In this document: positions 1 through 64,000 of the stretch, in pieces
Numbering within the stretch: position 1 is the first letter of the stretch
Layout of the letters: each line of letters starts with the position of its first letter
DNA from: a virus
Reading direction: 5' to 3' (one strand)
DNA length: 64,000 nucleotides
Virus record (IMG/VR): IMGVR_UViG_3300005253_000361
Location: 1-64,000 of that record
The notes under the pieces: generated by a model
Told to the model about the DNA's origin: nothing
Seen by the model: the letters and a program-made list of their open reading frames with translations, nothing else
Database searches by the model: none
Made by a program: the position numbers and the translations under genes

Positions 1-113
1 GCGCCACCCACTATGAAACGGGCGCGCGCAGGCGCGAAGATTAGCTGATTGATTTCATTCTGAGTTCTGCGCCAGAGGGATTCGTGGCCGGCGCAGACTG
101 TAGCGGGTTGGAT

Positions 114-175
114 GATCGGGTTGGATGATCGGATCGGATCAGCCGGATAGGTTGATCGGATCGGATGATCGGATC
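114..175. repeat. low-complexity GGATC/GATCG tandem tract
   Basis: 8 GATC sites within about 62 bp in a non-coding stretch. Confidence 0.7.
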
Positions 176-304
176 GGATGGATACGAGTGAGCTTGAGGC
201 TCGAGCTCCGCCCGATCAGATGACGTACTAGGTGCGTCTAGGGGTTCCGGATCGAGGGGATACGGAACCAGAGCTGGCAACTGTTGCCAAAGGAGAGGGG
301 AACA

Positions 305-736
305 ATGAAAAAGCACAGCAGAATCAGAGTCACCTCACATCCACCCGATGGGCGGCCGCCCCACACCACCTCACTCCAGATGATTCTGTGGGGGCTCGGG
401 TTCCAGTTGCTCTGGGGGGGTCTGCCCCGCTTGCCGGAGCAGGAGCTGACCTACTGTGAGGCGATCGGGATGGCGCAAGTAGGTGGGCCCGTGATGGTGC
501 GGGGCCCGTACGTGAAGTGCTACCGGGAACGTCTTGGTGGGGCGCTGTACGGGATGATGGGGGGACTCGAACGCCAGAGTGTCGCGGCTGCGGAACGGCG
601 CCGCACCTGGTGGAGGCTCCAGCTCGCCCTCATGGGGGTGAGGATCCACGGCCCCCAGTGGGAGCACGAGTGGCTCGATGAGATCGAGCTCTGCCATGAC
701 CTGATGGTGATCGAGGCACGGGAGGTGACGGCGTAG
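305..736 (+). CDS. hypothetical protein, first gene of the left-arm array
   Basis: ATG at 305 preceded by AAGGAGAGGGG SD and the palindrome at 275-289; in frame with ORF 284..736. Confidence 0.55.
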   Translation: MKKHSRIRVTSHPPDGRPPHTTSLQMILWGLGFQLLWGGLPRLPEQELTYCEAIGMAQVGGPVMVRGPYVKCYRERLGGALYGMMGGLERQSVAAAERRRTWWRLQLALMGVRIHGPQWEHEWLDEIELCHDLMVIEAREVTA

Positions 737-1024
737 TCGCGATGATTTAACGGGAGGAGGGGGATCGGCACGATTGAGGGTGGGGCTCGAGTCTTTAGGG
801 GTGGGGTGGCTCGGGCTCCACGTGTCGATCTGGTGATCTGATCGGGATTCGATCGGGTCTCCAGATGGACTCAACAGAAGCGGCAACCGTTGCCAACCTG
901 AATGATGTGGCCCACCGCTACGTCCCGGGAGAGGTGCGCCAGAGGGTGGTGTTTTTGAACCCCGGGGAGGGCGGCAACGATTACCAAAGGTGGCACTGAG
1001 GGGCCACGAAAGGAGAGGGGAACC

Positions 1025-1237
1025 ATGTTAGAGATAGCGCCTGCGAGCGAGTTCAAGCTGCGTCCCGGGATGTTGGTACTGGGAAAGGTCAACCACACTC
1101 AAGTACCGGGAAAGATCAGCAGGATCACCCGGGGAGAGGTTGTGGTGGATTTCTCCGGTACGGGCTACGGGTTCACGAAGGCGATGCGCCGGCGGAACCT
1201 CCAGGTCGTGTTGACCCGGAAGGCACGGATCATTTGA
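1025..1237 (+). CDS. small hypothetical protein
   Basis: Complete upstream hairpin + SD module; 70-aa ORF. Confidence 0.6.
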   Translation: MLEIAPASEFKLRPGMLVLGKVNHTQVPGKISRITRGEVVVDFSGTGYGFTKAMRRRNLQVVLTRKARII

Positions 1238-1825
1238 GCTTTCCCTCCAGTAAGCCGTTCCGGGCTCGAGATCGGGCCCCGATGCCGGTGATGCGACGGT
1301 ACAGATTCGAGGACTGGGGGACCGGTGTGCATCACGGTGAGCTCCAGGTTCCCGTGGGAGTGAAGCGCGACCACACCGTGCCGGAGAACCATGCCGGGAG
1401 AGAGCACTCGGAGCCGCGGCGATACCGGGTTGACCCCCGCCACCGGAACTGATCGGCAACGATTGCCGAAGGAGAGGATGATGAGAGATCTGATGTTGGA
1501 TCTGGCGTGGGACCTACTGGTCATATGTTTCGGGTGCCAAGCCATCTACTACGGTGTGCAGAGCTATGCGCTCGAGGTCGGCGGGGAGTACTTCGCAGCC
1601 TTCGGCGCCAACGGCTTGATGGTGATGGGGGTCGTCTTCATGGGGATCTCCCTGATGGGCCGGGTGGTGATGAAGCAGCCCCAACTCGAGGAGATCGAGG
1701 GATGAAATACCTGAATCTCTATCTGACCGAACTGGGACTCTTGTAGGCGCACCTAGCCCGTATCAACCCGCTTGGTGCGGGCGTGGGGTGCTGTAATGGG
1801 GCAGCACCTAGAACTAGGAGACAGC

Positions 1826-2176
1826 ATGAACACACCAACAAATACCGACGACATCATTGACTCGCGTGACGTGATCGAGGCTATCGACACGATGCGATAC
1901 TGCTGCGACGGGGCAGACGAAGCGCTGGATTTCGCCGCGCTGGTGAAATTCGCTGCCGAGGGGGAAGACTACGCCCCTGACTGGGCCTACAGTACGGCTC
2001 TAATTCGAGACAGCTACTTCGAGGAATACGCGCAAGAGCTGGCAGAGGACATCGGTGCTATCAAAGCTGACGCAGGTTGGCCCTGCGGCTACATCGACTG
2101 GGAACGTGCGGCACGCGACTTACAGATGGACTACACATGCGTCGATTTCGACGGCGTTACCTACTGGACTCGATGA
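1826..2176 (+). CDS. ArdA-like antirestriction (DNA-mimic) protein
   Basis: Very acidic; C-terminal YAQELAEDIG...GYIDWERAARDL matches the ArdA C-terminal motif pattern; AGGAG SD. Confidence 0.6.
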   Translation: MNTPTNTDDIIDSRDVIEAIDTMRYCCDGADEALDFAALVKFAAEGEDYAPDWAYSTALIRDSYFEEYAQELAEDIGAIKADAGWPCGYIDWERAARDLQMDYTCVDFDGVTYWTR

Positions 2177-2440
2177 GCGAACCTTGGCCGCTTCCAGACG
2201 AACGGGGGGCCGGATCTGTGCTGCTACGTGGAGGACCACGTGGCGTGCTCGTTCCCGGAGATCCGCCCGCACTACGAGTGATGCTGAGTACTACGCTCGA
2301 AGCCCCCGAGCTGAGGTTCGGGGGTTGGTGGGTCGATTTGGCAACGAGTGCCAAGCCCGGACTTGACGGTCCGGTTTAACCTGCTACTCTAATTGGCAAC
2401 ACTTGCCAGCTGAGGGGCTGGTAGAAAGGAGAGGGGAACC

Positions 2441-2788
2441 ATGACTGACTTCATGAAGTCAGTCATACACGTGGTGGATTCCCACCGCGGTGTCTACAGC
2501 GCGCAGTACTTCGCCGAGCGCTTCGGGTACGAGATTCGGAACCAGTGTCCGGATCTCGCTCAAGATATCGACGAGCTCCTGGCTGGCCCCGAGGGGAACA
2601 GCCAGTACTTCGAATCCTGGATCCGGGTGCTGGACGAGGGATCCGTTACCGACCTCGGAACTGGGGACCGGTGGATCATCCACGAGTCCGAAGGGATCTA
2701 CTTGGCACTCGACACCCTGGAGTGGTGCGAGGGCTGTGATTGGTTCCGCGGCCCGGAGTGTGGCGAGTGCGCCAGGTGGGCCGCCTGA
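2441..2788 (+). CDS. hypothetical protein
   Basis: Complete palindrome + hairpin + SD module upstream. Confidence 0.6.
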   Translation: MTDFMKSVIHVVDSHRGVYSAQYFAERFGYEIRNQCPDLAQDIDELLAGPEGNSQYFESWIRVLDEGSVTDLGTGDRWIIHESEGIYLALDTLEWCEGCDWFRGPECGECARWAA

Positions 2789-3728
2789 TGCCGCTCCTCA
2801 ACAGAGAACGGCCGGAGATCGGCGAGACTTGGTGCTACCCGGGGCACGAGTGGCGCCGGGTGCTCCAGATCCCCGAGAAGGCAGCGCGTGCGTGGGTCGA
2901 GTCGGTGGTGCCGGCCGGCACCAACATGGGCGCGGGGCCGATTGATCCCGGCGAGACCCGGGCGGCATTCCGGTGGATCTGGCTGAACAAGCTGGCTGTC
3001 GTGGTGGATAACGGCATCATGTGGCCCAGCCGACGCGATGGTGCCTCGATCGCCCTGTACGACCACGACGGGACCTACTGGGTGCTCCAGTACCGCGGGG
3101 ATACGTAGCTCTGATTGGCAACGATTGCCCGCTGAGGGGCGGGCTGAAAGGAGAGGGGAACCGTGCACACTAGTTTTTGGTTGGGCCTCGTGGCGGGGAT
3201 TCAGGTCTGCTGGTTCGTCATGTTTGGCTGCCGGCTGATCTTCGGCCGGGGAGTGATGGATCAGCTCCGGTGGACCTGGATCAACCTGAAGATTCGGATC
3301 AACAAGTGGGCGGCTCGGAGGCTTGCCGAACTCGGGGAGCGGGACTGATGCGCCCCCCGGGATTTGGGCTGGATATCGAGTTCGTCGTGATGACCGGTGG
3401 TGGGAGCGAGATGGATCTGCACCACCACGGAGGGGAGCGGGTCTACGGGTGCGTCGGGGTGGATGTGGCGTGCTTGCTCGGGATGGTGAGGGCGGTCTTG
3501 GTGCTGGATCCCGATGCCGAGGTCAAGATCCGAGGATGCACCTGTGGCAGTTGCACACGGGCTCGAGTGGATCAGGAGTTCGGCGAGGGGGCGACACCGT
3601 ACCCGGAGAAGCTGCCCCCCGAAGAACTGCACCTCGGGGAGGGCGATCCATTCAGCTGTGACTGCGAGACGAGGCTCTGATTGGCAACGATTGCCAGCTG
3701 AGGGGCTAGTGGAAAGGAGTGGGAACCG

Positions 3729-4127
3729 ATGAAATACCAACGAAAGATAGAGGTGCCGGCAGCGATCTGGATCCGTCTACGCAACGCCTCCCGGAACGTT
3801 CTCATGGCGGTGGATTGCGGCAGTTCGGATGAATCCATGATTCTGTATCTGGCGGCACTCAAGCAGGCTCTCAAGCGGGCTGATGCGTACGCCTTCGGGC
3901 AACCGTTGCCGGAGGAGCAGTCGGAGAGCCCCCTCGGTAGGACCCAGGGGGATTACCTGCCGCGCCGGATGAGCGATCTGGTCCAGCAGCTGGAGACCAA
4001 CATCCAGGGCTACCTCGATGGGGAGCTCCCGGGACCGGCGGCGATCTCGGGGATCCGGGAGGGGATGATGTCGATCCGGAAGGAGATCGCGAGTGACTAC
4101 TTGCGCCGACTGGAGAGGACCGGATGA
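3729..4127 (+). CDS. hypothetical protein
   Basis: Complete upstream module at 3682-3728. Confidence 0.55.
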   Translation: MKYQRKIEVPAAIWIRLRNASRNVLMAVDCGSSDESMILYLAALKQALKRADAYAFGQPLPEEQSESPLGRTQGDYLPRRMSDLVQQLETNIQGYLDGELPGPAAISGIREGMMSIRKEIASDYLRRLERTG

Positions 4128-5413
4128 GGCATCCGGGCTGGATGAGGTTCCGGGTAGTTCTGGCGGAGATCTGGATGCGGTGCCGACACCCCCGAACCCA
4201 CGATGAGTACCGGGTGGTATCCGAGTGGGTGGGCGGACAGATCTGGATCGAGCACCCCGGGGGGGTTGATCGGTATCTACGGATTGTCAAGCGTGCCGAG
4301 GAACTGGCAAGGATTGCCAAGGGGGAGTGATGTGGCATCTGACGAAGGAGAAGCGGGACCATTTCTGTGAGTGGCTCCGGGGGGTCGATGCGTTCACGAT
4401 CCCGTTGCCTGGGAGCTGGGGCCGAGACCACACCGCGATAGCGGTACGGTACGCCGAGGATTGCCGGGAGGTTGAGGAGGCCCAGACGGATTACGCGGCC
4501 GTCCGGGGGGCGGAGCTGTTCGCCTGGACAGAGCGAGTGCTGGCCGCCGGGGGGCTGAACGCGGAGCTGGTGCGTCAGGGGGATTTGTTGGTGTATGCGG
4601 TCGAGCAACGGGTGCCGTTCGTGCTGCCGAGGGAGAGAGAATCAAGTGGGCCACCGGAGGATGCGGGCCTATGTGAGTGCGGGCACGGGGACGTCTGGCA
4701 CGTAGAGGGGAGAGAGTGCATACACCAAACTTTTCGGGGCGGGGAACTCCTGTACTGCGAGTGTGAGAGGTGGGTGGCCCGATACCCAGAAGCGGAGGGG
4801 GAGTGATGACTGAAGTCGAGGGACCGCTGTTCGTGGATGACTGCAAGCACGGGAAGGATTGCTACGTCGGGACGGTCGAGGTGGTGCACCGCCGTGGTGC
4901 CGAGCTCGCCCGTTACGACGTGTACGTGTTCGATGACAGGATTCTTGGGCCGGAGGTGTGCCTGAGGTTCGGGGATGAGGGCGGGGAGTACGTCTCGCCC
5001 GGGCGCGTGGCGGATTTCGTCAAGACCGCGGGATGTCACTGGGCCGAGGGCTACCAGACCGAGTACACGGCGGCGCTGGAGCTCCTGATGGCCAGGGGAC
5101 AGATTGGTTGGCAACGGTTGCCGGCCAAGGAGGGGGATTGACCAATGAGATGCTCGTGTGACATGCAGGGCAACAAAGTCGTGAGCCTCTGTGGGGCGCA
5201 CGTCGAGTACGTGAGGCACCTGACGGAGCCACAACCGACCGAGCTAGAGAGGGCAATCTCGAAGGTATTCAACCTGGTTTGTCGCTGTGGGTCGACTCAG
5301 GTCGAGGTCGATAGCACGGTGGGGTACTCGAACCTCAGTGGGATGTGGGGGGGTGTCTCGTTGCGCTGCCTCGCCTGCGGGGCCACTGCCGAGATCTGGG
5401 ACACGGACCACTG

Positions 5414-5980
5414 ATGCGGATCAAGATCTACCCTGAGATCTGGCTTACGGCCGACACCCACTTCTTCCACAACTTCATGGCGGAGACGATCCGGGGGTTC
5501 TTCAGTGCCCACGAGATGAACGCGGAGATTATCCGACGGTGGAACCTCAAGGTTGGCCCGAAGGATACGGTGTACCACCTGGGGGACTTCGCTCTTGCGC
5601 CGGCCCACATGGTGCTACCGATTCTGGACCAGCTCAACTTCGCCCAGATGTTCCTCCTCCGGGGGAACCACGATGGGTGGCTGAACAAAGAGGCCAAGAG
5701 CCGGTTCCAGTTCGTGAAGGATTACCACTACGCCCACCTGGGGGACCAGCGGGCGGTGCTGTGCCACTACGGGTTTCGCAGCTGGAACAACGCGAAGCAC
5801 GGCGTGTGGAACCTCCACGGGCATTCACACGGGAACCTTCCGGAGCTAGGGAATCTGCAGACTGACGTCGGGATGGATTGCTGGGACCTGGCACCGGTGC
5901 ACGTGGATGAGCTCAAGGTTCACTTTGCGGGCCGGAGTAACGATCTGGAGGACCACCACGACCAGTCGTGGGACGACTAA
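5414..5980 (+). CDS. calcineurin-like metallophosphoesterase
   Basis: Motifs ADTHFFH, YHLGDF, LRGNHD, LCHY, HGHSH. Confidence 0.9.
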   Translation: MRIKIYPEIWLTADTHFFHNFMAETIRGFFSAHEMNAEIIRRWNLKVGPKDTVYHLGDFALAPAHMVLPILDQLNFAQMFLLRGNHDGWLNKEAKSRFQFVKDYHYAHLGDQRAVLCHYGFRSWNNAKHGVWNLHGHSHGNLPELGNLQTDVGMDCWDLAPVHVDELKVHFAGRSNDLEDHHDQSWDD

Positions 5981-6855
5981 ACATGCCGTGTTCCTGGGGT
6001 ACTGCTGATCGGAAGAAGGCAGATGGGGAGCTACTTCGTGAGGGCGGGGTAGTTTCCTGGGGAATCTACCCCAGGAGCCCGGCTGATTTGGCAATGGTTG
6101 CCGGGTGAGGGCCCGGCTGAAAAGGAGAGGGGAACCGATGAAAGATCCATTGGATGAGGCGTACCTAGCTGGACGTCGGGGAGCGGAGCAGAGGATTGAG
6201 CTACTTGAGCACTTGCTTCGCCTGCTTGCGGTTCAAGGTCTTCAATCGCAACAGTACCGGAACGACTCAGAGTTTCGGGGCACGGTGGATGAGGCGCTCG
6301 CGCTGGTGCCGACGCCCGGAGGAGTGCCGGTGTGGGACGAGGGGTACCAGGATTATGTATGAGCGACACTACGCCCGGATCACGATCCTGGACAGCCTCA
6401 ACGTCACGCGGCTGACCGAGATCTTGGTGGTTCGGTACCAGGGGTTCGAGATGGAACCGGTGTCGGATGGCCACTACGGGATACGGTCCGGCGAGAGTTC
6501 TGCGCGGACCTGCGGGAGATCCTGAAGGAAGAGCTCGGGTACACGGAGGAGACCCTCGCCCACATGGAGTGGGAGTTCTTCTGGCGCGAGGAAGCTCCCC
6601 GGAGAGAGGATATCGATGATGAGTAGCGAAGAATTGTGTCAGAGGTGTCGGCATCTGAGGAACTTGCACGGCAGGGCGTTCCATCCCTGCTGCAAGATTT
6701 GGGGCTGCGATTGCCAGAAGTTCGTGCCGCCTGTAGAGGCCCCGTTGCAGGAAGAGGACCTGGAGCCTGGGGACGTTGAGGTGACGATCGAGGAGGCTTC
6801 GGCCTTCTTGGACGAGGACTGACTGGCAAGTGTTGCCGATCAAAAGGAGGGGGAG

Positions 6856-7305
6856 ATGATACCGCGATTGAGACTCGCGAGGGTGGCGGAGTACGAACCG
6901 CCTCCCTATGGGGATGAACCAGCACGACACCCAGACCAGCTAGCTGAGTGGTTACGAACTCTGATAGATCCCGATAACGATACCGTGTCGGAGTCCTTCT
7001 GGGTGCTCCATCTAGACGCCCGAAATCAGATCATCGGGTGTGTTCGCCAGTCCGAGGGGGGATGGAGTGGTGCTGTGGTGAAGCCTCGGGAGGTGTTCGC
7101 TGCAGCTCTACTGAATGGAGCTCAGGCGATCGTGATAGCGCACAACCACCCGAGCGGAGATCCAACACCAAGCCACCAGGATCGGCAGCTTACAAATCAG
7201 TTGTGCGAGGCCGGCAAACTCCTGGGGGTGAAGCTGCTGGATCACATCGTTCTAGGGACTCCGGGGGGATACCTCAGCTTCAGAGAAAGCGGATTACTCG
7301 ATTGA
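6856..7305 (+). CDS. RadC-like JAB/MPN domain protein
   Basis: PREVF...AHNHPSGDPTPSHQD...LLDHIV motif. Confidence 0.9.
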   Translation: MIPRLRLARVAEYEPPPYGDEPARHPDQLAEWLRTLIDPDNDTVSESFWVLHLDARNQIIGCVRQSEGGWSGAVVKPREVFAAALLNGAQAIVIAHNHPSGDPTPSHQDRQLTNQLCEAGKLLGVKLLDHIVLGTPGGYLSFRESGLLD

Positions 7306-7614
7306 TCCACCACTACAGGAGGGGGAGATGAACGAACCAAATCTGCACCACACACTGGTGGGCCGGAAGATCGTGTCGGTCGACAGATTCACGGACGAGG
7401 AGCTCAGGGAGATGGGCTGGTACCGGGATGGGGGCGAGGTGATCCTGATCCTGGACGACGGCAGCTTCCTGTTCGCGCAGAGCGACTCCGAGGGGAACGG
7501 GGCCGGGGCCATGATGCATGGCATCGATGATGAGTGCCGGCTGGTCCGGAGGGGCGGAGAGGTCTGAGTGGCAACACTTGCCAGCTGAGGGGTTGGCAGA
7601 AAGGAGAGGGAACC

Positions 7615-8340
7615 ATGCAGGATTTCTGTCGGGAACTTATTACCGCCACCTGGTCGCAACCGTACTTCATGTACTACGGGGACGCAGACCGGGATACCGA
7701 CGCGTTCACATTCAGCCGCACTCGAGACTCCAGTGTGCTGGAGATCAGCAACTTTGACACGGTCTACCGAGATCTCGAGGAGCGCTTCCCGAATGACGTC
7801 TGGATCGAGCAGTCCAGCCACTTCCTGTGCGGGTGGGTGGACAACATCGTGGTTCGGATGTTGACCGCGGGGGATGGTCCGCTTGGGGGGCCGCAACCGA
7901 CTGCGGCCGCCAGTGCGGTTCGGGAGTGGATCGATGCCCTGGCGGATTACCCGGTGGCGGACGACGGCGCGTTCAGCGAGGCCGAGTACGACGCCAAGGT
8001 CGAGACTCTCAGGTGGAACTTCGGGTGCGACCTCGAGGAAGCCGAGCTCGTGCTCCGGTGGATGCACCGCTGCGACACCCCTGGGGTGGATGCCTTCAGC
8101 GACGACTTCTGGCCCGAGCAGAGCGACGTCGATGTGGCGCTCCTGGAACTGGGGCTCCGGATGCAGTGCCGGGACTGCGGGGACGTGCTGGAACCGGACG
8201 AGGTGACGGAGCGACGAGGGGTCTGTCGGTTCTGCACCTACGGGTATCGGATCCGAAGCTGGTTCCGGGGCCTCCAGTCTCGGCTCCAGACCGAGTCCTT
8301 CCTGCGGCAGCGGAAGCGGTTCGGAATCACGCGGTACTGA
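7615..8340 (+). CDS. conserved phage hypothetical protein
   Basis: Complete upstream module; RDSSVLEISNF and LADYPVADD segments. Confidence 0.6.
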   Translation: MQDFCRELITATWSQPYFMYYGDADRDTDAFTFSRTRDSSVLEISNFDTVYRDLEERFPNDVWIEQSSHFLCGWVDNIVVRMLTAGDGPLGGPQPTAAASAVREWIDALADYPVADDGAFSEAEYDAKVETLRWNFGCDLEEAELVLRWMHRCDTPGVDAFSDDFWPEQSDVDVALLELGLRMQCRDCGDVLEPDEVTERRGVCRFCTYGYRIRSWFRGLQSRLQTESFLRQRKRFGITRY

Positions 8341-8371
8341 TTGGCAACGGTTGCCCAGGAGGAGGATTGAC

Positions 8372-8887
8372 ATGGGCTGGACAGGACACCCAAATACCAA
8401 CAAAACAGCACACGAGTTGGTCGTCGAAGAGATTGAATGGGGCTCCCCGCAGCGGCACAAGGTCGTGGCGCACTCGGGGAAGTATTACGCCGTGGAGAAC
8501 CTGCAGACAGGGGAGGTCTGGGGACTGGTGGCGTTGATCGACCGCGGCGACGGGGAGATCGCGACGAAGCTGGTCGACGAATCCATGGGGCCCTACGAGA
8601 CCGAGTGCCCAGCTAGTGTGCTGAACCGACTGACGGAGCCGGCGCCGAACGACTATGCCCGGCAGTGGAGACAGAAGTGCCGGGAACGTCTGGCCCGCAT
8701 GGCCAAGCAGCCGAGGCTGAGACCGGGGGATCAGATCAGGTTCGCCAGGCCGGTTGAGTTTCGGGGCGGCATTGAGGTTTCGGACATGCACTTCGTCGGG
8801 GGCTTCACGTTCTTGGCGGGACACCTGCGGCTCAAGCTGCCGCGCAACTGGAAGACGCGCTACGAGTGGGAGCTCGTGGCTCACTAA
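8372..8887 (+). CDS. DUF6927-like protein
   Basis: MGW start; DESMGPYETECPASVL...ARQWRQKCR motif. Confidence 0.55.
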   Translation: MGWTGHPNTNKTAHELVVEEIEWGSPQRHKVVAHSGKYYAVENLQTGEVWGLVALIDRGDGEIATKLVDESMGPYETECPASVLNRLTEPAPNDYARQWRQKCRERLARMAKQPRLRPGDQIRFARPVEFRGGIEVSDMHFVGGFTFLAGHLRLKLPRNWKTRYEWELVAH

Positions 8888-8901
8888 GGAGGGGGAAACG
8901 T

Positions 8902-9309
8902 ATGAGTCGAATCACCGATCTCAACATGAGCATCGCGGACGTCTGCGTGATGCTGTCGGACAACAACCCGGGAGCTCTCACGGTCGTGATGGGAATCGTC
9001 CAGCAGGCCAAGACGATCGATCCCGATTCCGTCATGGGGTACTTGGGACCGTTGCTCGATCTCGACACCCTGGAGCTCTACGGACCGGATATCTGGATCC
9101 TCTACAAGGATGTGTGTGGCGAGGATCTGGTCATGATACTGGGCGTGCTGAGGGCACGCCAGCTAGGTCTCATCACCGATGCATCCGTGAAGGCCGCGGT
9201 GGCCGGGACTGAGGTGCTCGATCCGGAGGCTCTGTTGGAGCAGGTCCAGAAGCGGCTCCCGAAGTTTGGGCTGCCCGCAGAAGAGGTGCCGGAAGAGGCG
9301 GCGACCTAA
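8902..9309 (+). CDS. conserved phage hypothetical protein
   Basis: Strong SD; NNPGAL...LYGPDIWILYKDVC segment. Confidence 0.6.
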   Translation: MSRITDLNMSIADVCVMLSDNNPGALTVVMGIVQQAKTIDPDSVMGYLGPLLDLDTLELYGPDIWILYKDVCGEDLVMILGVLRARQLGLITDASVKAAVAGTEVLDPEALLEQVQKRLPKFGLPAEEVPEEAAT

Positions 9310-9746
9310 CTGGCAACGATTGCTAAAGGAGGGGGAGATGAGGAGTGCGTTTGCCGGTACGTACCGCGGGTACGAGATCGGCTGGCTGATCGACGACTTG
9401 ATCTGTCGGTGCCGGAAATGCGGCAAGATCATCACGCTGGGCGAGAAGCGTTGGGACGCCGAAGACGGTACTGGACCAGGGTGCTCAGAGGAGCATCTGC
9501 GGGCAATCTTTGACGAGGAGCTTGGTGCCTACGACCCAGAGGAGGTCACGGCGCAGCTCAGCTACACAGGAGGGGGAGATGTACGTGTTGGTTGTCGGTA
9601 ATCCGTTCGACGGGTTGGGCCTGTTGGGTCCGTTCGAAGATCCGGATGAGGCCTGCGAGTGGGCTCTGACGGAACTCAAGTACGACACCTGGTGGGTGAT
9701 GGAGGTCACGTTACCGGGTTTCGTGGACTGAAGGAGGGGGAGACGT

Positions 9747-10130
9747 ATGAGTACACAGGTGGTGCAGATCGGAGAGGTGGGGGTGGACAGCGGGCAACTG
9801 ATGCTGTGTGACCCCAGCTACATCGGGTCCCAGTGGTCCGAGCGGGACTGGGAAGACATGGATGTGAACCTGAACGAGCCATCCCAGGAGAGTCAGTTCG
9901 ATGGGGAGTTCAGCTACGTGGGCTGCTGCGTGAGTCGACAGGTCGAGGGGATGGCGGGTCAGCTCAATTATCGGCTCGGGCATGCCGGCGCCGGTGTCGT
10001 GACCAACACGGGACTCGGCGACGGGTGTTACCCGGTCTATGCCGAGATCGAGGACATGGGTACCTGGGGTCGGCGGGTCGTGAAGATCTGGGTCGACTTC
10101 ATGGGCGAGGAGGATGAGGACGATGCCTGA
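9747..10130 (+). CDS. DUF4241-like protein
   Basis: GVDSGQLMLCDP and TGLGDGCYPVY motifs. Confidence 0.55.
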   Translation: MSTQVVQIGEVGVDSGQLMLCDPSYIGSQWSERDWEDMDVNLNEPSQESQFDGEFSYVGCCVSRQVEGMAGQLNYRLGHAGAGVVTNTGLGDGCYPVYAEIEDMGTWGRRVVKIWVDFMGEEDEDDA

Positions 10131-12691
10131 TGTCGAGGTACAGGCCGAAGGAAGATCGCTCTACTTATTCCATCTACTGACCAGTAGGGCTCGCGAGTGG
10201 GTTCAGGAAAACGTTCCAGGTGAGACCACATTCTGGGCCGGCTCACTCGTGGTGGAGCCCCGGTACGCCGGCGATCTCGCGATCGGGATGCTGGACGACG
10301 GATTGGAGGTGGTGTGATGTGCGACGACCCAATTCGGCTTCGCGAGGTTGAGTACGATCGCGTTGCACCGAACGACAAGGCTGTCGATAAGGCATGGGAC
10401 CAGATCATGCAGATTGCCCGCAAGCACTGTCTCGTGATTCAGGCGTACGGCGGTGTGACCACATTGGCGGTTCCGGTCGAGCAACGCAAGAACGGCATTC
10501 GCGAGAAGGTTCTTCGAACCCACAGAGCAACGGAGGTGGTGTGATGCACGAGGCAGAGATTCAGTACATCCGCGAGGCTCTGCAGCAGGCCGAGGGGGAT
10601 GATCTGTACCGGGCCGAGCTTTCGTTCCGAGGAATGACCGCGGAGGCGATGGGTGAACAGTATGGTCGGTCCGGCCAGACTCGCCAGCAGATTCTCGACG
10701 AGTATCGAGAGCACGCTGCCCGCCACACGCTCGCGGTCGCGTTCTTTGAGCGGCTCGTCGGAGGGATGTGATGGGGCCCACTAAGCCCTCGCGACCGCCG
10801 GTCCGGGATGGCGGGTTTGCGGAGTGCACGGGTGAGCAATTCAGCGATGCTCTCTACTCCGTCGTGGGGCAGATGGGGGTGTCGGAGCTGATGGCGATTC
10901 CCGAGGTCGAGATGATCCTGATGGAGGAACTCAACAACCAGGTCCTGGAGGAGTGGGCCATTGGCCGGGGTCGCTGTGAGGATTGCGGGCAGCGGCTTGA
11001 AGAGAGCGGCTACTGCCAGTGGTGTAACCCAGAGGAGGAGGAAGATGGTCCGGTTGTCGGTACGGCAGAAGGAGGAGCTGCTCCGGGGTGTCTCGACTGA
11101 CACGCTTGAGCGGATGGTGCTCCAGGGGGAGAGCCGCGCGAAAGTCGGGGGGATCAACCAACGGCTCGCCCTGCTGGAGGGGAGACAACGGAAGCGCCGA
11201 GTCCTGCAGAGGGCGTCCCGGAAATAGGCCAGGGATGAGCAACACGGGGGCAAGCTGACGTCATAGGTGGGCGCCAGGTGTCCTGGTACCCCCCTGAATA
11301 TTTTCAGGGGCTGAGGGGAAGGAGAACAGCATGTTCTGTCCGGCGGATCCGCTCGAGTGGGCGGTCGCGGTAGGGCTACTGATCGTGTACCCGTTTCTGC
11401 CGAAGGGGCGGAAGCGGCAACTGAAACGGTGGATCCACCGGATCTACCACCGGTGCTGCGGAGTGGCAACGGTTGCCAAGGAGGGGGAGTGATGAGCAAG
11501 TTCGTCGTTCAGGGGTACTACGAGGACAACGACCAATTGTTCGCTATTCAGGTCGAGGCACCCACGTGGGAGCTCGCGATACCGGCCGCCGGGAAGCTCT
11601 CGGATTGCCCACAGGGAATGGTCGTGAATGCGGTCATGGAGGGGCGGCCCGAGGTGGCGGACACGCTGGAGGAGTCTGTCCGCATCCGGGACTTCAGCCA
11701 GGAGCCCTGTGACTGGCACCCGGGGGACGGGTGCGAATACTACGGGTGCACCGACGTGGACGAGGGGGAGTGATGAGCGAGACCTCGGTGGAAACATACC
11801 GGTGCCCGGACTGCGGTTCCGATGACGTGTACTCGGAGGTGGCGCTGAACTACAACGATCCCCCCGGGCGCAACATCGTAGACCTGGGACAGCCCGCGGG
11901 GAGATGCCGGGACTGTGATTCTTCCTTCCACACGACCGCCGTGCTGCACCCTGGCGAGTCCTACGACGAGGAGGAGTGATGAGCAATGTCAAATGTCCTG
12001 AATGCCGTGGCCCAGCTTGAGATTGCACGGTCGATCAAGGCGCTCGCGGATGCCATCGATCTGCAGGGTTCAAAATGACTACCGCGACATTGGTCGACCT
12101 GACGAAGCAGCAGATCGAGGAGATTTTCGAACAGGCTGAGAATCAGGCGAACTACCTACTGAAGCTGTACGCCGCCGTGGTGCCGGAGTGGGATCGGGTG
12201 AAGGCCCTCAAGGGATTCGTCCGGTGTAACCCGCTCACCGGGAGCTTCATCCTGGATCTCGCGATGAAGTTCGACCGCCAACACCATCCTGAGGTGATGG
12301 CCGGCGGCGCCTGGATGAACTCCGGATTCTCCACCCTGGGGGATGACCTCCCTGAATGGTGCGTCGGGCTACCGGAGATCCACTACGAGGAGCTTGCCGG
12401 CTGAGGGGTTGGCAAGCGTTGCCGATCAAAAGGAGGGGAACCATGAGTGAAAGCGCGCGCATCGTATTCTCCGACGGAAGAGAAGACACCTTCAAAGACC
12501 AATCCCTTGCATACAGGGTGTGGCTCGCCCTGCCGCGTGGGACACGGGCTGCGTTCAGGGCCGCTGGCGACCGCCGCCCCATAGTCCCTTGGGATTTTGT
12601 AGACAAGCCGTTTCCCTAGCCACAGAGGGGGAATCATGAGTCATCGCGACTGAGGGAACTGGCAAGCGTTGCCGATCAAAAGGAGGGGGAG

Positions 12692-13531
12692 ATGAGTCAC
12701 TTTACCGTGGGAGTGGTGCTGCCGTACACCGCATACGACACCGATCAGCAGATCGACGATTACCTGGAGCACGTACTGTGGCGGTACGACGAGAACCGGG
12801 ACGTACCCGAGTACGACGATCCCTGTGGGTGCGCCGGCTGGCGGGTCAGCCGGCTAGTGCACGAGGCTCTGCTGGAGCAGTTCGGGAATTTTGACGAGGT
12901 GTTCCGACAGCCTTGGAACGAGCGGGTCAAGCAGCATCCCGACAGGGTGGCCATCAAGGCGACCTGGCAGGACGACTGGACCCGAGAGGAGGAGGAGGAA
13001 TACTTCGGGCGGCTGGACGAGATATGGGAGCGAGTCGATGTGGAGATGGGAACCTGGAAGGCCCACACGGCTCCGTACTTCGAGACCCAGAATCGCCTGA
13101 AGGCCGAGCATCCGCTGGCCAACACACCGGAGGAGGACTGCAAGGAGTGCAACGGTACCGGGACGGCTCGCTCGACCTATAACCCAGATAGCAAATGGGA
13201 TTGGTACGTCATCGGGGGCCGGTGGGACGGATTCATGGCCCAGGTGGAGGCGATCGATGACGGCCGGGGTGGCTTCAACTTCGGGGATCAGTACCACAAG
13301 GTCGAGCGCAACATCTGCACCGTTGCGGAACTACTGGCCCGGGTGGAAGAGGACCCGGACCAGCGAACCTTCGCGCTCCTGACGGACCGGTGGATCGAGA
13401 AGGGGTCGATGGGCTGGTTCGCCTGCGTGGCGGACGAGAAGGAGGGGGAGGCTTGGCAGGCCGAGTACCTGGAGACCCTGCGGGGGCTCGATCCGGCCGC
13501 GCTGGTGGTTGGCATCGATTGCCACATCTGA
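12692..13531 (+). CDS. conserved phage protein
   Basis: YNPDSKWDWYVIGGRW motif, CxxCxGxG element, ends in IDCHI; palindrome + SD upstream. Confidence 0.7.
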   Translation: MSHFTVGVVLPYTAYDTDQQIDDYLEHVLWRYDENRDVPEYDDPCGCAGWRVSRLVHEALLEQFGNFDEVFRQPWNERVKQHPDRVAIKATWQDDWTREEEEEYFGRLDEIWERVDVEMGTWKAHTAPYFETQNRLKAEHPLANTPEEDCKECNGTGTARSTYNPDSKWDWYVIGGRWDGFMAQVEAIDDGRGGFNFGDQYHKVERNICTVAELLARVEEDPDQRTFALLTDRWIEKGSMGWFACVADEKEGEAWQAEYLETLRGLDPAALVVGIDCHI

Positions 13532-13537
13532 GCAGCG

Positions 13538-13610
13538 TTTGAAAATTGTCCAATTTCGCAAAAGCCCGATCGGGCGATTCCGAATCCAATATATGAGGGC
13601 AGAGGAGGGG
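13538..13610 (+). promoter_or_regulatory. AT-rich promoter-like element, copy 1 of 2
   Basis: About 73 bp nearly identical to 19673-19745; contains the palindrome GCCCGATCGGGC, then CAATATATG and an SD. Confidence 0.65.
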
Positions 13611-14545
13611 AAGATGACACTACAGCTAGTACTAACGGTTACGTACGACGAGGCCACCGTCAGCGACCGAAAGATGCTGAAGGAGAATCTGGCGGGAGCG
13701 GTGGAGCACGCGGTCGAGAACGGGATGTTGACTGGCTACTCCGAGGTAGTGGTCGACACGTACAAATACGAGATCCACTCACTGGATTGATTGGCAAGTC
13801 TTGCTAACCGAAGGAGGGGGAGATGGAGATACCTGAGGAGCAGTACAGCTGTCCAGAGTGCGGGTCAGGGGACGTCGGCGCTTCAGTTCTGATGAACCTA
13901 AATGACCCAAGTTTGTTCGACTACGGCAAGGCCAGCCCGGCTTGGTGTCACGGCTGCGATGCGGAGTTCCTCGTGGGTGACTGCGACATGGTTGAGCGCG
14001 TGTTGGCGTTCGATGCCAGGAGGGCGCCATGAAGTTCCTGGTGTATGAGGTGCAGGACGAGTCCCGGTGGCGCAAGTGGCTCTACGAGGTCGAGGCCGAG
14101 AGTCACGACGACGCGCTGGAGTTGGTACAGGCGGGTGAGATCGATCCCGCGGACTACGGCGAGTACGGGGAATCCGATTTCGGCAACAGCGGATTCTGTG
14201 TCGTGATCGAGGACGAGGAAATGGTGGCGAACGGCTGGGGCAGAGCAGCCGACGACATGTCGATCTAAGGAGGGGGAGATGGTCAGGATTGAGATCCAGA
14301 CACATTCGAAAGCATTCCAGGCGGGCGCGCCGGAGGTGGTGCGGATACTGCGAGATCTAGTGGACCGGCTGGAAGATTGCCCGGAGGAACCCGAGGTCTA
14401 CCTGAACGACCTGAACGGGTTACTCGTGGGGTTCTACCGGAACGAGGGGGAGTGATGAGCAAGTTCGTCGTTCAGGGGTACTACCCCGACAGCCAGCAGA
14501 CGGTTGTCGACCACCGGACAGGAGCAGATTGGAAGGAGGGGGGAG

Positions 14546-15568
14546 ATGCAGCTCGAGGAGATTGGGTTCTACACACTCTCGGATGAACGGGCCCGCACCA
14601 CATCTGAGCAATCCAGGTTGATGCGGTGCGAGTTGATCCTCACGGATATCTGTAACTTCAACTGCCCCTACTGCAGGGGGCCGAAGCATGAGCGAGAGGT
14701 CTTCATGCCTTTCGAGCAGGCCAGGACACTCGTGAACCGGTGGGCCCGGCAGGGCCTGTTTGCCATCCGGTTCTCCGGGGGGGAACCGACAATGTATCCG
14801 CGGCTGGACGATCTGGTGGCCCTGGCGGCGAAGCGAGGGATTGAGCACATCGCGGTCTCGACCAACGGGTCGGCGACTCTGGATCGTTACCGCAGGCTGA
14901 TCGACCTGGGGGTCAACGACTTCTCGATCTCTCTGGACAGCTACGAGGGCGAGGGGGCAATTAGGATGTCGGGTGGGGTGGATTGTTTCGATCGCGTGAC
15001 TTCCAACATCCGCGAGTTGTCGAAGTTGACCTACGTGACGGTCGGGATGGTGTTCACCAGAATGACTGCCGCCACAGCGAAGGTCTGTGTGGAGTTTGCC
15101 GCCGACCTGGGCGTGGCGGACATTCGAGTGTTGTCAGCAGCGCAGTACGACGGAGCCCTAGAGGGCCTGGTGGATCTGCCTGATGAGTTCCTGGACCGGT
15201 TCCCGATCCTCAAATATCGAGTGGAGAACTTTCGTGCCGGTCGGAACGTCCGGGGACTGCGGGAGCAGGATTCTCGCCGGTGCCCACTCGTGCTGGACGA
15301 TATCACGGTAGCGGGGGACCACCATTTCCCCTGCATCATCTATCTACGCGAAGGAGGTACGCCTATCGGGATCGCGAACGGGTCCACGCGGGCTGCCCGG
15401 GCTGAATGGTACCGGGGCCACGATACCCACGAGGACCCAATTTGTCGGGGCAATTGTCTCGATGTCTGCATCGATCACAACAACAAGGCCGCGGCCCATC
15501 TGCCGGTAGAGGGCTGGCAATCGTTGCCAAAACAGGAGGGGGAACAATGCAGGACGCAACAGCGGTAG
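14546..15568 (+). CDS. radical SAM enzyme (MoaA/PqqE-like)
   Basis: CNFNCPYC, FSGGEPT, VSTNGS, ISLDS; C-terminal Cys cluster. Confidence 0.9.
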   Translation: MQLEEIGFYTLSDERARTTSEQSRLMRCELILTDICNFNCPYCRGPKHEREVFMPFEQARTLVNRWARQGLFAIRFSGGEPTMYPRLDDLVALAAKRGIEHIAVSTNGSATLDRYRRLIDLGVNDFSISLDSYEGEGAIRMSGGVDCFDRVTSNIRELSKLTYVTVGMVFTRMTAATAKVCVEFAADLGVADIRVLSAAQYDGALEGLVDLPDEFLDRFPILKYRVENFRAGRNVRGLREQDSRRCPLVLDDITVAGDHHFPCIIYLREGGTPIGIANGSTRAARAEWYRGHDTHEDPICRGNCLDVCIDHNNKAAAHLPVEGWQSLPKQEGEQCRTQQR

Positions 15569-16743
15569 CGACACCAGAGGAAACCACGGCCCTGCCGTAC
15601 AGAGGGTTCAACCCGGACGGCGCGCCGTCCAGCAAGACCAACCTGATGGAGGCCAGCAAGCAGTGGTGGAGCCGGCCGGACGACGAGCGATTTCTGTCGC
15701 TCGAAGAGCTCCACGCCTCAACGCTCGAGAGAGCGGACCGATCGGACGTGCAGCTCCTCCGGAGCGAAGAGATCACGGCCCACGGGAGGTTCGCCGAGCT
15801 CGAGGGAGAGGACATGTCGATGATGGTCTTCGAGACCCCCGAGGGGATCACGATGCCGACCAACTGGAGCTTCGGTCAGCTGTGCCGGCAGGCCAAGTTC
15901 GATTCCCGCACGGCTATCCGGACCCACCCGAAGATCGCGGCCGATGGCATCAACTACGGGCTCCGTGAGGTGAACCCGTCTGAGGACTGCTTGGCCATGA
16001 CGATGACGCAGAACGGAGAGCAGGTATTCCGTGCCGTCACGTCTAGCGGGTACGGCCGCATCTACGACCACAAGGTGGTCGAGATGGTGCAGCGGATGAA
16101 CGACCGGCAGGGCAACCGCTGGAAGATCCCGGGGGCGAGCTACGCTAGCTCCAACCCGCGCCGTGCCACCACGCTGTACGCCTCAGATCGGGACTGTTTC
16201 ATCTTCCTGGTGGATGAGTCCACCCCGATCGAGGTGCCGCACCCGAACCGGACCGACGGTCACGAGACGTTGTTCCGAGGATTCTTCCTCTGGAACAGCG
16301 AGGTGGGCAAGACCAGCTTCGGGCTCGCGACCTTCCTGTACAACTTCGTCTGCGACAACCGGATCGTCTGGGGTGCGCAGGACGTGAAGGAGCTCCGGAT
16401 CCGTCACACGAGTGGCGCGCCAGAGAGGTTCGAGCGGGAGGGGCAGGCGGTCCTGCGGAAGTACGCGGCCGCCACGCTGGACGAGACCCGCGCGACCGTC
16501 CAGAAGGCGATCACTACCAAGGTGGGGAGCACCGACGACGAGGTACTGGAGTGGCTGGGGAAACGGGGCTTCACGAAGGCCCAGGGTGGTGAGGTCATGA
16601 AGGCCGCGGCTGCGGAAGAGGGCGAGGCCCGCTCGGTGTGGGATCTCGTGCAGGGCGGCACCGCACTGGCTCGCCAGCAGACCCACACGGATAGCCGGCT
16701 CGACACCGAGAAGAGGGCGTCGGCCCTGCTCAACACCATCTAG
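15547..16743 (+). CDS. DUF932-family phage/plasmid protein
   Basis: WNSEVG...FVCDNRIVWG...RIRHT motif. Confidence 0.7.
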   Translation: MQDATAVATPEETTALPYRGFNPDGAPSSKTNLMEASKQWWSRPDDERFLSLEELHASTLERADRSDVQLLRSEEITAHGRFAELEGEDMSMMVFETPEGITMPTNWSFGQLCRQAKFDSRTAIRTHPKIAADGINYGLREVNPSEDCLAMTMTQNGEQVFRAVTSSGYGRIYDHKVVEMVQRMNDRQGNRWKIPGASYASSNPRRATTLYASDRDCFIFLVDESTPIEVPHPNRTDGHETLFRGFFLWNSEVGKTSFGLATFLYNFVCDNRIVWGAQDVKELRIRHTSGAPERFEREGQAVLRKYAAATLDETRATVQKAITTKVGSTDDEVLEWLGKRGFTKAQGGEVMKAAAAEEGEARSVWDLVQGGTALARQQTHTDSRLDTEKRASALLNTI

Positions 16744-16998
16744 TGCACGAGCCCGCCTCTCCGGGGAGAGGGGCGGGCAAAGGAGGGGGAGTGATGCCTG
16801 AGTATTTTGTAACGTGGGAGATCGACATCAGTGCCGACAGTCCCGAGAGAGCGGCCGCCGCGGCACTGAAGATCCAGCGAGATCCAGAGAGTAGCGCGAC
16901 AGTGTTTGGCGTGTTCGACGAAGAAGGGGAGAAGCATCGCGTCGACCTGTTGGGCGTGTACGAACGACTGGCAATGTTGCCGGACAAGGAGGGGGAGC

Positions 16999-17364
16999 AT
17001 GGGAGCTGAACAGTTTGAAAGTCAGTGCATCGCCGAGACTGCGGAGGATGCGTTCAACCGCTGCGTGTCGCAAGCGCTGTATGACTACGGCCACGCCGGC
17101 TACACCGGCACGATCGCGGAGAAGTCCGACTACACCGAGGTACGAGTGCCGGAGGGCCTGGATCTCGACACGTTCCTCAAGTGGTCCGCGGAGCTTGAGT
17201 GGGGGGACGTGAAGGACAAAATCCCGCCGCACCACATGGCTGCGGTCGAGAGGGCGGCCGCAATCTACGACGACAAGTGGGGGCCGGCGCTCTGCGTCCA
17301 GGACCCACCGACCGAGCCCGGGCAGGATCCAGGGTGGGTCTTTTGCGGCTGGGCCAGCTCATAG
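16999..17364 (+). CDS. conserved phage hypothetical protein
   Basis: YGHAGYTGTIAEK, DKWGPA and FCGWASS segments; SD present. Confidence 0.6.
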   Translation: MGAEQFESQCIAETAEDAFNRCVSQALYDYGHAGYTGTIAEKSDYTEVRVPEGLDLDTFLKWSAELEWGDVKDKIPPHHMAAVERAAAIYDDKWGPALCVQDPPTEPGQDPGWVFCGWASS

Positions 17365-18013
17365 GAGGGGGAGATGAACAAGCAGGAAGTACTGGATTAC
17401 ATCTATGACAGCGTCGATACCGACGAGCTCAAGGAGTTCGCGGACGTCGCCTGGGACTGCCTGAAGGACCTACGGAAGCGGGACGGCCGACGTACGACGG
17501 CCCGCCTGACGATCGGGGCCCCGGTCCAGTGGACCGACCGAAACACCCGGTACCGAGCCGAGGTGGTGAAGAAGAACAAGACGCGCGTGGTGTGTCGGAT
17601 AACTGAGGCTCCGCCCCGCGCACGGTTCCGCGTGGACCAGGAGGTCGCCGTGCCGGCCGAGATGCTCAAGGCCGCCTGATGGTGGTCGACAGATGGGAGA
17701 GGTGTTGCGACGACTGCCTTGGCTGGTTCGAATCTATGGACGGCCAGGGGGTTATACAGATTGAGCGGTGCGACAAGTGTGCCCGCTTCGAGGACGACAG
17801 CGGGGCGTGTGAGTTTGCCGGCGCCCACTACCGGGATTTAATCCGGGCCGCGGATGCGCTCGTGAGTGCCTTCCTCCCGCTGGTTCTGGGGGAGGACTGC
17901 TGCGGTGCTGCACAGGTACAGACATGGGGAAAGCTGCGGGCACAGATACTGATAGGTCGAGGAATCGACACCTACACCGACGACTGAGGGGTCGTCAGAA
18001 AAGGAGGGGGAAC

Positions 18014-18448
18014 ATGGGAACCAGAAGCTTGACCGTAGTGCAGAACGACGCCGGCGACGAGATCATCACGATGTACCGGCAGATGGACGGCTACCCGACC
18101 GGCCACGGGGCCGACCTGCTCGAGTGGGGAGTGGGCGGCCAGGTGGTGAACGGCATCGGGTGCGACACGCCCGCGAAGGCCTACAACGGTATGGAGTGCC
18201 TGGCGGCCCAGCTGGTAGCCGCGTTTAAAGACGGGATCGGGGGCACCTACCTGCACCCGTCCGGCTCGCGCGACGTCGGGGAGGAGTACCGGTACGAGAT
18301 CTCGGCCGATGCGGAGACCAATGCCCTGGTGCTGAAGGTCATCGACGTCGGGTACGAGTACGACGGGAAGGTGGTGGAGGCCATCGTCCTGTACGAGGGG
18401 CTGCTGGACGAGTTCGATCCCGAGGCGGCCGAGCAGGTGGCGGCATGA
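18014..18448 (+). CDS. conserved phage protein (MGTRS...DGYP type)
   Basis: MGTRS start, YRQMDGYP motif; hairpin + SD upstream. Confidence 0.65.
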   Translation: MGTRSLTVVQNDAGDEIITMYRQMDGYPTGHGADLLEWGVGGQVVNGIGCDTPAKAYNGMECLAAQLVAAFKDGIGGTYLHPSGSRDVGEEYRYEISADAETNALVLKVIDVGYEYDGKVVEAIVLYEGLLDEFDPEAAEQVAA

Positions 18449-18752
18449 GGACCAAGACGTTTCCGGACGACTGCTACGTGGCGATCAGCTTCGCCGGCGA
18501 GGCGTATGACTGCTTCAACTCGATCATCGCGTCGATGACGGGCGGGTACTGCGCCGAGGTCGACGGGAAGTGCGGCGAGGTCGACGGGAAGTGCGGCCGG
18601 ATCTCGGCGCCGAGATCAACGACGCTGGGTTCATGGAGCTCACGCTGGCTCCGTGTACCGACGACGGGGGGCGGATCGAGGGAGCCGAACCGATCCAGAA
18701 GGTCGCGGGCGGGGCCGATGGCGCCGGCATGACCACGATCCACATCCACTAG
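18445..18752 (+). pseudogene. frameshifted small gene with a 21-bp tandem duplication
   Basis: GAGGTCGACGGGAAGTGCGGC occurs twice (18556-18597); the protein-like frame switches near 18601-18605. Confidence 0.45.
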
Positions 18753-19614
18753 GAGGGATGATGAAACTTCGAATGAACGATACCGACCGCAGGCTCCTGG
18801 AGGAGCTGCGTGATATAGCGGGCACGATCGTGGCGAACGCGATCACGCTCCTGGGGGATGAGTGCGAGAGCCAGGAGGAAGCCGAGGAGATCGAGAGGTC
18901 TGTCGAGAGTGATTGCCAGCACGTGAGGGAGCTGGCGGATGACCTTTGGGTCTCGGGATGGATGTGGGAGGAAGGGAGATGAGCTTCAAGCAGAAGAACC
19001 ATCAGATCCCGGAGGAGCGGGAGAAGGAATGTCCCCATACCCACATGCCCTATCGAGCACGCTACGGGATGCCCTGCACGGGGCCGCGGATCTGCAGCAT
19101 GTGCGACGCTACTGAGGCGGAGCTCCGAGAGGAGGGGGAGCGATGAATGTCACGAGAGAGGAACACGACTGGGGCGGTACGATCACGATCCCCGAGCATC
19201 TGTACGAGGAGATCGTGGAGGCCCTGAAGTGTGGCTGCCGGGCCCCTGCGTTCATCCAGGGCTCGGGAGACTGTGACCTGAGGGAACCGGACGGTATGGC
19301 GTGCTGTCATGCGTGCTCGATCTTGGTGCACCTAGGGGAGCTGTCTCCATACAGCTGTACGTGCGACCACGACCCGGATTGCCCGCCGGACCCCGGAGAG
19401 CACTGCCTGGTGTGCGGCGGGGTGACGCCATGAATGTCTTCATCAGGAAGCGACGCCTCGGACCGATGCGCGTCCACGGCTGCGAGTGTACGGAGATGTT
19501 CACTTGCGGTAGATGCCTCGACGCGGCTGTGGCAAGAACCCTCGCAGAGCACTTCGCCGGGATCACTTACCACGCCGAGACTTTCGACATCCACGCCAGC
19601 TGGTCGTACCCGCG

Positions 19615-19662
19615 ATGAGAGCCGTCGATCTGTTTGCCGGCGTCGGCGGCATAGAGAAATAG
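19615..19662 (+). pseudogene. N-terminal remnant of a C5-cytosine DNA methyltransferase
   Basis: Translates to MRAVDLFAGVGGIEK*, i.e. Dcm-type motif I (DLFAGxGG), truncated just before the promoter-like repeat. Confidence 0.6.
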
Positions 19663-19672
19663 TGGGAGTGTT

Positions 19673-19745
19673 TTTCAAAATTGCACGATTTCGCAAAAGC
19701 CCGATTGGGCGATTTCGATTTCAATATATGAGAGCAGAGGAGGGG
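19673..19745 (+). promoter_or_regulatory. AT-rich promoter-like element, copy 2 of 2
   Basis: Near-identical to 13538-13610. Confidence 0.65.
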
Positions 19746-21693
19746 GAACAAATGTTATGGCGACTGCAGTACCGACAGCATTCCGACAGTGATGGCAGGT
19801 GGTTTGATGCGCCGGGGCCACGCAAGAAACCGCTTAAGAAGTTCGTAAGCTTCAACGATGCCTTCGAGTACTTCTTCGGGAAGCACGCCCACGATCGTAA
19901 CCCGGAGGAGTTCCAGTACCGGCTGACGCCCGAATTCTCGGCCCGACCGAGGGTGATCGACTTCACCCCCAGGCCGGCCGCGCACCAGTCCGGCACCTGG
20001 AAGACCCCCGACAGACGACTGGTCCGAAGGGTGGGGTGGTGATGCGTGATAGCCGCGGAAGGTATGGCCTCGGTCGGGAGGTCGACCAGCTGGTCGCCGA
20101 GGCGAAACGTGCCCTCAAGTACCTCGATGCTGAAACGAGGTACGAGGGGGACGAACTGGCGGACGCGATCCGGGCAGCCACCGGAGAGGATGACGTCACC
20201 CTGAAGGAGGGGGAGTGATGGAGGTATACGAGCAAGCAAAGCAGGAGCGTGTCGTTCGAGAGGCGGCCCGGGATCGGCGGCGCGAGGAGCGCGTTGACAT
20301 CCTTCAGCAGTCCGAGGCCGGGGCGGGGAGGGGAGCGATGGCGACGGCGAGCGGAGCGACGCATCAGCTGAAGTGTCTCGTGGGGGCCGTCCTGAACCTG
20401 GCCGAGACCCTGGAGGTGGGGGAATGAAGTACGACGTGTACGTGTACGGCACCGTCTTTGTTCGGCTCGATGAGATCGAGGCCTCCAGCCCCGAGGCTGC
20501 CTGCCTGGCTGCGGAGGAGCCGGCCGGGAAGGCTTTTGATTGCATCGATCGCGCCGACAACCTCTACGCCCAATGGGCCGAGGAGATTTTGGGCTTCAAG
20601 GTCGATGAACTCGACCAGAGGGGGGATGTGATTGATGAGACTGAGGGCCGAGTCTATGGCTACGGGTGGGACGGTCACACGCTGGTCCCGGAGGCATTCG
20701 GGATAGTTCCCGTCTCGGTGAGAACTTCCTCGCAACCCGAGCCCCAAGGGAGTAATTACTACCAAGGCCTGGACGGGGCACGGTGTCCCGAGTGCGGGGA
20801 ACAGGAGAACTTCACGATGCAGTGTAGCCCCCTCCAGACCCGCCGGGGAGACAGCCGGCAAACCCACGGGGGCGATGCGGTCACGTACATCGGCGACGAC
20901 CCGATGTGGTGCGACGGCATTCTGGAGGACGGGGAGCATTGCGATTACGAGGGAACGATCGACGAATTCATGAAAGGAGTAACTGATGACGCGACACGCT
21001 GAGGTGTGTGACGAGTGCGGCGGGGACTTCCGCCACAGGCGAACGATCAAGTTCACGGGGGGTAAGCGGGTGGAGCTGTGCAAGAAGTGCGCCCGGGATA
21101 ATCCCTACAATGTGATCTCAGACGCACCGGCCTTCACCCTTTGGGGAGGGAGCCATTGAGGCCCTACGAGAAGATCGTGGTCCACAGCGGACCCGATAAG
21201 CATGGACGATTCGTTCATACTCGCTACTGGTGGTCTGATTATACTCCGGGTCATCCCGAGGGAGAGTATGAGCGGCGTCTCCGCGGACAGGTGTTCCGTG
21301 CGCCGCTTCCCGATGGGGCGCACGATGTGGTCAGGAGTGCCGCGTGAGTGCCGCCGTACTGGAACCCAGACGGGCCCAGGCGGATGAGTACGCCGAGGAG
21401 CACCGAGAGGTAGAGGCCTGCCGGGAGCTTTGGCGGTCCGTCATGGCCTACACGATCTGGGACCTGCAGTACCTGGAGCGGTTCTCCGACCGAAGCCGGC
21501 TCAACAAGAGGCAGCTGCATCAAGTGAGGGCGATCGAGAGGTATCCGCCGGAAAATTTTCTGGCTAGTGAGTGGTTCCGGGAGATCTGTAGCTATCTGGT
21601 GGTCGACCCGAGGATCGTCCTCAATGGGGTAGAGGAGCGGCTCGAGCTAGTGGTGTAAGACCTGGCCCTGAGGGGGGCTGAAAGGAGGGGGAG

Positions 21694-22350
21694 ATGAGCT
21701 TTACACCGCCCAAAGGATTACGGTGGGCATGGGAGGTAGTCGGGGGATTGTCCCGGACGACCAAGATGCCGGGCTTCAGCCACAGCGTGCCGGCGACAGC
21801 CTGCAACGTGGGATCCCGGCTGGCGCTCGTACCGGATAGTCCGTGCAGCAAGTGCTACGCCCGCCGGGGCAACTACCGGTGGCCCAACGTCAAGAAGGTA
21901 TTGGCGAATCGTCTGGCAAGGCTTGCCGATGAGCGCTGGGTCGAGGCCATGGTGGCGCTGATCAACTACACCAGCCTGGAGAAGCGGGGAAAACGCAGTA
22001 AATACTTCCGATGGCACGACTCCGGGGACGTGCAGTCCCCCGCGCACCTCGAGGCGATCTTCGAGGTGTGCCGGCAGACACCCGAGGTCCACCACTACCT
22101 GCCGACCAAAGAGTACGGGCTGATCAAGCAGTACGGTCACCTCGTGCCGGACAACCTGGTGGTGCGGGTGTCGGCAGCGAGGTGGGACCAGCCGCCGATC
22201 AACGTGGGGCTCGGAACGACCTCGACGGTTCACCGGGAGAGCCCGCCAGTTGGGTTCGCCTGCCCGTCGATGCAGCAGGACCACCAGTGTGCGGATTGTC
22301 GGGCCTGCTGGGACCCCGGCGTTCCGAACATCAGCTACCAGTACTACTAG
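21694..22350 (+). CDS. gp88-like protein (Cys-rich, putative Fe-S)
   Basis: TTKMPGFSHSVPATAC...CSKCYA, YFRWHDSGD, CADCRACW. Confidence 0.75.
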   Translation: MSFTPPKGLRWAWEVVGGLSRTTKMPGFSHSVPATACNVGSRLALVPDSPCSKCYARRGNYRWPNVKKVLANRLARLADERWVEAMVALINYTSLEKRGKRSKYFRWHDSGDVQSPAHLEAIFEVCRQTPEVHHYLPTKEYGLIKQYGHLVPDNLVVRVSAARWDQPPINVGLGTTSTVHRESPPVGFACPSMQQDHQCADCRACWDPGVPNISYQYY

Positions 22351-22554
22351 GAGGGGGTATGTACGACGGGGCCGAGGGGATATCGGTAGCTCTAGCGCTG
22401 CGGCTCTCGCGGGCCGTGCTTCAGGTGTTTTCACTGGGTCAGCGAAGCGACGGGGAGTGGATGTACCGCACCATGGTGTTTCACGATCGCGGAACCCACA
22501 TCGAGGAACACGAGTGCTGGGTGCCGGCCGTCACGAACAACTAGGAGGGGGATC

Positions 22555-23448
22555 ATGCTGAGGTGTTATGTACCGAAGAGGTTCACAGCGGCGCACGAGC
22601 TGGTGATTGAGCAGGCGAATGAAATCATCGAGCGCTACATGGCTGATGGTCATCGGCTGACACTCCGACAGATTTACTATCGGTTTGTCGCCCAGGCTCT
22701 GCTTGAGAACAAGCAGACTGAATACAAGCGGCTCGGCGGTATCATCAACGATGCCCGCCTGGCCGGCCGCATCGACTGGGACGCGATTGAGGACCGTGGC
22801 AGGGGTCTGATGGGCATCAATGCCTACGAGGATCCGGCCGATATCGTGGGCCAGATGGCGCAGCAGTATCATCTGGACCACTGGGCCGATCAGGAGATTC
22901 GGGTTGAGGTGTGGGTGGAGAAGCAGGCACTCGAGGGGGTCGTGGGTGCAGCCTGCGGACCACTCGATGTCGACTTCTTCTCCTGTAAGGGCTACATGAG
23001 TCAGTCCGAGATGTGGAGGGCCTCGCAACGATTCGCCCGGTATCGAAACGCGGAGCAGCGAGTCGTAATGATCCATCTCGGGGACCACGACCCGAGCGGC
23101 ATCGACATGACGCGGGACCTACGGGAACGAACCGTCGACGTGTTCGGGGTCGGGATCATGGTGGTGAGGATTGCGCTCAACATGCCGCAGATCGAGGAGT
23201 TCGGACCACCGCCGAACCCGACGAAGCTAACGGACTCACGTGCCGGCGGCTACATCGAGCAGTTTGGACTGTCGAGTTGGGAGCTCGATGCGCTCGAGCC
23301 CGCCTACCTCGAGCAGATCATCCAGAAAAACGTCTGGTCGTGCTGCGACCGTGAGAAATGGGACGCGATCCACATGCAGCAGGAGGAAGAGCGGGAGCTG
23401 CTGAGTCAGGCGAGTCTACGGTGGGACGAACTGCAGGCACTGTTGTAG
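22555..23448 (+). CDS. Topoisomerase VI subunit A-like TOPRIM protein
   Basis: TLRQIYYR winged helix, VWVEKQAL, GDHDPSGIDM, WELDAL. Confidence 0.75.
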   Translation: MLRCYVPKRFTAAHELVIEQANEIIERYMADGHRLTLRQIYYRFVAQALLENKQTEYKRLGGIINDARLAGRIDWDAIEDRGRGLMGINAYEDPADIVGQMAQQYHLDHWADQEIRVEVWVEKQALEGVVGAACGPLDVDFFSCKGYMSQSEMWRASQRFARYRNAEQRVVMIHLGDHDPSGIDMTRDLRERTVDVFGVGIMVVRIALNMPQIEEFGPPPNPTKLTDSRAGGYIEQFGLSSWELDALEPAYLEQIIQKNVWSCCDREKWDAIHMQQEEERELLSQASLRWDELQALL

Positions 23449-24666
23449 AGCGAATGAAGGAGGGGGAGATGAGCGAAGAGTACGAGACCGGTGTTTGTGT
23501 TTTACGCAGAAAAAACTTCCGCGCGGCCTACATGGAGCCAACACGTTCTCAGATGGTTGAGAATCAGCACTGCTTCAGCTGCAATTTCTGGTCGCGTTGG
23601 GTGACCACCATCGACAGCCCCACGCATCTGGTGATCGAGGGGACTCACTATATCGTCGGGAGGGAGAGCTCAGCGCATAGATCGTCACGAGGGTTCGGCG
23701 GTAGCCGTTTCGATATTGTGACCAACGATGGACGCACCATCACGACCACGAATCTCTGGCGCCAGGGGGAGGTACCGGATCACTTTCGTGATGTGCTGCC
23801 GGACAACGCCAGGTGGGCCGGCAAGGCGGCTGCAGCGTAAGGAGGGGGAGATGAGCGATACGGAAGTACCGTTGACGATACATGACATCTTGCCGCAGCT
23901 GACTCCGGAGCAGCGGGATCAGGTGTACGAAGTGGCCCGGGAGCTCGCGGCTGACGCGTGCCACTACGAGTTCCTGGGTGAGGCGTACGAGGAATGCCGC
24001 GTGGCATGGTGTCAAGATGCGGAGGACCGTGTTCTGTTTGGCAACGATTACTCAGAGGAGGAGCGTTGATGGGTGAAGACCAGATGGACAATTTCGACCA
24101 GCTGCCCGGAACCGACGAGGTACGGCGGGAGGAATTCGGGGAGGTCCGGGACTCCCTCCTGGTGCACATCATGGAGTCGCCGGTGGTGGCGGACGCCTCC
24201 CTGGCCACGACCGCGGCCGCACTGCTGAGCCTGTGGTACGCGATCACGGAGAGCAGCGGGGCGTGCCCCCGGTGCCTGATGGAGGGCTCGATGGACAAGC
24301 TCAACCACACCTGCACGGTCAACTGAGCGCGGGTGAGTGAAGGAGGGGGAGATGAAAATCGAGTGCACCGGACCGGAGTGTCCGCTGTGTCAGATCATCC
24401 GGCAGGTGCCGGACGACCTGGGGCGGATGCACGTAATTCGATCCACAGGAGGGGGAGATGAAGAGTGCGCACAAGATGGGGGCGCTGGAGTTGCTGCGGT
24501 TCCTGCGGGCGTTCGATCGAGCTCTGGCGGCACCGCGACAACTCGAGACGTGTGAACTGGGGCACGACGAGTGCTCCACTGCAGTCCAAGGTCCGTGCCA
24601 CGTGATGGCGTTGGGCCAGTACCGACAACTGACGGGCTCATTGGCCCACTGAGGGGAAGGAACAGC

Positions 24667-24927
24667 ATGCCACAAGCAGAGAAGCAGGAAGGTAGCGAGG
24701 TCGTTTTCCGTGACATCCCGAAGAACCAGAGCGAGATCATCCGGATCTCCCTGAGCGAGTTCAACGGCCACCAAGGGATCAACATTCGGGTCTACTTCCG
24801 GAGCAAGGAGACGCAGAACTTTCTCCCGAGCCGCAAGGGGATCTGGATCCCGATCAAGATCGCGTCGGATGTATCGACGGCCCTCGCGGAGGCGCTGGAG
24901 CAGCGGGCCAAAGAGGGAAGCGAATGA
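24667..24927 (+). CDS. PC4/YdbC-like ssDNA-binding protein
   Basis: IRISLSEFNG...INIRVYF...PSRKGIWI. Confidence 0.75.
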   Translation: MPQAEKQEGSEVVFRDIPKNQSEIIRISLSEFNGHQGINIRVYFRSKETQNFLPSRKGIWIPIKIASDVSTALAEALEQRAKEGSE

Positions 24928-25625
24928 TCCCCACCGTCATGAACCTCGAGGGGGAGGAGCTGGATCAGCGGTGGGACGATGCACTAGTCCAACTGGGCTG
25001 GATCGACTTGCCGGACGGTATCAGTCTGGATCCCGACACCCTGCGACCAGCCCTGGAGGAGGTGGTGTTGCCCGTGTGGGCCCAGCTGATGCAACAAGAT
25101 CGGCCGGACCCGAACCGGGTCGCCAAGACGCTCGCGAGTCTCTTTGGACTCCGGGCCATGCTGTTCCTCTACGGGGAGATGCTGGACCGGGATGACCGGG
25201 CCGCGGTTGAGGGGATGCTGTTTCGAGCCTTCGAGACGGCCGCGCTCTGGATGCTGGAACACCATCAGGCGGAGCTCGCGGGGATGCCGTGTGGTCACCC
25301 GTCACGTGGAGAGATGAGCCAGAGGTACGAACGTACCCCGCTCTGTTACCTCGATCCCGAGCACAAAGGTGACCACGAGTTCAAGTGCTGGGATGCCGGA
25401 GGCGACATCTTCCGCTGGACGGAATCTTCCCAGGCTATGGGGGCAGGGGAGTGAACCACCAGACCGCAAACATTGAGCTACGTGAGGACGACGATGGTCG
25501 CCGCTACTGGTATGGGGCGGAAGATGGCTGGAAGGAGCCAACTGAGTTGGGCGAGGACGGCGTGTTGATGCTGAGCGTCGAGCACTTTGCGGTTGGAACG
25601 AAGCTCTATATGGAGGAGCCCCGAC

Positions 25626-26168
25626 ATGGCGCCCGATGAGCGGGAAGCCATTGTGGCCCAGGTGGATCGTCTGGGCCCGGTGCAGTCACACCATACGGTG
25701 CTGGAGGTAGGCAGCTGCAACGTGAACGGAATCGTGCGCGATCTGTTCGATGCCGGACAGTACGTTGGAGTCGATCGTCGGGCCGGCGGTAACGTGGACG
25801 TGGTGGTGAACGCGAACGACATGCCGGAAATGTACGCCGAGTATTTCGACTGGGTGTTGTGCAACTCGATGCTGGAGCACGACCGCCACTTCTGGAGGAC
25901 CGTGGCGGAGATGAAACGGGTACTGCGGCCCGGCGGCGTCCTGATCATCGGGGTCCCGACACTGGGCTATGGACACCACGGCACCCAGGGGGGGCCGGGA
26001 GATCCTGATGATCTGGGGATCTATGACTACTACCGGTTCACCCGAGATGCCTACCACCACTACCTGCTGCACAGGTACCTCGAGGTCGAGATCCTTGAGG
26101 TCAACCGGGACGGAAGCCCCCGGCTCTGCGGAGCAGGGGTGAAACCAAAGGAGAGAGACCTTGACTGA
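25626..26168 (+). CDS. class I SAM-dependent methyltransferase
   Basis: VLEVGS, YVGVD, MLEH, RVLRPGG. Confidence 0.85.
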   Translation: MAPDEREAIVAQVDRLGPVQSHHTVLEVGSCNVNGIVRDLFDAGQYVGVDRRAGGNVDVVVNANDMPEMYAEYFDWVLCNSMLEHDRHFWRTVAEMKRVLRPGGVLIIGVPTLGYGHHGTQGGPGDPDDLGIYDYYRFTRDAYHHYLLHRYLEVEILEVNRDGSPRLCGAGVKPKERDLD

Positions 26169-26375
26169 TCCGAAGTTGTCGGGGGAAATGCGGAGGAAAG
26201 CTGCACTGTGTCGTACTAGTCCCGACTACCAGGTACTGGACGATGTGCTCGACGAGTGGGCCGACGAGGTACAGCAGCTGGAAGAGTTCAAAGCCGAAGC
26301 GGTGGCCGCTCTGGAGGGCTACGAACAGGAAACACAAAGGCTCAAGGCCATCATTGCCAAGCTGAAGGAGGGGGA

Positions 26376-26876
26376 ATGAGGATGAACAAGCCACTGAAGG
26401 TTTTGATTGTGGAGGATGGTCGGAACCAGTATGAGATCGCCCAGGTGGCGGGGATAGAGGAGACTCGCCTCTCGAAGATCATCCACAAGCGCGCTCAAAT
26501 GACTGAAGTTGAACGGGGTCTCTTGGCGCACGTTCTGGGGAAGTCCGCCGACGAACTAAACAAGACGTACACGGATGCTCCGGTTCAAGCTTCCAGCAAC
26601 GGCAAAATTCCACGGCGTGGTCGTGAGCCTGCGGACAACGGAGGGAGCACGATGCAGGAACCACAGGACTACATACTGGAGCTGCTGCGATTTGGTCGAC
26701 CCAAGTGCCGGTTCCAGCACCGCGTCGGCAAGAAGATCTGGATCTGCTGCCGTGGTCCCGAGCATGAACCGCCGCACGCCTACGTCAAGATGATCGTGAC
26801 GGGCTTCACCGACGAGGGCAAGAAAGCGGGCAGCATTACGTACGAGACTTCCCACGCACTGGAGGGGAAAGCATGA
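26376..26876 (+). CDS. XRE-type HTH domain protein
   Basis: N-terminal QYEIAQVAGIEETRLSKII. Confidence 0.6.
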   Translation: MRMNKPLKVLIVEDGRNQYEIAQVAGIEETRLSKIIHKRAQMTEVERGLLAHVLGKSADELNKTYTDAPVQASSNGKIPRRGREPADNGGSTMQEPQDYILELLRFGRPKCRFQHRVGKKIWICCRGPEHEPPHAYVKMIVTGFTDEGKKAGSITYETSHALEGKA

Positions 26877-26910
26877 GCGCCGGACCTGTTGCCATTCTGA
26901 AGGAGGGGGA

Positions 26911-27873
26911 ATGAGGATTCTACTGACGTGTCAGAACCTGGTGGAGCGCGCCGGGTCCAAGCAGTACTGCCACGCGCTCGCGTCAGCCTGGGCGGATCAG
27001 CACGAGGTGTGGGTCGTGGCGTTCGGGAAACACGACGGCCCCATGGGCCAGGACATGATGGCGCTGCGAATCCACAGCGTGCTCCACATCGACCAGTTGG
27101 AGCCGCTAATGGTACCGGACCTCGACCAGCCGTTCTTTGACCTCGGGATTGTGAGCCCGAACGTCTGCTTCGGGCGGGTCCGAAAGCTGTGCCGACGGGT
27201 CGTGAACGTCTCCCACGGGATCGTGGATCTCGAGGCACCGGTTGCCGGCGCCGACCACTACGTCTACATCTCCGAGGAGGCCGAACGCCACTGGCGCCAC
27301 GCCCGCAACCTCATGGGGGATGGGTGGAAGGATTCGGTGATCCGGAACGCGATCGACCTGTCCCGTTACTACCCCGTCGAGCCGCCGCGGAAGCGGGTCG
27401 AGTGCATTGCGCACTTCAGCAACTACGACGAGCTCCCCGGGTTGGCGGAGGTCTGTCTGGAGCGCGGCATTCGGTTCCACCGGATCAAGCACAAGCCCTA
27501 CCCGGTCGTGCTGGAACAGCTGAACGATGCGGATCTCGTGTTCGCCGTCGGACGCTCGGCCCTGGAGGCGATGGCGTGCGGGCGGGAGGTCGCGTTCTGC
27601 GACAACCGCTCCTACTACGGGGTCGATGGGGCCGCGCTGGCTGATGGGCTGGCCTCGGAGGTATACCGGCAAGCTCGGTTCAACAACTGCTCCGGCAGGT
27701 GGGCCGGCCACCAGTGGGGTCCGCACTCCTACATCAAGTGCGCGATCGACCTCTACAGCGAGGATGCCGCGTGGTCCAACCGTGAGCTCGTGGCGGGTTC
27801 CCATGATCACCGCAGGATCGCCGAGAAGATCCTGCGGACGGTCGGTCTCCAGGGGATGGCCGAGGCCGCGTAA
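26911..27873 (+). CDS. GT-B (family 4-like) glycosyltransferase
   Basis: MRILL start, VIRNAIDL, ADLVFAVGRSALEAMACG. Confidence 0.8.
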   Translation: MRILLTCQNLVERAGSKQYCHALASAWADQHEVWVVAFGKHDGPMGQDMMALRIHSVLHIDQLEPLMVPDLDQPFFDLGIVSPNVCFGRVRKLCRRVVNVSHGIVDLEAPVAGADHYVYISEEAERHWRHARNLMGDGWKDSVIRNAIDLSRYYPVEPPRKRVECIAHFSNYDELPGLAEVCLERGIRFHRIKHKPYPVVLEQLNDADLVFAVGRSALEAMACGREVAFCDNRSYYGVDGAALADGLASEVYRQARFNNCSGRWAGHQWGPHSYIKCAIDLYSEDAAWSNRELVAGSHDHRRIAEKILRTVGLQGMAEAA

Positions 27874-28444
27874 CGAAACACCACAACACTAAAGGAGGGG
27901 GAGATGACGAAGGATAGACACAATCCCTACGCGGAGCTCGAAGGATGGCTTGACACCGGGAGGCTTCCGTTCGGTGAGGCTCCGAACGACTGTCCTTACT
28001 GCGCGGTCGCGATGGCGCTGATCAGGCGTCCGATGCATTGTCCGCCGGTTGGTTTTGCGATGGCGAGGAATCGCCCGGTCAAAATCTGCTTAGTTTGCTC
28101 GGCGGCGGAGACGATGATGGCGCTCTGCTCTCCGCTCAGTTGGGACATGGCTCGGATCGCTACCTTCAACGAATACGAAGAGAACATCCGGCTGCCCGCG
28201 GGTATCGGGCTCGGTGTCTTGAAACTCGGCGCGGAGGTCAACATGAACGACCCCGAGATCGCTCCGACGCTCTGGCATCCCGACGAACTGATCCCAAAAG
28301 ACTACGACTGGTAACTAAAGGAGGCAAAGATGAATGTTGTGCAGCGGAGTTCCGCGGGCAACACGGGAAATCTCTGCATCGTAATCCTGGGACTGCTGTT
28401 GGCGATTAGCTGCTGAACAGTTGTACACAAAAAGGAGGGGGAGT

Positions 28445-28837
28445 ATGTCGACTCAATCAGAAGGTCCAGTCGGCGATGCCGACCATCTGATTCCGTGGGT
28501 ACCGCGGATCAGCTCACGCCTGACCCATATCTCGTACCGGGAGGACCGTCAGGTTATTTACGTGCGGTTCCACAACGGTACCGAGTGGCAGTATGAGGGC
28601 TGCACGCTTCAGGAGTGGGAGGCGTTCTGTGGCGCCGATAGCCTTGGCCGCCACATCCACACCGACCTGAACACCTACCCGAACCGCCCCTTTATTAAGG
28701 CTCGCGAGCGCGCGCCGCGACCGCAACCCCCTCCTCCGAAGGACACGAAGGATGGCCGAGTGCCTCCCCGCCCCTCTCTGGAGGAACGCGCGCGCGTAGC
28801 AGGATCCGTGCCAGAGTCGGACCGGGTGGGCTCATGA
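28445..28837 (+). CDS. KTSC domain protein
   Basis: SSRLTHISY...YVRFHNGTEWQYEG...ADSLGRHI. Confidence 0.8.
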   Translation: MSTQSEGPVGDADHLIPWVPRISSRLTHISYREDRQVIYVRFHNGTEWQYEGCTLQEWEAFCGADSLGRHIHTDLNTYPNRPFIKARERAPRPQPPPPKDTKDGRVPPRPSLEERARVAGSVPESDRVGS

Positions 28838-29190
28838 GCCCCGCCCGGACGCTCGAGTGGCTCGAGTGCGAGACGCCAGGATGTTGGATCGAGGAGCAGG
28901 TGGCGGACGACGTCACCGGGGTGAAGTGTTGGCGTTGCTGCCTGGGCCAGATCGAACACCTGCGGCAGCAGGAAGACGAGTACCTAACCAGCATCGCGCC
29001 GGCGGCGATCAAGACGGCTCGGAAGCGGGCTGGCCTGAGCCAGAAGGTGCTGGCGTTCAAGCTCAGTAACAAGACCGCCAGGGTAAGCCAGTCGGACGTC
29101 TCGAAGGCGGAGCGCGGCATCGCGGATCCGCCGAACAAGCAGGTGGTGGATTGGGCACTGGCTCAGCAGAAAGGGAAGCGGGCCGCATGA
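28834..29190 (+). CDS. XRE-family HTH protein with N-terminal Cys motif
   Basis: IKTARKRAGLSQKVLA...VSQSDVSKAERG. Confidence 0.75.
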   Translation: MSPARTLEWLECETPGCWIEEQVADDVTGVKCWRCCLGQIEHLRQQEDEYLTSIAPAAIKTARKRAGLSQKVLAFKLSNKTARVSQSDVSKAERGIADPPNKQVVDWALAQQKGKRAA

Positions 29191-29399
29191 CCGGCCGGCG
29201 CGGAGTGAGTCTCCGGGTGGCGCTCAAGCGTGCCCGGGTCGCAGGTTTCGAGATCACCCGCCGGGGCAGTGAATACGTGCTGAGCCATCCGTTGGCTCCG
29301 CACCCCCGGTACACGATCAACCACAGGAGTAAGGACGTGGCGCCCTGGTTGATCTCCGGCATCGTATCAGTAGAAGCACAGCAGAAGGAGGCAGCATGA
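29187..29399 (+). CDS. HicA-like small protein
   Basis: AGFEITRRGSEYVLSHP...TINHRSKDVAP resembles HicA, but the GSH motif reads GSE. Confidence 0.5.
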   Translation: MTGRRGVSLRVALKRARVAGFEITRRGSEYVLSHPLAPHPRYTINHRSKDVAPWLISGIVSVEAQQKEAA

Positions 29400-30643
29400 C
29401 AGCACGAGGATTTGCAACTTTCGGGAAGCACGACGACAACACGCTCGATGAGATGGGCGAGGTCATGCTGGACGCCCGCTACGGGGCCCTGATGGCGGAC
29501 GCCCACAAGGGTTACTCCATGCCGATCGGTGGCGTGGCGGCCTACCGGGACCAGGTCAATGTAGCTGGCGTCGGGGTCGATATCGCGTGCGGCAACTGCG
29601 CGATGCGGACCGTCATCAACCTAGAGGATCTAGGGGAGCACAAGGCCTGGATGCGAAACCTAGGTCTGTGGATCCAGCAGAACATTGAGTTCGGCATGAA
29701 GGGGCAGGTGAACCGCTCCTCCCGGGCACCCCGGGACTACGAACTCTTCGATGACCCAGCGTGGGAGCTGGTTCCACAGGAACACCGGAGCCAGTTGATC
29801 GCGAAGGCCCGGAACCAGCTCGGCACCGTCGGGGGCGGGAACCACTACGTGGACCTGCTGGTCGACGAGGCGGGCTACCTGTGGGTCGGGGTCCACTTCG
29901 GGTCCCGCCGGTTCGGGTACGACGTGTCGAATGCGTACGTGTCGATCGCCCAAGGAGGCGCGTGGGGGGAGAAGGGTGATTGGAACCAGTCAAGCCTACT
30001 GGATCTCGGGACCCCGGTGGGCGACGACTACTGGGAGCTGATGCAACTCGCTGGGCGGTACGCCTACGCGGGTCGGGACTGGGTCTGTCGGGAGATCATC
30101 CGCTGGATGGAGAGCTGTCCGGTAGATATAGTCCACAACAACCACAACTTCGCTTGGCAGGAGCGGCACTACGGGGAGAATCTGATCGTCGTCCGGAAGG
30201 GCGCGACACCTGCGTTCCCCGGCCAGCGCGGGTTCGTCGGCGGTTCAATGGGGGACGATGCGGTGATCCTGCAGGGGGTAGCGGTGCCGGAGGAGTCTGA
30301 GGATACTGCGACTCCCGCGTACCAACGAAGGGCCCTCTTTTCCACGGTCCACGGCGCTGGCCGGGTCCGGTCCCGCACGGCAACCAGGGGGAAGGTCAAG
30401 AAGGGAAAGATCGTCCGGCCCGGTCTGGTGAGCCTGGAGGAGGCGCGGGACTGGGTGAAACGTCGCGACGTATTCGTTTTCGGTGGTGATATCGACGAGT
30501 CCCCGCAAGCGTACCGACGTCTCGACGAGGTGCTGGCCCACCAGGGCATCACGATCGATATTCTTCACACGCTGACCCCACGGGTCGTCGTGATGGCGCC
30601 CGGGTACAGCGGGGCCAATCCGTTCCTGACGGAGGTGGCGTGA
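29396..30643 (+). CDS. rtcB: RtcB RNA ligase
   Basis: DAHKGYSMPIGG, GVDIACG, GTVGGGNHY, HFGSR, HNNHN, RKGATPA, HGAGR, DESPQAY. Confidence 0.95.
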   Translation: MTARGFATFGKHDDNTLDEMGEVMLDARYGALMADAHKGYSMPIGGVAAYRDQVNVAGVGVDIACGNCAMRTVINLEDLGEHKAWMRNLGLWIQQNIEFGMKGQVNRSSRAPRDYELFDDPAWELVPQEHRSQLIAKARNQLGTVGGGNHYVDLLVDEAGYLWVGVHFGSRRFGYDVSNAYVSIAQGGAWGEKGDWNQSSLLDLGTPVGDDYWELMQLAGRYAYAGRDWVCREIIRWMESCPVDIVHNNHNFAWQERHYGENLIVVRKGATPAFPGQRGFVGGSMGDDAVILQGVAVPEESEDTATPAYQRRALFSTVHGAGRVRSRTATRGKVKKGKIVRPGLVSLEEARDWVKRRDVFVFGGDIDESPQAYRRLDEVLAHQGITIDILHTLTPRVVVMAPGYSGANPFLTEVA

Positions 30644-31041
30644 TGGGGGCACTCAGAACTCTTGAAATGCTCCACTGGATCGAGGAGCACTCGATTATCT
30701 ACAACATCCATTGGTGTCGGGCCGGAGTCGGCATCATCTTCTACGAAGGGCTCGGTGCCATGGAAGAAGAGAACTGGAGGAAGAGTCTCGCGGTTCACAG
30801 GTATTACCCGTCCTTCGAGGAATGTGTGAAGGCTGAATACCAGCGATTGGAGGTGGCGGCATGACTGATCTGGAGACGTTACTGGGTGATGCGCTGCTCT
30901 ACATCACCCGAGAAGAAGATGGGCGGGCCCGCCCTCTGAGGGTGTATCCTCGGAGCAGTAGGCCACACGACAACTGGTTCGAGGTAGATGCAGAACCCCG
31001 CGTGCTAGCCGCACGAAAGGCCTACCAGGAGGCACTAGACA

Positions 31042-31620
31042 ATGACCCAGAAAAAGAAACGACCGCTGCCGGTATACTTAAACGACGCCGAGCGCAACAG
31101 GCTGACCGGAACGGTAGCCTCCCAGGGGAGCCTTCGTGATCTGACGCTGATCCACACGATGCTCCAGTACGGGCTCCGGGCCTCCGAAGTTCTGATGCTC
31201 CAGGTGGAGGACGTGAATCTGGATGCGCGCCGGGTCGCGGTCACGCGGCTCAAGAACGGGATCGACAACGAACTCCCGCTGATTAGGCCGCTACTCCCGA
31301 TCATGCGCCGCTATCTGGAACAGCTTCCGCCGCACCAGGACATCCTGTTCACGGGTCAGCGGGGGGCACTGACCCGGAACAGCCTGTGGCGGATGATGCA
31401 GCGCTACGGGAAGGCGGCGAAGCTACCGAGGCGAAAGCGTCACCCCCATGTGCTCCGCCACACCGCCGCGGTGCATGCACTCGACGCCGGCCTGGACATC
31501 ATGGACGTGAAGGATCTGTTGGGTCATGTGAATGTGGCCAACACCACGATCTACGCCCAGGTCTCGGACAAGAAGCGCCGGGCCGCGTTTCGGGTACTGG
31601 AGGCGGCGAATGGTCACTAA
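31042..31620 (+). CDS. tyrosine recombinase (catalytic domain only, FimB/Xer-like)
   Basis: GLRASE, RLKNG, HPHVLRH, LLGH...TTIY; only 192 aa. Confidence 0.9.
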   Translation: MTQKKKRPLPVYLNDAERNRLTGTVASQGSLRDLTLIHTMLQYGLRASEVLMLQVEDVNLDARRVAVTRLKNGIDNELPLIRPLLPIMRRYLEQLPPHQDILFTGQRGALTRNSLWRMMQRYGKAAKLPRRKRHPHVLRHTAAVHALDAGLDIMDVKDLLGHVNVANTTIYAQVSDKKRRAAFRVLEAANGH

Positions 31621-33694
31621 GGAGCCGGCCTCGGTCAGGAGAGATGAGATCGGCCATATGAACTGCCAAAGGAGGGGGACGCATGAGTGATCAACCCATA
31701 TATATCGACAAAGCCAGGGACGCGGTCGGCGTGAAGAAACGCACGATAACCGATGCGGGGGGGAACACGATAACGCTCATCAATGTTAACCACGGCGGTG
31801 CCGAGATAAAACCCATCGGCTACTGGCGCAAGGCTGGACCCGGCGAAATCTACTCTGTCTGGGTACCGGAGGCTGAAGAATGCGCTTACCTCGATTCCGG
31901 CACGTGGACCCACGGGAAAGACGGCCCGGAAATCATCATCGATCCCGATTCGGGTTTCTGGTACACCTTCGATGATCCACCGCCCAATTCGATGGAACAG
32001 AGGGTACCTGCCCCACATATGGTCAGTGAGGGCGACACGTACATAGCCCCCCCTTGGCGAGAGCCCGAGCAAGTCTTCCTCGTTATCGCGTACTGCGATC
32101 CCGAGGCTGGCGCCAAAATTCACGGCGTCTTTACCACTCGAGAGAGGGCCGAAGAGGCTGCCGAGATCGCCAACGATTCGCGAGAGAACGGCTCTATCCT
32201 GAGCGACGCCGAGATCGTAGAGGTGGCGGTCGACGCAGTATGGAGCATCGACCCAGGACTACGAGAAGCCCCACCGGAGGAGGCGGCGACAGATGAACAT
32301 TGAGAGGACGCCAAGTACAGCCACAGAGGCCGTTACGCAGTATATGGCGCAAGAGGGTGAAGGATATCTGTCGGAGACGGCACCTGGGGTCATCACCGTA
32401 TTTCTAGATGGGGGGAGGACCCAGATCTGGCCGCTAGCGGAACAGGAGGTGAAGGATGACGCTTGAGGGACCACATCAGCGTAAGGCGCTGGACCAGGGG
32501 GGTGACGCGCGCTGGCCAGACGAGACCTCCGCGCCGCGTTTCAGCTGTTGGAGGCGGCGAATGGTCACCCCTGAGGAGCTGGCCGTCTGGGGGACTGACA
32601 ACTCTAGCGTGCCCCCAGCTGCCCTGACGCTAGAGGTGCTCGACGAAATGTTACTGAAGGGGCTGAGACAACAGCTACGCCAGCCCTGTCTGCGGTACGA
32701 CCACCGCTTCGGGCTGCTGCCGTTTAGCTTCGTCCGGCGCGGGAAGGGAGTGACGTGAGCGTGGACCGGGGGGCGGGGAGTCAGTTCCTGACCGATATCG
32801 GAAGAGGTTTCGATGTCATCGGCGAGGCTGTTGCGACGGGGGAGCTGTTCCGATGGATTGCCGTGTGGTGTATTTTTGCCGCCGCGACAGCCGCGGCCGG
32901 CCCCCTGCTGGGATCAGCTCTCGCGTTGGCGTTGCTCTGGGTGGCCACGGAGGTACCGGATGAGTGATCTGGCGTATGACGTGTTGTCGCTTATCGCCGT
33001 CGCTATTTGGGTTCTGGCTTTCGGCATTCACATGAACAGAAGGGTGACGTGATGCGAAACAGTCTACTGATCAGCCTCGCGATAGCGGGGCTCGTGATAT
33101 GTTCTGTCGCGCTGTCGGTGGTTGTGACGGCTACTGCGACGGCGGAAGCCCAGCAGGATCCCCAGCAAGAGACCGGGATGTTCCGTGTCGGGTACGCCTA
33201 CACGACGTACAGTTACGCTGCCCGGGACGACTTGGCCTGCGGCCTTGTGGTTCTCGAGACGCGAGAGAACTGGATCCGAGTCAAGAAATTGAGGAACTCC
33301 TCCAACTGTATGCTCCGTTGGATCGTTCTTCTTGACGCCACAAAGTCGCGTTTTAGGGACGGCAGAGGGGTATGGATCAACTCCGATCATCTTCTGAGCG
33401 TTGTCGAGCGGCTCAAAGTTGAGTAAGCAGATGGACCCACTCTGGGACACCACGATCAGCACGGAAGGCGGAGCCGCTCTAACGCCGGAGATCTGGGACG
33501 AGGGCTGCCGGCTCGGGCGGGAGAGGATGCGGCATCCACCGCGCTGGATCCACTTTGAGCCCCGGACGGGCGGGATATTCTCGGCCGTGTTTCGGCGGCT
33601 CCGGTGGAACCCCAGGATCCAGGACTGAATTGGACTGCTGATCAGTCTCAGGCCACGCCCAGCCTGGGTTTCCAGAGTCATCAGGCGAAGAATC

Positions 33695-33734
33695 ATGGAC
33701 TCAATGGACCGAAACAACGGTCTATTGAGTCCAT
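33695..33734. terminator. long inverted repeat at the convergence of the two arms (terminator or recombination site)
   Basis: ATGGACTCAATGGACCG-AAACAA-CGGTCTATTGAGTCCAT; 17-bp arms with one G-T pair, followed by a short T run on +. Confidence 0.6.
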
Positions 33735-33785
33735 TTTGGCGTTCAGGGGTGCGGCAGAAGGGGTTGTGCCGTGTAACCCGCGGCC

Positions 33786-34403
33786 CTAGCGGGTCCTGCG
33801 GAGCCATCCTTTATACAGGGGGCTACCCATGAACTTCCGGGTAATCTGGATCAGAATCTCGTGATCGTTCATCAGGTTCTGGGGCCAATCGCCAGGGCGG
33901 TAGCGCTTGATCGGCACCGGTGAGATCCGGTGGAGGATGTGGTGGAGGAATTCGTGGATCACGATCTCGTCACCGAGCTGCCACACGTACACCTCAGCTA
34001 GCTCATCCGAAAGGCTCCCGGGGGTGTTGAATCCAATCAGGATGAGGCACTCAAAGTCCTGGACGACATCCCGGAGAAAGTTCTGCCCAAAGATCTTTAC
34101 CGCCACCGCCTCGAAGTCCACGAACCGCAGCTGACGCAGTACGAGCCGGTCGGGCATCTCGACACCGGGGAACGCACTGAACAGGAGTCGGATGAGCTGC
34201 CCGTACCGTTCCGCATCGGGGGTGGGGAAGCTGGGATCGTACTCGAGGTAGCCGAAATCGCCGAGCGGTAGCCGGGCCAGTTCAACCCCCGAGAGCGGGG
34301 CGCTGTACTGCGGAGCGGGTGGGGCCGCGGCCGCCGCAAGGCTGGCCGGCAGACACGCGAGAAGCGTAAGGGCCGGCAGCAGATTTTTGCACGTTCGTGT
34401 CAT
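33786..34403 (-). CDS. secreted HExxH-motif protein (putative zincin)
   Basis: Signal-peptide-like N-terminus; IHEFLHH. Confidence 0.5.
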   Translation of the reverse strand: MTRTCKNLLPALTLLACLPASLAAAAAPPAPQYSAPLSGVELARLPLGDFGYLEYDPSFPTPDAERYGQLIRLLFSAFPGVEMPDRLVLRQLRFVDFEAVAVKIFGQNFLRDVVQDFECLILIGFNTPGSLSDELAEVYVWQLGDEIVIHEFLHHILHRISPVPIKRYRPGDWPQNLMNDHEILIQITRKFMGSPLYKGWLRRTR

Positions 34404-34635
34404 CAGAATCACCTGGTACAAAGATAACGATCGGGGAGGGGGGGAGACAACGAACTACTCCCCGGGCCGCGTACTTTCTGTGGCGCAATCTACCGACACC
34501 GCGATCTTGCAGGCATCCACTCGCCCGACCGCATCGAGCTGATCAGCTACTGCCCGATCCTCACGGCGGCGTAACCACCTATGCCACATGCACGGCCTCC
34601 AGTCGGTTACGCCCTTCTTGAAGCGCGCCATCCCT

Positions 34636-36045
34636 CTATCGGTCCAGCTGGAGACCGGTGTTGTCAGTCGCGATCTCGACGTTGTGGACGAACATCGCGG
34701 CCTGACCACGTTCCTGGCTCCACAGGTAGGCCTCCGCACCCCGGTAGCTCTTGTAGCCCATCCCGTTTGCCCAGGCCGAAGGTGCCGACAGGGTCGGCAT
34801 GATCCGGGTCACGACTCCGTAGGCGTCGTCATACAGGACGTGGGTGGTGCCCTTCCGGTGGTGCTTATCACCGATGTGGAACTCGCAGTATCGAGCCTGG
34901 GCCCATAGCTGCCGGGCCTCGGTCGCCATGATCTCCCCGTAGTGCTTCTGGTTCACAGCACTTTCCCGGCCGTGCGTGAACCCCAAGAGGGTGTTGCCGT
35001 ACAGGAGGTACTTACGAGGGCTGGCCGAATTGTCCACCTGGACGTCCTCGACCCGGTCGTACGCGACCTCCAGGACCTCGCCGAGAGCGAAGCTCAGAAG
35101 CGGGTCGTGGTTGCCCGGGATCACTTTGACGATCACGGGAGCAATAGCACGGCACCGGTCAATGGCCCACCGGTTGAGCCGCTGCCCCTCCCGAAACATC
35201 TTCTGGTGCCGGGTGTCCATGTCCTGGGGGGTGCCGTCGGCCGTGGTGCCGTGGATGTTGTCTGAGTTGAAGAAGTCGTTGCCGGCGACCCAGAGGATCT
35301 GGTCCACGTCGAACCTGGAAGCCTTGGCCAGCAGGTCCTCGACCGCCTCCCGGAACATGCGGCGCTGGATCGTGAGGTCCCAGTCCGCGCCAGTCTCTTC
35401 CGCCCACGCGAGGCTGCAGAGGTGGAAGTCCGCCAGGTGCATCTCCAGCAGGTGGGGTTCGTCATACTGCTGCACCGCCGACTGGCGCTGGAACCATTCG
35501 GTGTCCCGAGTCGCCAGATCAGCCAGGATGTCAGCCTTAGCCTGATCGGCGAAGACCTGCACTCGCTCGATGGGGCGCTTGAGCCCGAACTTGGCATAGA
35601 CCTGCCAGTTGTCCGCCGGCACGAGCTCATCGCCGATCTTGGCCGTGACGGTCCAGACGTTCTCCTTGAAGTCCGTGATCTGGTAGGTCTCGAGATCATG
35701 AGCACAGCCGCGGTCGCGGGCATGCGCCAGGAGCTCCTCAATGTTTGTGATGTTGGCACTTCGGCTGGTCAGCACGACCGACCCGTCCGGAGCTACGGTT
35801 CGCTCAAGCTTTGGACCCTTGTTGATACTCTCCCGGATACCGTCCGACAGTAGAGGGCCGACGGTCTCGTCCCGAATGAGATCGATCAACTTGAGCCGCA
35901 CCGCCTTGGGGGTGCGCTCGGGGTTGCGGAAGATTGGTGCGAGCTCCTCTGCTGCAGCAACGAGCGACTCAGCGTCCCGAACGGTCTCCCATTCACGCTT
36001 GATCTGGTCGAGCTGCCCAGAGGATTCCCAGGACTTCATTCCCAT
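34636..36045 (-). CDS. metallophosphoesterase / nuclease-like protein
   Basis: ADFHL, GNDFFNSD, PGNHD, FTHG, GDKHH. Confidence 0.8.
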   Translation of the reverse strand: MGMKSWESSGQLDQIKREWETVRDAESLVAAAEELAPIFRNPERTPKAVRLKLIDLIRDETVGPLLSDGIRESINKGPKLERTVAPDGSVVLTSRSANITNIEELLAHARDRGCAHDLETYQITDFKENVWTVTAKIGDELVPADNWQVYAKFGLKRPIERVQVFADQAKADILADLATRDTEWFQRQSAVQQYDEPHLLEMHLADFHLCSLAWAEETGADWDLTIQRRMFREAVEDLLAKASRFDVDQILWVAGNDFFNSDNIHGTTADGTPQDMDTRHQKMFREGQRLNRWAIDRCRAIAPVIVKVIPGNHDPLLSFALGEVLEVAYDRVEDVQVDNSASPRKYLLYGNTLLGFTHGRESAVNQKHYGEIMATEARQLWAQARYCEFHIGDKHHRKGTTHVLYDDAYGVVTRIMPTLSAPSAWANGMGYKSYRGAEAYLWSQERGQAAMFVHNVEIATDNTGLQLDR

Positions 36046-36112
36046 GATGAGCTCCTTCCCCTCAGTCGTTATGGTGAGGGCGCCGGCCGTTCCCCAGCCG
36101 GCACCCCCGGGA

Positions 36113-36289
36113 TTACGCTTCCTGCTTTGCGTTCGCGGTGATGCGAGTCACCACGTCAGCGATCGCGATGATGTCGTTGACGTCACCGTCGTCGATCTTT
36201 CGCGACAGGTACTCGAAGATCTTCTCGAGCAATACCGGGATCAGGTCCTCCAGAACCTCTGCGAGGACCCGAGCGAGATACTTCTTCAC
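36113..36289 (-). CDS. small lysis-region protein (58 aa)
   Basis: GTG start with AAGGAGG SD; MKKYLARVLAEVLEDLIPVLLEKIFEYL...; below the ORF-track length cutoff. Confidence 0.5.
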   Translation of the reverse strand: MKKYLARVLAEVLEDLIPVLLEKIFEYLSRKIDDGDVNDIIAIADVVTRITANAKQEA

Positions 36290-36831
36290 GGGGTACCACC
36301 TCCTTGAGACGGGCCCAGGCCCGCGGTACTGAACTGGATAGCCAGGTCTATCGAGACCTCGACCCAGTCAATGTAGAAAAGCTTCCTCGGGGGGCCTTCT
36401 TCCCAAGGGCAGGTGTCGACGTGGAGCCGGTTCTCCCGGCTGTAGAGGCAGAGGCGGTCCCACACGAGATCTTCCGGATTGCGGGCGATCGTGCGGAGCA
36501 TGATCTGAGCCGGGATGTCGTGCACGTAGAAGTCGGCCGCGAGTCCCAGTAGGTGGCGCCGCATCCGGGAGACCTTCCCGTCCGTCACCACCCGGTCCAG
36601 CGCCTCGGACCGGAGCCAACTGTTCATGATGAACCGATGGTCTAAGCGGTTTCGGGCCGGCTGTAGGAACTCATGCGTGAGCCGCATGAAGTTCACGGTC
36701 TGCTGCCCGGTCAGTTGGTCAGGGGTGGTCTGGAGCTCGGGATGCTCCCTCGATCGCAACACTTCCGCGAGCGTGAAGTCGCGCGCGATCCGGATCTGGG
36801 CCGGGTCAGGCGTCGGCACCGGCAGCCTCAT
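36286..36831 (-). CDS. endolysin, peptidase M15 family
   Basis: DFTLAEVLRS, INSxxR-like MNSWLRS, RHLLGLAADF, LHVD. Confidence 0.75.
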   Translation of the reverse strand: MRLPVPTPDPAQIRIARDFTLAEVLRSREHPELQTTPDQLTGQQTVNFMRLTHEFLQPARNRLDHRFIMNSWLRSEALDRVVTDGKVSRMRRHLLGLAADFYVHDIPAQIMLRTIARNPEDLVWDRLCLYSRENRLHVDTCPWEEGPPRKLFYIDWVEVSIDLAIQFSTAGLGPSQGGGTP

Positions 36832-37117
36832 CCGGCTCGGGGGCGTCTCCCTCGGGGGCCTCCGGCACGACCTCGACCAACTTAGTGAGATCGAGTCCCT
36901 GCATCGTCTGGCGGAACTGAACCGGGGTGTCGGGGTTGATCCCGATGTCTTCCTTGATGTCCTCGATAATCTGCAGGTGGCGCGACTGGTTCTCGCGCAT
37001 GATGGCCGCCATCGCGGCCCGCTGGATCTTGCTGGTCTTCCAGCTCTGTGACTTCTTGGTGGTGGGCTTCTTCGCGGGCTTCTTCGGTGCGCGTGGCATT
37101 GCTCCCCCTCCTGTTGG

Positions 37118-37381
37118 TTACAGCCGGTCGAGTAGCCGTTCCAGCACTCGACGCGTGTCCTTCTGGACAAGACTGGATTCCTGAATCACTTCGGAGTTGC
37201 GGTGGACCGCAGACTCCAGATGTTGTATGTGGTTACCCATCAGGGTCGCCAACGTGACGTTCTGCTCCTTCTGGTCCACGCTGTGCCGGCTGGCCAACCT
37301 GTACATCAGGTACCCGAACCCAAGCGACACCGCCACAATCGGCGGTGCGTACTTGACAAGTTCGAGCAGGTAGGTTTCCAC
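37118..37381 (-). CDS. putative holin / membrane protein
   Basis: One N-terminal TM segment plus coiled coil, upstream of the endolysin. Confidence 0.5.
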   Translation of the reverse strand: METYLLELVKYAPPIVAVSLGFGYLMYRLASRHSVDQKEQNVTLATLMGNHIQHLESAVHRNSEVIQESSLVQKDTRRVLERLLDRL

Positions 37382-37410
37382 GGAGCGTTGTCCTCAGTCG
37401 GTAGGGTTGG

Positions 37411-38280
37411 TTAACCTACAGTCAAACCTATACCGGTGAGCCAGGCGGAATCCATCAAACTCTCACGGATCCGATAGGTCTCCTGGCCCACCAGATCGTG
37501 GAAGATTTCCGGTACCGCGGAGGATATATCCCACGGTCCTGGATCAGCCTCTACGCGCCCCCCCGCGGGGGTGTAGACCCGGATCCCCCGGTCCCACACT
37601 TCTTGCGCACGCCGGTACGCCGCCGCCCGAACCTCGTGCCCGACAGCGTAGAACTCAGCATGCTGGCGGGCCCGCACGACATCGCCGGCCGGGAAGCAGT
37701 TATGGAGATGCTGCAGCTGGATCGAGCACCTACATTCGGGAGGTAAGTTGTGAGAGGTGAATCCGGTACGCTGCGGGTCCTTACCCCGGCGGTGGAAACA
37801 GTCGCCGCCATCCCGACTCTGTAGGTCGGGGAAGTAGCGGAAGCACCGGACCGTCTGATAGACATAAGCCTCGGGGTTGTGTTTCCAGCATGAGGTCGTG
37901 ATGAGCGGTTGCCGAAGGGAGTTGAAACCGGCGGCGTCCGCCCACCGGAGGCCCGTGAGGAACCGATCGTGGTCCCGCGGGTGCAGGTAACCGTCGGCCC
38001 CCATGGAGAGTACCCAGCCGTCATCGACCAGGTGGAGGGCCCGCTCCCAGGGTTCATCCAGCCCCTGCCAGTGCGTACCCTCGTGATGGGGAAATTCAGT
38101 GACCTCGATCCGGGGGAATGCGTCGGCGAGCTCACGGCAGGCCTCGAGCGTCCCGTCGGTGGAGCCGCCGTCGTTGATGATCAGGCGATCCACCAGCGGA
38201 AGCATGAGCACGACGCACTCAACCCACGGGAACATCGCCTCGGTGGTGTTGCGGATGTTGAACAGGCCAGTTATTTTCAT
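37411..38280 (-). CDS. glycosyltransferase family 2
   Basis: IINDGGSTDGT motif. Confidence 0.8.
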   Translation of the reverse strand: MKITGLFNIRNTTEAMFPWVECVVLMLPLVDRLIINDGGSTDGTLEACRELADAFPRIEVTEFPHHEGTHWQGLDEPWERALHLVDDGWVLSMGADGYLHPRDHDRFLTGLRWADAAGFNSLRQPLITTSCWKHNPEAYVYQTVRCFRYFPDLQSRDGGDCFHRRGKDPQRTGFTSHNLPPECRCSIQLQHLHNCFPAGDVVRARQHAEFYAVGHEVRAAAYRRAQEVWDRGIRVYTPAGGRVEADPGPWDISSAVPEIFHDLVGQETYRIRESLMDSAWLTGIGLTVG

Positions 38281-39478
38281 GTCAGCCAGGCGTGGTTCGG
38301 CTGGGACCGCACCCTCCGGAGTCCCCCTTCGAGCTCCTCTACTCGGAGCTCCAGAGCCGCAAAGCGCTTCTCCCACGCTTGCGCCTCAGGCGAACGCAAT
38401 CCGGAGGCCGTCCCGTCACAGTGCCCGCAGCTGGACCCGGAAGTGGGGTCCACTCCATGGGGGCAGCTCACGGGCAGGGGAGTCGTGCGGGTGATCCACT
38501 CCTTCTCCCGCCAGGGCTTGCCACCGTTCGGGTGGTAATCCCCGCAGAAGTCACAGGCGAAACCCAAGCCATAGTCCACCTGGTAATAGAGGCCTTGTCC
38601 GCAGTCATCACACCGTCCTAGATGGCTCATGCTGGGTTCCTCGGTAGCGAGATCACCTCCTCATCCCCGCCGGGTGACCAAGCTGCGTAGACGTAGTAGA
38701 GCGACCAAGCGGCAAAGTAAAAGTCGCAGGGTTTGGACCCTGGGTGCCGCTCCAGCTCGACAACGTCCACAAGGGCCTCTCCATTACACTCCATCTCCTC
38801 AGCGAGCAGCTTGTTCCAGCTGGTGGTACGGCCGTAGCCGGCGTTCATCTCCCGGTCCATGTCGGGGTCGCTCATGCCGCATCCTTAGTCGTAATATCCT
38901 CGGCCCGGATGACGAATTCCAGGCCGCTCAACTCCTGCGTCGCCGGCACCTTGACCCGCACCAGACCTTTCCCCTGGCGGTTGAATACATTGACCACCTC
39001 GACTTTCACGGTTCCGACCTGCCCCACCTCGAGCCCCGGGGTTTCTCGGGCCTGCACGAGAGCCCGCCACTCGATCATCTCATCGTACGAAAGGGAATCA
39101 GCGCCCGACTGACTCCAGAAGAACGCACGCCCCAAGTGGCACTCCCGCAGCAGAGCCTCCCTAGAAACCTCGGAGTCAATCTGAACCTCTGCGTCCCGGT
39201 CGAGCATCAAGCGATACATGCCGCCCGGTATACTGGTATGGATCGGAACGTCCACCACGGCGCAGCCTTCGAAATTACGTGGGCAATGCACAACTGCAGG
39301 AATCCGTACTGTCGTACCGACCTTGAGCTCGCTCATGCCGCATCCTCCTTCTGCGCCTCGGCCAGGAGGGCATCCGCGATATCAAGCGCCTTCTTGGCCG
39401 CCACCTCGACCGCCACATAAGTTTCAGCCGGGTTAGCGGCGAGCCCCGCCATCACGAAAACTGCAATCTCGAGACGGT

Positions 39479-39796
39479 TCATCGGCCGGGGTCCACGCTG
39501 CGCCCGGGATCCACCTGATCCATCGGGCCACCCGTGACCGACGCCGACTTGGTCGGGATCGCGTCGGCCGTCAGATCGGGAGCCTCGACAACCTCATAGT
39601 TCTTCACCCGGTCGGTGTCGAACCATTCTTGGGAGGCCGTGACGGCACCCGTATCCCTGCTTACCACACCGCACTCCAGCATCACGCGAGCGCACCCGTG
39701 CAGCCAGTACGTGATCGCCAGCGCGATCCCCTGGAAGCCCGTGACGGGGTCCCGGTAGGTCTTGCCAAGCGTGATTCCTGTGTTGGGCATACTCAT
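39479..39796 (-). CDS. conserved phage protein
   Basis: RDPVTGFQGIA...YWLHGC motif. Confidence 0.55.
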   Translation of the reverse strand: MSMPNTGITLGKTYRDPVTGFQGIALAITYWLHGCARVMLECGVVSRDTGAVTASQEWFDTDRVKNYEVVEAPDLTADAIPTKSASVTGGPMDQVDPGRSVDPGR

Positions 39797-39854
39797 GATT
39801 TCCACTTCCTTTTGGTTGTAGTCGCCCTGACTCACCCTGGAGCCGAGTACGAAC

Positions 39855-41009
39855 TTATGCTGTCGGTTGTTGGCGAATTGCGTCTTCTGGAGATTGAGCC
39901 CGAGCCAAGTGCTGCTGGATCGCCGCCATGGAGGTCCCGTTACCCTCAACTACACCGGCATACTCGTCAGCCTCACGCGCGGCCACAGGAAAGAACCGCA
40001 GAAACAGATCCCTCACCTGCTCGGGGCCCGGGCCTTCAATCTCCCAACGCTGATCTATGCGTCCGGCACGCACCAGCGGCGCCGGTAGAAGGTCTGCATC
40101 GTTGGCGGTGATAACCAGTAGCCGCCCCTCGGACGCGAGCGGCCCATCTATCGTGTTGAGCAGCCCTGCCAGCGTGACGCTCGTGTCGGTGCCGAAGTCG
40201 ATCTTCTCGATGTCCTCCAGCACCACCAGTGATCGCCCCGGCAACTGCGCCATGGCGCGAGCCAACGTGGCGTCATTGAAGTCATCCCCCTGCGACAGCG
40301 TGAGCACATACAGGGGCATTTGGTAGTGGCCGGCGATCGCCTGGACGAGCGAAGACTTGCCGTTTCCAGGGGGCCCCACGAGCAGGTATCCACGCCGATA
40401 CGGCAAACCCCGTTCCACGTGCCACGATCGAGCGTTCCGGAACCAATCAACATCATCGACGATCTCGTCCATCAGACCGGGGCGCAGCACTACCGATTCG
40501 AGTGGTCGCGGTTCGCCGACACGGATCTGTGACCATCCACCGTTCTGGTTATTGATGTACGCGACCTGCTTGCCGCGGCGGCGCAACATTGCCGCATCGA
40601 CCACGTCGTGCACGAGGGCTCGAATCGGGGACGGATCACGTCCCAGCGCTCGCAGGGTGATGGTCCGAGCCTTGGCGCCGGCATAGCCAACCTCTTCGAG
40701 AGTCTGGTGAAGAAGACACCAACGATTCTCGTAACGGAACACGTGCACGCCAAGGCCGGGCTCGAGCACCGCACGCGGCTCGTCTCGTTCGCCCTCGTAA
40801 GCCACGAACCCCGACAGCCTCCGGCAGCTACGGCCGTAGCTGGTCTCGGCGAGCCACTCGCCCATCCAACGCACGAACTCGGTGTCCATCGTGTAGAAGG
40901 ACGCGGTAAAGAATCTATCGAACACGTAGCGGGGCAGGTAGCGCACCGCAGCGGCTGCGGCACCGAGCGCCATGAGGTACAGACCGCCCTCGAAGAACTG
41001 GTTCTCCAT
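39855..41009 (-). CDS. BCS1-like AAA+ ATPase with N-terminal TM segment
   Basis: GLPYRRGYLLVGPPGNGKSS, LEDIE, AGLLNTIDG, RAGRID; LEPGLGVH resembles BCS1_N. Confidence 0.85.
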   Translation of the reverse strand: MENQFFEGGLYLMALGAAAAAVRYLPRYVFDRFFTASFYTMDTEFVRWMGEWLAETSYGRSCRRLSGFVAYEGERDEPRAVLEPGLGVHVFRYENRWCLLHQTLEEVGYAGAKARTITLRALGRDPSPIRALVHDVVDAAMLRRRGKQVAYINNQNGGWSQIRVGEPRPLESVVLRPGLMDEIVDDVDWFRNARSWHVERGLPYRRGYLLVGPPGNGKSSLVQAIAGHYQMPLYVLTLSQGDDFNDATLARAMAQLPGRSLVVLEDIEKIDFGTDTSVTLAGLLNTIDGPLASEGRLLVITANDADLLPAPLVRAGRIDQRWEIEGPGPEQVRDLFLRFFPVAAREADEYAGVVEGNGTSMAAIQQHLARAQSPEDAIRQQPTA

Positions 41010-41980
41010 TACGCCGTCTCTTTCTTCTTCTCGAACATCTTCGTGTAGTCCATCATGGGCCAGAACTGTCCCGCTACTCGGCCCGGGATCTTGTCGTAGG
41101 TGAATGGGAGCAGCCAGGGGTCCGGCTCGACGTGCACGATGTAACGGTGCTGGGTCTCGACGGAGCCGGCGTGCACGGTGAAGGCAGGCGTCACCACCTT
41201 GGCCCACCCGTGGCAGACATCCCACGCCATCGGGAGACTCAGCAGCTGGATCGTCGCCTTGCCGCCTCCGGGAGTGATCTCCTCCATGATCCGGATCCAT
41301 TCCTCGGCCCGGTTGATCGTGGCGCCACACTGGAGTTGACAGGTCAGGTGGAACATCACCCGGGCGCTCGCGTACCGGAGCATGTTGTTCGTGGCCGGAT
41401 GGGCCTTCACCTGCAGTACCTCTACAGGACGCTCCGGGGGATTCGCAATACTGTAGGGGCCGCCCACGTAGGGCAGCTCCAGCGCGCCAGGGGTGTTCTG
41501 GGCCGACTGCCAGATGGGGTCGCAGTACTCCGGCCAGTGCTGGTCAAAAAATCCGACACAACAAGGCGGGAAACCCAATAGATCTCCAATGGCGTTGTGG
41601 TTGGACTCCTCATGGGCTGCCTCGAAGGCATCGAGATTTGCATCATCGGGCGACACCACGGTGAACCAGGAGAAGTTCGGGTCACCCTCACGGAGCGGTG
41701 CGTGCCGGCGGTGGCTGAACCCATCGCTGGGGCCGACCGTAGTGAGCCGGCGCCACTTGAGTCCGTACCGCGCGAGTTTCTCGTACATCCTGTCACCGCC
41801 CACGTTCGGGATGTGGCAGGTACCGCAGGCACGAACACCATCGGCGGCCGTCTTGAGCTCCGCTTCCCAGCAGACACTGGAGGCCAGCTTGAAGGCCGGA
41901 CCCCAGTAGTCGCGCGCCTCGGAGGAGTGGTAGGTGATGCGGGTGAAGCTCGGGGCTTCGAAGTTCGGTAGGAGCTTCAT
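41009..41980 (-). CDS. hypothetical protein with GxLLGFPxCC motif (DUF483-like)
   Basis: IGDLLGFPPCCVGFF, HLTCQLQC. Confidence 0.55.
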   Translation of the reverse strand: MKLLPNFEAPSFTRITYHSSEARDYWGPAFKLASSVCWEAELKTAADGVRACGTCHIPNVGGDRMYEKLARYGLKWRRLTTVGPSDGFSHRRHAPLREGDPNFSWFTVVSPDDANLDAFEAAHEESNHNAIGDLLGFPPCCVGFFDQHWPEYCDPIWQSAQNTPGALELPYVGGPYSIANPPERPVEVLQVKAHPATNNMLRYASARVMFHLTCQLQCGATINRAEEWIRIMEEITPGGGKATIQLLSLPMAWDVCHGWAKVVTPAFTVHAGSVETQHRYIVHVEPDPWLLPFTYDKIPGRVAGQFWPMMDYTKMFEKKKETA

Positions 41981-42312
41981 CGGAGCCTCGCCAACCACAC
42001 AACCTTGCACGCGATGTGTAGGAACTGGTCTTCGTGAACGTTGATCCGGTTCTCGCACTTGGCGAAGTCGATCAGCCAATGCACCACCGTCTCAGCCGCA
42101 CCGAGATAAACGTTGCTGGTGATCGCCCACACGACACCGCCGTGAATGAGAGCGTGAGAGGATAGCCAGTAGGGCCAGCAAAGCGTGCAGGTTGCCCCCG
42201 GCGGTGTCGTGGTTCTGTTGTGTCGGTTCTTGCCCTTCGCCATCGCGTCGGACTGTAGGACGAAGTCCGCCAGGGCGTGCCCGATCAGTAGCGCGAAGAA
42301 TGTCTCGATCAT
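41977..42312 (-). CDS. DUF3307 membrane protein
   Basis: GHALADFVLQ, HALIHG, HWLIDFAK, DQFLH. Confidence 0.8.
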   Translation of the reverse strand: MIETFFALLIGHALADFVLQSDAMAKGKNRHNRTTTPPGATCTLCWPYWLSSHALIHGGVVWAITSNVYLGAAETVVHWLIDFAKCENRINVHEDQFLHIACKVVWLARLR

Positions 42313-42802
42313 TCGCCTAAACCTCCAGAGTCTCGGTCCAGTCCGACGGCAGCCGGGGCAACAGCTCATCCCTCAGCTCCCTATAGCTTTCCAGCGCGAC
42401 CGAATAGAGCCACTCCCGGCCGACAGGATCTCCGTAGGTCATCACAAGAGGCGATCCGTCTGCGCAGAAGGTGTTCTGGATGATCTTTTGCTGCAGGTAC
42501 ACCACCTGACCCAGCAGACGGATCGTTTGGTCTCGGTCGCGCAGGTCCATCTCAGCCTCCATCACACTGTCGATGGGGGTTGGTCCTGATTCTTGCCAAT
42601 CTTCTCGAGTTAGGATCATTGCTTGCTCTCCGGGTGAGGTAGAACAACCACCTCTTTGTAGACGATGTACTCGGGTAAGCCGGTCCAGCCGCAGGGCCAA
42701 CAGATCACGTCACCGCTGAACTGGATGTCGCTGCTGTTCAGATGGTCGAAGGTCTCCTCGTACACCTCGGTGCTGTCGCACTCCGGACAGTGGTACTTGC
42801 CG

Positions 42803-45319
42803 TCAGCCATTTGAATCTCCGTGGTCGTCGTAGTTGCCGTGCGGGACGTTGGCGTGCTCCAGTGGGTTCTTCTGGTGAGCCGCGTCCGCGTGGTCGCCGT
42901 GGTCGTCGTAGTTGCCGTGGGCCACATTCGCGTGGGCGGGATCGTTGGGATCGACAAGCTTCAGTTGGCAAGGGTTGCCGACCGGCGCATCCTCAGTCCG
43001 GACGAACTCAGAGTTCTTCGCCTCGCCTCGCCAGGCCGAGGGACGATACGTGTTGGCTTTCCGCAGCCAGCGGAACGGATCCCAGGGCGGTTCGTTCTGT
43101 TGGATCGAGTGGTAGAGACCATTGGCGTCGAACCGGTGCGCCACCTGGTCAAGTGTCGTGAGATTCGGGATGGTCCGGTGGAGATGGTCCGCTACCGCCT
43201 GATAGAGGCCGGCCCAGCCACGACAGAAGCGGGTGCGGTTGCGCCAGTCACCATCGATCGCGTGACCGTTGCAGTGGCCCGTGCAGACTGCCCACCAGCG
43301 GCACACCTGATCGCCGTCACGTCCATCCACACCGCCGAGGCATCCACCGTGCTCATGCGAGACGCCCCGCAGTATCTCGTAGCGAGCCTCGGAGAACTTC
43401 TTGTCCTCGGCTACCTGGTACGGGATCCCCCCGGCCGCATACAAATGTTCGCAAACTCCGATTGCCGAGTCCTCCTGGATGGTCCGTTCGGCAGCCGTGT
43501 GGAGAGGATCGCATTGGGTCCGAACGCATGTAAATTGGCCGCACCCGAGCAACCCGTCCATCGTTTCCGCGATGGCGGGAAACTGGTAACCCCGACTCAG
43601 ACTCCACGGCACAAACTCTGCCCAGAAGGCTGCCATATCGGTTTCGGAAAGCTCCCAGTCAGAGCGCTCCGGCTCGGTATCGATATGGGCGGGGTTGAGA
43701 CGTGGATTGCGAATACCGTGGTCGGCGAGCCAGTCGATGAACCGCTTCAACTCATCGATCTTCCGACGGTTCTGCCCCGGCACCAGACCCGGGCCGGCGT
43801 TAGCCTTGGTCAGGCAGATGATCAGACCGGGGGGCCGGTGCTCCCTGCAGAGCCGCAGGAGTGTCCGGAGCGTGGCGGCTGTGCCCTCCAGGGTGGTGCG
43901 TAGGGTGTTGCCCATCTTACGAACATCGTTCAGGCGCCCCCAGCCGTCGATCGAGAGCCCCACGTTGACGTTGTACCGCTTGAACATGGCCATGTGGTCG
44001 TCGTCGACCAGCACGCCGTTCGTCTGGATCGCGGCCTTGCCGAACCGCTCGTGGTTGATCCGAAAGATCTCCTCGAGGTCGGCCTTCTTGATCAGAAGAG
44101 GTTCGCCGCCGTGCGCGGTAGCTACCGCGGCGCCGCCCCGATTCTCTTCCTCCCAATCCCACTGGGCATTGATTGCCCGAATGGCCGCGTGGATATCGTA
44201 GTCGTGGGCCTTCTTGACGTTGCCGAGATCCCTGGCGGTGTTCTGGTAACAGTCCACCGAAAGAAACCCTCCAGCCACAAAGGTCTTACTGGTCGTCTCG
44301 ACATCATAAACTTCAGGGTCTCGCTTGTGTCCCATAGGCTCGATGGCCGTAATCTGAGCCCGGGGCGTCTTCGAAACTGCACCCGTAATCGCCACTTTGC
44401 GTGTGAGCGCCGGCCGACAAAGAGAAGCGAACCGTGCAACCTCAGGTCGGCCGCCCCGCATATAGACCCACCATGAATCGTCCGCCTTCTGGGCGATCCG
44501 GACATCGAACCCTAACTTCTCCCAGCAGTACCGAACCTCGTCAATAGCCTCCTGCTCCTTTTGGCAGATGCCAAGACCATTTCGGGTGCCTTCAGCGTCA
44601 AACATGCCTGCGAGCCACCCCTTAATGAATGGAGTACTCCTACCCATCGGAGGGGTTTCGGCGAGATCCATTAACGCGGTCAGGTCATCATTCCGGTGCA
44701 CGCGAGTAAGGTGACTGTAGGAAAGTTCGGCCCCCGTATCCTTTCGCTTGTGGTGCACGCGAGAAAGTTCAACGCCGAAAAGAGATTTGGCGTACAACTC
44801 TACTCGGTCCAGGAGTTCTTGATCCTTCGAATAGACCTTGAAAGTGCTTACGGGACCGCGCTTGCATACGTAATCCCCCCAGCTGCCGTCCCCAAAACTG
44901 ACCCCAGATAGCCACCCAGCTCGATAGTCGCTGTCCTGAGTAATGTCCTCCTTAACGGGGTCACACAAATGCAGGAACGCATCGCCTACCCGTAGGTCCC
45001 TCGTCCGGACCACACAATGGCGGTCCTGCCGCTTAACGAGCCACTCATGATCCGGTGTCGACTTGACCTCCCCTGCAGTCGTGGTGATGCGAATCAACCG
45101 CTCACGCTTGCGGATGAGGCGAATAACTTCCGTATCAACGTACCGTCGATACTTCTTGCCCTCCACAGCATCGAGTTCCCAGGAAACCAGGCGGTCCCCA
45201 ACCTCGACAGACTCGATGGGTTTCCAACTACCGTCGGTCAACAGCATCAGTGTGCCCTTGGCCAGACAGTGGCTACACGACAGGTTGCAGGCGCGCGTCA
45301 ACTTGGTTGATTGCGGCAA
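42803..45319 (-). CDS. radical SAM/SPASM peptide-maturase-like enzyme with intein and C-terminal His/Asp repeats
   Basis: CNLSCSH|C motif, HGGEPLL, IQTNG, GLSIDG, SPASM-type Cys array (CRWWAVCTGHC...RFC); TTG start with strong SD. Confidence 0.9.
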   Translation of the reverse strand: MPQSTKLTRACNLSCSHCLAKGTLMLLTDGSWKPIESVEVGDRLVSWELDAVEGKKYRRYVDTEVIRLIRKRERLIRITTTAGEVKSTPDHEWLVKRQDRHCVVRTRDLRVGDAFLHLCDPVKEDITQDSDYRAGWLSGVSFGDGSWGDYVCKRGPVSTFKVYSKDQELLDRVELYAKSLFGVELSRVHHKRKDTGAELSYSHLTRVHRNDDLTALMDLAETPPMGRSTPFIKGWLAGMFDAEGTRNGLGICQKEQEAIDEVRYCWEKLGFDVRIAQKADDSWWVYMRGGRPEVARFASLCRPALTRKVAITGAVSKTPRAQITAIEPMGHKRDPEVYDVETTSKTFVAGGFLSVDCYQNTARDLGNVKKAHDYDIHAAIRAINAQWDWEEENRGGAAVATAHGGEPLLIKKADLEEIFRINHERFGKAAIQTNGVLVDDDHMAMFKRYNVNVGLSIDGWGRLNDVRKMGNTLRTTLEGTAATLRTLLRLCREHRPPGLIICLTKANAGPGLVPGQNRRKIDELKRFIDWLADHGIRNPRLNPAHIDTEPERSDWELSETDMAAFWAEFVPWSLSRGYQFPAIAETMDGLLGCGQFTCVRTQCDPLHTAAERTIQEDSAIGVCEHLYAAGGIPYQVAEDKKFSEARYEILRGVSHEHGGCLGGVDGRDGDQVCRWWAVCTGHCNGHAIDGDWRNRTRFCRGWAGLYQAVADHLHRTIPNLTTLDQVAHRFDANGLYHSIQQNEPPWDPFRWLRKANTYRPSAWRGEAKNSEFVRTEDAPVGNPCQLKLVDPNDPAHANVAHGNYDDHGDHADAAHQKNPLEHANVPHGNYDDHGDSNG
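44252..45268 (-). mobile_element. intein (339 aa) with LAGLIDADG-type homing endonuclease
   Basis: Starts CLAKGT...WKPIESVEVGD; WLSGVSFGDGS and WLAGMFDAEG blocks; ends VYDVET...FVAGGFLSVD before extein Cys. Confidence 0.9.
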
Positions 45320-45344
45320 GGTTCCCCCTCCTTTGGCCGACTCC

Positions 45345-45716
45345 TCAGTCGGCGCGAACTCGAAATGGCGTCTGCTTCTCCAGATAGATAGTGTGCTGGT
45401 GGCCCGGAATACCGGGCTCGATAGTCGGGTAGAGCGCGAACGCCTGAAGGACCTCGCAGGTCATCCCGACCGGATAGCGCCGCAAGAACCACCTGGGGGC
45501 GAAGCGTTGCTTAACCGCCTGCCACCAATCAGTTGGCCACTCGCAGTGGACCTCCTCGACAGTCTTCCCCAGCACCCGCATCTCAACGTCAACAACGAGC
45601 TCCTCGAGCTGCAGGTCCCAGTGGGCAGTCGGCAGGTCAAAAAGACGCCCGTGCAGAATCTTCCGTTGGTGAAAGCGCAAGACGTCGAGGACGACCTTTT
45701 CGGTCTCGATGTTCAT
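45345..45716 (-). CDS. hypothetical protein
   Basis: Hairpin + SD upstream; WPTDWWQAVKQRF. Confidence 0.55.
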   Translation of the reverse strand: MNIETEKVVLDVLRFHQRKILHGRLFDLPTAHWDLQLEELVVDVEMRVLGKTVEEVHCEWPTDWWQAVKQRFAPRWFLRRYPVGMTCEVLQAFALYPTIEPGIPGHQHTIYLEKQTPFRVRAD

Positions 45717-45738
45717 AGGTAGGTTCCCCCTCCTTTGA

Positions 45739-46005
45739 TCAGCCCCTCAGCCGACCTCGAGTAGCCCTCGCTCGCTCCAGCTGAGCGGACAAGATGTCGA
45801 GCCACTCCTGGGCCCGCTCAAGAGTCATACGGCGAGTGGCCATCACCTCGCCATTGACGATGTACTTGTCAAAGCCCCCCTCGGGGACCGGCACGTTCCA
45901 CTCGAGGTCGACCTTGACCGCCGAGCCGGTCTCACCCCAGGCCTCGATCGGGACGAGATTCGGGCCGTGAATATCGTCGAGTTCTACGAGATGTGCAGAT
46001 GCCAT
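45739..46005 (-). CDS. hypothetical protein
   Basis: Hairpin + SD upstream. Confidence 0.55.
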   Translation of the reverse strand: MASAHLVELDDIHGPNLVPIEAWGETGSAVKVDLEWNVPVPEGGFDKYIVNGEVMATRRMTLERAQEWLDILSAQLERARATRGRLRG

Positions 46006-46346
46006 ATAGGTTCCCCCTCCTTTTTCCCTCGGTCGGCCGGTCCCTCAACCGACGCAGCTACTCTGCTAAATCACCGCGCCACTGTCCAGTGAACTCTCAC
46101 CGTCAGGAAGTTTTTATTTCCTCGCCCGTACGCTCGTTCAGCATCACGGTATTGCCGCAGACCGGGCAGCTGAACCGATCGCTCGTCTGGGGATCCCGAT
46201 GGGGTGGTACCCCGGTGAACATGTGGGCATAGGCGAGCCCGCCCCGGATGCCCTCGCAAGCAGCCCGCCAGACGGTTTCGCCGCAAGCCGCGCAGTCGAT
46301 GAAATCCTCCTTACGGAACAGCACTTCTGTCTCCATCTTCCCCCTC

Positions 46347-47747
46347 CTAGACCCCGATCTCGGTCGGGTCGTCCACGTAGGCCACTGACAGATTGTCGTC
46401 GTGGTTGTCGTGGGCGGTGTCGGTGTGTGGTGTCGCGTCCTGGTGCGTTACATCGTCGTGGTCGGTGTAATTTGAGTGGGCGGTGTCGTCGTGGTCCGCG
46501 TGGTTCGTATGGGCGGTGTCGTTGTGATCGTCGTGGTTGATGTGGGCTACATCCGCGTGATCCTGGTGGTTGTCGTGGGCGACATCCGTATGGTCGTCAT
46601 GGTTGGTGTGCGCGGTGTCGGTGTGGTCGGTGTGGTTCACGTGCGCGACGTCGTCGTGATCGCTGTAGTTGATGTGGGCGACGTCAGAGTGGTCCGTATA
46701 GTCCGCGTGGGCCGTGTTGTTGTGGGATGAGGTGTCGGTATGGGCCACATCGGTGTGGTCGGTGTAGTTGGCGTGTGAAGCATTAGTGAAGTCGTCGTAG
46801 TCGGAGTGCGCGACATCGCTGTGGTCGGAGTGGTCCGAGTGGGCTAGGTCCCCGTGATCGGTGTAATCGTCATAATCGGTATAATCCTCGTGGAATGGAA
46901 CATCGTCCCAATCATCGTGGTACGTCTGGTCGTGGCTATTGTCCAGATTGTCGTGCGCTACGTCGCTATGATCGTTCCAGTCGTCATGAACGACATCAAC
47001 ATGATCGTCCCAGTCGTCATAAGCGGTGTCGGTGTGGTTATTGATGTTGCTGTGCGCGACGTTGTTGTGATCGGACCAGTTGATGTGAGTGACGTCGCTG
47101 TGGTCCGAATGGTTCGTGTGGGCGGTGTCGGAGTGATCGGTGTGGTTGTCGTGCACCGTATCGGTGTGCTGGGTCGAGGTGTTGTCCACGTAGGCTGTAT
47201 CATCGTGATCCGAGATATCAGTATGGGAGACGTCATCGTGATCGGTGTAGTTGCTGTGGGCCGTGTCGGAATGGTCGCTGTAATTTATGTGAGCGACATC
47301 GGAGTGGTCTGAACCGGTGTTGTCGTCATGCGCGACATCGGCGTGGTCACTGTGGTTGTCGTGGGCCACGTCAGAATGATCTGAATGATTGTCGTGGGCC
47401 GCGTCGCCATGGTCGCTGTAGTTGGTGTGCGCGACGTCAGCGTGCCCAATTACCTCCCGGCCCGACTCGCCAATCCAACGCCAGCGACCGTTGCCGGTGT
47501 CGTCCTCGACCCAATAACTACCTTGTACCCCGTCGCTGTGCGACTGGATATCGATCGGGAGACGGCGCTCATCCCCAGTGGCGCTAACGTAGTGCCAGTA
47601 ATCCCCTTCTACCCAGTAGCTGCCCACGACTGCCGGACTCGGAGTCGAGACGTACTCGGCCGTCTGGTATTGCCACTCCGAGGCAACCTCGTCGATGAAG
47701 CACCAGTAGTCCCCCTCGACCCAGAACGATCCAGCAGTCTTAGCCAT
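46347..47747 (-). CDS. His/Asp-rich repeat protein (putative fibre-tip adhesin / maturase substrate)
   Basis: About 100-aa Trp-rich N-domain with three GS[FY]WVE[GD]D motifs, then about 30 eleven-residue HxN-[YHW]xD-HxD-xA repeats. Confidence 0.85.
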   Translation of the reverse strand: MAKTAGSFWVEGDYWCFIDEVASEWQYQTAEYVSTPSPAVVGSYWVEGDYWHYVSATGDERRLPIDIQSHSDGVQGSYWVEDDTGNGRWRWIGESGREVIGHADVAHTNYSDHGDAAHDNHSDHSDVAHDNHSDHADVAHDDNTGSDHSDVAHINYSDHSDTAHSNYTDHDDVSHTDISDHDDTAYVDNTSTQHTDTVHDNHTDHSDTAHTNHSDHSDVTHINWSDHNNVAHSNINNHTDTAYDDWDDHVDVVHDDWNDHSDVAHDNLDNSHDQTYHDDWDDVPFHEDYTDYDDYTDHGDLAHSDHSDHSDVAHSDYDDFTNASHANYTDHTDVAHTDTSSHNNTAHADYTDHSDVAHINYSDHDDVAHVNHTDHTDTAHTNHDDHTDVAHDNHQDHADVAHINHDDHNDTAHTNHADHDDTAHSNYTDHDDVTHQDATPHTDTAHDNHDDNLSVAYVDDPTEIGV

Positions 47748-47756
47748 CCCGACCCC

Positions 47757-48647
47757 CTATACGGTGACCCACTTGTTCGCCCCAATCGGAGCGATCGCTC
47801 CGGCGAGTCCCCTGAGGTTACGGCTCGAATCCACGACGGTCGTGGCACCGATCTGCAGACTGTCCGCCTCGAGCGTCGCGATACCGGTAATGTTGAAGGC
47901 GCCTGTCGCCCAATGGGCTGTAAGCGCGATCGAACCGCCGGCCCGAAGGAAGGCCGCGCTACTGAGACTGTCGAGCGTGTCAGCGTCCAAGCCGGTCTCG
48001 TTGACCGCGATCGTGATTTGATTCCCGGGGTTATCCGGGGTGATGACGATTTGGTTTCCAGCCACCAAGTTGACGTCCCCGCCTGAATTCGACACCCCGT
48101 CGATACTCGCGAGCGCGCCCGCTTGGGCCGCCGTTACGCTGTGGGGGTTCGAGGTCGAGGACACGTGAGGGTCGACATACCCCTTGGTCGTGAGGTCGTT
48201 CGACCCTGAAGGTGTGGCGCCCCGGACGATCGCGTAGGCCGAATCGCCCGCGTTGCGTGCCGCCACGACACCGGCCGCCTCCCGCTGGAACCACACATCG
48301 AGCGCAGAACCAACGCCGGCACCGAACGCAATACCGCTGCGGGACGCGTCAAGCTGCACCACCGGATTCGCATCACCGGCCGCCCCGTAGAGACTGGCAT
48401 CCACACCGACGTAGAAAACATCAGACGCAATCGGGATCCAGTCGGCCCCGTCGAAGCTGAAGTAGAAGATGTCCTCGTCGGTCGCCATGTACTGCTGCGA
48501 TACAGCTGGGGCCGCCGGTAGGTTCACCACGGGTCCGTAGTCCGCCTCGGTCATCGCGAGGTAGATGAAGTCGTTCAGGTCGGAGGCACGCGTGGTGGTG
48601 CCGACCGACACCTCATAGAGCGACAGATCACGGACAGGTGTTGCCAC
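47757..48647 (-). CDS. tail fibre protein, paralog 2
   Basis: N-terminus MATPVRDLSLY...ADYG paralogous to 51190..52926; DLTTKGYVD, SNPHSVTAAQ and LDADTLD fibre motifs. Confidence 0.75.
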   Translation of the reverse strand: MATPVRDLSLYEVSVGTTTRASDLNDFIYLAMTEADYGPVVNLPAAPAVSQQYMATDEDIFYFSFDGADWIPIASDVFYVGVDASLYGAAGDANPVVQLDASRSGIAFGAGVGSALDVWFQREAAGVVAARNAGDSAYAIVRGATPSGSNDLTTKGYVDPHVSSTSNPHSVTAAQAGALASIDGVSNSGGDVNLVAGNQIVITPDNPGNQITIAVNETGLDADTLDSLSSAAFLRAGGSIALTAHWATGAFNITGIATLEADSLQIGATTVVDSSRNLRGLAGAIAPIGANKWVTV

Positions 48648-48650
48648 GCG

Positions 48651-48923
48651 CTACTCCTTTACCGGTTGAACTGTTTGCCGGCTCGCGAGCTCCGCCCGAA
48701 GCTCCTCTAGGGCTACCGCCATAGACTGCCGCCACCCCAGCGGCATGAACCCAAACGGGTCCCCCTGGGCACCCGCCACACGCTCATCATCGTCGTTCAT
48801 CACGTTCACGTTGGCCCGGTACTGTCGGGTCTCAGCGGTGCCGTCGCGGTCATCGATGATCAGGCGGATCTTGCCCAGGTGGGTGGGCGGCTTCTGGATC
48901 ACTGCAGGTTTCTCGAGAGACAT
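48651..48923 (-). CDS. small tail-associated protein
   Basis: Position between fibre genes. Confidence 0.45.
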   Translation of the reverse strand: MSLEKPAVIQKPPTHLGKIRLIIDDRDGTAETRQYRANVNVMNDDDERVAGAQGDPFGFMPLGWRQSMAVALEELRAELASRQTVQPVKE

Positions 48924-49000
48924 TCGTCTCCTCCTCTTTCAGCAGGTTGCCAACTCGGGTAGTTGGTACCACTCCGGTGGGGCCGCTTGATAGCAAACGC

Positions 49001-50860
49001 TCACCGGGACCGGAACCACCTTCGCAGGAGTGCCTCCAGCAAGATCTCCCACCACTTCTTCTTGCGCGGCGGGGGCAGGATAGGGGGCTCGGGAGGGCCT
49101 GGCGGGAGATCTGGCGGAGGCGGTTCCACGGGTGGTGCCGGTGACAGCAGCTCCCGTATCTGAGCCTTCAGCAGGTACGGGAGCGATCCAAGATCCTGGT
49201 CGCGGTCACCGATGTTGCCCCAAATGGCGGCGTAGCCCTCCTCGAGACAAATCCTCATCCCCTCGAGCGACTCGGCTTCCGTCCAGTCCTTGCGGCCTCC
49301 CCGGATACGGAACCGGTCCTCCGTCATGCAGGGACGATCGACCCGCGCGACCTGGAGCATCTGACGCAACTGGGACTTGTCCGGAACCTGGTGCCCCCAC
49401 CCGACGTAGTGGCCCGGGTAGGGGCGGCCGCCGGGACGCTGCCGACCACCATACTGATGGAACCGAAGCTCCTCGGTGTGCATGAAGTGGACCCAGCCGC
49501 CGACCTGATCCCACGTGACCCACTCGGGTAGGTCGTACCCGAGCCCCATCGACCAATTAGCGTAGCCTCCGATCCGAGCCAGGACCTGCCGCTGAAAGTC
49601 CCGCTCGTCCGACACGTTGGGATCCTGCGGGGCGCGGTCGTCCCACTCACGGTCCCCATAGAGCCACAAGTGGACCCAGAACTCGTGTAGGGCCGCCAGC
49701 GAGAGCAGCCGGATCAGCCCTTCGCTCGGGAGGCGCCGGAACAGGCCGACGTGGAAGCCGTGGAAGCCGTGCCCCACGATGAACTCCCGGTAGAACTCCT
49801 CAGCCTGCTCAACCGTCAGGTTCTCGCTCGAGGGCGCCATGACGAGCTGGAGCGCCGGATTGTCGCCAGGCCACGGCACGATCTCGGCCGGCTCCTCGGC
49901 TTCCGCAAACGGTTCCCCGAACCACGTGATGGGGGTGCGTTGTGGATTTGGATTCTGGTCATGCGTCACGACGAAGCAGCCGAGCCGGCGCGCCTCCGCG
50001 GGCTCGAACCCAGACTCCTGGATCTTGTCGTCCTTCGCCTTGGCCCGCATGGTCTGGCCGAGGGTCGTGTGGTTGTCGGGCGGATCGGCCCACATTTCAA
50101 TTGAGGCTCCCTTCTCCTCACCGTCCCGGAGGTGCTCACCGGGGGCGCCAGCGTACTCATCCTGGACCCACGAGACCCAGCAGAGGCGGCCGAACCGATC
50201 GCCAGATTCATACCGCGGCAGGGAGCCGAGGTCGCGCTCCCAGGTCGCCCTGAGATGATCGCGCCGAATCTCGATCTCCATCTGGCCGACCTCCAGCGTC
50301 GGAGGGTAGTCCATGAGGCGTTCGAACGCATCCGGGATCCGAATCTCGAACGGCTCGGGCCGGACATCAGGCTCCGACTGCCATTCGGGGCGATCAGGTT
50401 CCTCCGGGCGCTCGAGCGCGCTGAACCGGAGCGGCGCCAGGTCGGTACGACGGGCAATCTCGACGCCTCCGACCCAGACCCCACAGAGAGCGTCGGGCTC
50501 GAGGTCATCCAGCTGGGCCTCATGCCAGAAGTTCGGGATCGAGATACCGGTATCGTGGATGCCGCGGTGTAGGTCGGCGATCGGCCGAGACGCCGTCCCG
50601 CCATCAAACGGCGCCACCACGTGGACTCGGCCGAATAACCCCGGGGCCTCCTTGGGTTCCCAGCCCTCGACCTTGTGCCAGGTCAGGTGGAGTGTGCCGG
50701 CCTCGTCGATGCTCCAGGTACCGGGCGTAATTCCGGGATGCCAAGGACGGAACCGGAGCTTGACCTTCGTCCTGGGTAGCCGGAGGTGGTCACTGTTGGG
50801 ACCGCCGGTCTCGACGGTCTCGATAAACTCAGGGCTGTTGAGCAGTTCGTAATCGGTCAC
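49001..50860 (-). CDS. 619-aa protein with a possible glycoside-hydrolase-like C-terminal domain
   Basis: VHLWLYGD...LARIGGYANWSMGLGYD; Pro-rich linker and amphipathic basic tail. Confidence 0.4.
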   Translation of the reverse strand: MTDYELLNSPEFIETVETGGPNSDHLRLPRTKVKLRFRPWHPGITPGTWSIDEAGTLHLTWHKVEGWEPKEAPGLFGRVHVVAPFDGGTASRPIADLHRGIHDTGISIPNFWHEAQLDDLEPDALCGVWVGGVEIARRTDLAPLRFSALERPEEPDRPEWQSEPDVRPEPFEIRIPDAFERLMDYPPTLEVGQMEIEIRRDHLRATWERDLGSLPRYESGDRFGRLCWVSWVQDEYAGAPGEHLRDGEEKGASIEMWADPPDNHTTLGQTMRAKAKDDKIQESGFEPAEARRLGCFVVTHDQNPNPQRTPITWFGEPFAEAEEPAEIVPWPGDNPALQLVMAPSSENLTVEQAEEFYREFIVGHGFHGFHVGLFRRLPSEGLIRLLSLAALHEFWVHLWLYGDREWDDRAPQDPNVSDERDFQRQVLARIGGYANWSMGLGYDLPEWVTWDQVGGWVHFMHTEELRFHQYGGRQRPGGRPYPGHYVGWGHQVPDKSQLRQMLQVARVDRPCMTEDRFRIRGGRKDWTEAESLEGMRICLEEGYAAIWGNIGDRDQDLGSLPYLLKAQIRELLSPAPPVEPPPPDLPPGPPEPPILPPPRKKKWWEILLEALLRRWFRSR

Positions 50861-50875
50861 ACATCATCAGAGCTC

Positions 50876-51193
50876 CTACGCTGGGTTAAGGTCGGTTTCG
50901 TCTTCGGAGGTAGTGCCGGCGCCGAGCTTCCCGTCAGCCACCAGCTGGTCCAGCACGACCTGGCGCAGTCTTGGCTTGGCCCCAGAGAAGTCCTTTCGAT
51001 TTATGGCCCGGATCAACACCTTGGCCTCCGCACCATGGTAGGTATGCTGGGTCGGACGCTCCAGGGCGTCGTGGGTCTCGATCGACACCAGGTACTGATC
51101 CTCCGCGGGGGCGAAACGGAGACGGAAATCCACCACCTCTACGGTCGAGAGATCCACCATCAGAGGGGTGTCGAGTACTAGGGTTGCGCTCAT
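50876..51193 (-). CDS. small tail-associated protein
   Basis: Overlaps the stop of the fibre gene. Confidence 0.5.
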   Translation of the reverse strand: MSATLVLDTPLMVDLSTVEVVDFRLRFAPAEDQYLVSIETHDALERPTQHTYHGAEAKVLIRAINRKDFSGAKPRLRQVVLDQLVADGKLGAGTTSEDETDLNPA

Positions 51194-52926
51194 GCAGCCA
51201 ACTTCCTTTCGAGTTCGGCCACCTTGGCCTTGAGACGTCGGACCTCGGGTTCGAGCTTGTCGACACGAGGCATTAGTCGTTCAATGTCTGCTGTGTGCTC
51301 GTTGAATCCGGCCACCACCAGCGGTAGCACCTTGCTGTACTTCAGACCGAGGAACCCATCGGGGTCGGTATAGACCGCCTCAGGCAGAACCTTCTGAACG
51401 TCCTGCGCGATGAGGAACGCACGCCGTTGCCCTGCCGCCTTCGCGTCGAAGCGTTCCGATTCGATGAAGTACCCTGTCTCGGTGCGCAGCGTGCCGAGCT
51501 TACGGGTGGCGTCCACGATAGGCTCCAGGCCGGTCTTGAGACGCTCGTCCGAAACGGCCACCCACGCGGTCGCACCTAAGGTCAGGTCGACGCCACCCGA
51601 GCCTCCCGCGACGCAGCGAATCACATCGGCGGACACCTCGGTGAGATACGTGTTGCTGCCACCGTCGAGGTAGAGCTTCTTGGTGGACCCTAGCGACCAG
51701 TTCCCCATGACGCCACTGGTCTGTGCAGCCACGCGGAAGTACGCGGCCAAACCGCCACCGGTATAGATGTCGATGCGGTTGGCGCTGGACTCGGTGATGT
51801 ACGTGTCGCTGCCGCCGTCGAGGAAGAGCTTCTTCAACGGGTCTACTGACGCTGATTGGCGGAACTTCCAAATACCCGAAGTCGAGCTCACCATTACCGT
51901 TCCGCCGACTACAACTTGGTAGTTGTCTACGCTGGACTCGGTGATGTACGTGTCACCGCCGCCATCCAAGTAGAGCTTCTTGAGGGCCGACAGGTAGATG
52001 TCGTCGGTAAAGCTCCACTGGCCCGTGATGACCTCGGCAACCCCGACCTGCGGGACCCCAACAGCCGTGAGGTTGCCCGTGTGGACCAGAGTCCGGGTCG
52101 CGTCAGGCGTGATGGTCTCGTCGGCCGACAGGATGCCACTGAACTCGAGAAGCTGCGGATCACTACCGCCGGAGAACTTGAGCGCTCGCGCGTTGCCTGA
52201 CCAGCTGGTCGAGATCGATTTGTAATTCCCGGCCCCGTCCTCGTACACGTTGACCCCGATCAACCCGTACCCAGCCGTGAACTCCTGGATGCAGAAGTAG
52301 CTGCCGACCAGGATCCGGTCGTCCCGCAGGAGCGTGATGTCGGCCCCCGACATCTGAAGATCGCCCGTCATGATGCCGCCAGCCAGCGCGACAGCACCCG
52401 TCTGACCTGCCGACACCCCGTGCGGATTCGCGCCCGAGCTCGCATGGGTGTCATGGTGGCTCTTCGTCACGTAATCGTTGTCGCCGACCGGGGCGAGGCC
52501 GCGCATGATCCCGTAGGCACTGTTGGCGGCGTTACGGATCGCCACAACCTCGGTGGCCTCACGCTGGACGAAGGTGTCGTGCGCGTTCGAACCCCCTTGG
52601 CCGAACCCGACGGCTGTCCGGCTCGCGCTCAACTGGACCTTGGAATAGGTATCCGAGACGGCCCCGTAGAGATCCAGATCATCGCCCATCTGGACCTTGG
52701 TGCTCGCGATCGGCGTCAGGGTGCCGGCCTCGAGCGCCATGTAGAAGACCCCGCTGTCCGTGGCGAGATACTGCTGACTCACGGCGGGCGAACCCGGCCG
52801 GCTACCGTAGAGGCCGTAGTCGGTCTCGGTCAGGCTGAGGTAGAGAGCGTTGTTCTGATGGGATGCTCGGGTAGTGTTGCCCGGGCTAACTGTATAGAGC
52901 GATACGTCGCGAACCGGCGTGGCCAC
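51190..52926 (-). CDS. tail fibre with C-terminal intramolecular chaperone (peptidase S74)
   Basis: SDERLK...FLIAQDVQKVLPEAV...LKYSKV plus coiled coil; three KKL[YF]LDGGxxTY repeats. Confidence 0.85.
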   Translation of the reverse strand: MATPVRDVSLYTVSPGNTTRASHQNNALYLSLTETDYGLYGSRPGSPAVSQQYLATDSGVFYMALEAGTLTPIASTKVQMGDDLDLYGAVSDTYSKVQLSASRTAVGFGQGGSNAHDTFVQREATEVVAIRNAANSAYGIMRGLAPVGDNDYVTKSHHDTHASSGANPHGVSAGQTGAVALAGGIMTGDLQMSGADITLLRDDRILVGSYFCIQEFTAGYGLIGVNVYEDGAGNYKSISTSWSGNARALKFSGGSDPQLLEFSGILSADETITPDATRTLVHTGNLTAVGVPQVGVAEVITGQWSFTDDIYLSALKKLYLDGGGDTYITESSVDNYQVVVGGTVMVSSTSGIWKFRQSASVDPLKKLFLDGGSDTYITESSANRIDIYTGGGLAAYFRVAAQTSGVMGNWSLGSTKKLYLDGGSNTYLTEVSADVIRCVAGGSGGVDLTLGATAWVAVSDERLKTGLEPIVDATRKLGTLRTETGYFIESERFDAKAAGQRRAFLIAQDVQKVLPEAVYTDPDGFLGLKYSKVLPLVVAGFNEHTADIERLMPRVDKLEPEVRRLKAKVAELERKLAA

Positions 52927-52929
52927 TCA

Positions 52930-54867
52930 TTACCACCACCTTGATGCGTCTGCGGAGGACTCGTCAGCCGGGTCAATGTACCCGTTGTCGTCCGTCCAGA
53001 ACCCCTGAACCTGCTTCTGTTCTTCTGTTGCGTCGGCCCAATCGGCGGCAGTAGGGGTGGTCCAGTTCCCGATCCCGGTCACGCCCTTCTGGTTGTTCAG
53101 CAGGAGCTCGATCCGGGGGATCGGGCTGAAGGAGCGGATGATCTGGATGACCTCCATGACCCGGTTGGTCCAGGAGCCGTCAGCCGAGGGAGCGCGGGCG
53201 GTCGTCAGGAGGATGCGGTCGCCGATCTTCACCTCAGACATGCCGAGTCCGGTCTCGATCACCCGCACCTCAGTGTCGGGATTGGCCGACACGAACCGGA
53301 CCCGTTCAGCGAGCTCCACTGCTTGCGCGGCCGTGGTGAGGTAGGTCGTGATGACTCGGTCCTCGGTGCGGCCGTCCAGCTGGACATACCGCGCCTCGTT
53401 GTCAGTCCGCTCCCGCGTGAGGAACCTACGTGACGTCGGGTTCTCCGCGTACCGGACCAGCACCCTAGAGAAGATCGTCTCGATCTTGGTCTCTGGGGCA
53501 AATTCCATGATGATGGGGTCGTCCAGCACCGGAGCCCCCACGGGGTAGTAGGGGTACCAGATGGTCGGCTGGATCAGACCCGTGAGACCACGGATCGTCC
53601 GCCCCATCACACCCCGCTCGAAGTTGCGGATGTAGGTGCGGGCCGACTGCTCATCCTGGATGTAAGCCGCCTGGGCCCACGGCTGGAACGCGTCCGAGTC
53701 GGTCGCGCCAGTCGAGTCGATCTCGGCGTCCAGCAACCCGAGGTAGTTCGTGTAGATCTCGCAGACAATCTCGCCGTAGTACTTCAGGTAGTCAGTCGAG
53801 GTCTCCCAGGCCTTACCGCGCGCGGGCTGCCCGGTGGCATCGCACGTAACCACCCCGGGCGTACCACTGTACTGACCCAGGATGGTGAGGCTGCAGCCCG
53901 TGAGATCGAGCGTCATGTCGCCGGCGTCGATCTCGACCCCGTCGTCGTAGACCGCGTCAATGGAGTAGAGAGTCTGGTAGGCCGGGTCCGCCACGAGGTA
54001 CTTACCCTTGTTGTCGGTGGTGTCGACCAGCTTGGGCGTGATGCCGGTCTTGACGCCAAAGAGCAACGGGATCCTGGTCCCCCGGACCTCCTCATCCGTG
54101 TTGGGGTAGTTGTCCTCGAAGATAGGCGTGACCGGCAGGTTGCGGTACGCCACCTTCTGCTTGTCCCGGACCATCAGCGTCATGGTCTTCATACCGGGCG
54201 CGATCGATTCAACGTACAGTTCGGCAATCTCGGCGTAGTCGCCCCCGCCGCCCGGCGTGTGGGCAAGTGAGTCGCCGCCGAAGTACACCCGGACCTTGGC
54301 GTTCTTCCAGGCCCAGGTCGCGGAGAGCCGGTCGAACATCCCGTCCGCGTTGCTGATCGAGAGCTCGCCCGACGCGACACGCTTGACCGGGCCCCAGAAC
54401 AGGTCCTCGGTCGACTCGGTTACGGACGGCAGCGCCTCAGCGGTCAACCGGGGGTCGTAGATGATGCGGCCGAAGATCCTGGGGTGGGACGCCAGATGGA
54501 TACGGAAGAAGCTCACCATAGCGGTATAGAGGTCCGGGTCGACCGAGCCAGTAGTGCTGCAGTAGAGAGTGGAGGTTGAGCCGAGGGACTGCTCGTCGTA
54601 GTACCAGGAGCCCGCCGCAGCATCGCAGGCCGCGATCGACGCCACCTCGGTCAGATCTACATCGTTCTGCCGGAGCCCAGTCAGCTTCCGGTAGAGGCCG
54701 CCCTTCTGGATGTCGGTGCCGACGAAGTTCTCGAACGTGATCTCCCACACATTCGTCCGGCCGGCCGTCTTGCTCCAGCCGGCGAGCTTCTGCTTCGGCG
54801 TGATCTCGACCAGCACGATCGCCTCCCGGACCGTCTGGTCGATGAAGTTCTCAAAGGCCTGCGACAA
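52930..54867 (-). CDS. tail hub / baseplate protein
   Basis: Position between distal tail and fibre genes; GTRIPLLFG motif. Confidence 0.6.
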   Translation of the reverse strand: MSQAFENFIDQTVREAIVLVEITPKQKLAGWSKTAGRTNVWEITFENFVGTDIQKGGLYRKLTGLRQNDVDLTEVASIAACDAAAGSWYYDEQSLGSTSTLYCSTTGSVDPDLYTAMVSFFRIHLASHPRIFGRIIYDPRLTAEALPSVTESTEDLFWGPVKRVASGELSISNADGMFDRLSATWAWKNAKVRVYFGGDSLAHTPGGGGDYAEIAELYVESIAPGMKTMTLMVRDKQKVAYRNLPVTPIFEDNYPNTDEEVRGTRIPLLFGVKTGITPKLVDTTDNKGKYLVADPAYQTLYSIDAVYDDGVEIDAGDMTLDLTGCSLTILGQYSGTPGVVTCDATGQPARGKAWETSTDYLKYYGEIVCEIYTNYLGLLDAEIDSTGATDSDAFQPWAQAAYIQDEQSARTYIRNFERGVMGRTIRGLTGLIQPTIWYPYYPVGAPVLDDPIIMEFAPETKIETIFSRVLVRYAENPTSRRFLTRERTDNEARYVQLDGRTEDRVITTYLTTAAQAVELAERVRFVSANPDTEVRVIETGLGMSEVKIGDRILLTTARAPSADGSWTNRVMEVIQIIRSFSPIPRIELLLNNQKGVTGIGNWTTPTAADWADATEEQKQVQGFWTDDNGYIDPADESSADASRWW

Positions 54868-54869
54868 CG

Positions 54870-55643
54870 CTAGCGGGCCTCCCGAAACTTCAGTGGGGCC
54901 GTCACGACACCCATGGTGCGGTGGTTGAACTCCATCAGGGCCAGGCTGCCCAGCATGGTCCAGGAGAATTGGCCGTCCGTGACGTTGTCGAACTGGTCGT
55001 TGTCCGGGTCGAGCATCAGGATGAAGTCGCGCTTGCCCTGCCAGCGGTAGAACCCAGTGAGCTTCGTGAGGTCGAGCTCGTCGCCGATGTTGAACCGGAC
55101 CTCCCGATACTTCGAGCGCACGTATAGGGAGCGCTGACCGTCGTCGCTGAAGACCTCGACCGAGGGGTCGGGCTGCTTGAAGTTGAAGCCCGGGCGGTAG
55201 TCGAAGTCGACCTTCGGCCCGAGGAAGATGTAGCCGATCTGGATGTCGTCGGCGTTACCTGAATCCTCGACCAGGAGACGCCAGTACTGATACGAGAGCG
55301 TGGAGGGGACCGCGTAGGCCGCCACACCGTAGTCAGAACTGAATGGAATGTCGTCGATCGTGATAGCCGGCGGACTGAATCCAGCATTAGCCGAGCCCAC
55401 CAGCGTCACGGTCGCGCCCGCGGTCCAGTTGTGGTCCAGCACTACTAGCTGGTCCACAGGTAGCGCGGACGGCAGGTTGACCTGCATCCACTCAGCTGTT
55501 TTGCCGGTGGCCTCCCACACACGGACGCGCTGCGGGTTCTGGATGTTGTCGTCGGGCAGGGTTACTTGTTGGCTCGAACCCGACACACCGGCGCCAGGCC
55601 GGGTGACCCAGTTCACGTAACAGAACCTCGCAATGTTGGACAT
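54870..55643 (-). CDS. distal tail protein-like
   Basis: Directly after the tape measure gene; DHNW...YQYWRL...IGYIFLG. Confidence 0.55.
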   Translation of the reverse strand: MSNIARFCYVNWVTRPGAGVSGSSQQVTLPDDNIQNPQRVRVWEATGKTAEWMQVNLPSALPVDQLVVLDHNWTAGATVTLVGSANAGFSPPAITIDDIPFSSDYGVAAYAVPSTLSYQYWRLLVEDSGNADDIQIGYIFLGPKVDFDYRPGFNFKQPDPSVEVFSDDGQRSLYVRSKYREVRFNIGDELDLTKLTGFYRWQGKRDFILMLDPDNDQFDNVTDGQFSWTMLGSLALMEFNHRTMGVVTAPLKFREAR

Positions 55644-55667
55644 CGTCTGTGCCTCCTTGCGGCAAAC

Positions 55668-58600
55668 TTAGTTATACGGGAACACGCCGTCCTGGTGTAC
55701 CGAAATATCCCCGTTTAGGGTCCCCTCGCCAACAATCTTCGCCACGACCCCCTGGACCTCTCGGTTGCCGATGAACACCTGGATAGTCGGGCGCACCACC
55801 GGAGTCATATCGGAACCGCCCAGGTTGGCACCACTGAGGGCTTCCGCGACCGCCTTGGCGATCTGGTTGGGTGAGATCGAGGCCGCCATCGAGGCCGCCG
55901 GCGCGGTCTGGCTGACATCCCCGGCGGAAAAGTCGCCGAGCCCGGAGTAGTTTAGCGAGGCCGCCATGGTGGCGCCGGCATCGGTGAAGAAGCCAGTGAG
56001 GTTGGCGGCGGTCTCCTGGCCGTACTGCCGGAGCAACTTGAACTGTTTGACGGCGCCCTTCCGTACATCCGGGAACACGCTGTTCCCGATCATGTCGTCC
56101 TCGTACGCCCCGAAGTATCCACTCAGCCGTCGAGCAGCTTCTCGCCCGGCATCGTCCATTCCCTGGAAGGTGTCGTCAACATAACGGCCCATGTCGCCCC
56201 AGCCGTCCTCCATCTCGTCCCACAAGTTGCCGTAGTTGGTCCGGAGGTCATCGTAGGCGCCCTGCCCAGCCTCCGAGATGTCGCGGAACGCATCCTGACC
56301 GTTTCGGGAAACGAACCCGAAGCCGTCCCGGATGTCCTTCAGGACGTTCACAACGTCCTCCATGATGTCGTGCATGTCCCGCTGGGCCTCGGTGATGATC
56401 CCGGCCTCTTCCGCCTGGTCAATCAACTCCTGAGTAGCATCACTCAACTCGTACCCGTACTGCGCGGCGGTGTCGCGGACCTCAGTCAGGTAACCGGCCA
56501 TGACGCCGAGCGCCTGGTTGTGGTCAAAGCCAGCCGCGGTCAACTCCTCATACATGCCGGAGCCCTGCTGGGTCAGCAGTTCGAACGTCTCGAGGTTCAT
56601 CGCGCCAATGTTGTTGAGGCCCGCCATGACCTGCGTGAGTCCGCCGAAACCGTCGACGAGCTCGCGGTTGGTCTGCACGAGGCTGCGGAACTGGATCAGC
56701 TTGTTGAACGCCGCGTCGCCTTCGATGCCCAGCAGCTGCTGTCGGCGAACCAGCTCATCGAGACTCGGCGCGATGGCGTCCATCGCCTCAACAACGGAGG
56801 AGCCGTTCGCGATCATCTCGTTGAAGACCGTCAGGGTGATGATACCGAGGCGCTCATACTCAGCCGTCAGATCGCCACCACTCGCGATCAGCACCTCGAT
56901 CTCCTTCTGGAGCTCATGAATCTGCTCCGCCTCCTCCTCGGTGAGCTCGCGATTCTCCTCCCGCGCGTCCGCGAGAATCTTCGCGATCGCCTCAGTCTTC
57001 TCCAGCCAGAGATCAAACAGAGGACCGTGGACCGCCAGCAGCTTCTCCAGGCCTTCAGCCACACCGGCGAGCTCATCGCCGATGAACGCGAGGACGGACG
57101 GGATCTCGAGACCACGTTCCCGAACCTCCTTGAGGAACCGAATGACGGATGCGTCGCCCGTGATGCCGAGCTCCTTCATCTGCTCCACCAGCAGACCAAA
57201 GGCATCGTCCAGAATCTTCGTGGCCTGGCTAGTCGAGATCACGCCGCTATCTAGATCGTAGAACAGCTGTACCAGCTGACCCGCGTACCGGCTGAAGTTC
57301 TCGGTCGTGACCCCGATCTCCTCCATGACGGCTCCCATGTGGAGCACGCGCGACGCAAATATCCCGATCGACTCAGACGACTTAGCGATCTTCCCTCCCA
57401 GCTCCAGCGAGAGAGTGCCCATGTTGGCGTAGAAAAACACCACGGTCTTGGCCAGCTTCTCGAACTTCTCCTCAGCCGACTCAGTGAAGAAGCCGATGAT
57501 TGACCCGATGGCCGCACCGACGCCGGCGATCGCAGCACCGATGGGACCGCCGGTAGCGAACCCGGTCGCGATTGCGGAGCCGATCGCCACGATGGCGCCC
57601 TTCCAGCCGGCCGAAGCGGTGGCGGCGTAACCAGCGACAGCAGAACCGACACCGAGGAAGATCTTGCCCACCATGCCCATGCCCTCTTCGGTGGCCTGCA
57701 CCATCTCACCATCCTGGCCCACCACATCACCCCACGAAACGGACGCCTCAACCGAGACCTGTTCCACCGTACCGCCAGAACCGAGAAGCTTGGTGAACCA
57801 CCCCTGCACGACGCCGACAAACCCCTCAGCTTGCTTCTCAGCCGGGCCAAAGAACTTATCCCGCAGAGACAGCAACAGGCCACCGAACGTGTCGACGATC
57901 ATCTTCTTCGCGAGACCCTTGAAGAGACGCTCGATGAATTCACCGAACGAGGTGCCGTCAAAAATCATTTGGGCAATCGCGTCCCCCATGCCCTTCGTGA
58001 TGGAGTCGAAGAAGTTGGTCCAGAGGTCCTTCCCCTTCTTGGTGCTCTCGGCCATCTCGTCGCGGATCTTCTGCTGCAGGGCCCCGAAGTCCCCACCCAT
58101 CTCCTCATAGATCCGCTTGATCTCTTGGAACTCGGCCCCGTAGAGCGAGTTGACGACATCGATCGGCAGCGCAGCCGCGATCAGCTCTTCTCGTCCTTCG
58201 ACGAGGGTTCCGAGCAGCTCGCCCACATACAGCCGCTTGAGTGCCGGCGCCCAGTCCTGCACCATAAAATCCTGCACGACGAGGAGGCCGTCCGTGAGAC
58301 TCTGCTTGATCTGGAACGGAAGATCTGTCGACACGAAACCATCACCGAGCTTGTTCAGCTCTTCGCGCACATCCGCCAGCGCATCCACAAACGCTTGCGT
58401 TTCCTTTGCGAGAGTGCCGGACTCGACCAAGTACCGCCCCATGATGCCGAAGAATTCGTCATTGATGTAGTCGCCGTACAGCTTGTGGAACTTCCGAACA
58501 CGTGCCAACTGGTCCCCGACGAGCTGTAGGGCCTTCATTTCCGACAGACCCTCCGCGATGTTCTTACGGTAGATCTGCAGGATTGCTTCCTGGACCTCAA

Positions 58601-60827
58601 TATAGGACTCACGATCCGAGATCTCCTGGAGCATCTGCTCCCGGAGCTTGACCCGCGCGGCGGCAGCGGCGCGGATCACCTCATTCTCCGACTCGAGAGC
58701 CTTAAGCTCAGCCTTGTGCATCACATCCAGCAGGACGTACCCATTGGCCCAGACATCGATATTGTCTGCCGCATCGAGGACCGTCTGGGACCAGCCCCAA
58801 GTGGTGTCGTCAACTGCCTTGATCCCGCCGGCGAGATGCGACAGACCCAACACCATGTCAGCTGCCGCGCCCATCCCCAGCAGGCGCATCTGCATGGAGG
58901 CGGCGAACAACTTGAGCGACATGTTGTGGAGTGCGTCCTCGACAACCTGGAACGCGGGGGCGACCAAGTCGCGCATAATCGTCGCGACCGTGCGCGCGAT
59001 GTCGATCGTCATGGTCTCGGCGAACCACGCAATACTCTCGCCCATCTTCCCGAGGCCCCAAAAGACCATGTCGACGAAGCCATTCCACTCAGGCTCGAAA
59101 TCCTCCGAGATCGCCCGACCGGCCGTCTGGGCCATCCAGGTGAAAGCGTGACCAAGGTCGCGGAGCCCCTGCTGCATGATGAACGACTGGTTGTAGGCGT
59201 CGCGAAAGGCCCAGATGACCCCGATCAAGGTGAAGCCCTTGACGATGGCCCAGAAGGCTCGGAACGCCCACCCGACCTCCAAAACGGTGTTCTTAAACAG
59301 ACCCAACCAGCTGAGCCCGATCATCAGCGAGGGGATGAAGACGTCGAAGAAAGCGACGTAGCCGACCAACACCTGCAAGAGACCCGTCAGAACAGCCTTG
59401 ACCTCACTGGCGGCAAACTTGAGCCTATCGAAGTTGACAATCATCCAGTCGATCTTCTCGCTCGCGAGATCGATCCACCGGACGAGCGTGTCCTTCATAC
59501 TGAAGAACCACAGCAGAGACAGGTCGGTCACCTTGGAGAAGAAGAGCTTGTACCGGTTCGTCAGTGAGCCCAGAAGGGCCTCATAGGTCGCGACCGACAG
59601 ATTCCCCTCGACCGAGTTCTTCCACCGATCAGAAAACTGCTGGAGCGAATCGATCCCAACCGCCAGACTGGCTCGAAAAGACGTGATGAACTGAGCCACG
59701 ACCGGGCCGGCGCGGCGCCCAAAGATAACGGCCGAATCGCCGGCGTCGAAGAACGAGAACGCGAGGGTCCGAAGGATGTCGGGGAGTGGACGCATCAGCG
59801 GGTCGAGGTCCCTCACTCGCAACCCGAGCTCCAAGATGCGCTTGGCTGCTTCCGTGCTCGGATCCAGCAGGGCCTGGATCATGAACCGGAACGCCCGGCC
59901 CGAGATACCGCCCTGCTTGGTCACGTCGACAAAACCCGCCACGACCGCCATCATGTCCGAGATCCCAACACCCGCGGCCGCTGCGGCCGGGGCGGAAAAC
60001 TTCAGGGCATCCTTCAGGCGATCGATATTGAGCGTGGTGGTGGCGATAGAGAACACGAGACCGTCCGCGATATCGCCCAGGTCCTCGGACGAGAGCCCGA
60101 AGGCCTTCATAATCTGGGTCAAGATATCGGTTGCGGTCGAGAGGTCTGTCTGGGCCGCAGCGGCGAACGCAGCCGAGGCGGCGATCGCGTCCTGGACTTC
60201 CGGCACCGTGAGCCCGACCGACACAAGCTCGTACATTGCGGTCGCAAGCTGAGTGGCGGTGAAGACGGTCTCGCGGGCAAGCGTCCTGGCGGTTTCGGTG
60301 AGCTGCTCGAAGGCCGGCTGGATCACATCCGTCACAGCGGCTGCGGCCACAACCGCCGTACGGAGCATCGCGTCCTCGAAGTCCTTGCCGGTCTGGATCG
60401 TGAACCGGATCCCCTCACGGATCCATCGGAGCGGGGCCAAGACAGCATTCTGAATCGTGGTGGCGAACGTGAACGTGAGCCTGCGGACGAAGACCCCGGA
60501 GAAGTTTTGAAGGTCGGACTTCATGTGACCCCAGAGGGATCGATAGCTCGAGCCCATCTGCTTCCCGGACTTCTCGGAATTCGACATCGAGACCGCCATC
60601 TGACCCAGGCCGGTCTTGGCCGACATCCCGATCTTGTCGTAGTTCTTGGAGGCCTGGGAGGCGAACTGGTTCAACGTCGCGAACGGGTTCGCGGCCTTCG
60701 TCATGGAGGCGCCCGAGGTGGCGGCAAACTGCTTGATGCGAGTGGCCGCGACAGCGAGGTCAGCCGCGAAGAGACGCAGATCGGCCCGGAGGGCGATCAG
60801 GTACTCTTCACGCGATACGACCGACAC
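55668..60827 (-). CDS. tail tape measure protein
   Basis: 1719 aa, helical and Ala/Gly-rich; TP901-type segment FEDAM...ETVFTATQLATAMYEL. Confidence 0.9.
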   Translation of the reverse strand: MSVVSREEYLIALRADLRLFAADLAVAATRIKQFAATSGASMTKAANPFATLNQFASQASKNYDKIGMSAKTGLGQMAVSMSNSEKSGKQMGSSYRSLWGHMKSDLQNFSGVFVRRLTFTFATTIQNAVLAPLRWIREGIRFTIQTGKDFEDAMLRTAVVAAAAVTDVIQPAFEQLTETARTLARETVFTATQLATAMYELVSVGLTVPEVQDAIAASAAFAAAAQTDLSTATDILTQIMKAFGLSSEDLGDIADGLVFSIATTTLNIDRLKDALKFSAPAAAAAGVGISDMMAVVAGFVDVTKQGGISGRAFRFMIQALLDPSTEAAKRILELGLRVRDLDPLMRPLPDILRTLAFSFFDAGDSAVIFGRRAGPVVAQFITSFRASLAVGIDSLQQFSDRWKNSVEGNLSVATYEALLGSLTNRYKLFFSKVTDLSLLWFFSMKDTLVRWIDLASEKIDWMIVNFDRLKFAASEVKAVLTGLLQVLVGYVAFFDVFIPSLMIGLSWLGLFKNTVLEVGWAFRAFWAIVKGFTLIGVIWAFRDAYNQSFIMQQGLRDLGHAFTWMAQTAGRAISEDFEPEWNGFVDMVFWGLGKMGESIAWFAETMTIDIARTVATIMRDLVAPAFQVVEDALHNMSLKLFAASMQMRLLGMGAAADMVLGLSHLAGGIKAVDDTTWGWSQTVLDAADNIDVWANGYVLLDVMHKAELKALESENEVIRAAAAARVKLREQMLQEISDRESYIEVQEAILQIYRKNIAEGLSEMKALQLVGDQLARVRKFHKLYGDYINDEFFGIMGRYLVESGTLAKETQAFVDALADVREELNKLGDGFVSTDLPFQIKQSLTDGLLVVQDFMVQDWAPALKRLYVGELLGTLVEGREELIAAALPIDVVNSLYGAEFQEIKRIYEEMGGDFGALQQKIRDEMAESTKKGKDLWTNFFDSITKGMGDAIAQMIFDGTSFGEFIERLFKGLAKKMIVDTFGGLLLSLRDKFFGPAEKQAEGFVGVVQGWFTKLLGSGGTVEQVSVEASVSWGDVVGQDGEMVQATEEGMGMVGKIFLGVGSAVAGYAATASAGWKGAIVAIGSAIATGFATGGPIGAAIAGVGAAIGSIIGFFTESAEEKFEKLAKTVVFFYANMGTLSLELGGKIAKSSESIGIFASRVLHMGAVMEEIGVTTENFSRYAGQLVQLFYDLDSGVISTSQATKILDDAFGLLVEQMKELGITGDASVIRFLKEVRERGLEIPSVLAFIGDELAGVAEGLEKLLAVHGPLFDLWLEKTEAIAKILADAREENRELTEEEAEQIHELQKEIEVLIASGGDLTAEYERLGIITLTVFNEMIANGSSVVEAMDAIAPSLDELVRRQQLLGIEGDAAFNKLIQFRSLVQTNRELVDGFGGLTQVMAGLNNIGAMNLETFELLTQQGSGMYEELTAAGFDHNQALGVMAGYLTEVRDTAAQYGYELSDATQELIDQAEEAGIITEAQRDMHDIMEDVVNVLKDIRDGFGFVSRNGQDAFRDISEAGQGAYDDLRTNYGNLWDEMEDGWGDMGRYVDDTFQGMDDAGREAARRLSGYFGAYEDDMIGNSVFPDVRKGAVKQFKLLRQYGQETAANLTGFFTDAGATMAASLNYSGLGDFSAGDVSQTAPAASMAASISPNQIAKAVAEALSGANLGGSDMTPVVRPTIQVFIGNREVQGVVAKIVGEGTLNGDISVHQDGVFPYN

Positions 60828-60843
60828 GCTGCATCACTGCTCC

Positions 60844-61392
60844 TTAGATTCGTGTTCCGGAAAATCCCTGGCTGAACAGGGCCCCGAACTTGGGCTTCAT
60901 TTCCTCGTAAGACCCGCGCAGAAAATCCCGCTGGATCATGTAGCGGGTCCCGTCGATCACGTAGATCGCGTGGGGCGCCCGGGTGGTGTCGACCCCGACC
61001 TTCGCGACAACCGCATAGCCGCTCCGGATCTTCATCTCGCTGAAGATGGCATCGATCAGCTGCGACGAAACCGTGATGCCCCCACCACGACGCACGTCAA
61101 ACTGAATGTGGACGTCGAACGGTCCGTGGGGCCGGGGAGAGCGGTCGGCCCCGGATTCGTCTGCCCTTGTGCGGTAGCCGTAGGGATGGCCCATGCGGGC
61201 GAGTTGCTCGAGAGTGTGCTCATCGATATGACCAACGTGGGCCCGAATGGCGGCCTCGAGAGCATCGCTGCAGACCAGCAGACCGCCAGTCGCGCGCACC
61301 AGAGCCAAAGACCGAAAACGGATCTGGATACGGTCCCACTGCGCGGTGTGCTGGAACGGCTGCAGAAAGAAACCATCCTTCCGCCTAGCCAC
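60844..61392 (-). CDS. HK97 gp10-like neck/tail protein
   Basis: APHAIYVIDGTRYMIQRDFL motif. Confidence 0.5.
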   Translation of the reverse strand: MARRKDGFFLQPFQHTAQWDRIQIRFRSLALVRATGGLLVCSDALEAAIRAHVGHIDEHTLEQLARMGHPYGYRTRADESGADRSPRPHGPFDVHIQFDVRRGGGITVSSQLIDAIFSEMKIRSGYAVVAKVGVDTTRAPHAIYVIDGTRYMIQRDFLRGSYEEMKPKFGALFSQGFSGTRI

Positions 61393-61705
61393 TCACAACA
61401 GATCCCGGATGCATCATCTCGACCTTTCGTAGGGACTCATCCGAATCCACCACGAGAGCCGTATCGCCCGAACGAGAGCCAGTGGAACTCTTACCGCTCC
61501 ACGCATCCGATTCCGCCTTCTTCCGATCGATGATGCGGTCCAGCAGGAGCCGGATCTCATCCATCGACAGGTCGAAGATCTCCGGTACGGTCCAGCCGTA
61601 CTCGTGCGCCAGAGTGTCGACGATCCGACTTACGGGGTGCTCATCCGGCCTGACACTTTGCCCATCAGCGTGAGAAGATCGGCGCCTTCGGCATAGAATA
61701 AAGGG
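61385..61705 (-). CDS. -1 frame extension (gpT-like) of the tail assembly chaperone
   Basis: -1 frame open from the slippery heptamer C CCT TTA (61699-61705) to TAG at 61385; contains LAHEYGWTVPEIFDL. Confidence 0.65.
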   Translation of the reverse strand, partial: PFILCRRRRSSHADGQSVRPDEHPVSRIVDTLAHEYGWTVPEIFDLSMDEIRLLLDRIIDRKKAESDAWSGKSSTGSRSGDTALVVDSDESLRKVEMMHPGSVVSG

Positions 61706-62109
61706 ATCAGGAGGTCCGCCACATCGGCAGTCTCGAGGTCCGCCAGATCTTTATCCGTCAGCGACGGATAGGCGAGCCCCAGCAACCGATCCACATATCC
61801 CGGGACGATCATCAGAATGTCCTGCATGATGGGCAGGAAATCCGTGGGCTGGAGTTTCATGAAGTCCAGCTTCTTGAACTCCGGAACATCCCGCACCAAC
61901 TCACCGAAGGTCTGCAGGATTTTGGCCTGGAGTTGCCACTTCAACTTCGGAAACGGAATCTTCTTCCCGTTCGAGGCGAGCTCGATCTCATCGGGTGGGA
62001 CGAAAACGTCCAGTTCGGGTTCGACCGGTACTTCTTCCTCGACCGCTACTGCGTCGGGAGCCTCGGTGGGCTCCTCCTTCGTGGGCGTTGCCTTGGGCAC
62101 CGCGATCAC
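61630..62109 (-). CDS. tail assembly chaperone (gpG-like)
   Basis: Between tail tube and tape measure genes; contains an in-frame slippery site. Confidence 0.7.
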   Translation of the reverse strand: MIAVPKATPTKEEPTEAPDAVAVEEEVPVEPELDVFVPPDEIELASNGKKIPFPKLKWQLQAKILQTFGELVRDVPEFKKLDFMKLQPTDFLPIMQDILMIVPGYVDRLLGLAYPSLTDKDLADLETADVADLLIPLFYAEGADLLTLMGKVSGRMSTP

Positions 62110-62120
62110 CTCCAGGTGAT

Positions 62121-62147
62121 AAAAAAGTAGGACGCATCAGGTGCGTC
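62121..62147 (-). terminator. intrinsic terminator-like hairpin after the tail tube gene
   Basis: GACGCA-CCTGA-TGCGTC followed by CTACTTTTTT on the minus strand. Confidence 0.5.
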
Positions 62148-62157
62148 AACCAGGTCC

Positions 62158-62709
62158 TTATTGCTTCTGGATCTGGAAATACCGATTCTTGTCGGCCAGA
62201 CTGCCACCAGCCCAGTCCGTGCTCGCCAGGACTGCGTCCCAACGATACGGGAACTTGTGCGAATCCTCGCCGAAACCGAGCGAGACCTCACCGTTGCCGA
62301 CAGCCTCCCAGATGCGGACATCAATCGTGCCGCCCGAGGGAGTCTGATGCTGGATCAGGAGAGCGATCTTTGCAGTGTTCGGGTCGCCTCCGAAGTCCAA
62401 CTTGCCGGAAACGGAGGTAACTCCGCAGCCGAGCGCCTGAGAGATTGCATACAGGTCCCATTCGAGACCGCTGCAGGAATAACCGACATCCTGCGACTGA
62501 TTGAACCTCTTGACCAGCGCACTGGGGTTGCCCTGACGCACATCGAGAACGGAAGTCCGGATCTCCAACTGAGAGCCGGACTCAACCGCGCCGAGATGAG
62601 TCGAGGGGGTGGTGCCTACCGGGCCGACATAGACCACACCGGGGCCGAACGACAAGTCGTTCTGGGTAATGGTGGGTACGTTGAGTGGTCCAGCCAAGTG
62701 ACGCCACAC
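62158..62709 (-). CDS. major tail tube protein
   Basis: FGPGVVYVGP...HLGAVESG N-terminal pattern; gene order. Confidence 0.7.
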   Translation of the reverse strand: MWRHLAGPLNVPTITQNDLSFGPGVVYVGPVGTTPSTHLGAVESGSQLEIRTSVLDVRQGNPSALVKRFNQSQDVGYSCSGLEWDLYAISQALGCGVTSVSGKLDFGGDPNTAKIALLIQHQTPSGGTIDVRIWEAVGNGEVSLGFGEDSHKFPYRWDAVLASTDWAGGSLADKNRYFQIQKQ

Positions 62710-62819
62710 CTCCTATGGTGCTTGGGGGTTAAACTACCGAGCCAGTGTAACGATGAAGAATTACCCGGGGCAATGCAACTCTCACCGGGACGTGGATAGC
62801 CGTGTAACGGCTCGACACC

Positions 62820-63050
62820 TCACGCGCTGTCGACCTCGTTAACGAGCCCACACCGACGACATGTCGTCTTGATCCACTGGGCGCGGCCGACCTCCACATA
62901 GAGATCCTTGTACTTGATCCGGGCCACATCCTTCGCCTTGTTCAGGTAGGCCAGGATGAACTTACACTCATCGCACCTCCATATCTGATCGGCCGGAAGA
63001 GCCGGGTTGCTGAATGAGCGCTTCTGCTCCTGCTTTTGTTGCTCCCTCAA
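62820..63050 (-). CDS. Mu Com-like zinc-finger protein
   Basis: WRCDECKFILA...TTCRRCGLVN. Confidence 0.6.
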   Translation of the reverse strand: MREQQKQEQKRSFSNPALPADQIWRCDECKFILAYLNKAKDVARIKYKDLYVEVGRAQWIKTTCRRCGLVNEVDSA

Positions 63051-63067
63051 AGGGATCAGTCATCCTT

Positions 63068-63499
63068 TCAGTCTTGGACAGGCTCCGTGTACTGCACGCT
63101 CCATAGAGCCGTCACGGTGTAGTCCTTCATGGCTTGATCGTAATTCCAGGTGGGGCCGCGCTTCTCGGTGGCGACACCGTAGACGCCGCCCCGGTCGAGC
63201 CGCACTCCGTCGATGACGTTGCGGAACAACCGGTAGCACCACGAGGCCTCCTCGTAATCCTCCTGGCTGAAGCTCCAGACCTGCATACCGGTATTCCGGA
63301 TACCCAGCTTGGAGTCGCCGCCAGCACCATAGACCCGGAAACACATCGCCGGCAGCTCCGCATCCCGAAGCTCCGCCGGTTCCGCGACGGTGATCCGGCC
63401 CCGCAGCTTTTCCCAGACAGCCGTGTCGGCTTGAAGCAGGCGCATGATAGCCACGGCCAGCAGCACCTCAGGATCCAGCGGGTTCGTCATGGTGCCCAT
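63068..63499 (-). CDS. tail terminator-like protein
   Basis: Position; LLQADTAV...RGRI...MQVWS pattern. Confidence 0.55.
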   Translation of the reverse strand: MGTMTNPLDPEVLLAVAIMRLLQADTAVWEKLRGRITVAEPAELRDAELPAMCFRVYGAGGDSKLGIRNTGMQVWSFSQEDYEEASWCYRLFRNVIDGVRLDRGGVYGVATEKRGPTWNYDQAMKDYTVTALWSVQYTEPVQD

Positions 63500-64000
63500 C
63501 AGGCCTCACACTCCTCAGTCGGTGGGGTGCCGAACAGAAGCGGCACCAGGGGGGCAAACTCTTCCTCCTCCAGGACCTCGCGAACGTGGTCGGGACAAAA
63601 GGTGTCGATCGGTGTACATGCGGCCGACATACCCCGTACGGAGGCCTCGAGATTCGGGATGTTGTTGTGGCCTTCCGGCAGCGACTGGAGGGCCTGCGCC
63701 AAGAACGCACGCCCCTCCTGGGCCTTCAAAACCCCGAGGGCCTCGAGTGCCATCGTGAACTCACTATCGAGCGCGATCGCCTTCTGCAGCATCCCCTCCG
63801 CGACCGCTCGATCGCCTGACTCGAGGAAGTGCATCGCGAGGTTGTAGTTGGTGGCGGCATCGAGCGGGCTATGAGCCAGCTGCCGAAGTCCGATCCGGAA
63901 ATACATCTTGAGCTTCCGCTTCAACTTCTCCGGGTCCGAGAGAAAACCTGCGTGATCAATCACGCACTCCGACCGCAAGATCTGAAGGTTGTGCTCCCGG
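63499..64000 (-). CDS. C-terminal part of a TPR-containing protein (probably GT2-TPR glycosyltransferase), truncated by the window edge
   Basis: IDHAGF...KLKMY followed by TPR-like NYNLAMHF...KAIALDSEF. Confidence 0.5.
   Translation of the reverse strand, partial: REHNLQILRSECVIDHAGFLSDPEKLKRKLKMYFRIGLRQLAHSPLDAATNYNLAMHFLESGDRAVAEGMLQKAIALDSEFTMALEALGVLKAQEGRAFLAQALQSLPEGHNNIPNLEASVRGMSAACTPIDTFCPDHVREVLEEEEFAPLVPLLFGTPPTEECEA

Follow-up and report, generated by a model that had tools for sequence, protein, structure and literature searches.

An uncultured phage from marine sediment, represented by a virus record of 117,123 bp, carries a family of small hairpins in which stems of freely varying sequence enclose a fixed loop word, TGAGGG, upstream of the SD and start codon of the next gene. 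There are 18 copies across the whole record, 12 of them in the window (the 64-kb stretch of DNA that was analyzed). All lie on the transcribed strand and point the same way as their genes (18/18); they are spread over three arms, and most sit in arms of small early-type genes. The elements are specific to the sense strand, their stems covary, their loops are constrained, and the distances to SD and start are preserved even where the flanks of the copies are unrelated. Our working interpretation, plausible and held tentatively, is a cis-acting leader hairpin that would present UGAGGG to a reader controlling translation or mRNA fate. The copies are listed below; in the text they are named by the position of the loop T.

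990..1007, + strand: copy 1, stem GTGGC/GCCAC, 8-nt loop ACTGAGGG, start 1025, CM 16.7 bits; a weakly supported 44-aa ORF ends at the loop TGA (997), and a population variant in the loop (G>A at 1001) was found in two runs.
2403..2424, + strand: copy 2, 8-bp stem TTGCCAGC/GCTGGTAG, loop TGAGGG, start 2441 of a 115-aa ORFan, CM 31.1 bits; the 5' arm doubles as the 3' arm of a palindrome, whose hairpin wins in the predicted fold (P 0.03 for copy 2).
3127..3144, + strand: copy 3, GCCCGC/GCGGGC, loop TGAGGG, GTG start 3163, CM 32.8 bits, predicted P 0.66.
3693..3710, + strand: copy 4, GCCAGC/GCTAGT, start 3729, CM 27.7 bits; the window allele carries a C.A mismatch, and position 3708 is G in runs X2 and X3, which restores a C:G pair.
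6100..6117, + strand: copy 5, GCCGGG/CCCGGC, loop TGAGGG, start 6138, CM 31.5 bits.
7578..7599, + strand: copy 6, TTGCCAGC/GTTGGCAG with one G.U pair, start 7615 (241 aa), CM 30.6 bits, predicted P 1.00.
12392..12417, + strand: copy 7, 10-bp stem, start 12443 (58 aa), CM 26.9 bits; gene 12075-12404 stops at the loop TGA, and the 3' arm doubles as the palindrome 5' arm.
17979..17996, + strand: copy 8, GACGAC/GTCGTC, loop TGA as the upstream gene's stop, start 18014, CM 30.7 bits.
21663..21680, + strand: copy 9, TGGCCC/GGGCTG with two G.U pairs, start 21694 (GP88-family protein), CM 21.1 bits.
46036..46053, − strand: copy 10, GTCGGT/ACCGGC, start 46005 (88 aa), CM 24.8 bits; a CGGTGAGAGTT motif lies ~50 nt upstream, and the predicted fold favors a shifted register (P 0.11).
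45737..45756, − strand: copy 11, GGTCGGC/GCTGATC with two G.U pairs, start 45716 (123 aa), CM 25.6 bits; the upstream gene's stop falls within the 3' arm, and the predicted fold favors an upstream complement (P 0.01).
45336..45353, − strand: copy 12, GCCGAC/GTCGGC, loop TGAGGA, TTG start 45319, CM 26.5 bits; gene 45345-45716 stops at the loop TGA, and the copy leads an 838-aa radical SAM protein with an intein.
6024..6059, + strand: possible extra copy of uncertain status, 67 nt upstream of copy 5, a 15-bp G.U-rich stem round a TGAGGG loop without an SD, CM only 13.1 bits.
Loop T at 100148, 101056, 105960 and 107759, + strand: copies beyond the window.
Loop T at 98776 and 97223, − strand: copies beyond the window.

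Is the helix real? TGAGGR itself is not over-represented (87 in the window versus 94.6 in shuffles), and across the whole genome a stem of at least 5 bp directly flanks 17 of the 164 TGAGGR sites. Among hexamers tested as hairpin loops, TGAGGG ranks first: such a stem surrounds 16 of 87 occurrences, compared with a background of 2,013 in 234,186 positions (0.86%; binomial p 5.9e-17). No SD follows two of these 16 hairpins, at 6039 and, within the tape-measure gene, at 57828; the chance expectation is ~0.75. Across the stems, 83.8% of 136 cells are paired versus 60.3% in shuffles, and the covariation score is 0.738 versus 0.253, neither value being reached in any of 500 shuffles; all copies are paralogues of one genome, so shared descent inflates these statistics, and a slid-partner control, in which 24%–50% of cells are paired, offsets this only in part. 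RNAalifold recovers the same helix independently, with double changes in six of its seven pairs. Stem and loop are each under selection: the helix covaries, and the loop is constrained separately, its word having stayed while stems turned over completely between copies. The sense strand has 10 G.U pairs versus 1 A.C (p 0.012), which indicates that pairing belongs to the sense strand, as RNA would show, and 6 of 16 hairpins fall below 5 bp on the complementary strand. The G.U tolerance would also fit a hairpin of sense-strand single-stranded DNA; the molecule is more probably RNA.

These results bear on a first-pass annotation of the window, which had described at least 12 such hairpins with completely different stems that stay paired, including G-U pairs. 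All 12 were found again in the window, the stem sequences it quoted are correct, and orientation follows transcription, as it had noted. Covariation that exceeds shuffled sequence (0/500) bears out the claim about the stems. The loop, described there as invariant, is TGAGGG in 15 of 18 copies, with TGAGGA (45347), TGAGG (107759) and the 8-nt ACTGAGGG (997) once each. Three things had escaped that annotation: the six copies outside the window, a stem-less form of the word, and a palindrome that shares an arm with some hairpins.

Where do the hairpins sit? The distance from loop T to start codon is 25–42 nt (27–33 nt in 13 of 17 copies measured), and AGGAG follows the 3' arm by 0–14 nt in all 17 copies measured, by 5 nt or less in 12 of them. 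In every case the SD lies 3' of the hairpin and outside it. The SD block behind the hairpins is very strong and conserved, with the form (A)AAGGAG(A/G)GGGGAAC(C). The window contains 36 AAGGAG(A/G)GG blocks, all co-oriented with genes, and 10 of the 11 window SD blocks that end in GGAAC belong to hairpin leaders. Apart from this block and the palindrome, the aligned flanks contain no second conserved word. The pairing, strand and spacing data support the earlier description: covarying hairpins that keep to one strand and share a conserved loop stand ahead of ribosome-binding sites. An intrinsic terminator was rejected, since a purine-rich SD rather than a U-tract lies behind the 3' arm. In positions 1-20,000, a terminator scan found no site at a hairpin (5 sites versus 9.2 expected), and promoter-like sites numbered 2 versus 4.2 expected, none of them at a hairpin.

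The same positional data limit two of the functions proposed earlier. First, the hairpin could be a boxB-like antitermination site, its loop bound by an N-like protein that modifies RNA polymerase. The shape, a short helix with a conserved purine-rich loop, is right for this, and some copies come after long gaps where promoters must lie. However, each of the 18 copies is tied to an SD and a start, many lie between closely packed cistrons, six carry the upstream stop codon in the loop, the aligned flanks hold no boxA-like conserved word, and terminator-like sites that could be overridden are not above chance in positions 1-20,000. The likeness to lambda boxB is thus limited to shape, because the copies are locked 0–14 nt before an SD rather than occurring once or twice behind early promoters, and we consider antitermination extremely improbable. 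Second, the loop UGA could stop the upstream ribosome, which the strong SD would then recapture. The loop UGA had been said to be the upstream gene's stop in several copies, and it is so in 6 of 18 (997, 12402, 17985, 45347, 101056 and 107759); four more copies (2411, 3133, 3699 and 7586) have an in-frame stop 21 nt upstream of the loop. But at least six copies (2411, 6106, 46047, 97223, 100148 and 105960) follow gaps of 97–500 nt with no called ORF ending at the loop, and the intergenic gaps before several copies measure 97–555 nt; these stop and gap counts rest on gene calls made in this analysis. Coupling also requires neither a helix nor the GGG. Termination–reinitiation is therefore not the general role of the element, and as an explanation of the whole family it is highly improbable.

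Could the hairpin act in cis with no reader at all? A helix might shield the strong SD from upstream coding sequence, or protect the 5' end of the downstream cistron after transcription start or endonucleolytic processing. In Gram-positive bacteria, a 5' stem-loop together with a strong RBS acts as an mRNA stabilizer. A shield of this kind would sit as the hairpins do, 5' of the SD and never including it, and 16 of the 17 isolated hairpins have a dG between −8.5 and −14.9 kcal/mol. Several copies come after long non-coding gaps, and two (46047 and 105960) lie ~50 nt behind a conserved promoter-like motif, which would put them near a transcript 5' end. Thermodynamic prediction has the hairpin dominating 12 of 17 contexts and out-competed in five: by the palindrome hairpin at 2411, 3699 and 6106, by a shifted register at 46047, and by an upstream complement at 45749. 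Predicted accessibility of the SD is very uneven (0.04–0.80). What a purely structural role leaves unexplained is a loop that stays fixed while every stem position has turned over, and the same word in 10 leaders without a stem. A further point against it is that the predicted loop fold, a U.G-closed GAGG tetraloop, is to our knowledge not among the specially stable loop classes. We regard this explanation as rather unlikely.

The leaders without a stem carry the word fused directly to the SD, as TGAGGGGAAGGA. This form occurs in 10 sense copies in the genome versus none in a reversed control, and lies 19–23 nt before the start in the seven copies examined. Moreover, 25 of 68 sense TGAGGG words fall within the 10% of the genome called intergenic. 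The 10 stem-less leaders show that UGAGGG is start-associated in its own right. Three examples are:

11312..11323, + strand: stem-less TGAGGGGAAGGA, 19 nt before the start.
24650..24661, + strand: stem-less TGAGGGGAAGGA whose TGA is the stop of gene 24458-24652; next start 24667.
36053..36064, − strand: stem-less TGAGGGGAAGGA leader in which the word can pair with CCCTCA 10 nt upstream.

Six hairpin copies share an arm with the palindrome, TGGCAA-N3/4-TTGCC. Palindrome, hairpin and SD can also be part of a larger repeated junction, whose copies vary in three respects: the spacer of the palindrome, which stop and start codons they use, and stem positions that change in a compensating way:

2387..2443, + strand: reference copy of the 57-nt module (includes hairpin copy 2), with stop, TGGCAA-N-TTGCC palindrome, UGAGGG hairpin, AAAGGAGAGGGGAACC and start.
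3109-3165, 3675-3731 and 7562-7618: further module copies, 81%–86% identity.

Some places where strains differ also fall in leader modules. In a co-occurring strain, seen in contigs of two runs, 11495-12418 (922 nt) is swapped for 214 other letters, with both borders in leader modules and the right one at the foot of hairpin 12392-12417. Among the matches listed, other contigs part at 2415 (inside hairpin 2), 4805 (SD/start) and 11489, and divergence at 9301 and 9340 flanks one leader on both sides; part of these junctions may reflect assembly, since the strain contigs share a single source study and are broken at repeats. It is conceivable, then, that the modules are DNA-level linkers that supply homology for cassette exchange, as in PeSLs, with the hairpin a passenger or a single-stranded DNA structure that takes part in the exchange. 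Besides the divergence points, repeated gene-start stubs adjoin the leaders, PHROG has no family for 8 of 10 hairpin-led proteins, and the phage encodes a small additional tyrosine recombinase (31042-31620). Homologous exchange, however, requires identity rather than a covarying stem, and explains neither the SD spacing that is kept amid unrelated flanks nor the asymmetry between G.U and A.C; the hairpins also lack the promoter and U-tract terminator of PeSLs. As a primary function, recombination is very unlikely, and the presence of leader modules at cassette borders is read as following from the sequence they share. Behind two copies there are only mini-ORFs, of 8 and 18 codons, which a mobile leader module would fit as well as a regulon.

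What might read the word? The first-pass annotation had suggested searching Rfam and related phages. No Rfam family matched the hairpins: the 64-kb window gave no matches at gathering score, and at E up to 1, positions 900-8000 gave three weak matches to eukaryotic or archaeal small RNAs, none at a hairpin. None of the relatives searched carries the motif, and the same unbiased loop scan found no covarying conserved-loop hairpin in four complete distant relatives. Pfam and PHROG scans of 56 distinct proteins (~200 are called in the record) found no recognized RNA-binding regulator, although short arginine-rich proteins of the N type would escape such profiles. The phage does encode a HicA-like protein (21 bits, under the Pfam cut-off of 27) beside an RtcB RNA ligase. 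This neighborhood, with the location of most copies in arms of small early-type genes, fits the suggestion that an endoribonuclease of phage or host origin cleaves within or next to UGAGGG, parting cistrons or inactivating early messages. Gene neighborhood is the only link between the two proteins, and the more usual association of RtcB is with tRNA repair. A loop would also offer the preferred geometry of T4 RegB, whose word is cut best when unpaired, according to the available text of the source (PMC3014915). Yet the scanned proteins include nothing RegB-like, and a cut in the loop would spare the SD and the gene, making inactivation not an obvious outcome. By this reasoning a processing site seems quite unlikely.

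We return to the interpretation in which the loop is read in place. The 18 copies would be a cis-acting RNA element of the 5' leaders and intercistronic junctions of phage mRNAs, in which a helix of 5–10 bp and free sequence displays UGAGG(G) as the recognition site for a putative sequence-specific reader. The reader, which we infer to exist, would most likely be an RNA-binding protein encoded by the phage; a component of the 30S subunit is less likely. From its site beside the SD, it would switch translation initiation and thereby mRNA survival, the effect probably falling on translation, so that ~18 mostly small accessory or regulatory genes would be run as one regulon; the stem-less leaders, where the word touches the SD, may be read by the same factor. 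Of the four functions proposed at first pass (antitermination, translational regulation, reinitiation and RNA processing), the data give a ranking and not a decision: they lean toward translational control, make antitermination unlikely, and leave reinitiation without a general role.

A bolder version, unlikely in its entirety, is a private post-transcriptional regulon in which a dedicated RNA-binding factor of the phage would read UGAGG(G) on hairpins (18 genes) or fused to the SD (10), timing the translation of lysogeny-switch genes, a radical-SAM operon and swappable ORFan cassettes. In this version, the six modules with a shared arm would be switches. Their hairpin and palindrome helices would be mutually exclusive, a ribosome terminating at the stop that abuts the palindrome would flip the RNA to the loop-displaying form, and the same DNA would serve as both repressor operator and RNA switch.

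What are the implications? First, there is a testable claim, that of a sequence-specific reader at the ribosome-binding sites of ~28 genes, and the natural copies are a ready series of compensatory mutants. Second, such a reader, should it exist, would amount to a new phage translational regulator or RNase and to a compact, orthogonal expression tag. Third, leader modules at cassette borders bear on how accessory genes may be swapped without broken expression.

Several known systems share parts of this architecture. The boxB of the lambda nut site likewise carries a conserved purine-rich loop on a short helix and is read by a protein (N); what counts is the structure of its stem and the sequence of its loop. 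It occurs once per early operon behind the promoter, has a boxA partner, and acts on RNA polymerase, unlike the 18 copies here, which are tied to an SD and a start and lack a boxA-like companion word. T4 offers a functional parallel in phage-encoded factors that address the translation-initiation regions of many early mRNAs together. In the available text of the source (PMC3014915), RegB recognizes a short SD-like word, cutting GGAG in early translation-initiation regions, and RegA represses ~30 messages at A+U-rich, unstructured sites. The RegB word is the SD itself, unlike the loop word, and the sites here are structured, unlike those of RegA; no homologue of either protein was found here. 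The PeSL cassettes of T4-type phages combine a sigma70-type promoter with a terminator stem-loop, flank ORFans in plastic regions, and mark insertion or replacement borders between close strains, as the available part of that report describes (Arbiol et al. 2010, PMC2839356). The modules here are likewise small repeated stem-loops beside ORFans in plastic regions, but they have no promoter or U-tract and form a stop/hairpin/SD/start junction. PeSL cassettes of T4-type phages are also said to be the subject of work by Comeau et al. in 2014.

The closest described elements are the SAS and ESAS motifs of Cluster K mycobacteriophages. Start-associated motifs have been known in actinobacteriophages since 2011, with their function given as unknown in the available text of the reports (PMC3203893, PMC7302621). 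Cluster K SAS, as the accessible sections describe it (Pope et al. 2011, PMC3203893), is an asymmetric RBS block with 11–19 copies per genome, the consensus GGGATAGGAGCCC, an AGGAG core and bases beyond rRNA pairing. It has one orientation, lies mainly in non-structural arms, and sometimes holds the upstream stop codon; a host or phage reader was considered. The SD blocks of this phage have several traits in common with SAS (a conserved asymmetric block at the RBS position, many copies, one orientation, the AGGAG core with conserved bases beyond rRNA pairing, mainly non-structural arms, an upstream stop sometimes inside). Judged by their sequences, AAGGAG(A/G)GGGGA.. and TGAGGGGAAGGA, they are the same kind of element and not the same family, and no homology is implied. 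ESAS, present at about half of SAS copies, is likewise an inverted repeat just upstream of the RBS block, of 17 bp with conserved arms and a variable spacer; departures in its arms do not support RNA pairing, and its authors favor a DNA-binding protein (PMC3203893, same sections). The ESAS-like part of this phage is the palindrome and not the hairpin, whose 5–10-bp arms are free and covarying and whose loop, the counterpart of the spacer, is fixed. Cluster EF Microbacterium phages also pair conserved RBS-position motifs (n=10) with an upstream element, each built on a well-conserved hexamer (Jacobs-Sera et al. 2020, PMC7302621, in its available text). In phage AnnaSerena (MH271292), we found five exact copies of that hexamer with flanking stems of 3–4 bp at best; these sites look promoter-like, unlike the covarying hairpins. 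Thus, as far as the available text of these reports goes, the published upstream inverted repeats are not RNA-like, whereas this phage adds upstream of its block a selected helix that displays a fixed word.

The hairpin, a freely varying but covarying stem that carries a fixed UGAGG(G) loop 5′ of a Shine–Dalgarno (SD) block, is real, and it is selected as a sense-strand helix displaying a constrained word beside a ribosome-binding site. The TGAGGR hexamer itself is not enriched (87 in the window vs 94.6 in shuffled sequence). Its flanking stems are bimodal in length: among the 164 TGAGGR sites of the genome, 147 have 0–4 pairs and 17 have 5–15. When all hexamers were compared as possible 6-nt loops, with a stem of at least 5 bp required, TGAGGG was the top hexamer by a wide margin, with a stem at 16 of 87 sites vs 0.86% of all positions (p = 5.9e-17). 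The complement, CCCTCA, has a stem at only 10 of 87, a lower count because G·U turns into A·C on the opposite strand. An SD is missing behind two of the 16 TGAGGG hairpins (6039 and 57828; chance expectation, ~0.75). The total of SD-linked hairpins reaches 18 once four variants are added: 45347 (loop TGAGGA), 997 (8-nt loop), 3699 (a mismatch), and genome 107752–107770 (5-nt loop TGAGG); copies are named by the position of the loop T. The 12 copies listed in the first-pass annotation are exactly the 12 of these 18 that fall in the window, at the same sites. A covariance model built from 17 copies scores 16 of them at 21.1–32.8 bits and copy 997 at 16.7 bits. Outside these, the highest scores are 16.4 bits, at 18911–18940 within a gene, and 15.5 bits, for the 18th copy, so a large hidden population of hairpins is absent.

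What is the evidence that the stem is maintained as a stem? With the 17 copies aligned gap-free, standard pairs fill 83.8% of 136 cells, vs 60.3% when partners are shuffled, a level that none of 500 shuffles reaches, although the copies are paralogues whose relatedness inflates this control. The covariation score is 0.738 vs 0.253 for the shuffles (0 of 500), and double changes occur in seven of eight pairs; the covariation described in the first-pass annotation stands. Selection on the pairing has three further arguments in its favor. First, only 24%–50% of cells pair once the 3′ partners are slid by 1–3 columns. Second, four 57-nt modules that are 81%–86% identical differ mainly in the spacer of a neighboring palindrome, the choice of stop and start codons, and compensating stem positions. 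Third, the C·A mismatch of copy 3699 is polymorphic, with a G at 3708 in contigs of two runs that restores a C:G pair. RNAalifold, given no structure, finds the same six pairs and adds a U·G pair that closes the loop down to GAGG; this closing pair is U-A in the sole TGAGGA copy. The inner six pairs comprise 89 Watson–Crick, 10 G·U, one A·C, and two other combinations, and the 10:1 asymmetry of G·U over A·C (p = 0.012) means that the sense strand is the folded strand. Each of the 18 copies points the same way as its genes, in all three arms of the genome; the first-pass annotation had noted such an orientation on two arms.

The IMG/VR record is linear, 117,123 bp long, ~62% G+C, and 67% complete by CheckV. 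Genes were called in-house from codon usage and SD sequences, with no standard caller, and on these calls the record divides into three arms, set out here with other landmarks.

Genome 1–33.4 kb, + strand: small genes
Genome 33.8–99.7 kb, − strand: tail genes including a 1,719-aa tape measure; a radical-SAM protein with an intein; capsid, portal, and large terminase; DnaB, helicase, and SbcCD; integrase
Genome 100.2–117 kb, + strand: small genes
Window 104–179: short tandem-like repeats at the left record end, unit GATCGG/TTGGATGATCGG
Window 28445–30643: cluster of KTSC, HTH_3, HicA-like (below the Pfam cut-off), and RtcB RNA ligase proteins
Window 31042–31620: a separate tyrosine recombinase, 192 aa
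Window 42803–45319, − strand: the radical SAM protein, 838 aa, split by a LAGLIDADG-containing intein
Genome 70559–73486: the portal gene, which also has foreign-domain matches, suggesting an insertion
Genome 104704–104776, + arm: tRNA-Ile (GAU), the sole tRNA found in the record

The position of the hairpin relative to the ribosome-binding site is maintained. AGGAG begins 0–14 nt past the 3′ arm and within 5 nt in 12 of 17 copies; the longer gaps are 6–7 nt (3699, 97223, and 105960) or 11–14 nt (12402, 46047, and 100148). The distance from loop T to start codon is 25–42 nt, and 27–33 nt in 13 of 17 copies. This AGGAG lies within an extended conserved sequence, (A)AAGGAG(A/G)GGGGAAC(C). The window contains 36 AAGGAG(A/G)GG blocks, of which 11 end in GGAAC, and 10 of these 11 belong to hairpin leaders. 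The 36-site SD block (window 7312–31690 and elsewhere) qualifies by itself as a SAS-like motif, unusually long and uniform, reading AAGGAG(A/G)GGGGAG or ..GGAAC(C) 0–6 nt before starts.

The hairpin could be a stabiliser or insulator acting purely in cis, a reading that carries some weight. Isolated hairpins have predicted free energies of −8.5 to −14.9 kcal/mol (−4.7 for the mismatch allele). Folding predictions on 105-nt contexts are dominated by the hairpin in 12 of 17 copies; in the others it is out-competed by a palindrome hairpin (2411, 3699, and 6106), a shifted register (46047), or an upstream complement of the loop (45749). For the SD, predicted accessibility spans 0.04–0.80. Thermodynamics thus neither proves nor rules out the fold at every site.

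The loop word is associated with start codons on its own. For example, the 12-mer TGAGGGGAAGGA, representing a stem-less form in which TGAGGG is fused to the SD, is present in 10 copies, all of them sense, vs zero in a reversed control. It lies 19–23 nt before the start in the seven copies examined and mostly in the − arm, often with CGAC in front; CGAC also supplies the 5′ arm in hairpins 17985, 45347, 97223, and 98776. Similarly, 25 of 68 sense-strand TGAGGG words fall within the 10% of the genome called intergenic. Hairpins and stem-less copies together give ~28 leaders with UGAGG(G) near an SD, 18 of them on a helix. We tentatively favor a model in which a putative trans-acting factor reads the loop word and acts on initiation, a step beyond the sequence statistics themselves. 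The first-pass annotation had nominated Com-like, KTSC, HicA-like, and PC4-like proteins as readers. Among the proteins checked, KTSC, HTH, and RtcB keep their annotations and the HicA-like one falls short of the Pfam cut-off; nothing links these four to the hairpin. A small RNA complementary to the loop was considered and rejected, as sense-strand CCCTCA is rare and its one intergenic copy (36075–36080) pairs locally. TGAGGG was also rejected as a promoter: the flanks upstream of stem-less copies are unconserved beyond CGAC, and the G·U asymmetry demands that the 5′ arm lie within the folded strand. A 73-nt A+T-rich repeat (window 13538–13610 and 19673–19745, 88% identical) ends in an SD and start and is promoter-like; one copy has TGAGGG and the other TGAGAG at the equivalent place.

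Two other sequence elements recur in the record.

Window 275–16990: palindrome TGGCAA-N3/4-TTGCC, e.g., at 1455–1468, 6825–6838, 8341–8354, 9312–9325, 11464–11477, 12660–12673, and 13793–13806
− strand, 37468, 46102, 49006, and 62787 (window) and 70498, 73563, 75817, and 88233 (outside): conserved word CGGTGAGAGTT(T)
+ strand, genome 105905: the same word

The palindrome often sits immediately 3′ of a stop codon and immediately 5′ of an SD block. Its arms are fixed and its spacer free, a DNA-operator-like (ESAS- or stoperator-like) pattern opposite to that of the hairpin. In six copies (2411, 3133, 3699, 6106, 7586, and 12402) the two elements have one arm in common, and their helices are predicted to be mutually exclusive in RNA; it is speculation that this exclusion might be used as a switch. 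The word CGGTGAGAGTT(T) occupies gene ends and intergenic gaps on the transcribed strand, with its TGA often in frame just past the stop codon; two of its copies stand ~50 nt upstream of hairpins 46047 and 105960. Its possible roles are promoter, terminator, or processing signal of the late arm. A role for the hairpin itself as a processing site is unlikely.

The first-pass annotation had noticed that the loop UGA can double as an upstream stop codon. This is the case in six of 18 copies; some other copies follow non-coding gaps of 97–555 nt. We regard translational coupling, in which initiation would depend on the upstream gene, as very improbable. Antitermination of the boxB type, acting on transcription rather than initiation, is harder still to credit.

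What genes do the hairpins serve? PHROG families are absent for eight of 10 hairpin-led proteins, and Pfam families likewise for eight of 10. Hairpin-led products include the following.

GP88-family protein
Radical-SAM/intein protein
Xis-like HTH_17 protein ahead of the integrase
Nucleoside deoxyribosyltransferase-like protein, slightly below the Pfam cut-off

Two copies lead to nothing but ORFs of 8 and 18 codons. At genome 98411–98790 (−), an SD and the 8-codon ORF come after hairpin 98776. The stop of this ORF and the start of the Xis-like HTH_17 gene overlap as ATGA, and the HTH_17 gene in turn runs into that of the integrase; judging by this layout, the hairpin and short ORF may be a leader-peptide arrangement.

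Population data come from contigs alone, from three sequence-bearing runs of a single study (DNA, labeled marine sediment metagenome; the source sample may be among them), and the variants and loose ends described are those listed. None of the runs listed as carrying the phage is an RNA run. In a co-occurring strain found in two runs, 11495–12418 (922 nt, four small genes) is replaced by 214 other letters, and the two flanks carry 7 and 25 differences. On the left, the border falls 3 nt within a start codon that follows a leader; on the right, it falls at the foot of hairpin 12392–12417. Further points of divergence among those listed are 2415 (inside hairpin 2), 4805 (SD/start), 9301 and 9340 (flanking one leader), and 11489; the variant at 2415 has a hairpin with an 8-nt loop holding the same word. 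Thus leader modules appear to coincide with cassette borders, with repeat-driven assembly breaks being possible. That the hairpin is a recombination linker is quite unlikely. A gene-start stub (SD and first ~13 codons) is duplicated at window 11478–11535 and 14441–14498, 88% identical over 58 nt; a truncated stub beside a leader is consistent with cassette shuffling.

Relatives of the phage are distant. Megablast of 1–20,000 and 44,000–64,000 against 50,697 phage records gave no match, and the large terminase is at most 30% identical to that of any named phage. Terminase homologues P0002–P0006 show 52%–56% identity, one of them on an 86.5-kb contig, and P0001 represents a cluster of eight members. 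Pattern scans of IMG/VR returned zero matches for hairpin plus SD, 15 single matches for the SD block alone, all chance on inspection, and three single chance matches for a stem-less 16-mer. A terminase locus search of viral contigs with a single-protein query found nothing, as did a query with the C-terminal half of the radical-SAM protein. A terminase alignment retrieved 36 loci from viral contigs, all ~30% identical save one 4.6-kb contig of 45% GC; 17 from metagenomes, the best 87% identical yet 2.3 kb and leaderless; and one from genomes, a Sphingomonadales MAG (34%) that gives no host call. A search of 670,099 bases of terminase-based loci with the covariance model was negative (top score, 16.7 bits), and the motif is missing from five complete relatives of 94–102 kb. 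An unbiased loop scan of four of these five (terminases ~30% identical) yielded nothing beyond repeated promoters and coding repeats whose stems are identical. One distant relative (G005, 98 kb, terminal repeats) has a long repeat in seven copies (26091–45467, −) that combines a TTGACA-type box with a small invariant hairpin and an apparently leaderless ATG; it represents a reiterated promoter rather than a hairpin that covaries.

How does the hairpin compare with known systems? The suggested Rfam check returned no match for it, and a full-text literature search for the loop word found nothing, with broader searches yielding nothing relevant. In the Cluster K report, SAS is a 13-bp motif at the RBS position, present in 11–19 copies (PMC3203893); on that description, the SD blocks of this phage are of the same kind as SAS, and the hairpin is not ESAS. 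Cluster EF ESAS is centered on a conserved hexamer, according to PMC7302621; it was considered as a hidden hairpin and rejected, as the hexamer has no flanking stems in the AnnaSerena genome. PeSLs (PMC2839356) are an analogue for the cassette borders, although the hairpins here have no accompanying promoter or terminator. For the putative loop-reading factor, the functional analogues are T4 RegB and RegA, each a factor that acts on many initiation regions (PMC3014915).

Follow-up and report, generated by a model that had tools for sequence, protein, structure and literature searches.

A recurrent trio of aromatic-x-Asp/Asn array protein, radical SAM/SPASM enzyme and DUF483-like partner as a candidate protein-maturation module in a phage tail-fibre region

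The window analysed here, a stretch of 64,000 nucleotides (positions 1-64,000 of IMG/VR record IMGVR_UViG_3300005253_000361), carries in its tail-fibre region a protein built of aromatic-x-Asp/Asn triplets, an intein-split radical SAM/SPASM enzyme and a protein with an LGFPPCC motif. The module genes all lie on the minus strand, with these features and neighbours:

47757..48647, minus strand: tail-fibre paralogue immediately upstream of the array gene, sharing its N-terminus with the fibre at 51190-52926
46347..47747, minus strand: array protein, 466 aa, with an N-terminal beta domain, an array of ~350 residues and a short C-terminal strand (predicted fold)
47439..47747, minus strand: array-protein N-domain (residues 1-103), built from three GS-x-W-[VI]-E-G-like units
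46380..47438, minus strand: array proper, residues 104-456, ~30 units, mostly of 11 residues, with three aromatic-x-D/N triplets each; proposed substrate
42803..45319, minus strand: radical SAM/SPASM enzyme precursor, 838 aa, split by an intein (Pfam, NCBIfam)
45269..45319, minus strand: N-extein, residues 1-17, aligned to the N-terminus of the intein-less relative P0002
44252..45268, minus strand: intein, 339 aa, residues 18-356 (LAGLIDADG match; boundaries inferred by alignment with intein-less relatives)
42803..44251, minus strand: C-extein, with the remaining radical SAM core, the SPASM-type Cys cluster region, a D-G-D-W-R-N-R signature and a C-terminal tail
42806..42940, minus strand: enzyme C-terminal tail with array-like triplets, matching the array protein
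41977..42369, minus strand: DUF3307 protein, a neighbour outside the conserved module (Pfam)
41009..42079, minus strand: LGFPPCC partner, distantly DUF483-like (BLASTP, Pfam, fold, predicted complex)
39855..41330, minus strand: BCS1-like AAA ATPase, a neighbour outside the conserved module (Pfam BCS1_N, AAA, AAA_lid_BCS1)
37411..38376, minus strand: family-2 glycosyltransferase, perhaps accessory to the module (Pfam Glycos_transf_2)

Two tail-fibre genes precede the array gene, and the tape measure protein is encoded at 55668-60827. Of the 21 PHROG families matched by the fibre at 51190-52926 (best E 9e-19), 18 are tail families. A preliminary description of this DNA had placed a protein of some 30 aromatic-x-Asp/Asn repeats directly after the tail fibres, with a radical SAM gene about 1 kb downstream on the same strand. 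Its gene positions and strand were borne out: the fibre at 51190-52926 has tail matches, the radical SAM frame starts 1,028 nt downstream of the array gene and the repeat region holds 88 triplets.

The first 103 residues of the array protein comprise three copies of a GS-x-W-V-E-G-D-Y-W-like unit. Next come 25 units, each 11 residues long, of the form [VT]-A-H-x-N-[HYW]-[ST]-D-H-x-D, with two 13-residue units, an irregular stretch of 38 residues and a 24-residue end making up the remainder of the protein. Asp or Asn stands two residues after 69 of the 71 His in the whole protein (D 48, N 21), and after 88 of the 90 aromatic residues in the repeat region (H 68/69, Y 15/15, W 4/4, F 1/2). One repeat position alternates between H, Y and W, each with its Asp. 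The 68 H-x-[DN] triplets of the repeat region compare with a mean of 23.2 (sd 3.5, maximum 34) in 2000 composition-preserving shuffles. At the DNA level, the 33-nt period matches at only 66-77%, which rules out a fresh duplication and indicates that the pattern is maintained at the protein level. In the predicted fold, residues 1-103 are all-beta (pLDDT about 90), residues 104-456 lack secondary structure (pLDDT about 42) and the last block, 461-466, forms a strand (pLDDT 88). A search of solved folds gave no clear match for the N-domain (best Z 3.4; beta-prism II lectins only Z 2.7).

The enzyme frame matches Pfam Radical_SAM (37.7 bits, cut-off 29.5) and LAGLIDADG_3 (32.5 bits, cut-off 22.5), the 339-residue LAGLIDADG intein interrupting the CX3CX2C motif. 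Its N-extein holds C-N-L-S-C-S-H, the first two cysteines of that motif, and the +1 Cys is the third. The intein begins with Cys and ends in Asp, where Asn is usual; splicing is for this reason only assumed. The SPASM cysteine pattern is present, although the Pfam SPASM model gave no match at E 0.01, and eight cysteines are invariant across 18 aligned sequences (C245, C250, C270, C307, C320, C326, C330 and C346, alignment numbering). Among 347 relatives, the closest, P0002-P0004, are 44-47% identical; two metagenome scans recovered no gene context for these three.

Against solved structures, the family profile gave a full-length match to anSME (4K36, E 4.8e-24) and, second, one to the triceptide synthase ChlB (9GM3, E 1.9e-18); the best curated matches are the cyclophane synthases XyeB, YhhB, DynA and AmcB, plus anSME. 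By these profile comparisons the enzyme belongs to an anSME-like SPASM group. It had been likened to the GrrM, FxsB and XyeB maturases but is a member of none of these families: NCBIfam (TIGRFAM) models give 34-59 bits where the cut-offs are 310-450. The same holds for every curated cyclophane family, and because the scores fall so far short, the enzyme is classed by sequence as a family separate from the curated triceptide synthases. Its C-terminal tail carries the triplets H-A-N, H-G-N, Y-D-D, H-G-D and H-A-D, and the array protein matches this tail in a search within its own genome (E 1.3e-6). At least two H-x-D triplets occur in the last 45 residues of the enzyme in 62 of 80 viral loci, and in the last 60 residues of 25 among the 120 relatives listed of 347.

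The LGFPPCC protein, whose true start is probably Met34 at 41980, is by homology a distant DUF483 protein. It scores 11.8 bits itself, and its relatives L022 and L036 reach 30.6 and 30.2 bits (Pfam cut-off 25). Its predicted fold has pLDDT 85.3. BLASTP finds the partner in 68/80 viral and 56/80 genome loci; in some bacteria it is fused to the enzyme, the two sharing an open frame in 8/80 genome loci. A predicted enzyme-partner complex scored 0.82, against 0.00 for the best of three controls, with at least 80% of contacts shared between runs and partner pLDDT of at least 84. The mark used for such models was reached by 58/80 solved complexes and 2/110 mismatched pairs, counts that apply only roughly here, as our own alignments were used. 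The modelled interface sets the invariant D-G-D-W-R-N-R motif of the enzyme against conserved partner residues 289-292. The model thus supports, rather than demonstrates, binding.

Viral contigs yielded 95 relatives of the enzyme, from which 80 loci were kept; their enzymes group into 58, 45 and 14 clusters at 90, 70 and 50% identity, respectively. An ORF counted as an array when 150 residues held 12 or more aromatic-x-D/N triplets, and as linked when it lay on the enzyme's strand within 5 kb. An array gene is linked to the enzyme in 74/80 viral loci, directly upstream in 58 and nearby in 16 more, against a background of only 109 such arrays among the 3395 ORFs with 100 aa or more in these loci. 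In the six loci with no same-strand array within 5 kb, the upstream flank measures only 0 to 2,235 nt. Bacterial genomes pass the same test at 46/80 loci, with 29/80 arrayless at this threshold; 17 other bacterial loci were inspected, of which seven have short H-x-D arrays at the extreme end of the upstream protein and ten have no array by eye. The bacterial loci without an array count against the proposal. Of the 3777 His residues encoded by 107 viral array ORFs, 3693 have D/N at +2, with positions -1 and +1 variable. The spacing between triplets differs (3, 5 or 11 residues), whereas that from H to D is constant. Locus L057 has the N-domain and module seen in the window, yet 39 of its 42 Phe lie in F-x-[DN] triplets. 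The N-domain (BLASTP, query residues 1-100) is present in 45/80 viral loci, in 42 distinct proteins, and free-standing array proteins conserve it as their N-terminus.

As judged by homology, the trio of array, enzyme and DUF483 partner is recurrent in many phages and bacteria. The conserved pairing suggested for repeat protein and enzyme, and the proposal that the LGFPPCC protein belongs with them, both hold up in these loci, and in other phages some arrays are fused to tail proteins. The other genes listed after the enzyme are present in the window but not conserved with the module: DUF3307 (43.9 bits, cut-off 23) and the AAA ATPase (BCS1_N 60.4 bits, AAA 48.8 bits; true start probably near 41009) were each found in 0/80 viral loci by BLASTP at E 1e-4. 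The glycosyltransferase just exceeds its Pfam threshold (23.4 bits, cut-off 23.3), and GT2 relatives directly follow the DUF483 gene in 3/80 loci (L004, L007, L009). Most phage partners instead appear, from their sequences, to carry a fused class I methyltransferase domain (4/4 long phage partners tested). Either activity could indicate a different end product. The window module itself has an intein, extra small genes between its three core genes and a nearby GT2.

We propose a model where the intein splices out, restoring the CX3CX2C motif, and the enzyme acts in complex with its DUF483-like partner, as the complex model and gene fusions suggest. Given the conserved linkage, the complex would work on the predicted-unstructured array at each aromatic-x-Asp/Asn triplet; taken by itself, the step that makes the array protein the substrate is very likely. 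By analogy, the enzyme would most likely abstract the C-beta hydrogen of Asp/Asn and bond this carbon to the side-chain ring (His, Tyr, Trp or Phe) two positions earlier, giving up to ~90 three-residue rings of the triceptide type; a further modification may come from the glycosyltransferase. Ring formation between His C2 and C-beta is established for HAA, HNR and HTK motifs (PMC11499958). The suggested likeness of the triplets to the aromatic-X-X motif of triceptide synthases stands, one relative having Phe in place of His. Since the trio recurs in many phages and bacteria, the phage probably applies, by this analogy, peptide-antibiotic-type chemistry to a putative particle protein. Taken as a whole, the reading of these three genes beside the tail fibres of a large phage as a protein-maturation module, triceptide-type ring chemistry included, has in our estimate an even chance of being correct.

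Aromatic-to-C-beta rings are the chemistry favoured by analogy, and the fact that anSME, no cross-linker, is an equally close or closer relative of the enzyme was counted against them. It is possible, if doubtful, that the same enzyme and partner epimerise the triplets, oxidise Asp/Asn at C-beta or form another ring bond, the product then being methylated or glycosylated by an accessory enzyme. The best full-length solved relative, anSME, is an oxidase; no curated cyclophane family cut-off is reached; and the methyltransferase fused to most phage partners, like the GT2 in three close loci, suggests a handle to which another group is attached. On an HxS-repeat protein, the HXS system gives +8 Da, not simple ring formation (PMC13128918). 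Yet His, Tyr, Trp and Phe exchange freely while D/N is fixed at the third position, as fits ring formation onto an aromatic carbon; epimerisation or Asp oxidation alone would not need this freedom. The variable +1 position also makes an anSME-like attack on a Ser there unlikely.

Where the array protein acts is a separate matter. From its gene position directly after the tail fibres and the fusions to tail proteins in other phages, we infer that the product is probably a stiff, protease-resistant appendage displayed on the tail. In L009 and L076 the array forms the C-terminal end of homologues (E 5e-22 and 4e-13) of the window ORF 52930-54867, two genes after the tape measure; in L033 collagen-like repeats are joined to arrays; in L014, L017, L019, L023, L029 and L053 arrays end large upstream proteins of unknown family; and the array gene of Thermus phage Cumys follows baseplate and tail collar fibre genes. 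All of this argues against a modified protein that is intracellular, secreted or injected, in anti-defence, host takeover or as an HXS-like defence effector, which we consider unlikely. In its favour, no known structural family matches the free-standing form (N-domain and array), disorder is predicted for the array, the short arrays of bacterial relatives sit on giant non-phage-like proteins, and HXS is a precedent for an effector matured by radical SAM enzymes. Such a location would be compatible with either chemistry. A literature search found no virion proteomics for cultured relatives.

His and Asp are classic metal ligands, and the fibre tips of phage T4 bind iron via His-x-His motifs, but an unmodified metal-binding fibre segment is very improbable given the array's linkage to the enzyme in 74/80 viral loci, the triplets repeated in the enzyme's own tail, and a Phe-x-Asn variant (39/42 Phe) and Trp or Tyr at the His position that cannot bind metal likewise. 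The enzyme and DUF483 protein would then do something else, for instance modify DNA, as suggested in a Thermus phage preprint that reports homologues close to genes for deazapurine DNA modification in some cyanobacteria (bioRxiv 10.1101/2024.08.14.607894); but a cyanobacterial locus (L120) likewise has an H-x-D array ending its upstream protein, and the enzyme falls within a peptide- and protein-modifying SPASM group.

Among known systems, anSME (PDB 4K36) gives the best match of any solved structure along the entire enzyme, auxiliary-cluster region included; its substrates are proteins, from which it takes a C-beta hydrogen, as proposed for the window enzyme. By oxidation it turns a single Cys/Ser of a sulfatase motif into formylglycine, whereas window-type substrates have no such motif, and its family model TIGR03942 gives the window enzyme 47.7 bits where the cut-off is 349. 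The triceptide synthases HaaB, YhhB, HtkB, XyeB and ChlB are likewise anSME-like SPASM enzymes. Triceptide families are among the best NCBIfam matches of the window enzyme, with ChlB 9GM3 its second-best solved relative. Their substrate motif is aromatic-X-X, often repeated, as in the window array, and His is accepted as ring donor (HAA, HNR, HTK; PMC11499958). Triceptides arise on a short leader-bearing peptide; the window substrate would be a folded protein with up to ~90 triplets, a third residue of Asp/Asn, a DUF483 partner (68/80 viral loci) and a phage tail-gene setting.

The HXS antiphage system (HxsA-D; Nat Commun 2026, PMC13128918) likewise pairs a protein of His-x-small-residue repeats with dedicated radical SAM maturation. 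It has five HxS repeats, HxsD alongside two radical SAM enzymes, and a bacterial defence effector located in the periplasm, unlike the dozens of aromatic-x-D/N triplets, single radical SAM enzyme with DUF483 and phage tail setting of the window. The HxsB model (TIGR03978) gives relative P0012 45.2 bits against a cut-off of 370, and HxsB is absent from the best 25 of 33 families matched by the window enzyme.

The Thermus phages Cumys and phiMa carry an 'rSAM module' (bioRxiv 10.1101/2024.08.14.607894) of the same three genes in the same order, located in Cumys after baseplate and fibre genes in a comparable way. Cumys gp11 is 32% identical to the window partner (E 4e-33), gp12 has an HGD tail, and gp13 joins the array N-domain to an H-x-D array. 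RiPP-type chemistry on a virion protein had been thought undescribed; the trio was in fact already noted in these phages, although the preprint, in the text available, labels two module proteins as of 'unknown function', proposes DNA modification, makes no mention of His-x-Asp arrays and lacks the word histidine. Compared with Cumys and phiMa, the window version stands out by its intein, by additional small genes separating the three core ones and by a GT2 close by.

The preliminary description had read the 466-aa protein as built from aromatic-x-Asp/Asn triplets, and counting bears this out: 88 of the 90 aromatic residues in the repeat region, and 69 of 71 His, have Asp or Asn at +2. H-x-[DN] triplets number 68 in that region, against 23.2 +/- 3.5 (maximum 34) in 2000 shuffles. 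Residues 1-103 hold three GS-x-W-V-E-G-like units, and residues 104-456 are built from the 11-residue unit [VT]-A-H-x-N-[HYW]-[ST]-D-H-x-D, present 25 times at exactly that length, together with two 13-residue units and one stretch of irregular sequence. The corresponding 33-nt period is matched at only 66-77% in the DNA, and the conserved pattern is therefore one of protein. AlphaFold2 (31 sequences) predicts a confident, all-beta N-domain (pLDDT ~90), an array with no secondary structure (pLDDT ~42) and a confident short strand formed by the last six residues. The array protein had 0 matches in the PDB by phmmer at E 1 and hit 0 families in Pfam, PHROGs and NCBIfam. A fold search with the N-domain gave a best Z of 3.4, with beta-prism II lectins at only Z 2.7, and BFVD gave one real match, a viral protein of 342 aa that carries no name (E 1.3e-11).

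The array gene belongs to a minus-strand series of genes, listed here from the tape measure gene onward. The window is the initial 64 kb of a 117-kb IMG/VR record with an estimated completeness of 67% (CheckV).

Genes of the minus-strand series, in gene order
55668-60827, minus strand: tape measure protein, first in the series
54870-55643 and 52930-54867, minus strand: two tail-module genes, next after the tape measure
51190-52926, minus strand: tail fibre, then three further ORFs
47757-48647, minus strand: fibre paralogue, ending ten bases before the array gene
46347-47747, minus strand: array (repeat) protein, 466 aa, then three small ORFs
42803-45319, minus strand: radical SAM gene, then a zinc-ribbon ORF, a 127-aa ORF and DUF3307
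After DUF3307, minus strand: partner gene ('LGFPPCC' protein), then a BCS1-like AAA ATPase and four small ORFs
37411-38376, minus strand: family-2 glycosyltransferase, following the four small ORFs

The two fibre genes (47757-48647 and 51190-52926, minus strand) are nearly the same over their first 40 residues and differ in their C-terminal parts, and from their sequences they look like alternative fibres with one common attachment domain. The coding sequence for the enzyme's tail is overlapped, in a different frame, by an ORF at 42616-42957 (minus strand). Starting at an internal Met near 42810, the second half of this ORF encodes a small zinc-ribbon-like protein (C-P-E-C ... C-W-P-C); a second small ORF with Cys pairs lies at 46103-46336. 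Around 33000-36000 the GC skew falls from about +0.1 to 0 or below and coding shifts from mostly the plus strand to the minus strand. A DNA repair exonuclease is encoded at 34636-36045 (PHROG 704, E 1e-64).

Whether the array protein, the radical SAM enzyme and the 'LGFPPCC' protein travel together was asked in other genomes. A scan of viral contigs with the single protein found no enzyme relatives; an alignment-based scan succeeded, giving 95 relatives, from which 80 loci were kept, their enzymes forming 58, 45 and 14 clusters at 90, 70 and 50% identity. An array ORF was defined by at least 12 aromatic-x-D/N triplets within 150 residues, and 74 of the 80 loci have one on the same strand and no more than 5 kb from the enzyme (directly upstream in 58, nearby in 16). 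Arrays of this kind are uncommon in these loci at large, where 3395 ORFs are 100 aa or longer and only 109 of them carry one; the six loci lacking a same-strand array within 5 kb have an upstream flank of only 0 to 2,235 nt. The comparison thus strongly supports the proposed pairing of repeat protein and enzyme. The 'LGFPPCC' protein belongs beside them: BLASTP detects a relative in 68 of 80 loci, and the gene is in most cases the next one after the enzyme. Two genes listed along with these, DUF3307 and the AAA ATPase, fall outside the module, having relatives in 0 of 80 viral loci, and the same count was returned for the zinc ribbon and the other small window ORFs. Relatives of the glycosyltransferase occur in three of the 80, each time directly after the partner gene, and it may by this position be part of the module.

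Outside viruses the association is looser. Bacterial genomes yielded 89 enzyme relatives, of which 80 loci were kept; 46 carry an array within 5 kb on the same strand and 56 carry the partner. Reading a further 17 bacterial loci by eye gave seven with short H-x-D arrays at the extreme C-terminus of large upstream proteins and ten with none. Giant proteins of 1179-2267 aa that end in short P-H-[IV]-D arrays were seen in three loci (L108, L152 and L159; MAGs of Myxococcota and Alphaproteobacteria, and Nannocystis). These directly precede the enzyme gene, which shows that phages are not the only carriers of the module.

The loci also vary in layout. Two to four tandem array genes, with units like A-A-H-T-D-N-T-T-P, lie upstream of one enzyme in L031, L033, L040, L052, L060 and L062, and L033 additionally has an array protein with collagen-like G-P-T. 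Six AT-rich viral contigs (L013, L036, L043, L045, L046 and L061) have a DUF483 or DUF483-methyltransferase gene upstream of an enzyme that has no H-x-D tail; the array gene is still further upstream in L036, L043, L045 and L046, and L061 is cut off with no array seen. In Thermus phage phiLo (L084, 5424-7936 of a 178-kb genome), IS605-type transposase genes precede the enzyme and a DUF483 protein whose annotation is methyltransferase. The region had no Megablast match among phage records, and metagenome scans found no contigs for the enzyme's closest relatives (P0002-P0004).

It is plausible, from gene position and domain architecture, that the array protein is located in the virion. The window array gene comes after the fibre genes, and in two other viral loci, L009 and L076, homologues of the tail-module ORF 52930-54867 (E 5e-22 and 4e-13) have the array as their C-terminal portion, the L009 protein additionally matching a tail-fibre PHROG. 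Arrays end proteins of 766-1476 aa in L014, L017, L019, L023/L024, L029 and L053; the three of these tested against PHROGs (L014, L019 and L053) had no match. Collagen-like repeats are joined to arrays in L033, and Cumys, a cultured Thermus phage, has the module after its genes for the baseplate and the tail collar fibre.

The enzyme matches the radical SAM superfamily (PF04055) at 37.7 bits against a gathering cut-off of 29.5. Across 18 sequences, eight Cys after the core never vary. Among them is the SPASM core pattern, which is an exact CX2CX5CX3C in relatives and C-x12-C-x5-C-x3-C in the window clade; the Pfam SPASM model itself had no match to the enzyme at E 0.01. A family profile aligned full-length with the anaerobic sulfatase-maturating enzyme (anSME) 4K36 (positions 2-353 on 5-371, E 4.8e-24) and over the core with the triceptide synthase ChlB (9GM3, E 1.9e-18). 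The enzyme is not a member of the curated cyclophane families, among them the GrrM, FxsB and XyeB families named in the preliminary description, all scores being far under the NCBI cut-offs. The C-extein scored 58.9 bits against 450 for XyeB (TIGR04496), 56.0/445 for YhhB (NF041707), 34.4/310 for GrrM/OscB (TIGR04261), 41.2/370 for FxsB (TIGR04269), 50.6/450 for DynA (NF041298) and 40.6/425 for AmcB (NF041718), and intein-less relatives reached 35.8-110.9 bits against these same families. The best NCBIfam matches of the enzyme were XyeB, YhhB, DynA, anSME, FxsB and AmcB, every one far under its cut-off. Judged by these scores, the enzyme is a separate, uncurated family within the peptide- and protein-modifying SPASM group, comprising 347 proteins at E 0.001.

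Members take three forms: plain (~385 aa), with a C-terminal triplet tail of H-G-D type, and ~660 aa with an added C-terminal domain. The tailed form accounts for 25 of the 120 relatives listed and includes the window enzyme, whose tail is matched by the array protein itself at E 1.3e-6. No H-x-D occurs within the last 45 residues of 17 of the 80 viral enzymes, and the tail is therefore not essential. The idea that the tail copies the substrate found no support in a locus with an F-x-[DN] array (L057), where an F-x-N tail was looked for in the enzyme and none is present.

The enzyme's CX3CX2C motif, C-N-L-S-C-S-H / C-Y, is interrupted by a probable intein and would become whole only after splicing. 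Alignment to intein-less relatives places this insertion at residues 18-356 (339 aa; 44252-45268, minus strand), between C-N-L-S-C-S-H and C-Y-Q. It has Cys1 and the +1 Cys, and matches LAGLIDADG_3 at 32.5 bits (cut-off 22.5); against the Intein_splicing model it scored 27.6 bits (cut-off 35.8), and its last residue is Asp, not Asn. The insertion is placed exactly within the motif, and P0002-P0004, which are the enzyme's nearest three relatives, are intein-less.

The partner scored 11.8 bits (E 0.26) against DUF483 (PF04467; gathering cut-off 25 bits), and its relatives 30.6 (L022), 30.2 (L036), 24.5 (L040), 20.7 (L007), 17.4 (L012), 16.5 (L003) and 16.1 (Cumys gp11). BLASTP links the window protein to these relatives at E 3e-19 to 2e-49, and by such matches it is probably a distant DUF483-like protein. 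A class I methyltransferase domain is fused to most phage copies. P171, C173, C174 and C251 are invariant and H244 and C247 nearly so. The fold model has a pLDDT of 85.3; Foldseek listed at least 500 rows, none of them a match at E 0.001, and the best VIA rows (2guk, Z 5.2, rmsd 4.3, 104 aligned; NleE 4r29, Z 4.0, rmsd 3.1, 99 aligned) lie within the range the tool calls common, and no fold was assigned.

A complex model supports, but does not demonstrate, binding between enzyme and partner, scoring 0.82 against 0.00 for the best of three controls. Of 80 solved complexes 58 reach this mark, as do 2 of 110 mismatched pairs; these counts apply only roughly, since alignments of our own went into the model. 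At least 80% of contacts agree between runs, the partner's pLDDT is at least 84, and the modelled interface sets the enzyme signature D-G-D-W-R-N-R against partner residues 289-292, in a conserved block (G291 invariant, A293 nearly so). It is unlikely that the score reflects an already known structure, because no solved complex of this kind was found, with the caveat that enzyme and partner are fused in some bacteria. The partner shares one open frame with the enzyme in eight bacterial genome loci. The window partner had no significant BLASTP match to a 662-aa Paenibacillus fused form (E 0.069), in which Pfam found no DUF483; the fusion claim therefore rests on the eight other loci and on a published statement discussed below.

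Taken together, the comparison makes it very likely that the enzyme acts on the array protein. What it installs can be weighed from the triplets themselves. In 107 viral array ORFs the position +2 of His is Asp or Asn in 3693 of 3777 cases (D 79%, N 19%), a figure that is partly circular because the arrays were selected by this same motif, while the positions to either side of the triplet and the one in its middle vary. Because the middle residue is variable, an anSME-like attack on a Ser there was rejected. Unit length differs among phages (3, 5 or 11 residues), and the conserved unit is therefore the triplet and not a structural repeat. One repeat position in the window is occupied by His, Tyr or Trp, and in the L057 protein, which shares the N-domain and lies in the same module, F-x-[DN] triplets account for 39 of 42 Phe. 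Such exchange of His for Phe or Trp does not fit easily with metal binding. Triceptide synthases do accept it: they join an aromatic carbon to the C-beta of the third residue, and one study reports the His case on HAA, HNR and HTK (PMC11499958). As with triceptide substrates, aromatic-X-X motifs adjoin the enzyme gene (88/90 aromatics; 74/80 viral loci), and three-residue ring chemistry on the triplets is by this analogy plausible.

Short peptide antibiotics are the familiar products of radical SAM maturases, to which a single defence protein of bacteria was added very recently. The module would be a case of such maturation in which the aromatic-X-X motifs belong to large proteins of phages and bacteria. 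Strong comparative evidence ties this same enzyme class to extended arrays, both in phage tail proteins and in giant bacterial proteins; the family has hundreds of members and so far no assigned function. Tentatively, and with the odds somewhat against us, we propose that a complex of the SPASM enzyme and the DUF483 protein staples up to ~90 aromatic-to-Asp/Asn rings in a disordered tail-protein array, producing a rigid, protease- and heat-resistant appendage, and that such 'protein-scale RiPPs' would be a feature of many phages and bacteria. If so, natural-product-type macrocyclisation would have its first example in a virus particle, and no known ribosomal product would be as heavily cross-linked. 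Virions could then bear enzyme-installed cross-links, DUF483 would acquire a role, and the substrate logic would be new: a folded domain with dozens of motifs, and an enzyme tail copying the motif.

The nearest experimental precedent is the HXS defence system, in which a repeat protein is matured by radical SAM enzymes (PMC13128918). HXS has two paired radical SAM enzymes, HxsB (TIGR03978) and HxsC (TIGR03977), with HxsD and an HxS-repeat protein; our module has one radical SAM gene only. HxsB is not among the best 25 of 33 families matched by the window enzyme, and two relatives reach 45.2 (P0012) and 38.9 bits (P0005) against its cut-off of 370. Our literature search, which covered abstracts and main-text passages, found nothing linking His-x-Asp arrays, phage tail proteins and radical SAM enzymes, and in it the module is mentioned only in a Thermus phage preprint.

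That preprint describes an 'rSAM module' in which a radical SAM protein and a DUF483 protein are joined by one more protein, to which it gives no function. It also reports comparable loci in prophages and DUF483 fused to methyltransferase or radical SAM domains, and proposes DNA modification; the word histidine is absent from its text (bioRxiv 10.1101/2024.08.14.607894). The modules of Thermus phages Cumys and phiMa have the array protein, radical SAM enzyme and DUF483 protein in the same order as the window, on one strand beside tail genes. Cumys gp13 has the window-type N-domain and array, and gp12, an intein-less radical SAM protein, the enzyme tail. The window keeps this order but has six small genes inserted between the three core genes. 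Because cultured Thermus phages have the module, the question is directly testable.

Follow-up and report, generated by a model that had tools for sequence, protein, structure and literature searches.

Why should a phage-encoded radical SAM enzyme end in what appears to be the repeat of a neighbouring protein? The window, which is the whole stretch of 64,000 nucleotides of viral DNA analysed here (positions 1 to 64,000 of IMG/VR record IMGVR_UViG_3300005253_000361), contains both genes. An earlier note on this DNA had proposed that the C-terminus of the enzyme carries the same HxN-YxD-HxD pattern as the 46347..47747 protein, that this pattern is the strongest internal link between the two genes, and that the tail could be self-modified, a decoy substrate or a metal-binding tag.

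The C-terminal tail and the array of its partner

Positions 42803..42940 (minus strand) translate to P-AHANVAHGNYDDHGDHADAAHQKNPLEHANVPHGNYDDHGDSNG-stop, the C-terminus of ORF 42803..45319. The last 44 residues of the 838-aa enzyme include two units of 11 residues, HANVAHGNYDD-HGD and HANVPHGNYDD-HGD, that share the register of the 466-aa repeat protein and have HADAAHQKNPLE between them. A position-specific scoring matrix (PSSM) made from 25 units of the repeat protein was run over all 171,183 11-mers in six-frame ORFs of at least 30 aa from the whole 117,123-bp phage genome. The tail units scored 29.8 and 22.9 bits, versus 12.7 bits for the best 11-mer elsewhere in the genome, and the first unit fell within the range of the repeat protein's own units. 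The resemblance described in the earlier note is therefore real, and the tail units are members of the partner's repeat family. The tail was absent from the hmmsearch matches with an 11-position HMM of the units, but the PSSM scan did detect it. Only two ORFs genome-wide, the repeat protein and the enzyme in its tail, had at least four H.[DN] motifs within 40 aa.

At the DNA level, tail units and partner units shared a mean identity of 63% (maximum 82%), and partner units among themselves 61% (maximum 88%). No long stretch of DNA identity was found between the tail and the repeat gene, the longest match being 32 nt at 84%. A recent copy of the repeat gene was thus ruled out as the origin of the tail.

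Table 1 Predicted features of the locus
Feature	Coordinates	Strand	Basis and remarks
DUF483-like protein	41009..42079	-	Start codon uncertain; LLGFPPCC and a later H/C cluster conserved
DUF3307 membrane-type protein	41977..42369	-	E 2.8e-11; between enzyme and DUF483-like genes
Small zinc-ribbon-like ORF, 64 aa	42616..42810	-	ATG overlaps enzyme stop codon (ATGgcTGA)
Radical SAM enzyme C-terminal tail	42803..42940	-	PSSM scan; 9 aromatic-x-D/N triplets
Radical SAM/SPASM enzyme precursor, 838 aa, intein-split	42803..45319	-	Pfam Radical_SAM, LAGLIDADG_3, Intein_splicing
C-extein, 482 aa: radical SAM core, SPASM domain, helical C-terminal subdomain, linker, tail	42806..44251	-	
Intein, 339 aa, Hint and LAGLIDADG endonuclease	44252..45268	-	Starts CLAKGT, ends ...FLSVD, then Cys +1
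N-extein, 17 aa	45269..45319	-	C-terminal CNLSCSH, with first two Cys of CxxxCxxC; compared with P0002
Triplet array, residues 102-451, about 25-30 units of 11 residues	46395..47444	-	H-x-D-[VT]-A-H-x-[ND]-[HYW]-x-D
Partner protein, 466 aa	46347..47747	-	Three N-terminal GS-x-W-V-E-[GD] repeats, then triplet array; N-terminal domain common to Cumys_13 and 34 viral loci
Short fibre-like protein	47757..48647	-	Ends 10 nt before partner gene; N-terminus common to 51190..52926
Tail fibre protein with Peptidase_S74 chaperone domain	51190..52926	-	PF13884; 21 PHROGs, mostly tail fibre

The partner protein had no sequence match in Pfam, NCBIfam, PHROGs or the PDB, and the ESM Atlas model of the array protein had a pLDDT of 0.38. 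Its 466 residues contain 90 aromatic-x-D/N triplets. In the arrays, the residue two positions on is Asp or Asn for 95% of His residues, 43% for Tyr, 27% for Trp and 20% for Phe, versus 3-8% for any non-aromatic residue. Tyr, Trp and Phe stand in for His in register, so the triplet position is aromatic and not only metal-binding. Partner proteins of the family range from 180 to about 2,300 aa, mostly with the array at the C-terminus; the arrays have no evident leader and conserve neither Cys nor Ser. When eight to nine large partners were compared with PHROGs and Pfam, one (L015) had a weak tail-fibre match (E 1.9e-6), and another (L028) had one virion structural protein match and a Laminin_G_3 domain.

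Three small ORFs separate the array and enzyme genes in the window, and the two fibre-like products share the start MATPVRD.SLY.... The DUF483-like protein is homologous to Cumys_11, phiLo_141 and ORFs at 65 of the 81 viral or phage loci, with C173, C174 and C251 invariant, and its match to Pfam DUF483 reached only E 0.26. Its AlphaFold2 (AF2) model (pLDDT 84.8) had no Foldseek match at E ≤0.001; the best VIA-align hit (Z 7.0) was 2guk, a function-unknown protein. No H-x-D cluster was found in any DUF483-like ORF, so the tag is on the enzyme only, and the idea of a module-wide tag found no support.

An intein-split enzyme related to anSME and cyclophane synthases

The enzyme belongs to the radical SAM superfamily and carries an anSME-like SPASM domain. 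Pfam PF04055 Radical_SAM matched with 37.7 bits (cut-off 29.5), and GGEPLL is invariant in the homologue alignment. Eight post-core Cys are invariant in alignment A1 and form C-x2-C-x5-C-x3-C in most homologues, and the clade of the window enzyme has a 10-residue insert following the first of them. The sequences of A1 were picked for having a tail, so that invariant tail columns in this alignment are there by construction.

Where the N-extein of the window ends, the closest intein-free homologue (P0002) reads CNLGCSYCYQT. The +1 Cys of the intein is the third cluster ligand, and CNLSCSHCY is formed only after splicing. The intein has matches to Hint and LAGLIDADG_3, Cys1, TPDH as block B and the +1 Cys. 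However, it ends in Val-Asp where His-Asn is standard, so that an active enzyme in this phage would require a non-standard splicing reaction.

The best match in a PDB profile search was anSME (E 4e-27), aligned over profile positions 3-355, the whole core, and the top Foldseek matches were ChlB (3.5e-13) and anSME (3.9e-13). The window enzyme thus resembles anSME as well as ChlB, a cyclophane synthase. Among the ten best NCBIfam families, seven were cyclophane or ether cross-link maturases (XyeB, YhhB, DynA, FxsB, AmcB, GrrM/OscB and DarE), all scoring far below their cut-offs (XyeB 58.9 versus 450 bits, YhhB 56 versus 445, FxsB 41.2 versus 370, GrrM 34.4 versus 310), and sulfatase_rSAM scored 47.7 bits versus a cut-off of 349. 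Like anSME (4K36-4K39), the enzyme family has no RRE-type N-terminal domain, and CxxxCxxC begins near residue 11. anSME has a protein as its substrate and removes a hydrogen from C-beta, which parallels the chemistry proposed below. However, its reaction turns a Cys or Ser of a sulfatase motif into formylglycine by oxidation, and the arrays conserve neither residue.

In the AF2 model of P0002, the core was confident and residues 429-516 had pLDDT <50, so the tail is predicted to be disordered; it was undocked in cis. A complex prediction of the P0002 core (1-428) with SAM, three 4Fe-4S clusters and the separate tail (429-516) gave a score of 0.01 (mark 0.32), values that speak neither for nor against binding of the tail.

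Distribution of tails and arrays in the family

A search with a single enzyme sequence found no viral relative, but a search with alignment A1 did. The 153 scored loci range from Thermus phages to soil metagenomes. Left out of the counts were two annotated phages treated separately (L001 and L002), enzymes cut by a contig end (L081 and L135) and loci with enzyme ORFs <330 aa (L017, L078, L109 and L158). A metagenome scan with P0003 missed the contig of P0003 itself, had a best match of 34% identity and returned six loci (L162-L167), which are also outside the counts.

The earlier note had asked whether homologues have the tail, and many do: at least three terminal H-x-D/N triplets were present in 67 of the 78 viral homologues that are complete, in 16 of the 77 from genomes and in 16 of the 120 listed database homologues. 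The enzymes of Thermus phages Cumys and phiLo also have tails. The tail is thus a family trait. The median distance from the GDWRN motif to the start of the tail is 76 residues, and that from the end of the tail to the stop codon is 6. Tail triplets were spaced by three, four or five residues in 24, 20 and 39% of cases, and array triplets in 10, 16 and 41%. The tail of this window follows a local 5-3-3 register. The array triplet grammar and the common 3/4/5 spacing tie the tail to the repeat register, and the concern that it might be a generic His-rich feature did not hold.

A dense H-x-D array lies beside the enzyme at 128 of the 153 family loci and is encoded at 80 of the 82 tailed loci, the two exceptions being on 4.0- and 3.0-kb contigs. 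At 48 loci (10 viral, 38 genomic) there was an array and no tail, so the enzyme-array pairing can do without it. In 66 of 78 viral loci, an H-x-D-rich ORF ends ≤700 nt upstream of the enzyme gene. The link that the earlier note saw between tail and repeat protein stands, but it is not the strongest one, since this conserved gene order links the two genes more strongly.

In a tree of the enzyme core, tail state changed 10 times versus a mean of 38 for shuffled labels, and no such low count arose in 500 shuffles; the enzymes with a tail are spread over branches more than two substitutions per site apart. The tree (FastTree, tail columns omitted, 114 of 140 rows after removal of those at least 85% identical) was midpoint-rooted, so we claim no direction of tail gain or loss. 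Tails also differ from arrays in composition: X2 of the triplet is Gly in 71% of tail triplets versus 17% of array triplets, X3 of the tail triplets is Asp in 98%, and no side chains of the tail other than His and Asp are conserved. This HGD bias, which sets the tails apart from the arrays, suggests that the tail is under a constraint of its own.

Tail and partner of the same locus resembled each other only slightly more than expected. The own partner had a mean rank of 15.5, where 18 would be expected (permutation p 0.047). Over 52 tail/partner pairs, the correlation of contents was r 0.25 (p 0.07) for Asn and r 0.33 (p 0.016) for Pro, and there was none for Gly or aromatic residues. Strong covariation was not borne out; across the family, the tail is an HGD-biased motif of its own and not a copy of the cognate repeat.

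The tail could be without function, left behind by slippage or by gene conversion from the repeat gene close by. This would agree with tail units being as close to partner units in DNA as those are to one another, and with the tail of this window being the most partner-like of the 52 pairs. We nevertheless consider such an origin highly improbable: the matching DNA is short, the tail is at the far end of the enzyme gene, away from the repeat gene, it has its own HGD bias, and it is kept on very divergent enzymes with few changes on the tree. Very probably, the tail is a selected, substrate-type feature.

Clusters of His and Asp are classic metal ligands, and metallochaperones have disordered, terminal His-rich tails. 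Being terminal and predicted to be disordered, with only His and Asp conserved and a bias that differs from the arrays, the tail might be a segment that binds Fe, Zn or Ni and feeds or protects the three Fe-S clusters, or bridges the enzyme to a metal-loaded array. In the second case the His/Asp array would itself be a metal-stacked fibre, for which the His-x-His needle of T4 gp37 is a model. Against a metal role, Trp and Phe, which replace His in the array register as Tyr does, are unable to bind metal; the tail retains the i/i+2 grammar and spacing of the arrays and no generic poly-His pattern; tail-less enzymes of the family need the same clusters; and it is hard to see what a dedicated cross-linking-type radical SAM enzyme would do next to an array that only binds metal. 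We regard a metal-binding role of the tail as fairly unlikely.

Docking is a further candidate, and an unlikely one. The tail would be a co-assembly handle for the array or for another module protein, such as the DUF483-like one, that holds the enzyme on a long leaderless substrate and never enters the active site, which would suit an enzyme family that has no RRE-type domain and a tag borne by the enzyme only. Consistent with such a handle, 40 longer homologues (560-740 aa) with a C-terminal extension have zero to one H-x-D in the 110 aa past the SPASM domain. However, many loci pair an unfused tail-less enzyme with an adjoining DUF483-like gene, so that partnership does not depend on the tail, and the weak covariation with the own partner also speaks against docking.

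Candidate chemistry and a possible role for the tail

Among the closest described systems is the 'rSAM module' of the Thermus phages Cumys and phiMa (Kolesnik et al., Viruses 2024, PMC11437467), which has the same three genes (array protein, radical SAM enzyme and DUF483-like protein) in the same order next to tail/baseplate genes. The window enzyme is 34% identical to the Cumys radical SAM protein (E 8e-35), and the gene directly upstream of that for the Cumys enzyme, Cumys_13, encodes an H-x-D array protein. Unlike the Cumys/phiMa module, the window has an intein in the enzyme and three small ORFs between the array and enzyme genes. The paper proposes DNA modification and leaves the H-x-D arrays and the enzyme tail undescribed.

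If the module modified DNA, the His/Asp sequences would be unrelated to the substrate of the enzyme. Excerpts of PMC11437467 do place some cyanobacterial homologues near deazapurine DNA-modification genes, and report DUF483 fused to methyltransferase or radical SAM domains. On the other side are the dense array beside the enzyme at most family loci and the nearest solved or curated relatives, all of which act on peptides or proteins; the paper leaves His repeats unmentioned, and the word 'histidine' occurs 0 times in its text. We consider DNA modification very unlikely. Should the enzyme instead act on the arrays, which we think probable, the published suggestion for the module would need revising.

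Our preferred reading, which as a whole is plausible although short of an even chance, is a modification module in the tail-fibre region, consisting of the array protein, one anSME/3-CyFE-like radical SAM/SPASM enzyme and the DUF483-like protein. The enzyme would take the C-beta hydrogen from Asp or Asn of each aromatic-x-Asp/Asn triplet, and the C-beta would be joined to the imidazole or other aromatic ring two residues upstream, giving a three-residue cyclophane. Many such cross-links would staple a virion-associated protein. For the formation of cyclophanes in particular, we see the chances as evenly balanced. The proposed products would parallel those of HaaB, HtkB, YhhB, YxdB and OscB on H-x-X, Y-x-D and W-x-D/N motifs: in excerpts of PMC11499958, HtkB, HaaB and YhhB link His C2 to the C-beta of the residue at +2, and in excerpts of PMC11002830, YxdB makes Tyr-Asp and OscB Trp-Asn/Asp links.

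Triceptide synthases (ChlB, HaaB, HtkB, YhhB, YxdB, OscB and XyeB/XncB) are, like the window enzyme, radical SAM proteins with a SPASM domain, and they are its best NCBIfam and Foldseek matches, but far below the curated cut-offs. They form a C(sp2)-C-beta cross-link between residues i and i+2, with a loss of 2 Da per motif, in aromatic-x-X triplets that are often repeated; the window enzyme likewise adjoins a triplet-rich protein. However, triceptides derive from a short leader-core peptide, whereas the candidate substrate here is a protein of 200-1,500 aa with tens of triplets in a tail-fibre/baseplate context. The excerpts of PMC11499958 and PMC11002830 mention no H-x-D motif and no substrate-like enzyme tail. 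Our search of article texts found no description of H-x-D arrays or of the enzyme tail.

If our preferred reading is correct, many phages and bacteria use a chemistry so far known only from small-peptide natural products on large structural proteins, and the enzyme recognises a leaderless repeat directly, which bears on how radical SAM maturases find their substrates. Cross-linked arrays could also explain fibre stability in thermophilic phages and would offer protein engineers a new type of staple. Stapling of this kind would be the first case of a virion protein with C-C cross-links of the RiPP type.

In the preferred reading, the HGD tail would be a tethered substrate mimic that enters an active site, in its own chain or in another copy of the enzyme, where it would either be modified itself or serve as a placeholder displaced by the long array. 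We infer both the chemistry and the entry of the tail into the active site, and propose the role of the tail as a tethered substrate or pseudo-substrate only tentatively. It is rather doubtful that a particle protein is stapled by dozens of His/Tyr/Trp-to-Asp/Asn cyclophanes and that the HGD tail is at the same time a self-substrate that switches the enzyme. In that variant, the tail would be cross-linked in cis or across a dimer, and the switch would act by priming, timing or array release; the enzyme would then be the first example of a radical SAM maturase that has its substrate built in. A conserved substrate-like tail is also a simple experimental handle.

Two other systems invite comparison. 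The HXS antiphage system (Li et al., Nat Commun 2026, PMC13128918) contains, according to excerpts of that paper, a His-x-Xaa repeat protein, HxsA, matured by radical SAM enzymes. HxsA has five H-x-S repeats, whereas the repeats of the window are H-x-D/N, and the system, with the two radical SAM proteins HxsB and HxsC plus HxsD, provides a bacterial periplasmic defence effector. No Hxs model was among the best 25 of 33 NCBIfam families for the full protein or among all 20 for the C-extein.

In borosins of the OphMA type, the enzyme domain modifies its own C-terminal core peptide (excerpts of PMC7878506). No clearer precedent was found for a maturase with its substrate on the same chain, but the likeness is one of architecture only. 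Borosin enzymes are SAM-dependent N-methyltransferases and not radical SAM enzymes. The borosin tail is the sole substrate and is released as the product, whereas the window encodes a separate and much larger candidate substrate protein.

The repeat register in the enzyme and its partner

The array of the partner protein was made up of roughly 25-30 11-residue units with the pattern H-x-D-[VT]-A-H-x-[ND]-[HYW]-x-D, in which three aromatic-x-D/N triplets follow one another with a spacing of 5, 3, and 3 residues. Two units in this exact 5-3-3 register were found in the C-terminal tail of the radical SAM/SPASM enzyme, each followed by HGD. The earlier note's claim that the tail shares the pattern of the partner repeat is borne out, and the tail is not a generic His-rich sequence outside the repeat register. 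Using a position-specific matrix derived from 25 partner units, we scored the 171,183 11-mers of all six-frame ORFs in the entire 117,123-bp genome, a single contig of which the window forms the initial 64 kb. The tail units reached 29.8 and 22.9 bits, and the top 11-mer outside both genes reached 12.7. Genome-wide, only the enzyme and partner ORFs contained at least four H.[DN] motifs within 40 aa. The tail was not reported by hmmsearch with a very short HMM of the unit, which we ascribe to a limit of the method. DNA identity between tail and partner units averaged 63% (maximum 82%), and that among partner units was 61%. The longest blastn match between tail and partner was only 32 nt at 84% identity, which rules out a recent DNA copy of the repeat gene as the origin of the tail.

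Features of the module and its surroundings
Feature	Coordinates	Strand	Length	Remarks
Radical SAM enzyme	42803..45319	-	838 aa	ends ...DPNDPAHANVAHGNYDDHGDHADAAHQKNPLEHANVPHGNYDDHGDSNG
Enzyme tail	42803..42940	-		His-x-Asp/Asn C-terminus
Intein	44252..45268	-	339 aa	within cluster motif, CNLSCSH / intein / CYQN
Partner (array protein)	46347..47747	-	466 aa	three GS-x-W-V-E-[GD] repeats N-terminally, then array
Zinc-ribbon ORF	42616..42810	-	64 aa	downstream of enzyme, overlaps its stop codon
Second small Cys-rich, zinc-ribbon-like ORF	46103..46336	-		after array gene; brackets module with the 64-aa ORF
DUF3307 protein		-		downstream of enzyme
DUF483-like protein	41009..42079	-		downstream of enzyme
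BCS1-like AAA ATPase	39855..41330	-		BCS1_N, AAA, AAA_lid_BCS1; downstream of enzyme, directly after DUF483-like gene
Tail-fibre genes				upstream of enzyme

A Radical_SAM core was recognized in the enzyme above the Pfam cut-off, along with an inserted intein (Hint and LAGLIDADG) that splits the CxxxCxxC motif, the third cluster ligand being supplied by the +1 Cys. At the same place, P0002, the closest intein-free homologue (45% identical, 99% coverage), reads CNLGCSYCYQT. The last intein residues are Val-Asp, not His-Asn. Within the family members covered here, an intein at this position was confined to the window's enzyme: among the 120 homologues listed by the protein search, Pfam intein domains occurred only in P0001, the cluster of the window's own protein. 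The best NCBIfam matches of the C-extein were cyclophane-forming maturases and anSME, all far below the cut-offs (XyeB 58.9, YhhB 56.0, DynA 50.5, and anSME 47.7 bits). A PDB search with a 16-homologue profile found anSME over the entire core (E 4e-27), and eight Cys after the core were invariant in the homologue alignment. The AF2 model of P0002 (mean pLDDT 79.4) had ChlB (3.5e-13) and anSME (3.9e-13) as top Foldseek matches; the reference list of PMC12912966 calls ChlB a 'multiple cyclophane synthase'.

An ESM Atlas entry identical to the partner had a model with pTM 0.16 and pLDDT 0.38; such low confidence would be expected if folding needs modification, metal binding, or assembly. In the alignment of DUF483-like proteins, C173, C174, and C251 were invariant and H244 and C247 nearly so, and these residues could form a metal or Fe-S site. 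The DUF483-like AF2 model was confident (pLDDT 84.8), without a clear match to any solved fold. Many viral versions are ~450-490 aa long, with D-x-G-x-G in the consensus of their C-terminal extension, which we take to resemble a SAM-binding motif.

Distribution of tails and arrays

In a tblastn search of phage records, the enzyme was found in three Thermus phages (32-34% identity). In Cumys, a tail collar fibre gene is followed in turn by a hypothetical gene, Cumys_13, the rSAM gene, and one for a DUF483-domain protein. Cumys_13 shares the three repeats of the partner in its N-terminal part, followed by an H-x-D array. The Cumys enzyme has the C-terminus EHGDYTDHGDAPHGDHWDG, and that of phiLo likewise finishes in H-x-D triplets. 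A search of 5.8 billion proteins gave 343 matches; of the 120 listed, 16 had at least three H.[DN] in the final 50 residues. Among these 16 were the protein of the window itself and the four relatives closest to it, and these relatives have a common two-part tail ending ...DHGDS with 5-3-3 spacing.

An alignment-based scan of IMG/VR found 79 loci, 78 with a complete enzyme C-terminus. Within the final 45 residues, 67 of these 78 enzymes had at least three H.[DN], six had one or two, and five had none. The comparison of homologue C-termini proposed in the earlier note thus showed the tail in most viral enzymes. For 66 of the 78, an upstream ORF with 15 or more H.[DN] ended no more than 700 nt from the enzyme ORF. 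In the viral locus L017, at 6875..8140, the enzyme reading frame is broken and its HGD tail is encoded by another ORF downstream (7640..8140), pointing to a frameshift or a sequencing error.

Scanning prokaryotic genomes, one per species, gave 80 further loci. Excluding broken enzyme ORFs and defining a dense array as at least eight H.[DN] in 100 aa, the 76 viral loci comprised 65 with tail and array, one with tail only, ten with array only, and none with neither; the corresponding numbers for the 77 genomic loci were 15, 1, 38, and 23. Both tailed loci without an array were on short contigs (4.0 and 3.0 kb), and some of the 23 loci had small ORFs with 4-7 triplets. With an array in 128 of 153 loci, the enzyme-array pairing is the general rule. 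The 48 loci with an array and no tail indicate that the tail is an accessory, and it is mainly a feature of the viral branch.

A midpoint-rooted FastTree phylogeny of the enzyme core, without tail columns, retained 114 of 140 rows after removal of those at least 85% identical. Tail presence required 10 changes on this tree, compared with a mean of 38 for shuffled labels (0/500 shuffles as low); no order of tail states is claimed. Most deep viral branches were tailed, and tail-less enzymes fell mainly in one large genomic cluster.

Arrays lay at the C-terminus of proteins from ~180 to >2,000 aa, including ~1,380-aa bacterial proteins ending ...PHVDT...PHGDT.... In seven genome loci (L082, L087, L091, L099, L105, L110, and L159), a tail-less bacterial enzyme follows a ~1,370-1,390-aa protein whose final ~100 residues form a ...PH-x-D-T... 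array; the one searched, from L091, had no Pfam match.

Tails compared with their own partners

The reading of the tail as a copy of the substrate repeat held only loosely across the family. Triplet spacings of 3, 4, and 5 residues were alike (24, 20, and 39% in tails; 10, 16, and 41% in arrays), and Asp occupied X3 in 98% of tail and 91% of array triplets, whereas Gly occupied X2 in 71% of 326 tail triplets versus 17% of 3,643 array triplets. By 6-mer similarity among 35 clusters (enzymes <60% identical), own partners ranked 15.5 on average, where 18 would be expected (permutation p 0.047). In 52 non-redundant pairs, weak correlations between tail and partner were seen for Asn (r 0.25, p 0.07) and for Pro preceding His (r 0.33, p 0.016), and none for Gly or non-His aromatics. 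The earlier interpretation has partial support: the resemblance is seen in most viral homologues, and across the family the tail does not closely copy its own partner.

The window's tail was the most partner-like of the 52, a single case, and its own partner ranked 2 of 35 in the 6-mer comparison. Its fraction of Asn at X3 was 0.44 (partner 0.24, tail median 0.00) and that of non-His aromatics 0.22 (partner 0.23, tail median 0.00). The viral loci L016 and L022 have basic tail variants (H-R-D, H-G-N, and H-N-N with Lys) and partners with P-H-T-D/P-Y-S-H-T units; these tails are clearly unlike their cognate arrays.

Possible roles of the triplets and the tail

Within arrays, D/N at +2 followed Tyr in 43%, Trp in 27%, and Phe in 20% of cases, each non-aromatic residue in 3-8%, and His in 95%, a value that, unlike those for the other aromatics, is partly built in by array delimitation. 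Because His is swapped in register for residues that do not bind metal, aromatic-x-Asp/Asn modification sites would fit the triplets better than pure metal sites. Triceptide synthases form i/i+2 rings of just this kind, with His C2 joined to C-beta by HaaB, HtkB, and YhhB (PMC11499958), Tyr C3 to Asp C-beta by YxdB, and Trp C7 to Asn/Asp C-beta by OscB (PMC11002830). The module would work likewise, but it lies outside every curated family of these synthases (3-CyFE), and its putative substrate, in contrast to those of triceptide systems, is large and has no leader.

The module belongs to the phage 'rSAM module' described in 2024 by Kolesnik et al., who suggested DNA modification; the text of that paper never mentions histidine (PMC11437467). 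It also resembles the HXS defence system (PMC13128918) in having a repeat protein matured by rSAM enzymes (H-x-S repeats in HXS), but has no Hxs family match. No paper dealing with the tail, or with H-x-D arrays paired with an rSAM enzyme, emerged from full-text literature searches.

The tail closes the enzyme, its last triplet lying a median of 6 residues from the C-terminus, and starts a median of 76 residues past the SPASM motif GDWRN; in P0002, residues 429-516 are predicted to be disordered (AF2 pLDDT < 50). Its most likely role would be that of a tethered substrate mimic, a reading that follows the precedent of borosin precursor-enzymes, in which the C-terminal core is modified by the enzyme it belongs to (PMC7878506). 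A flexible copy of the recognition motif would be present at high local concentration and could itself be modified by the enzyme, or it may occupy the active site until displaced by the array. Metal binding by the tail, and a docking element, are both live rivals to the substrate mimic. No H-x-D cluster was found in the DUF483-like ORFs, so that the tail is confined to the enzyme. The mechanism of tail and module is open to direct testing. Forty longer homologues (560-740 aa) with a C-terminal extension had 0-1 H-x-D after the SPASM domain, and their extension ends in a G-L-S-F-A-Y-type motif, apparently similar to the ends of DUF483-like proteins.
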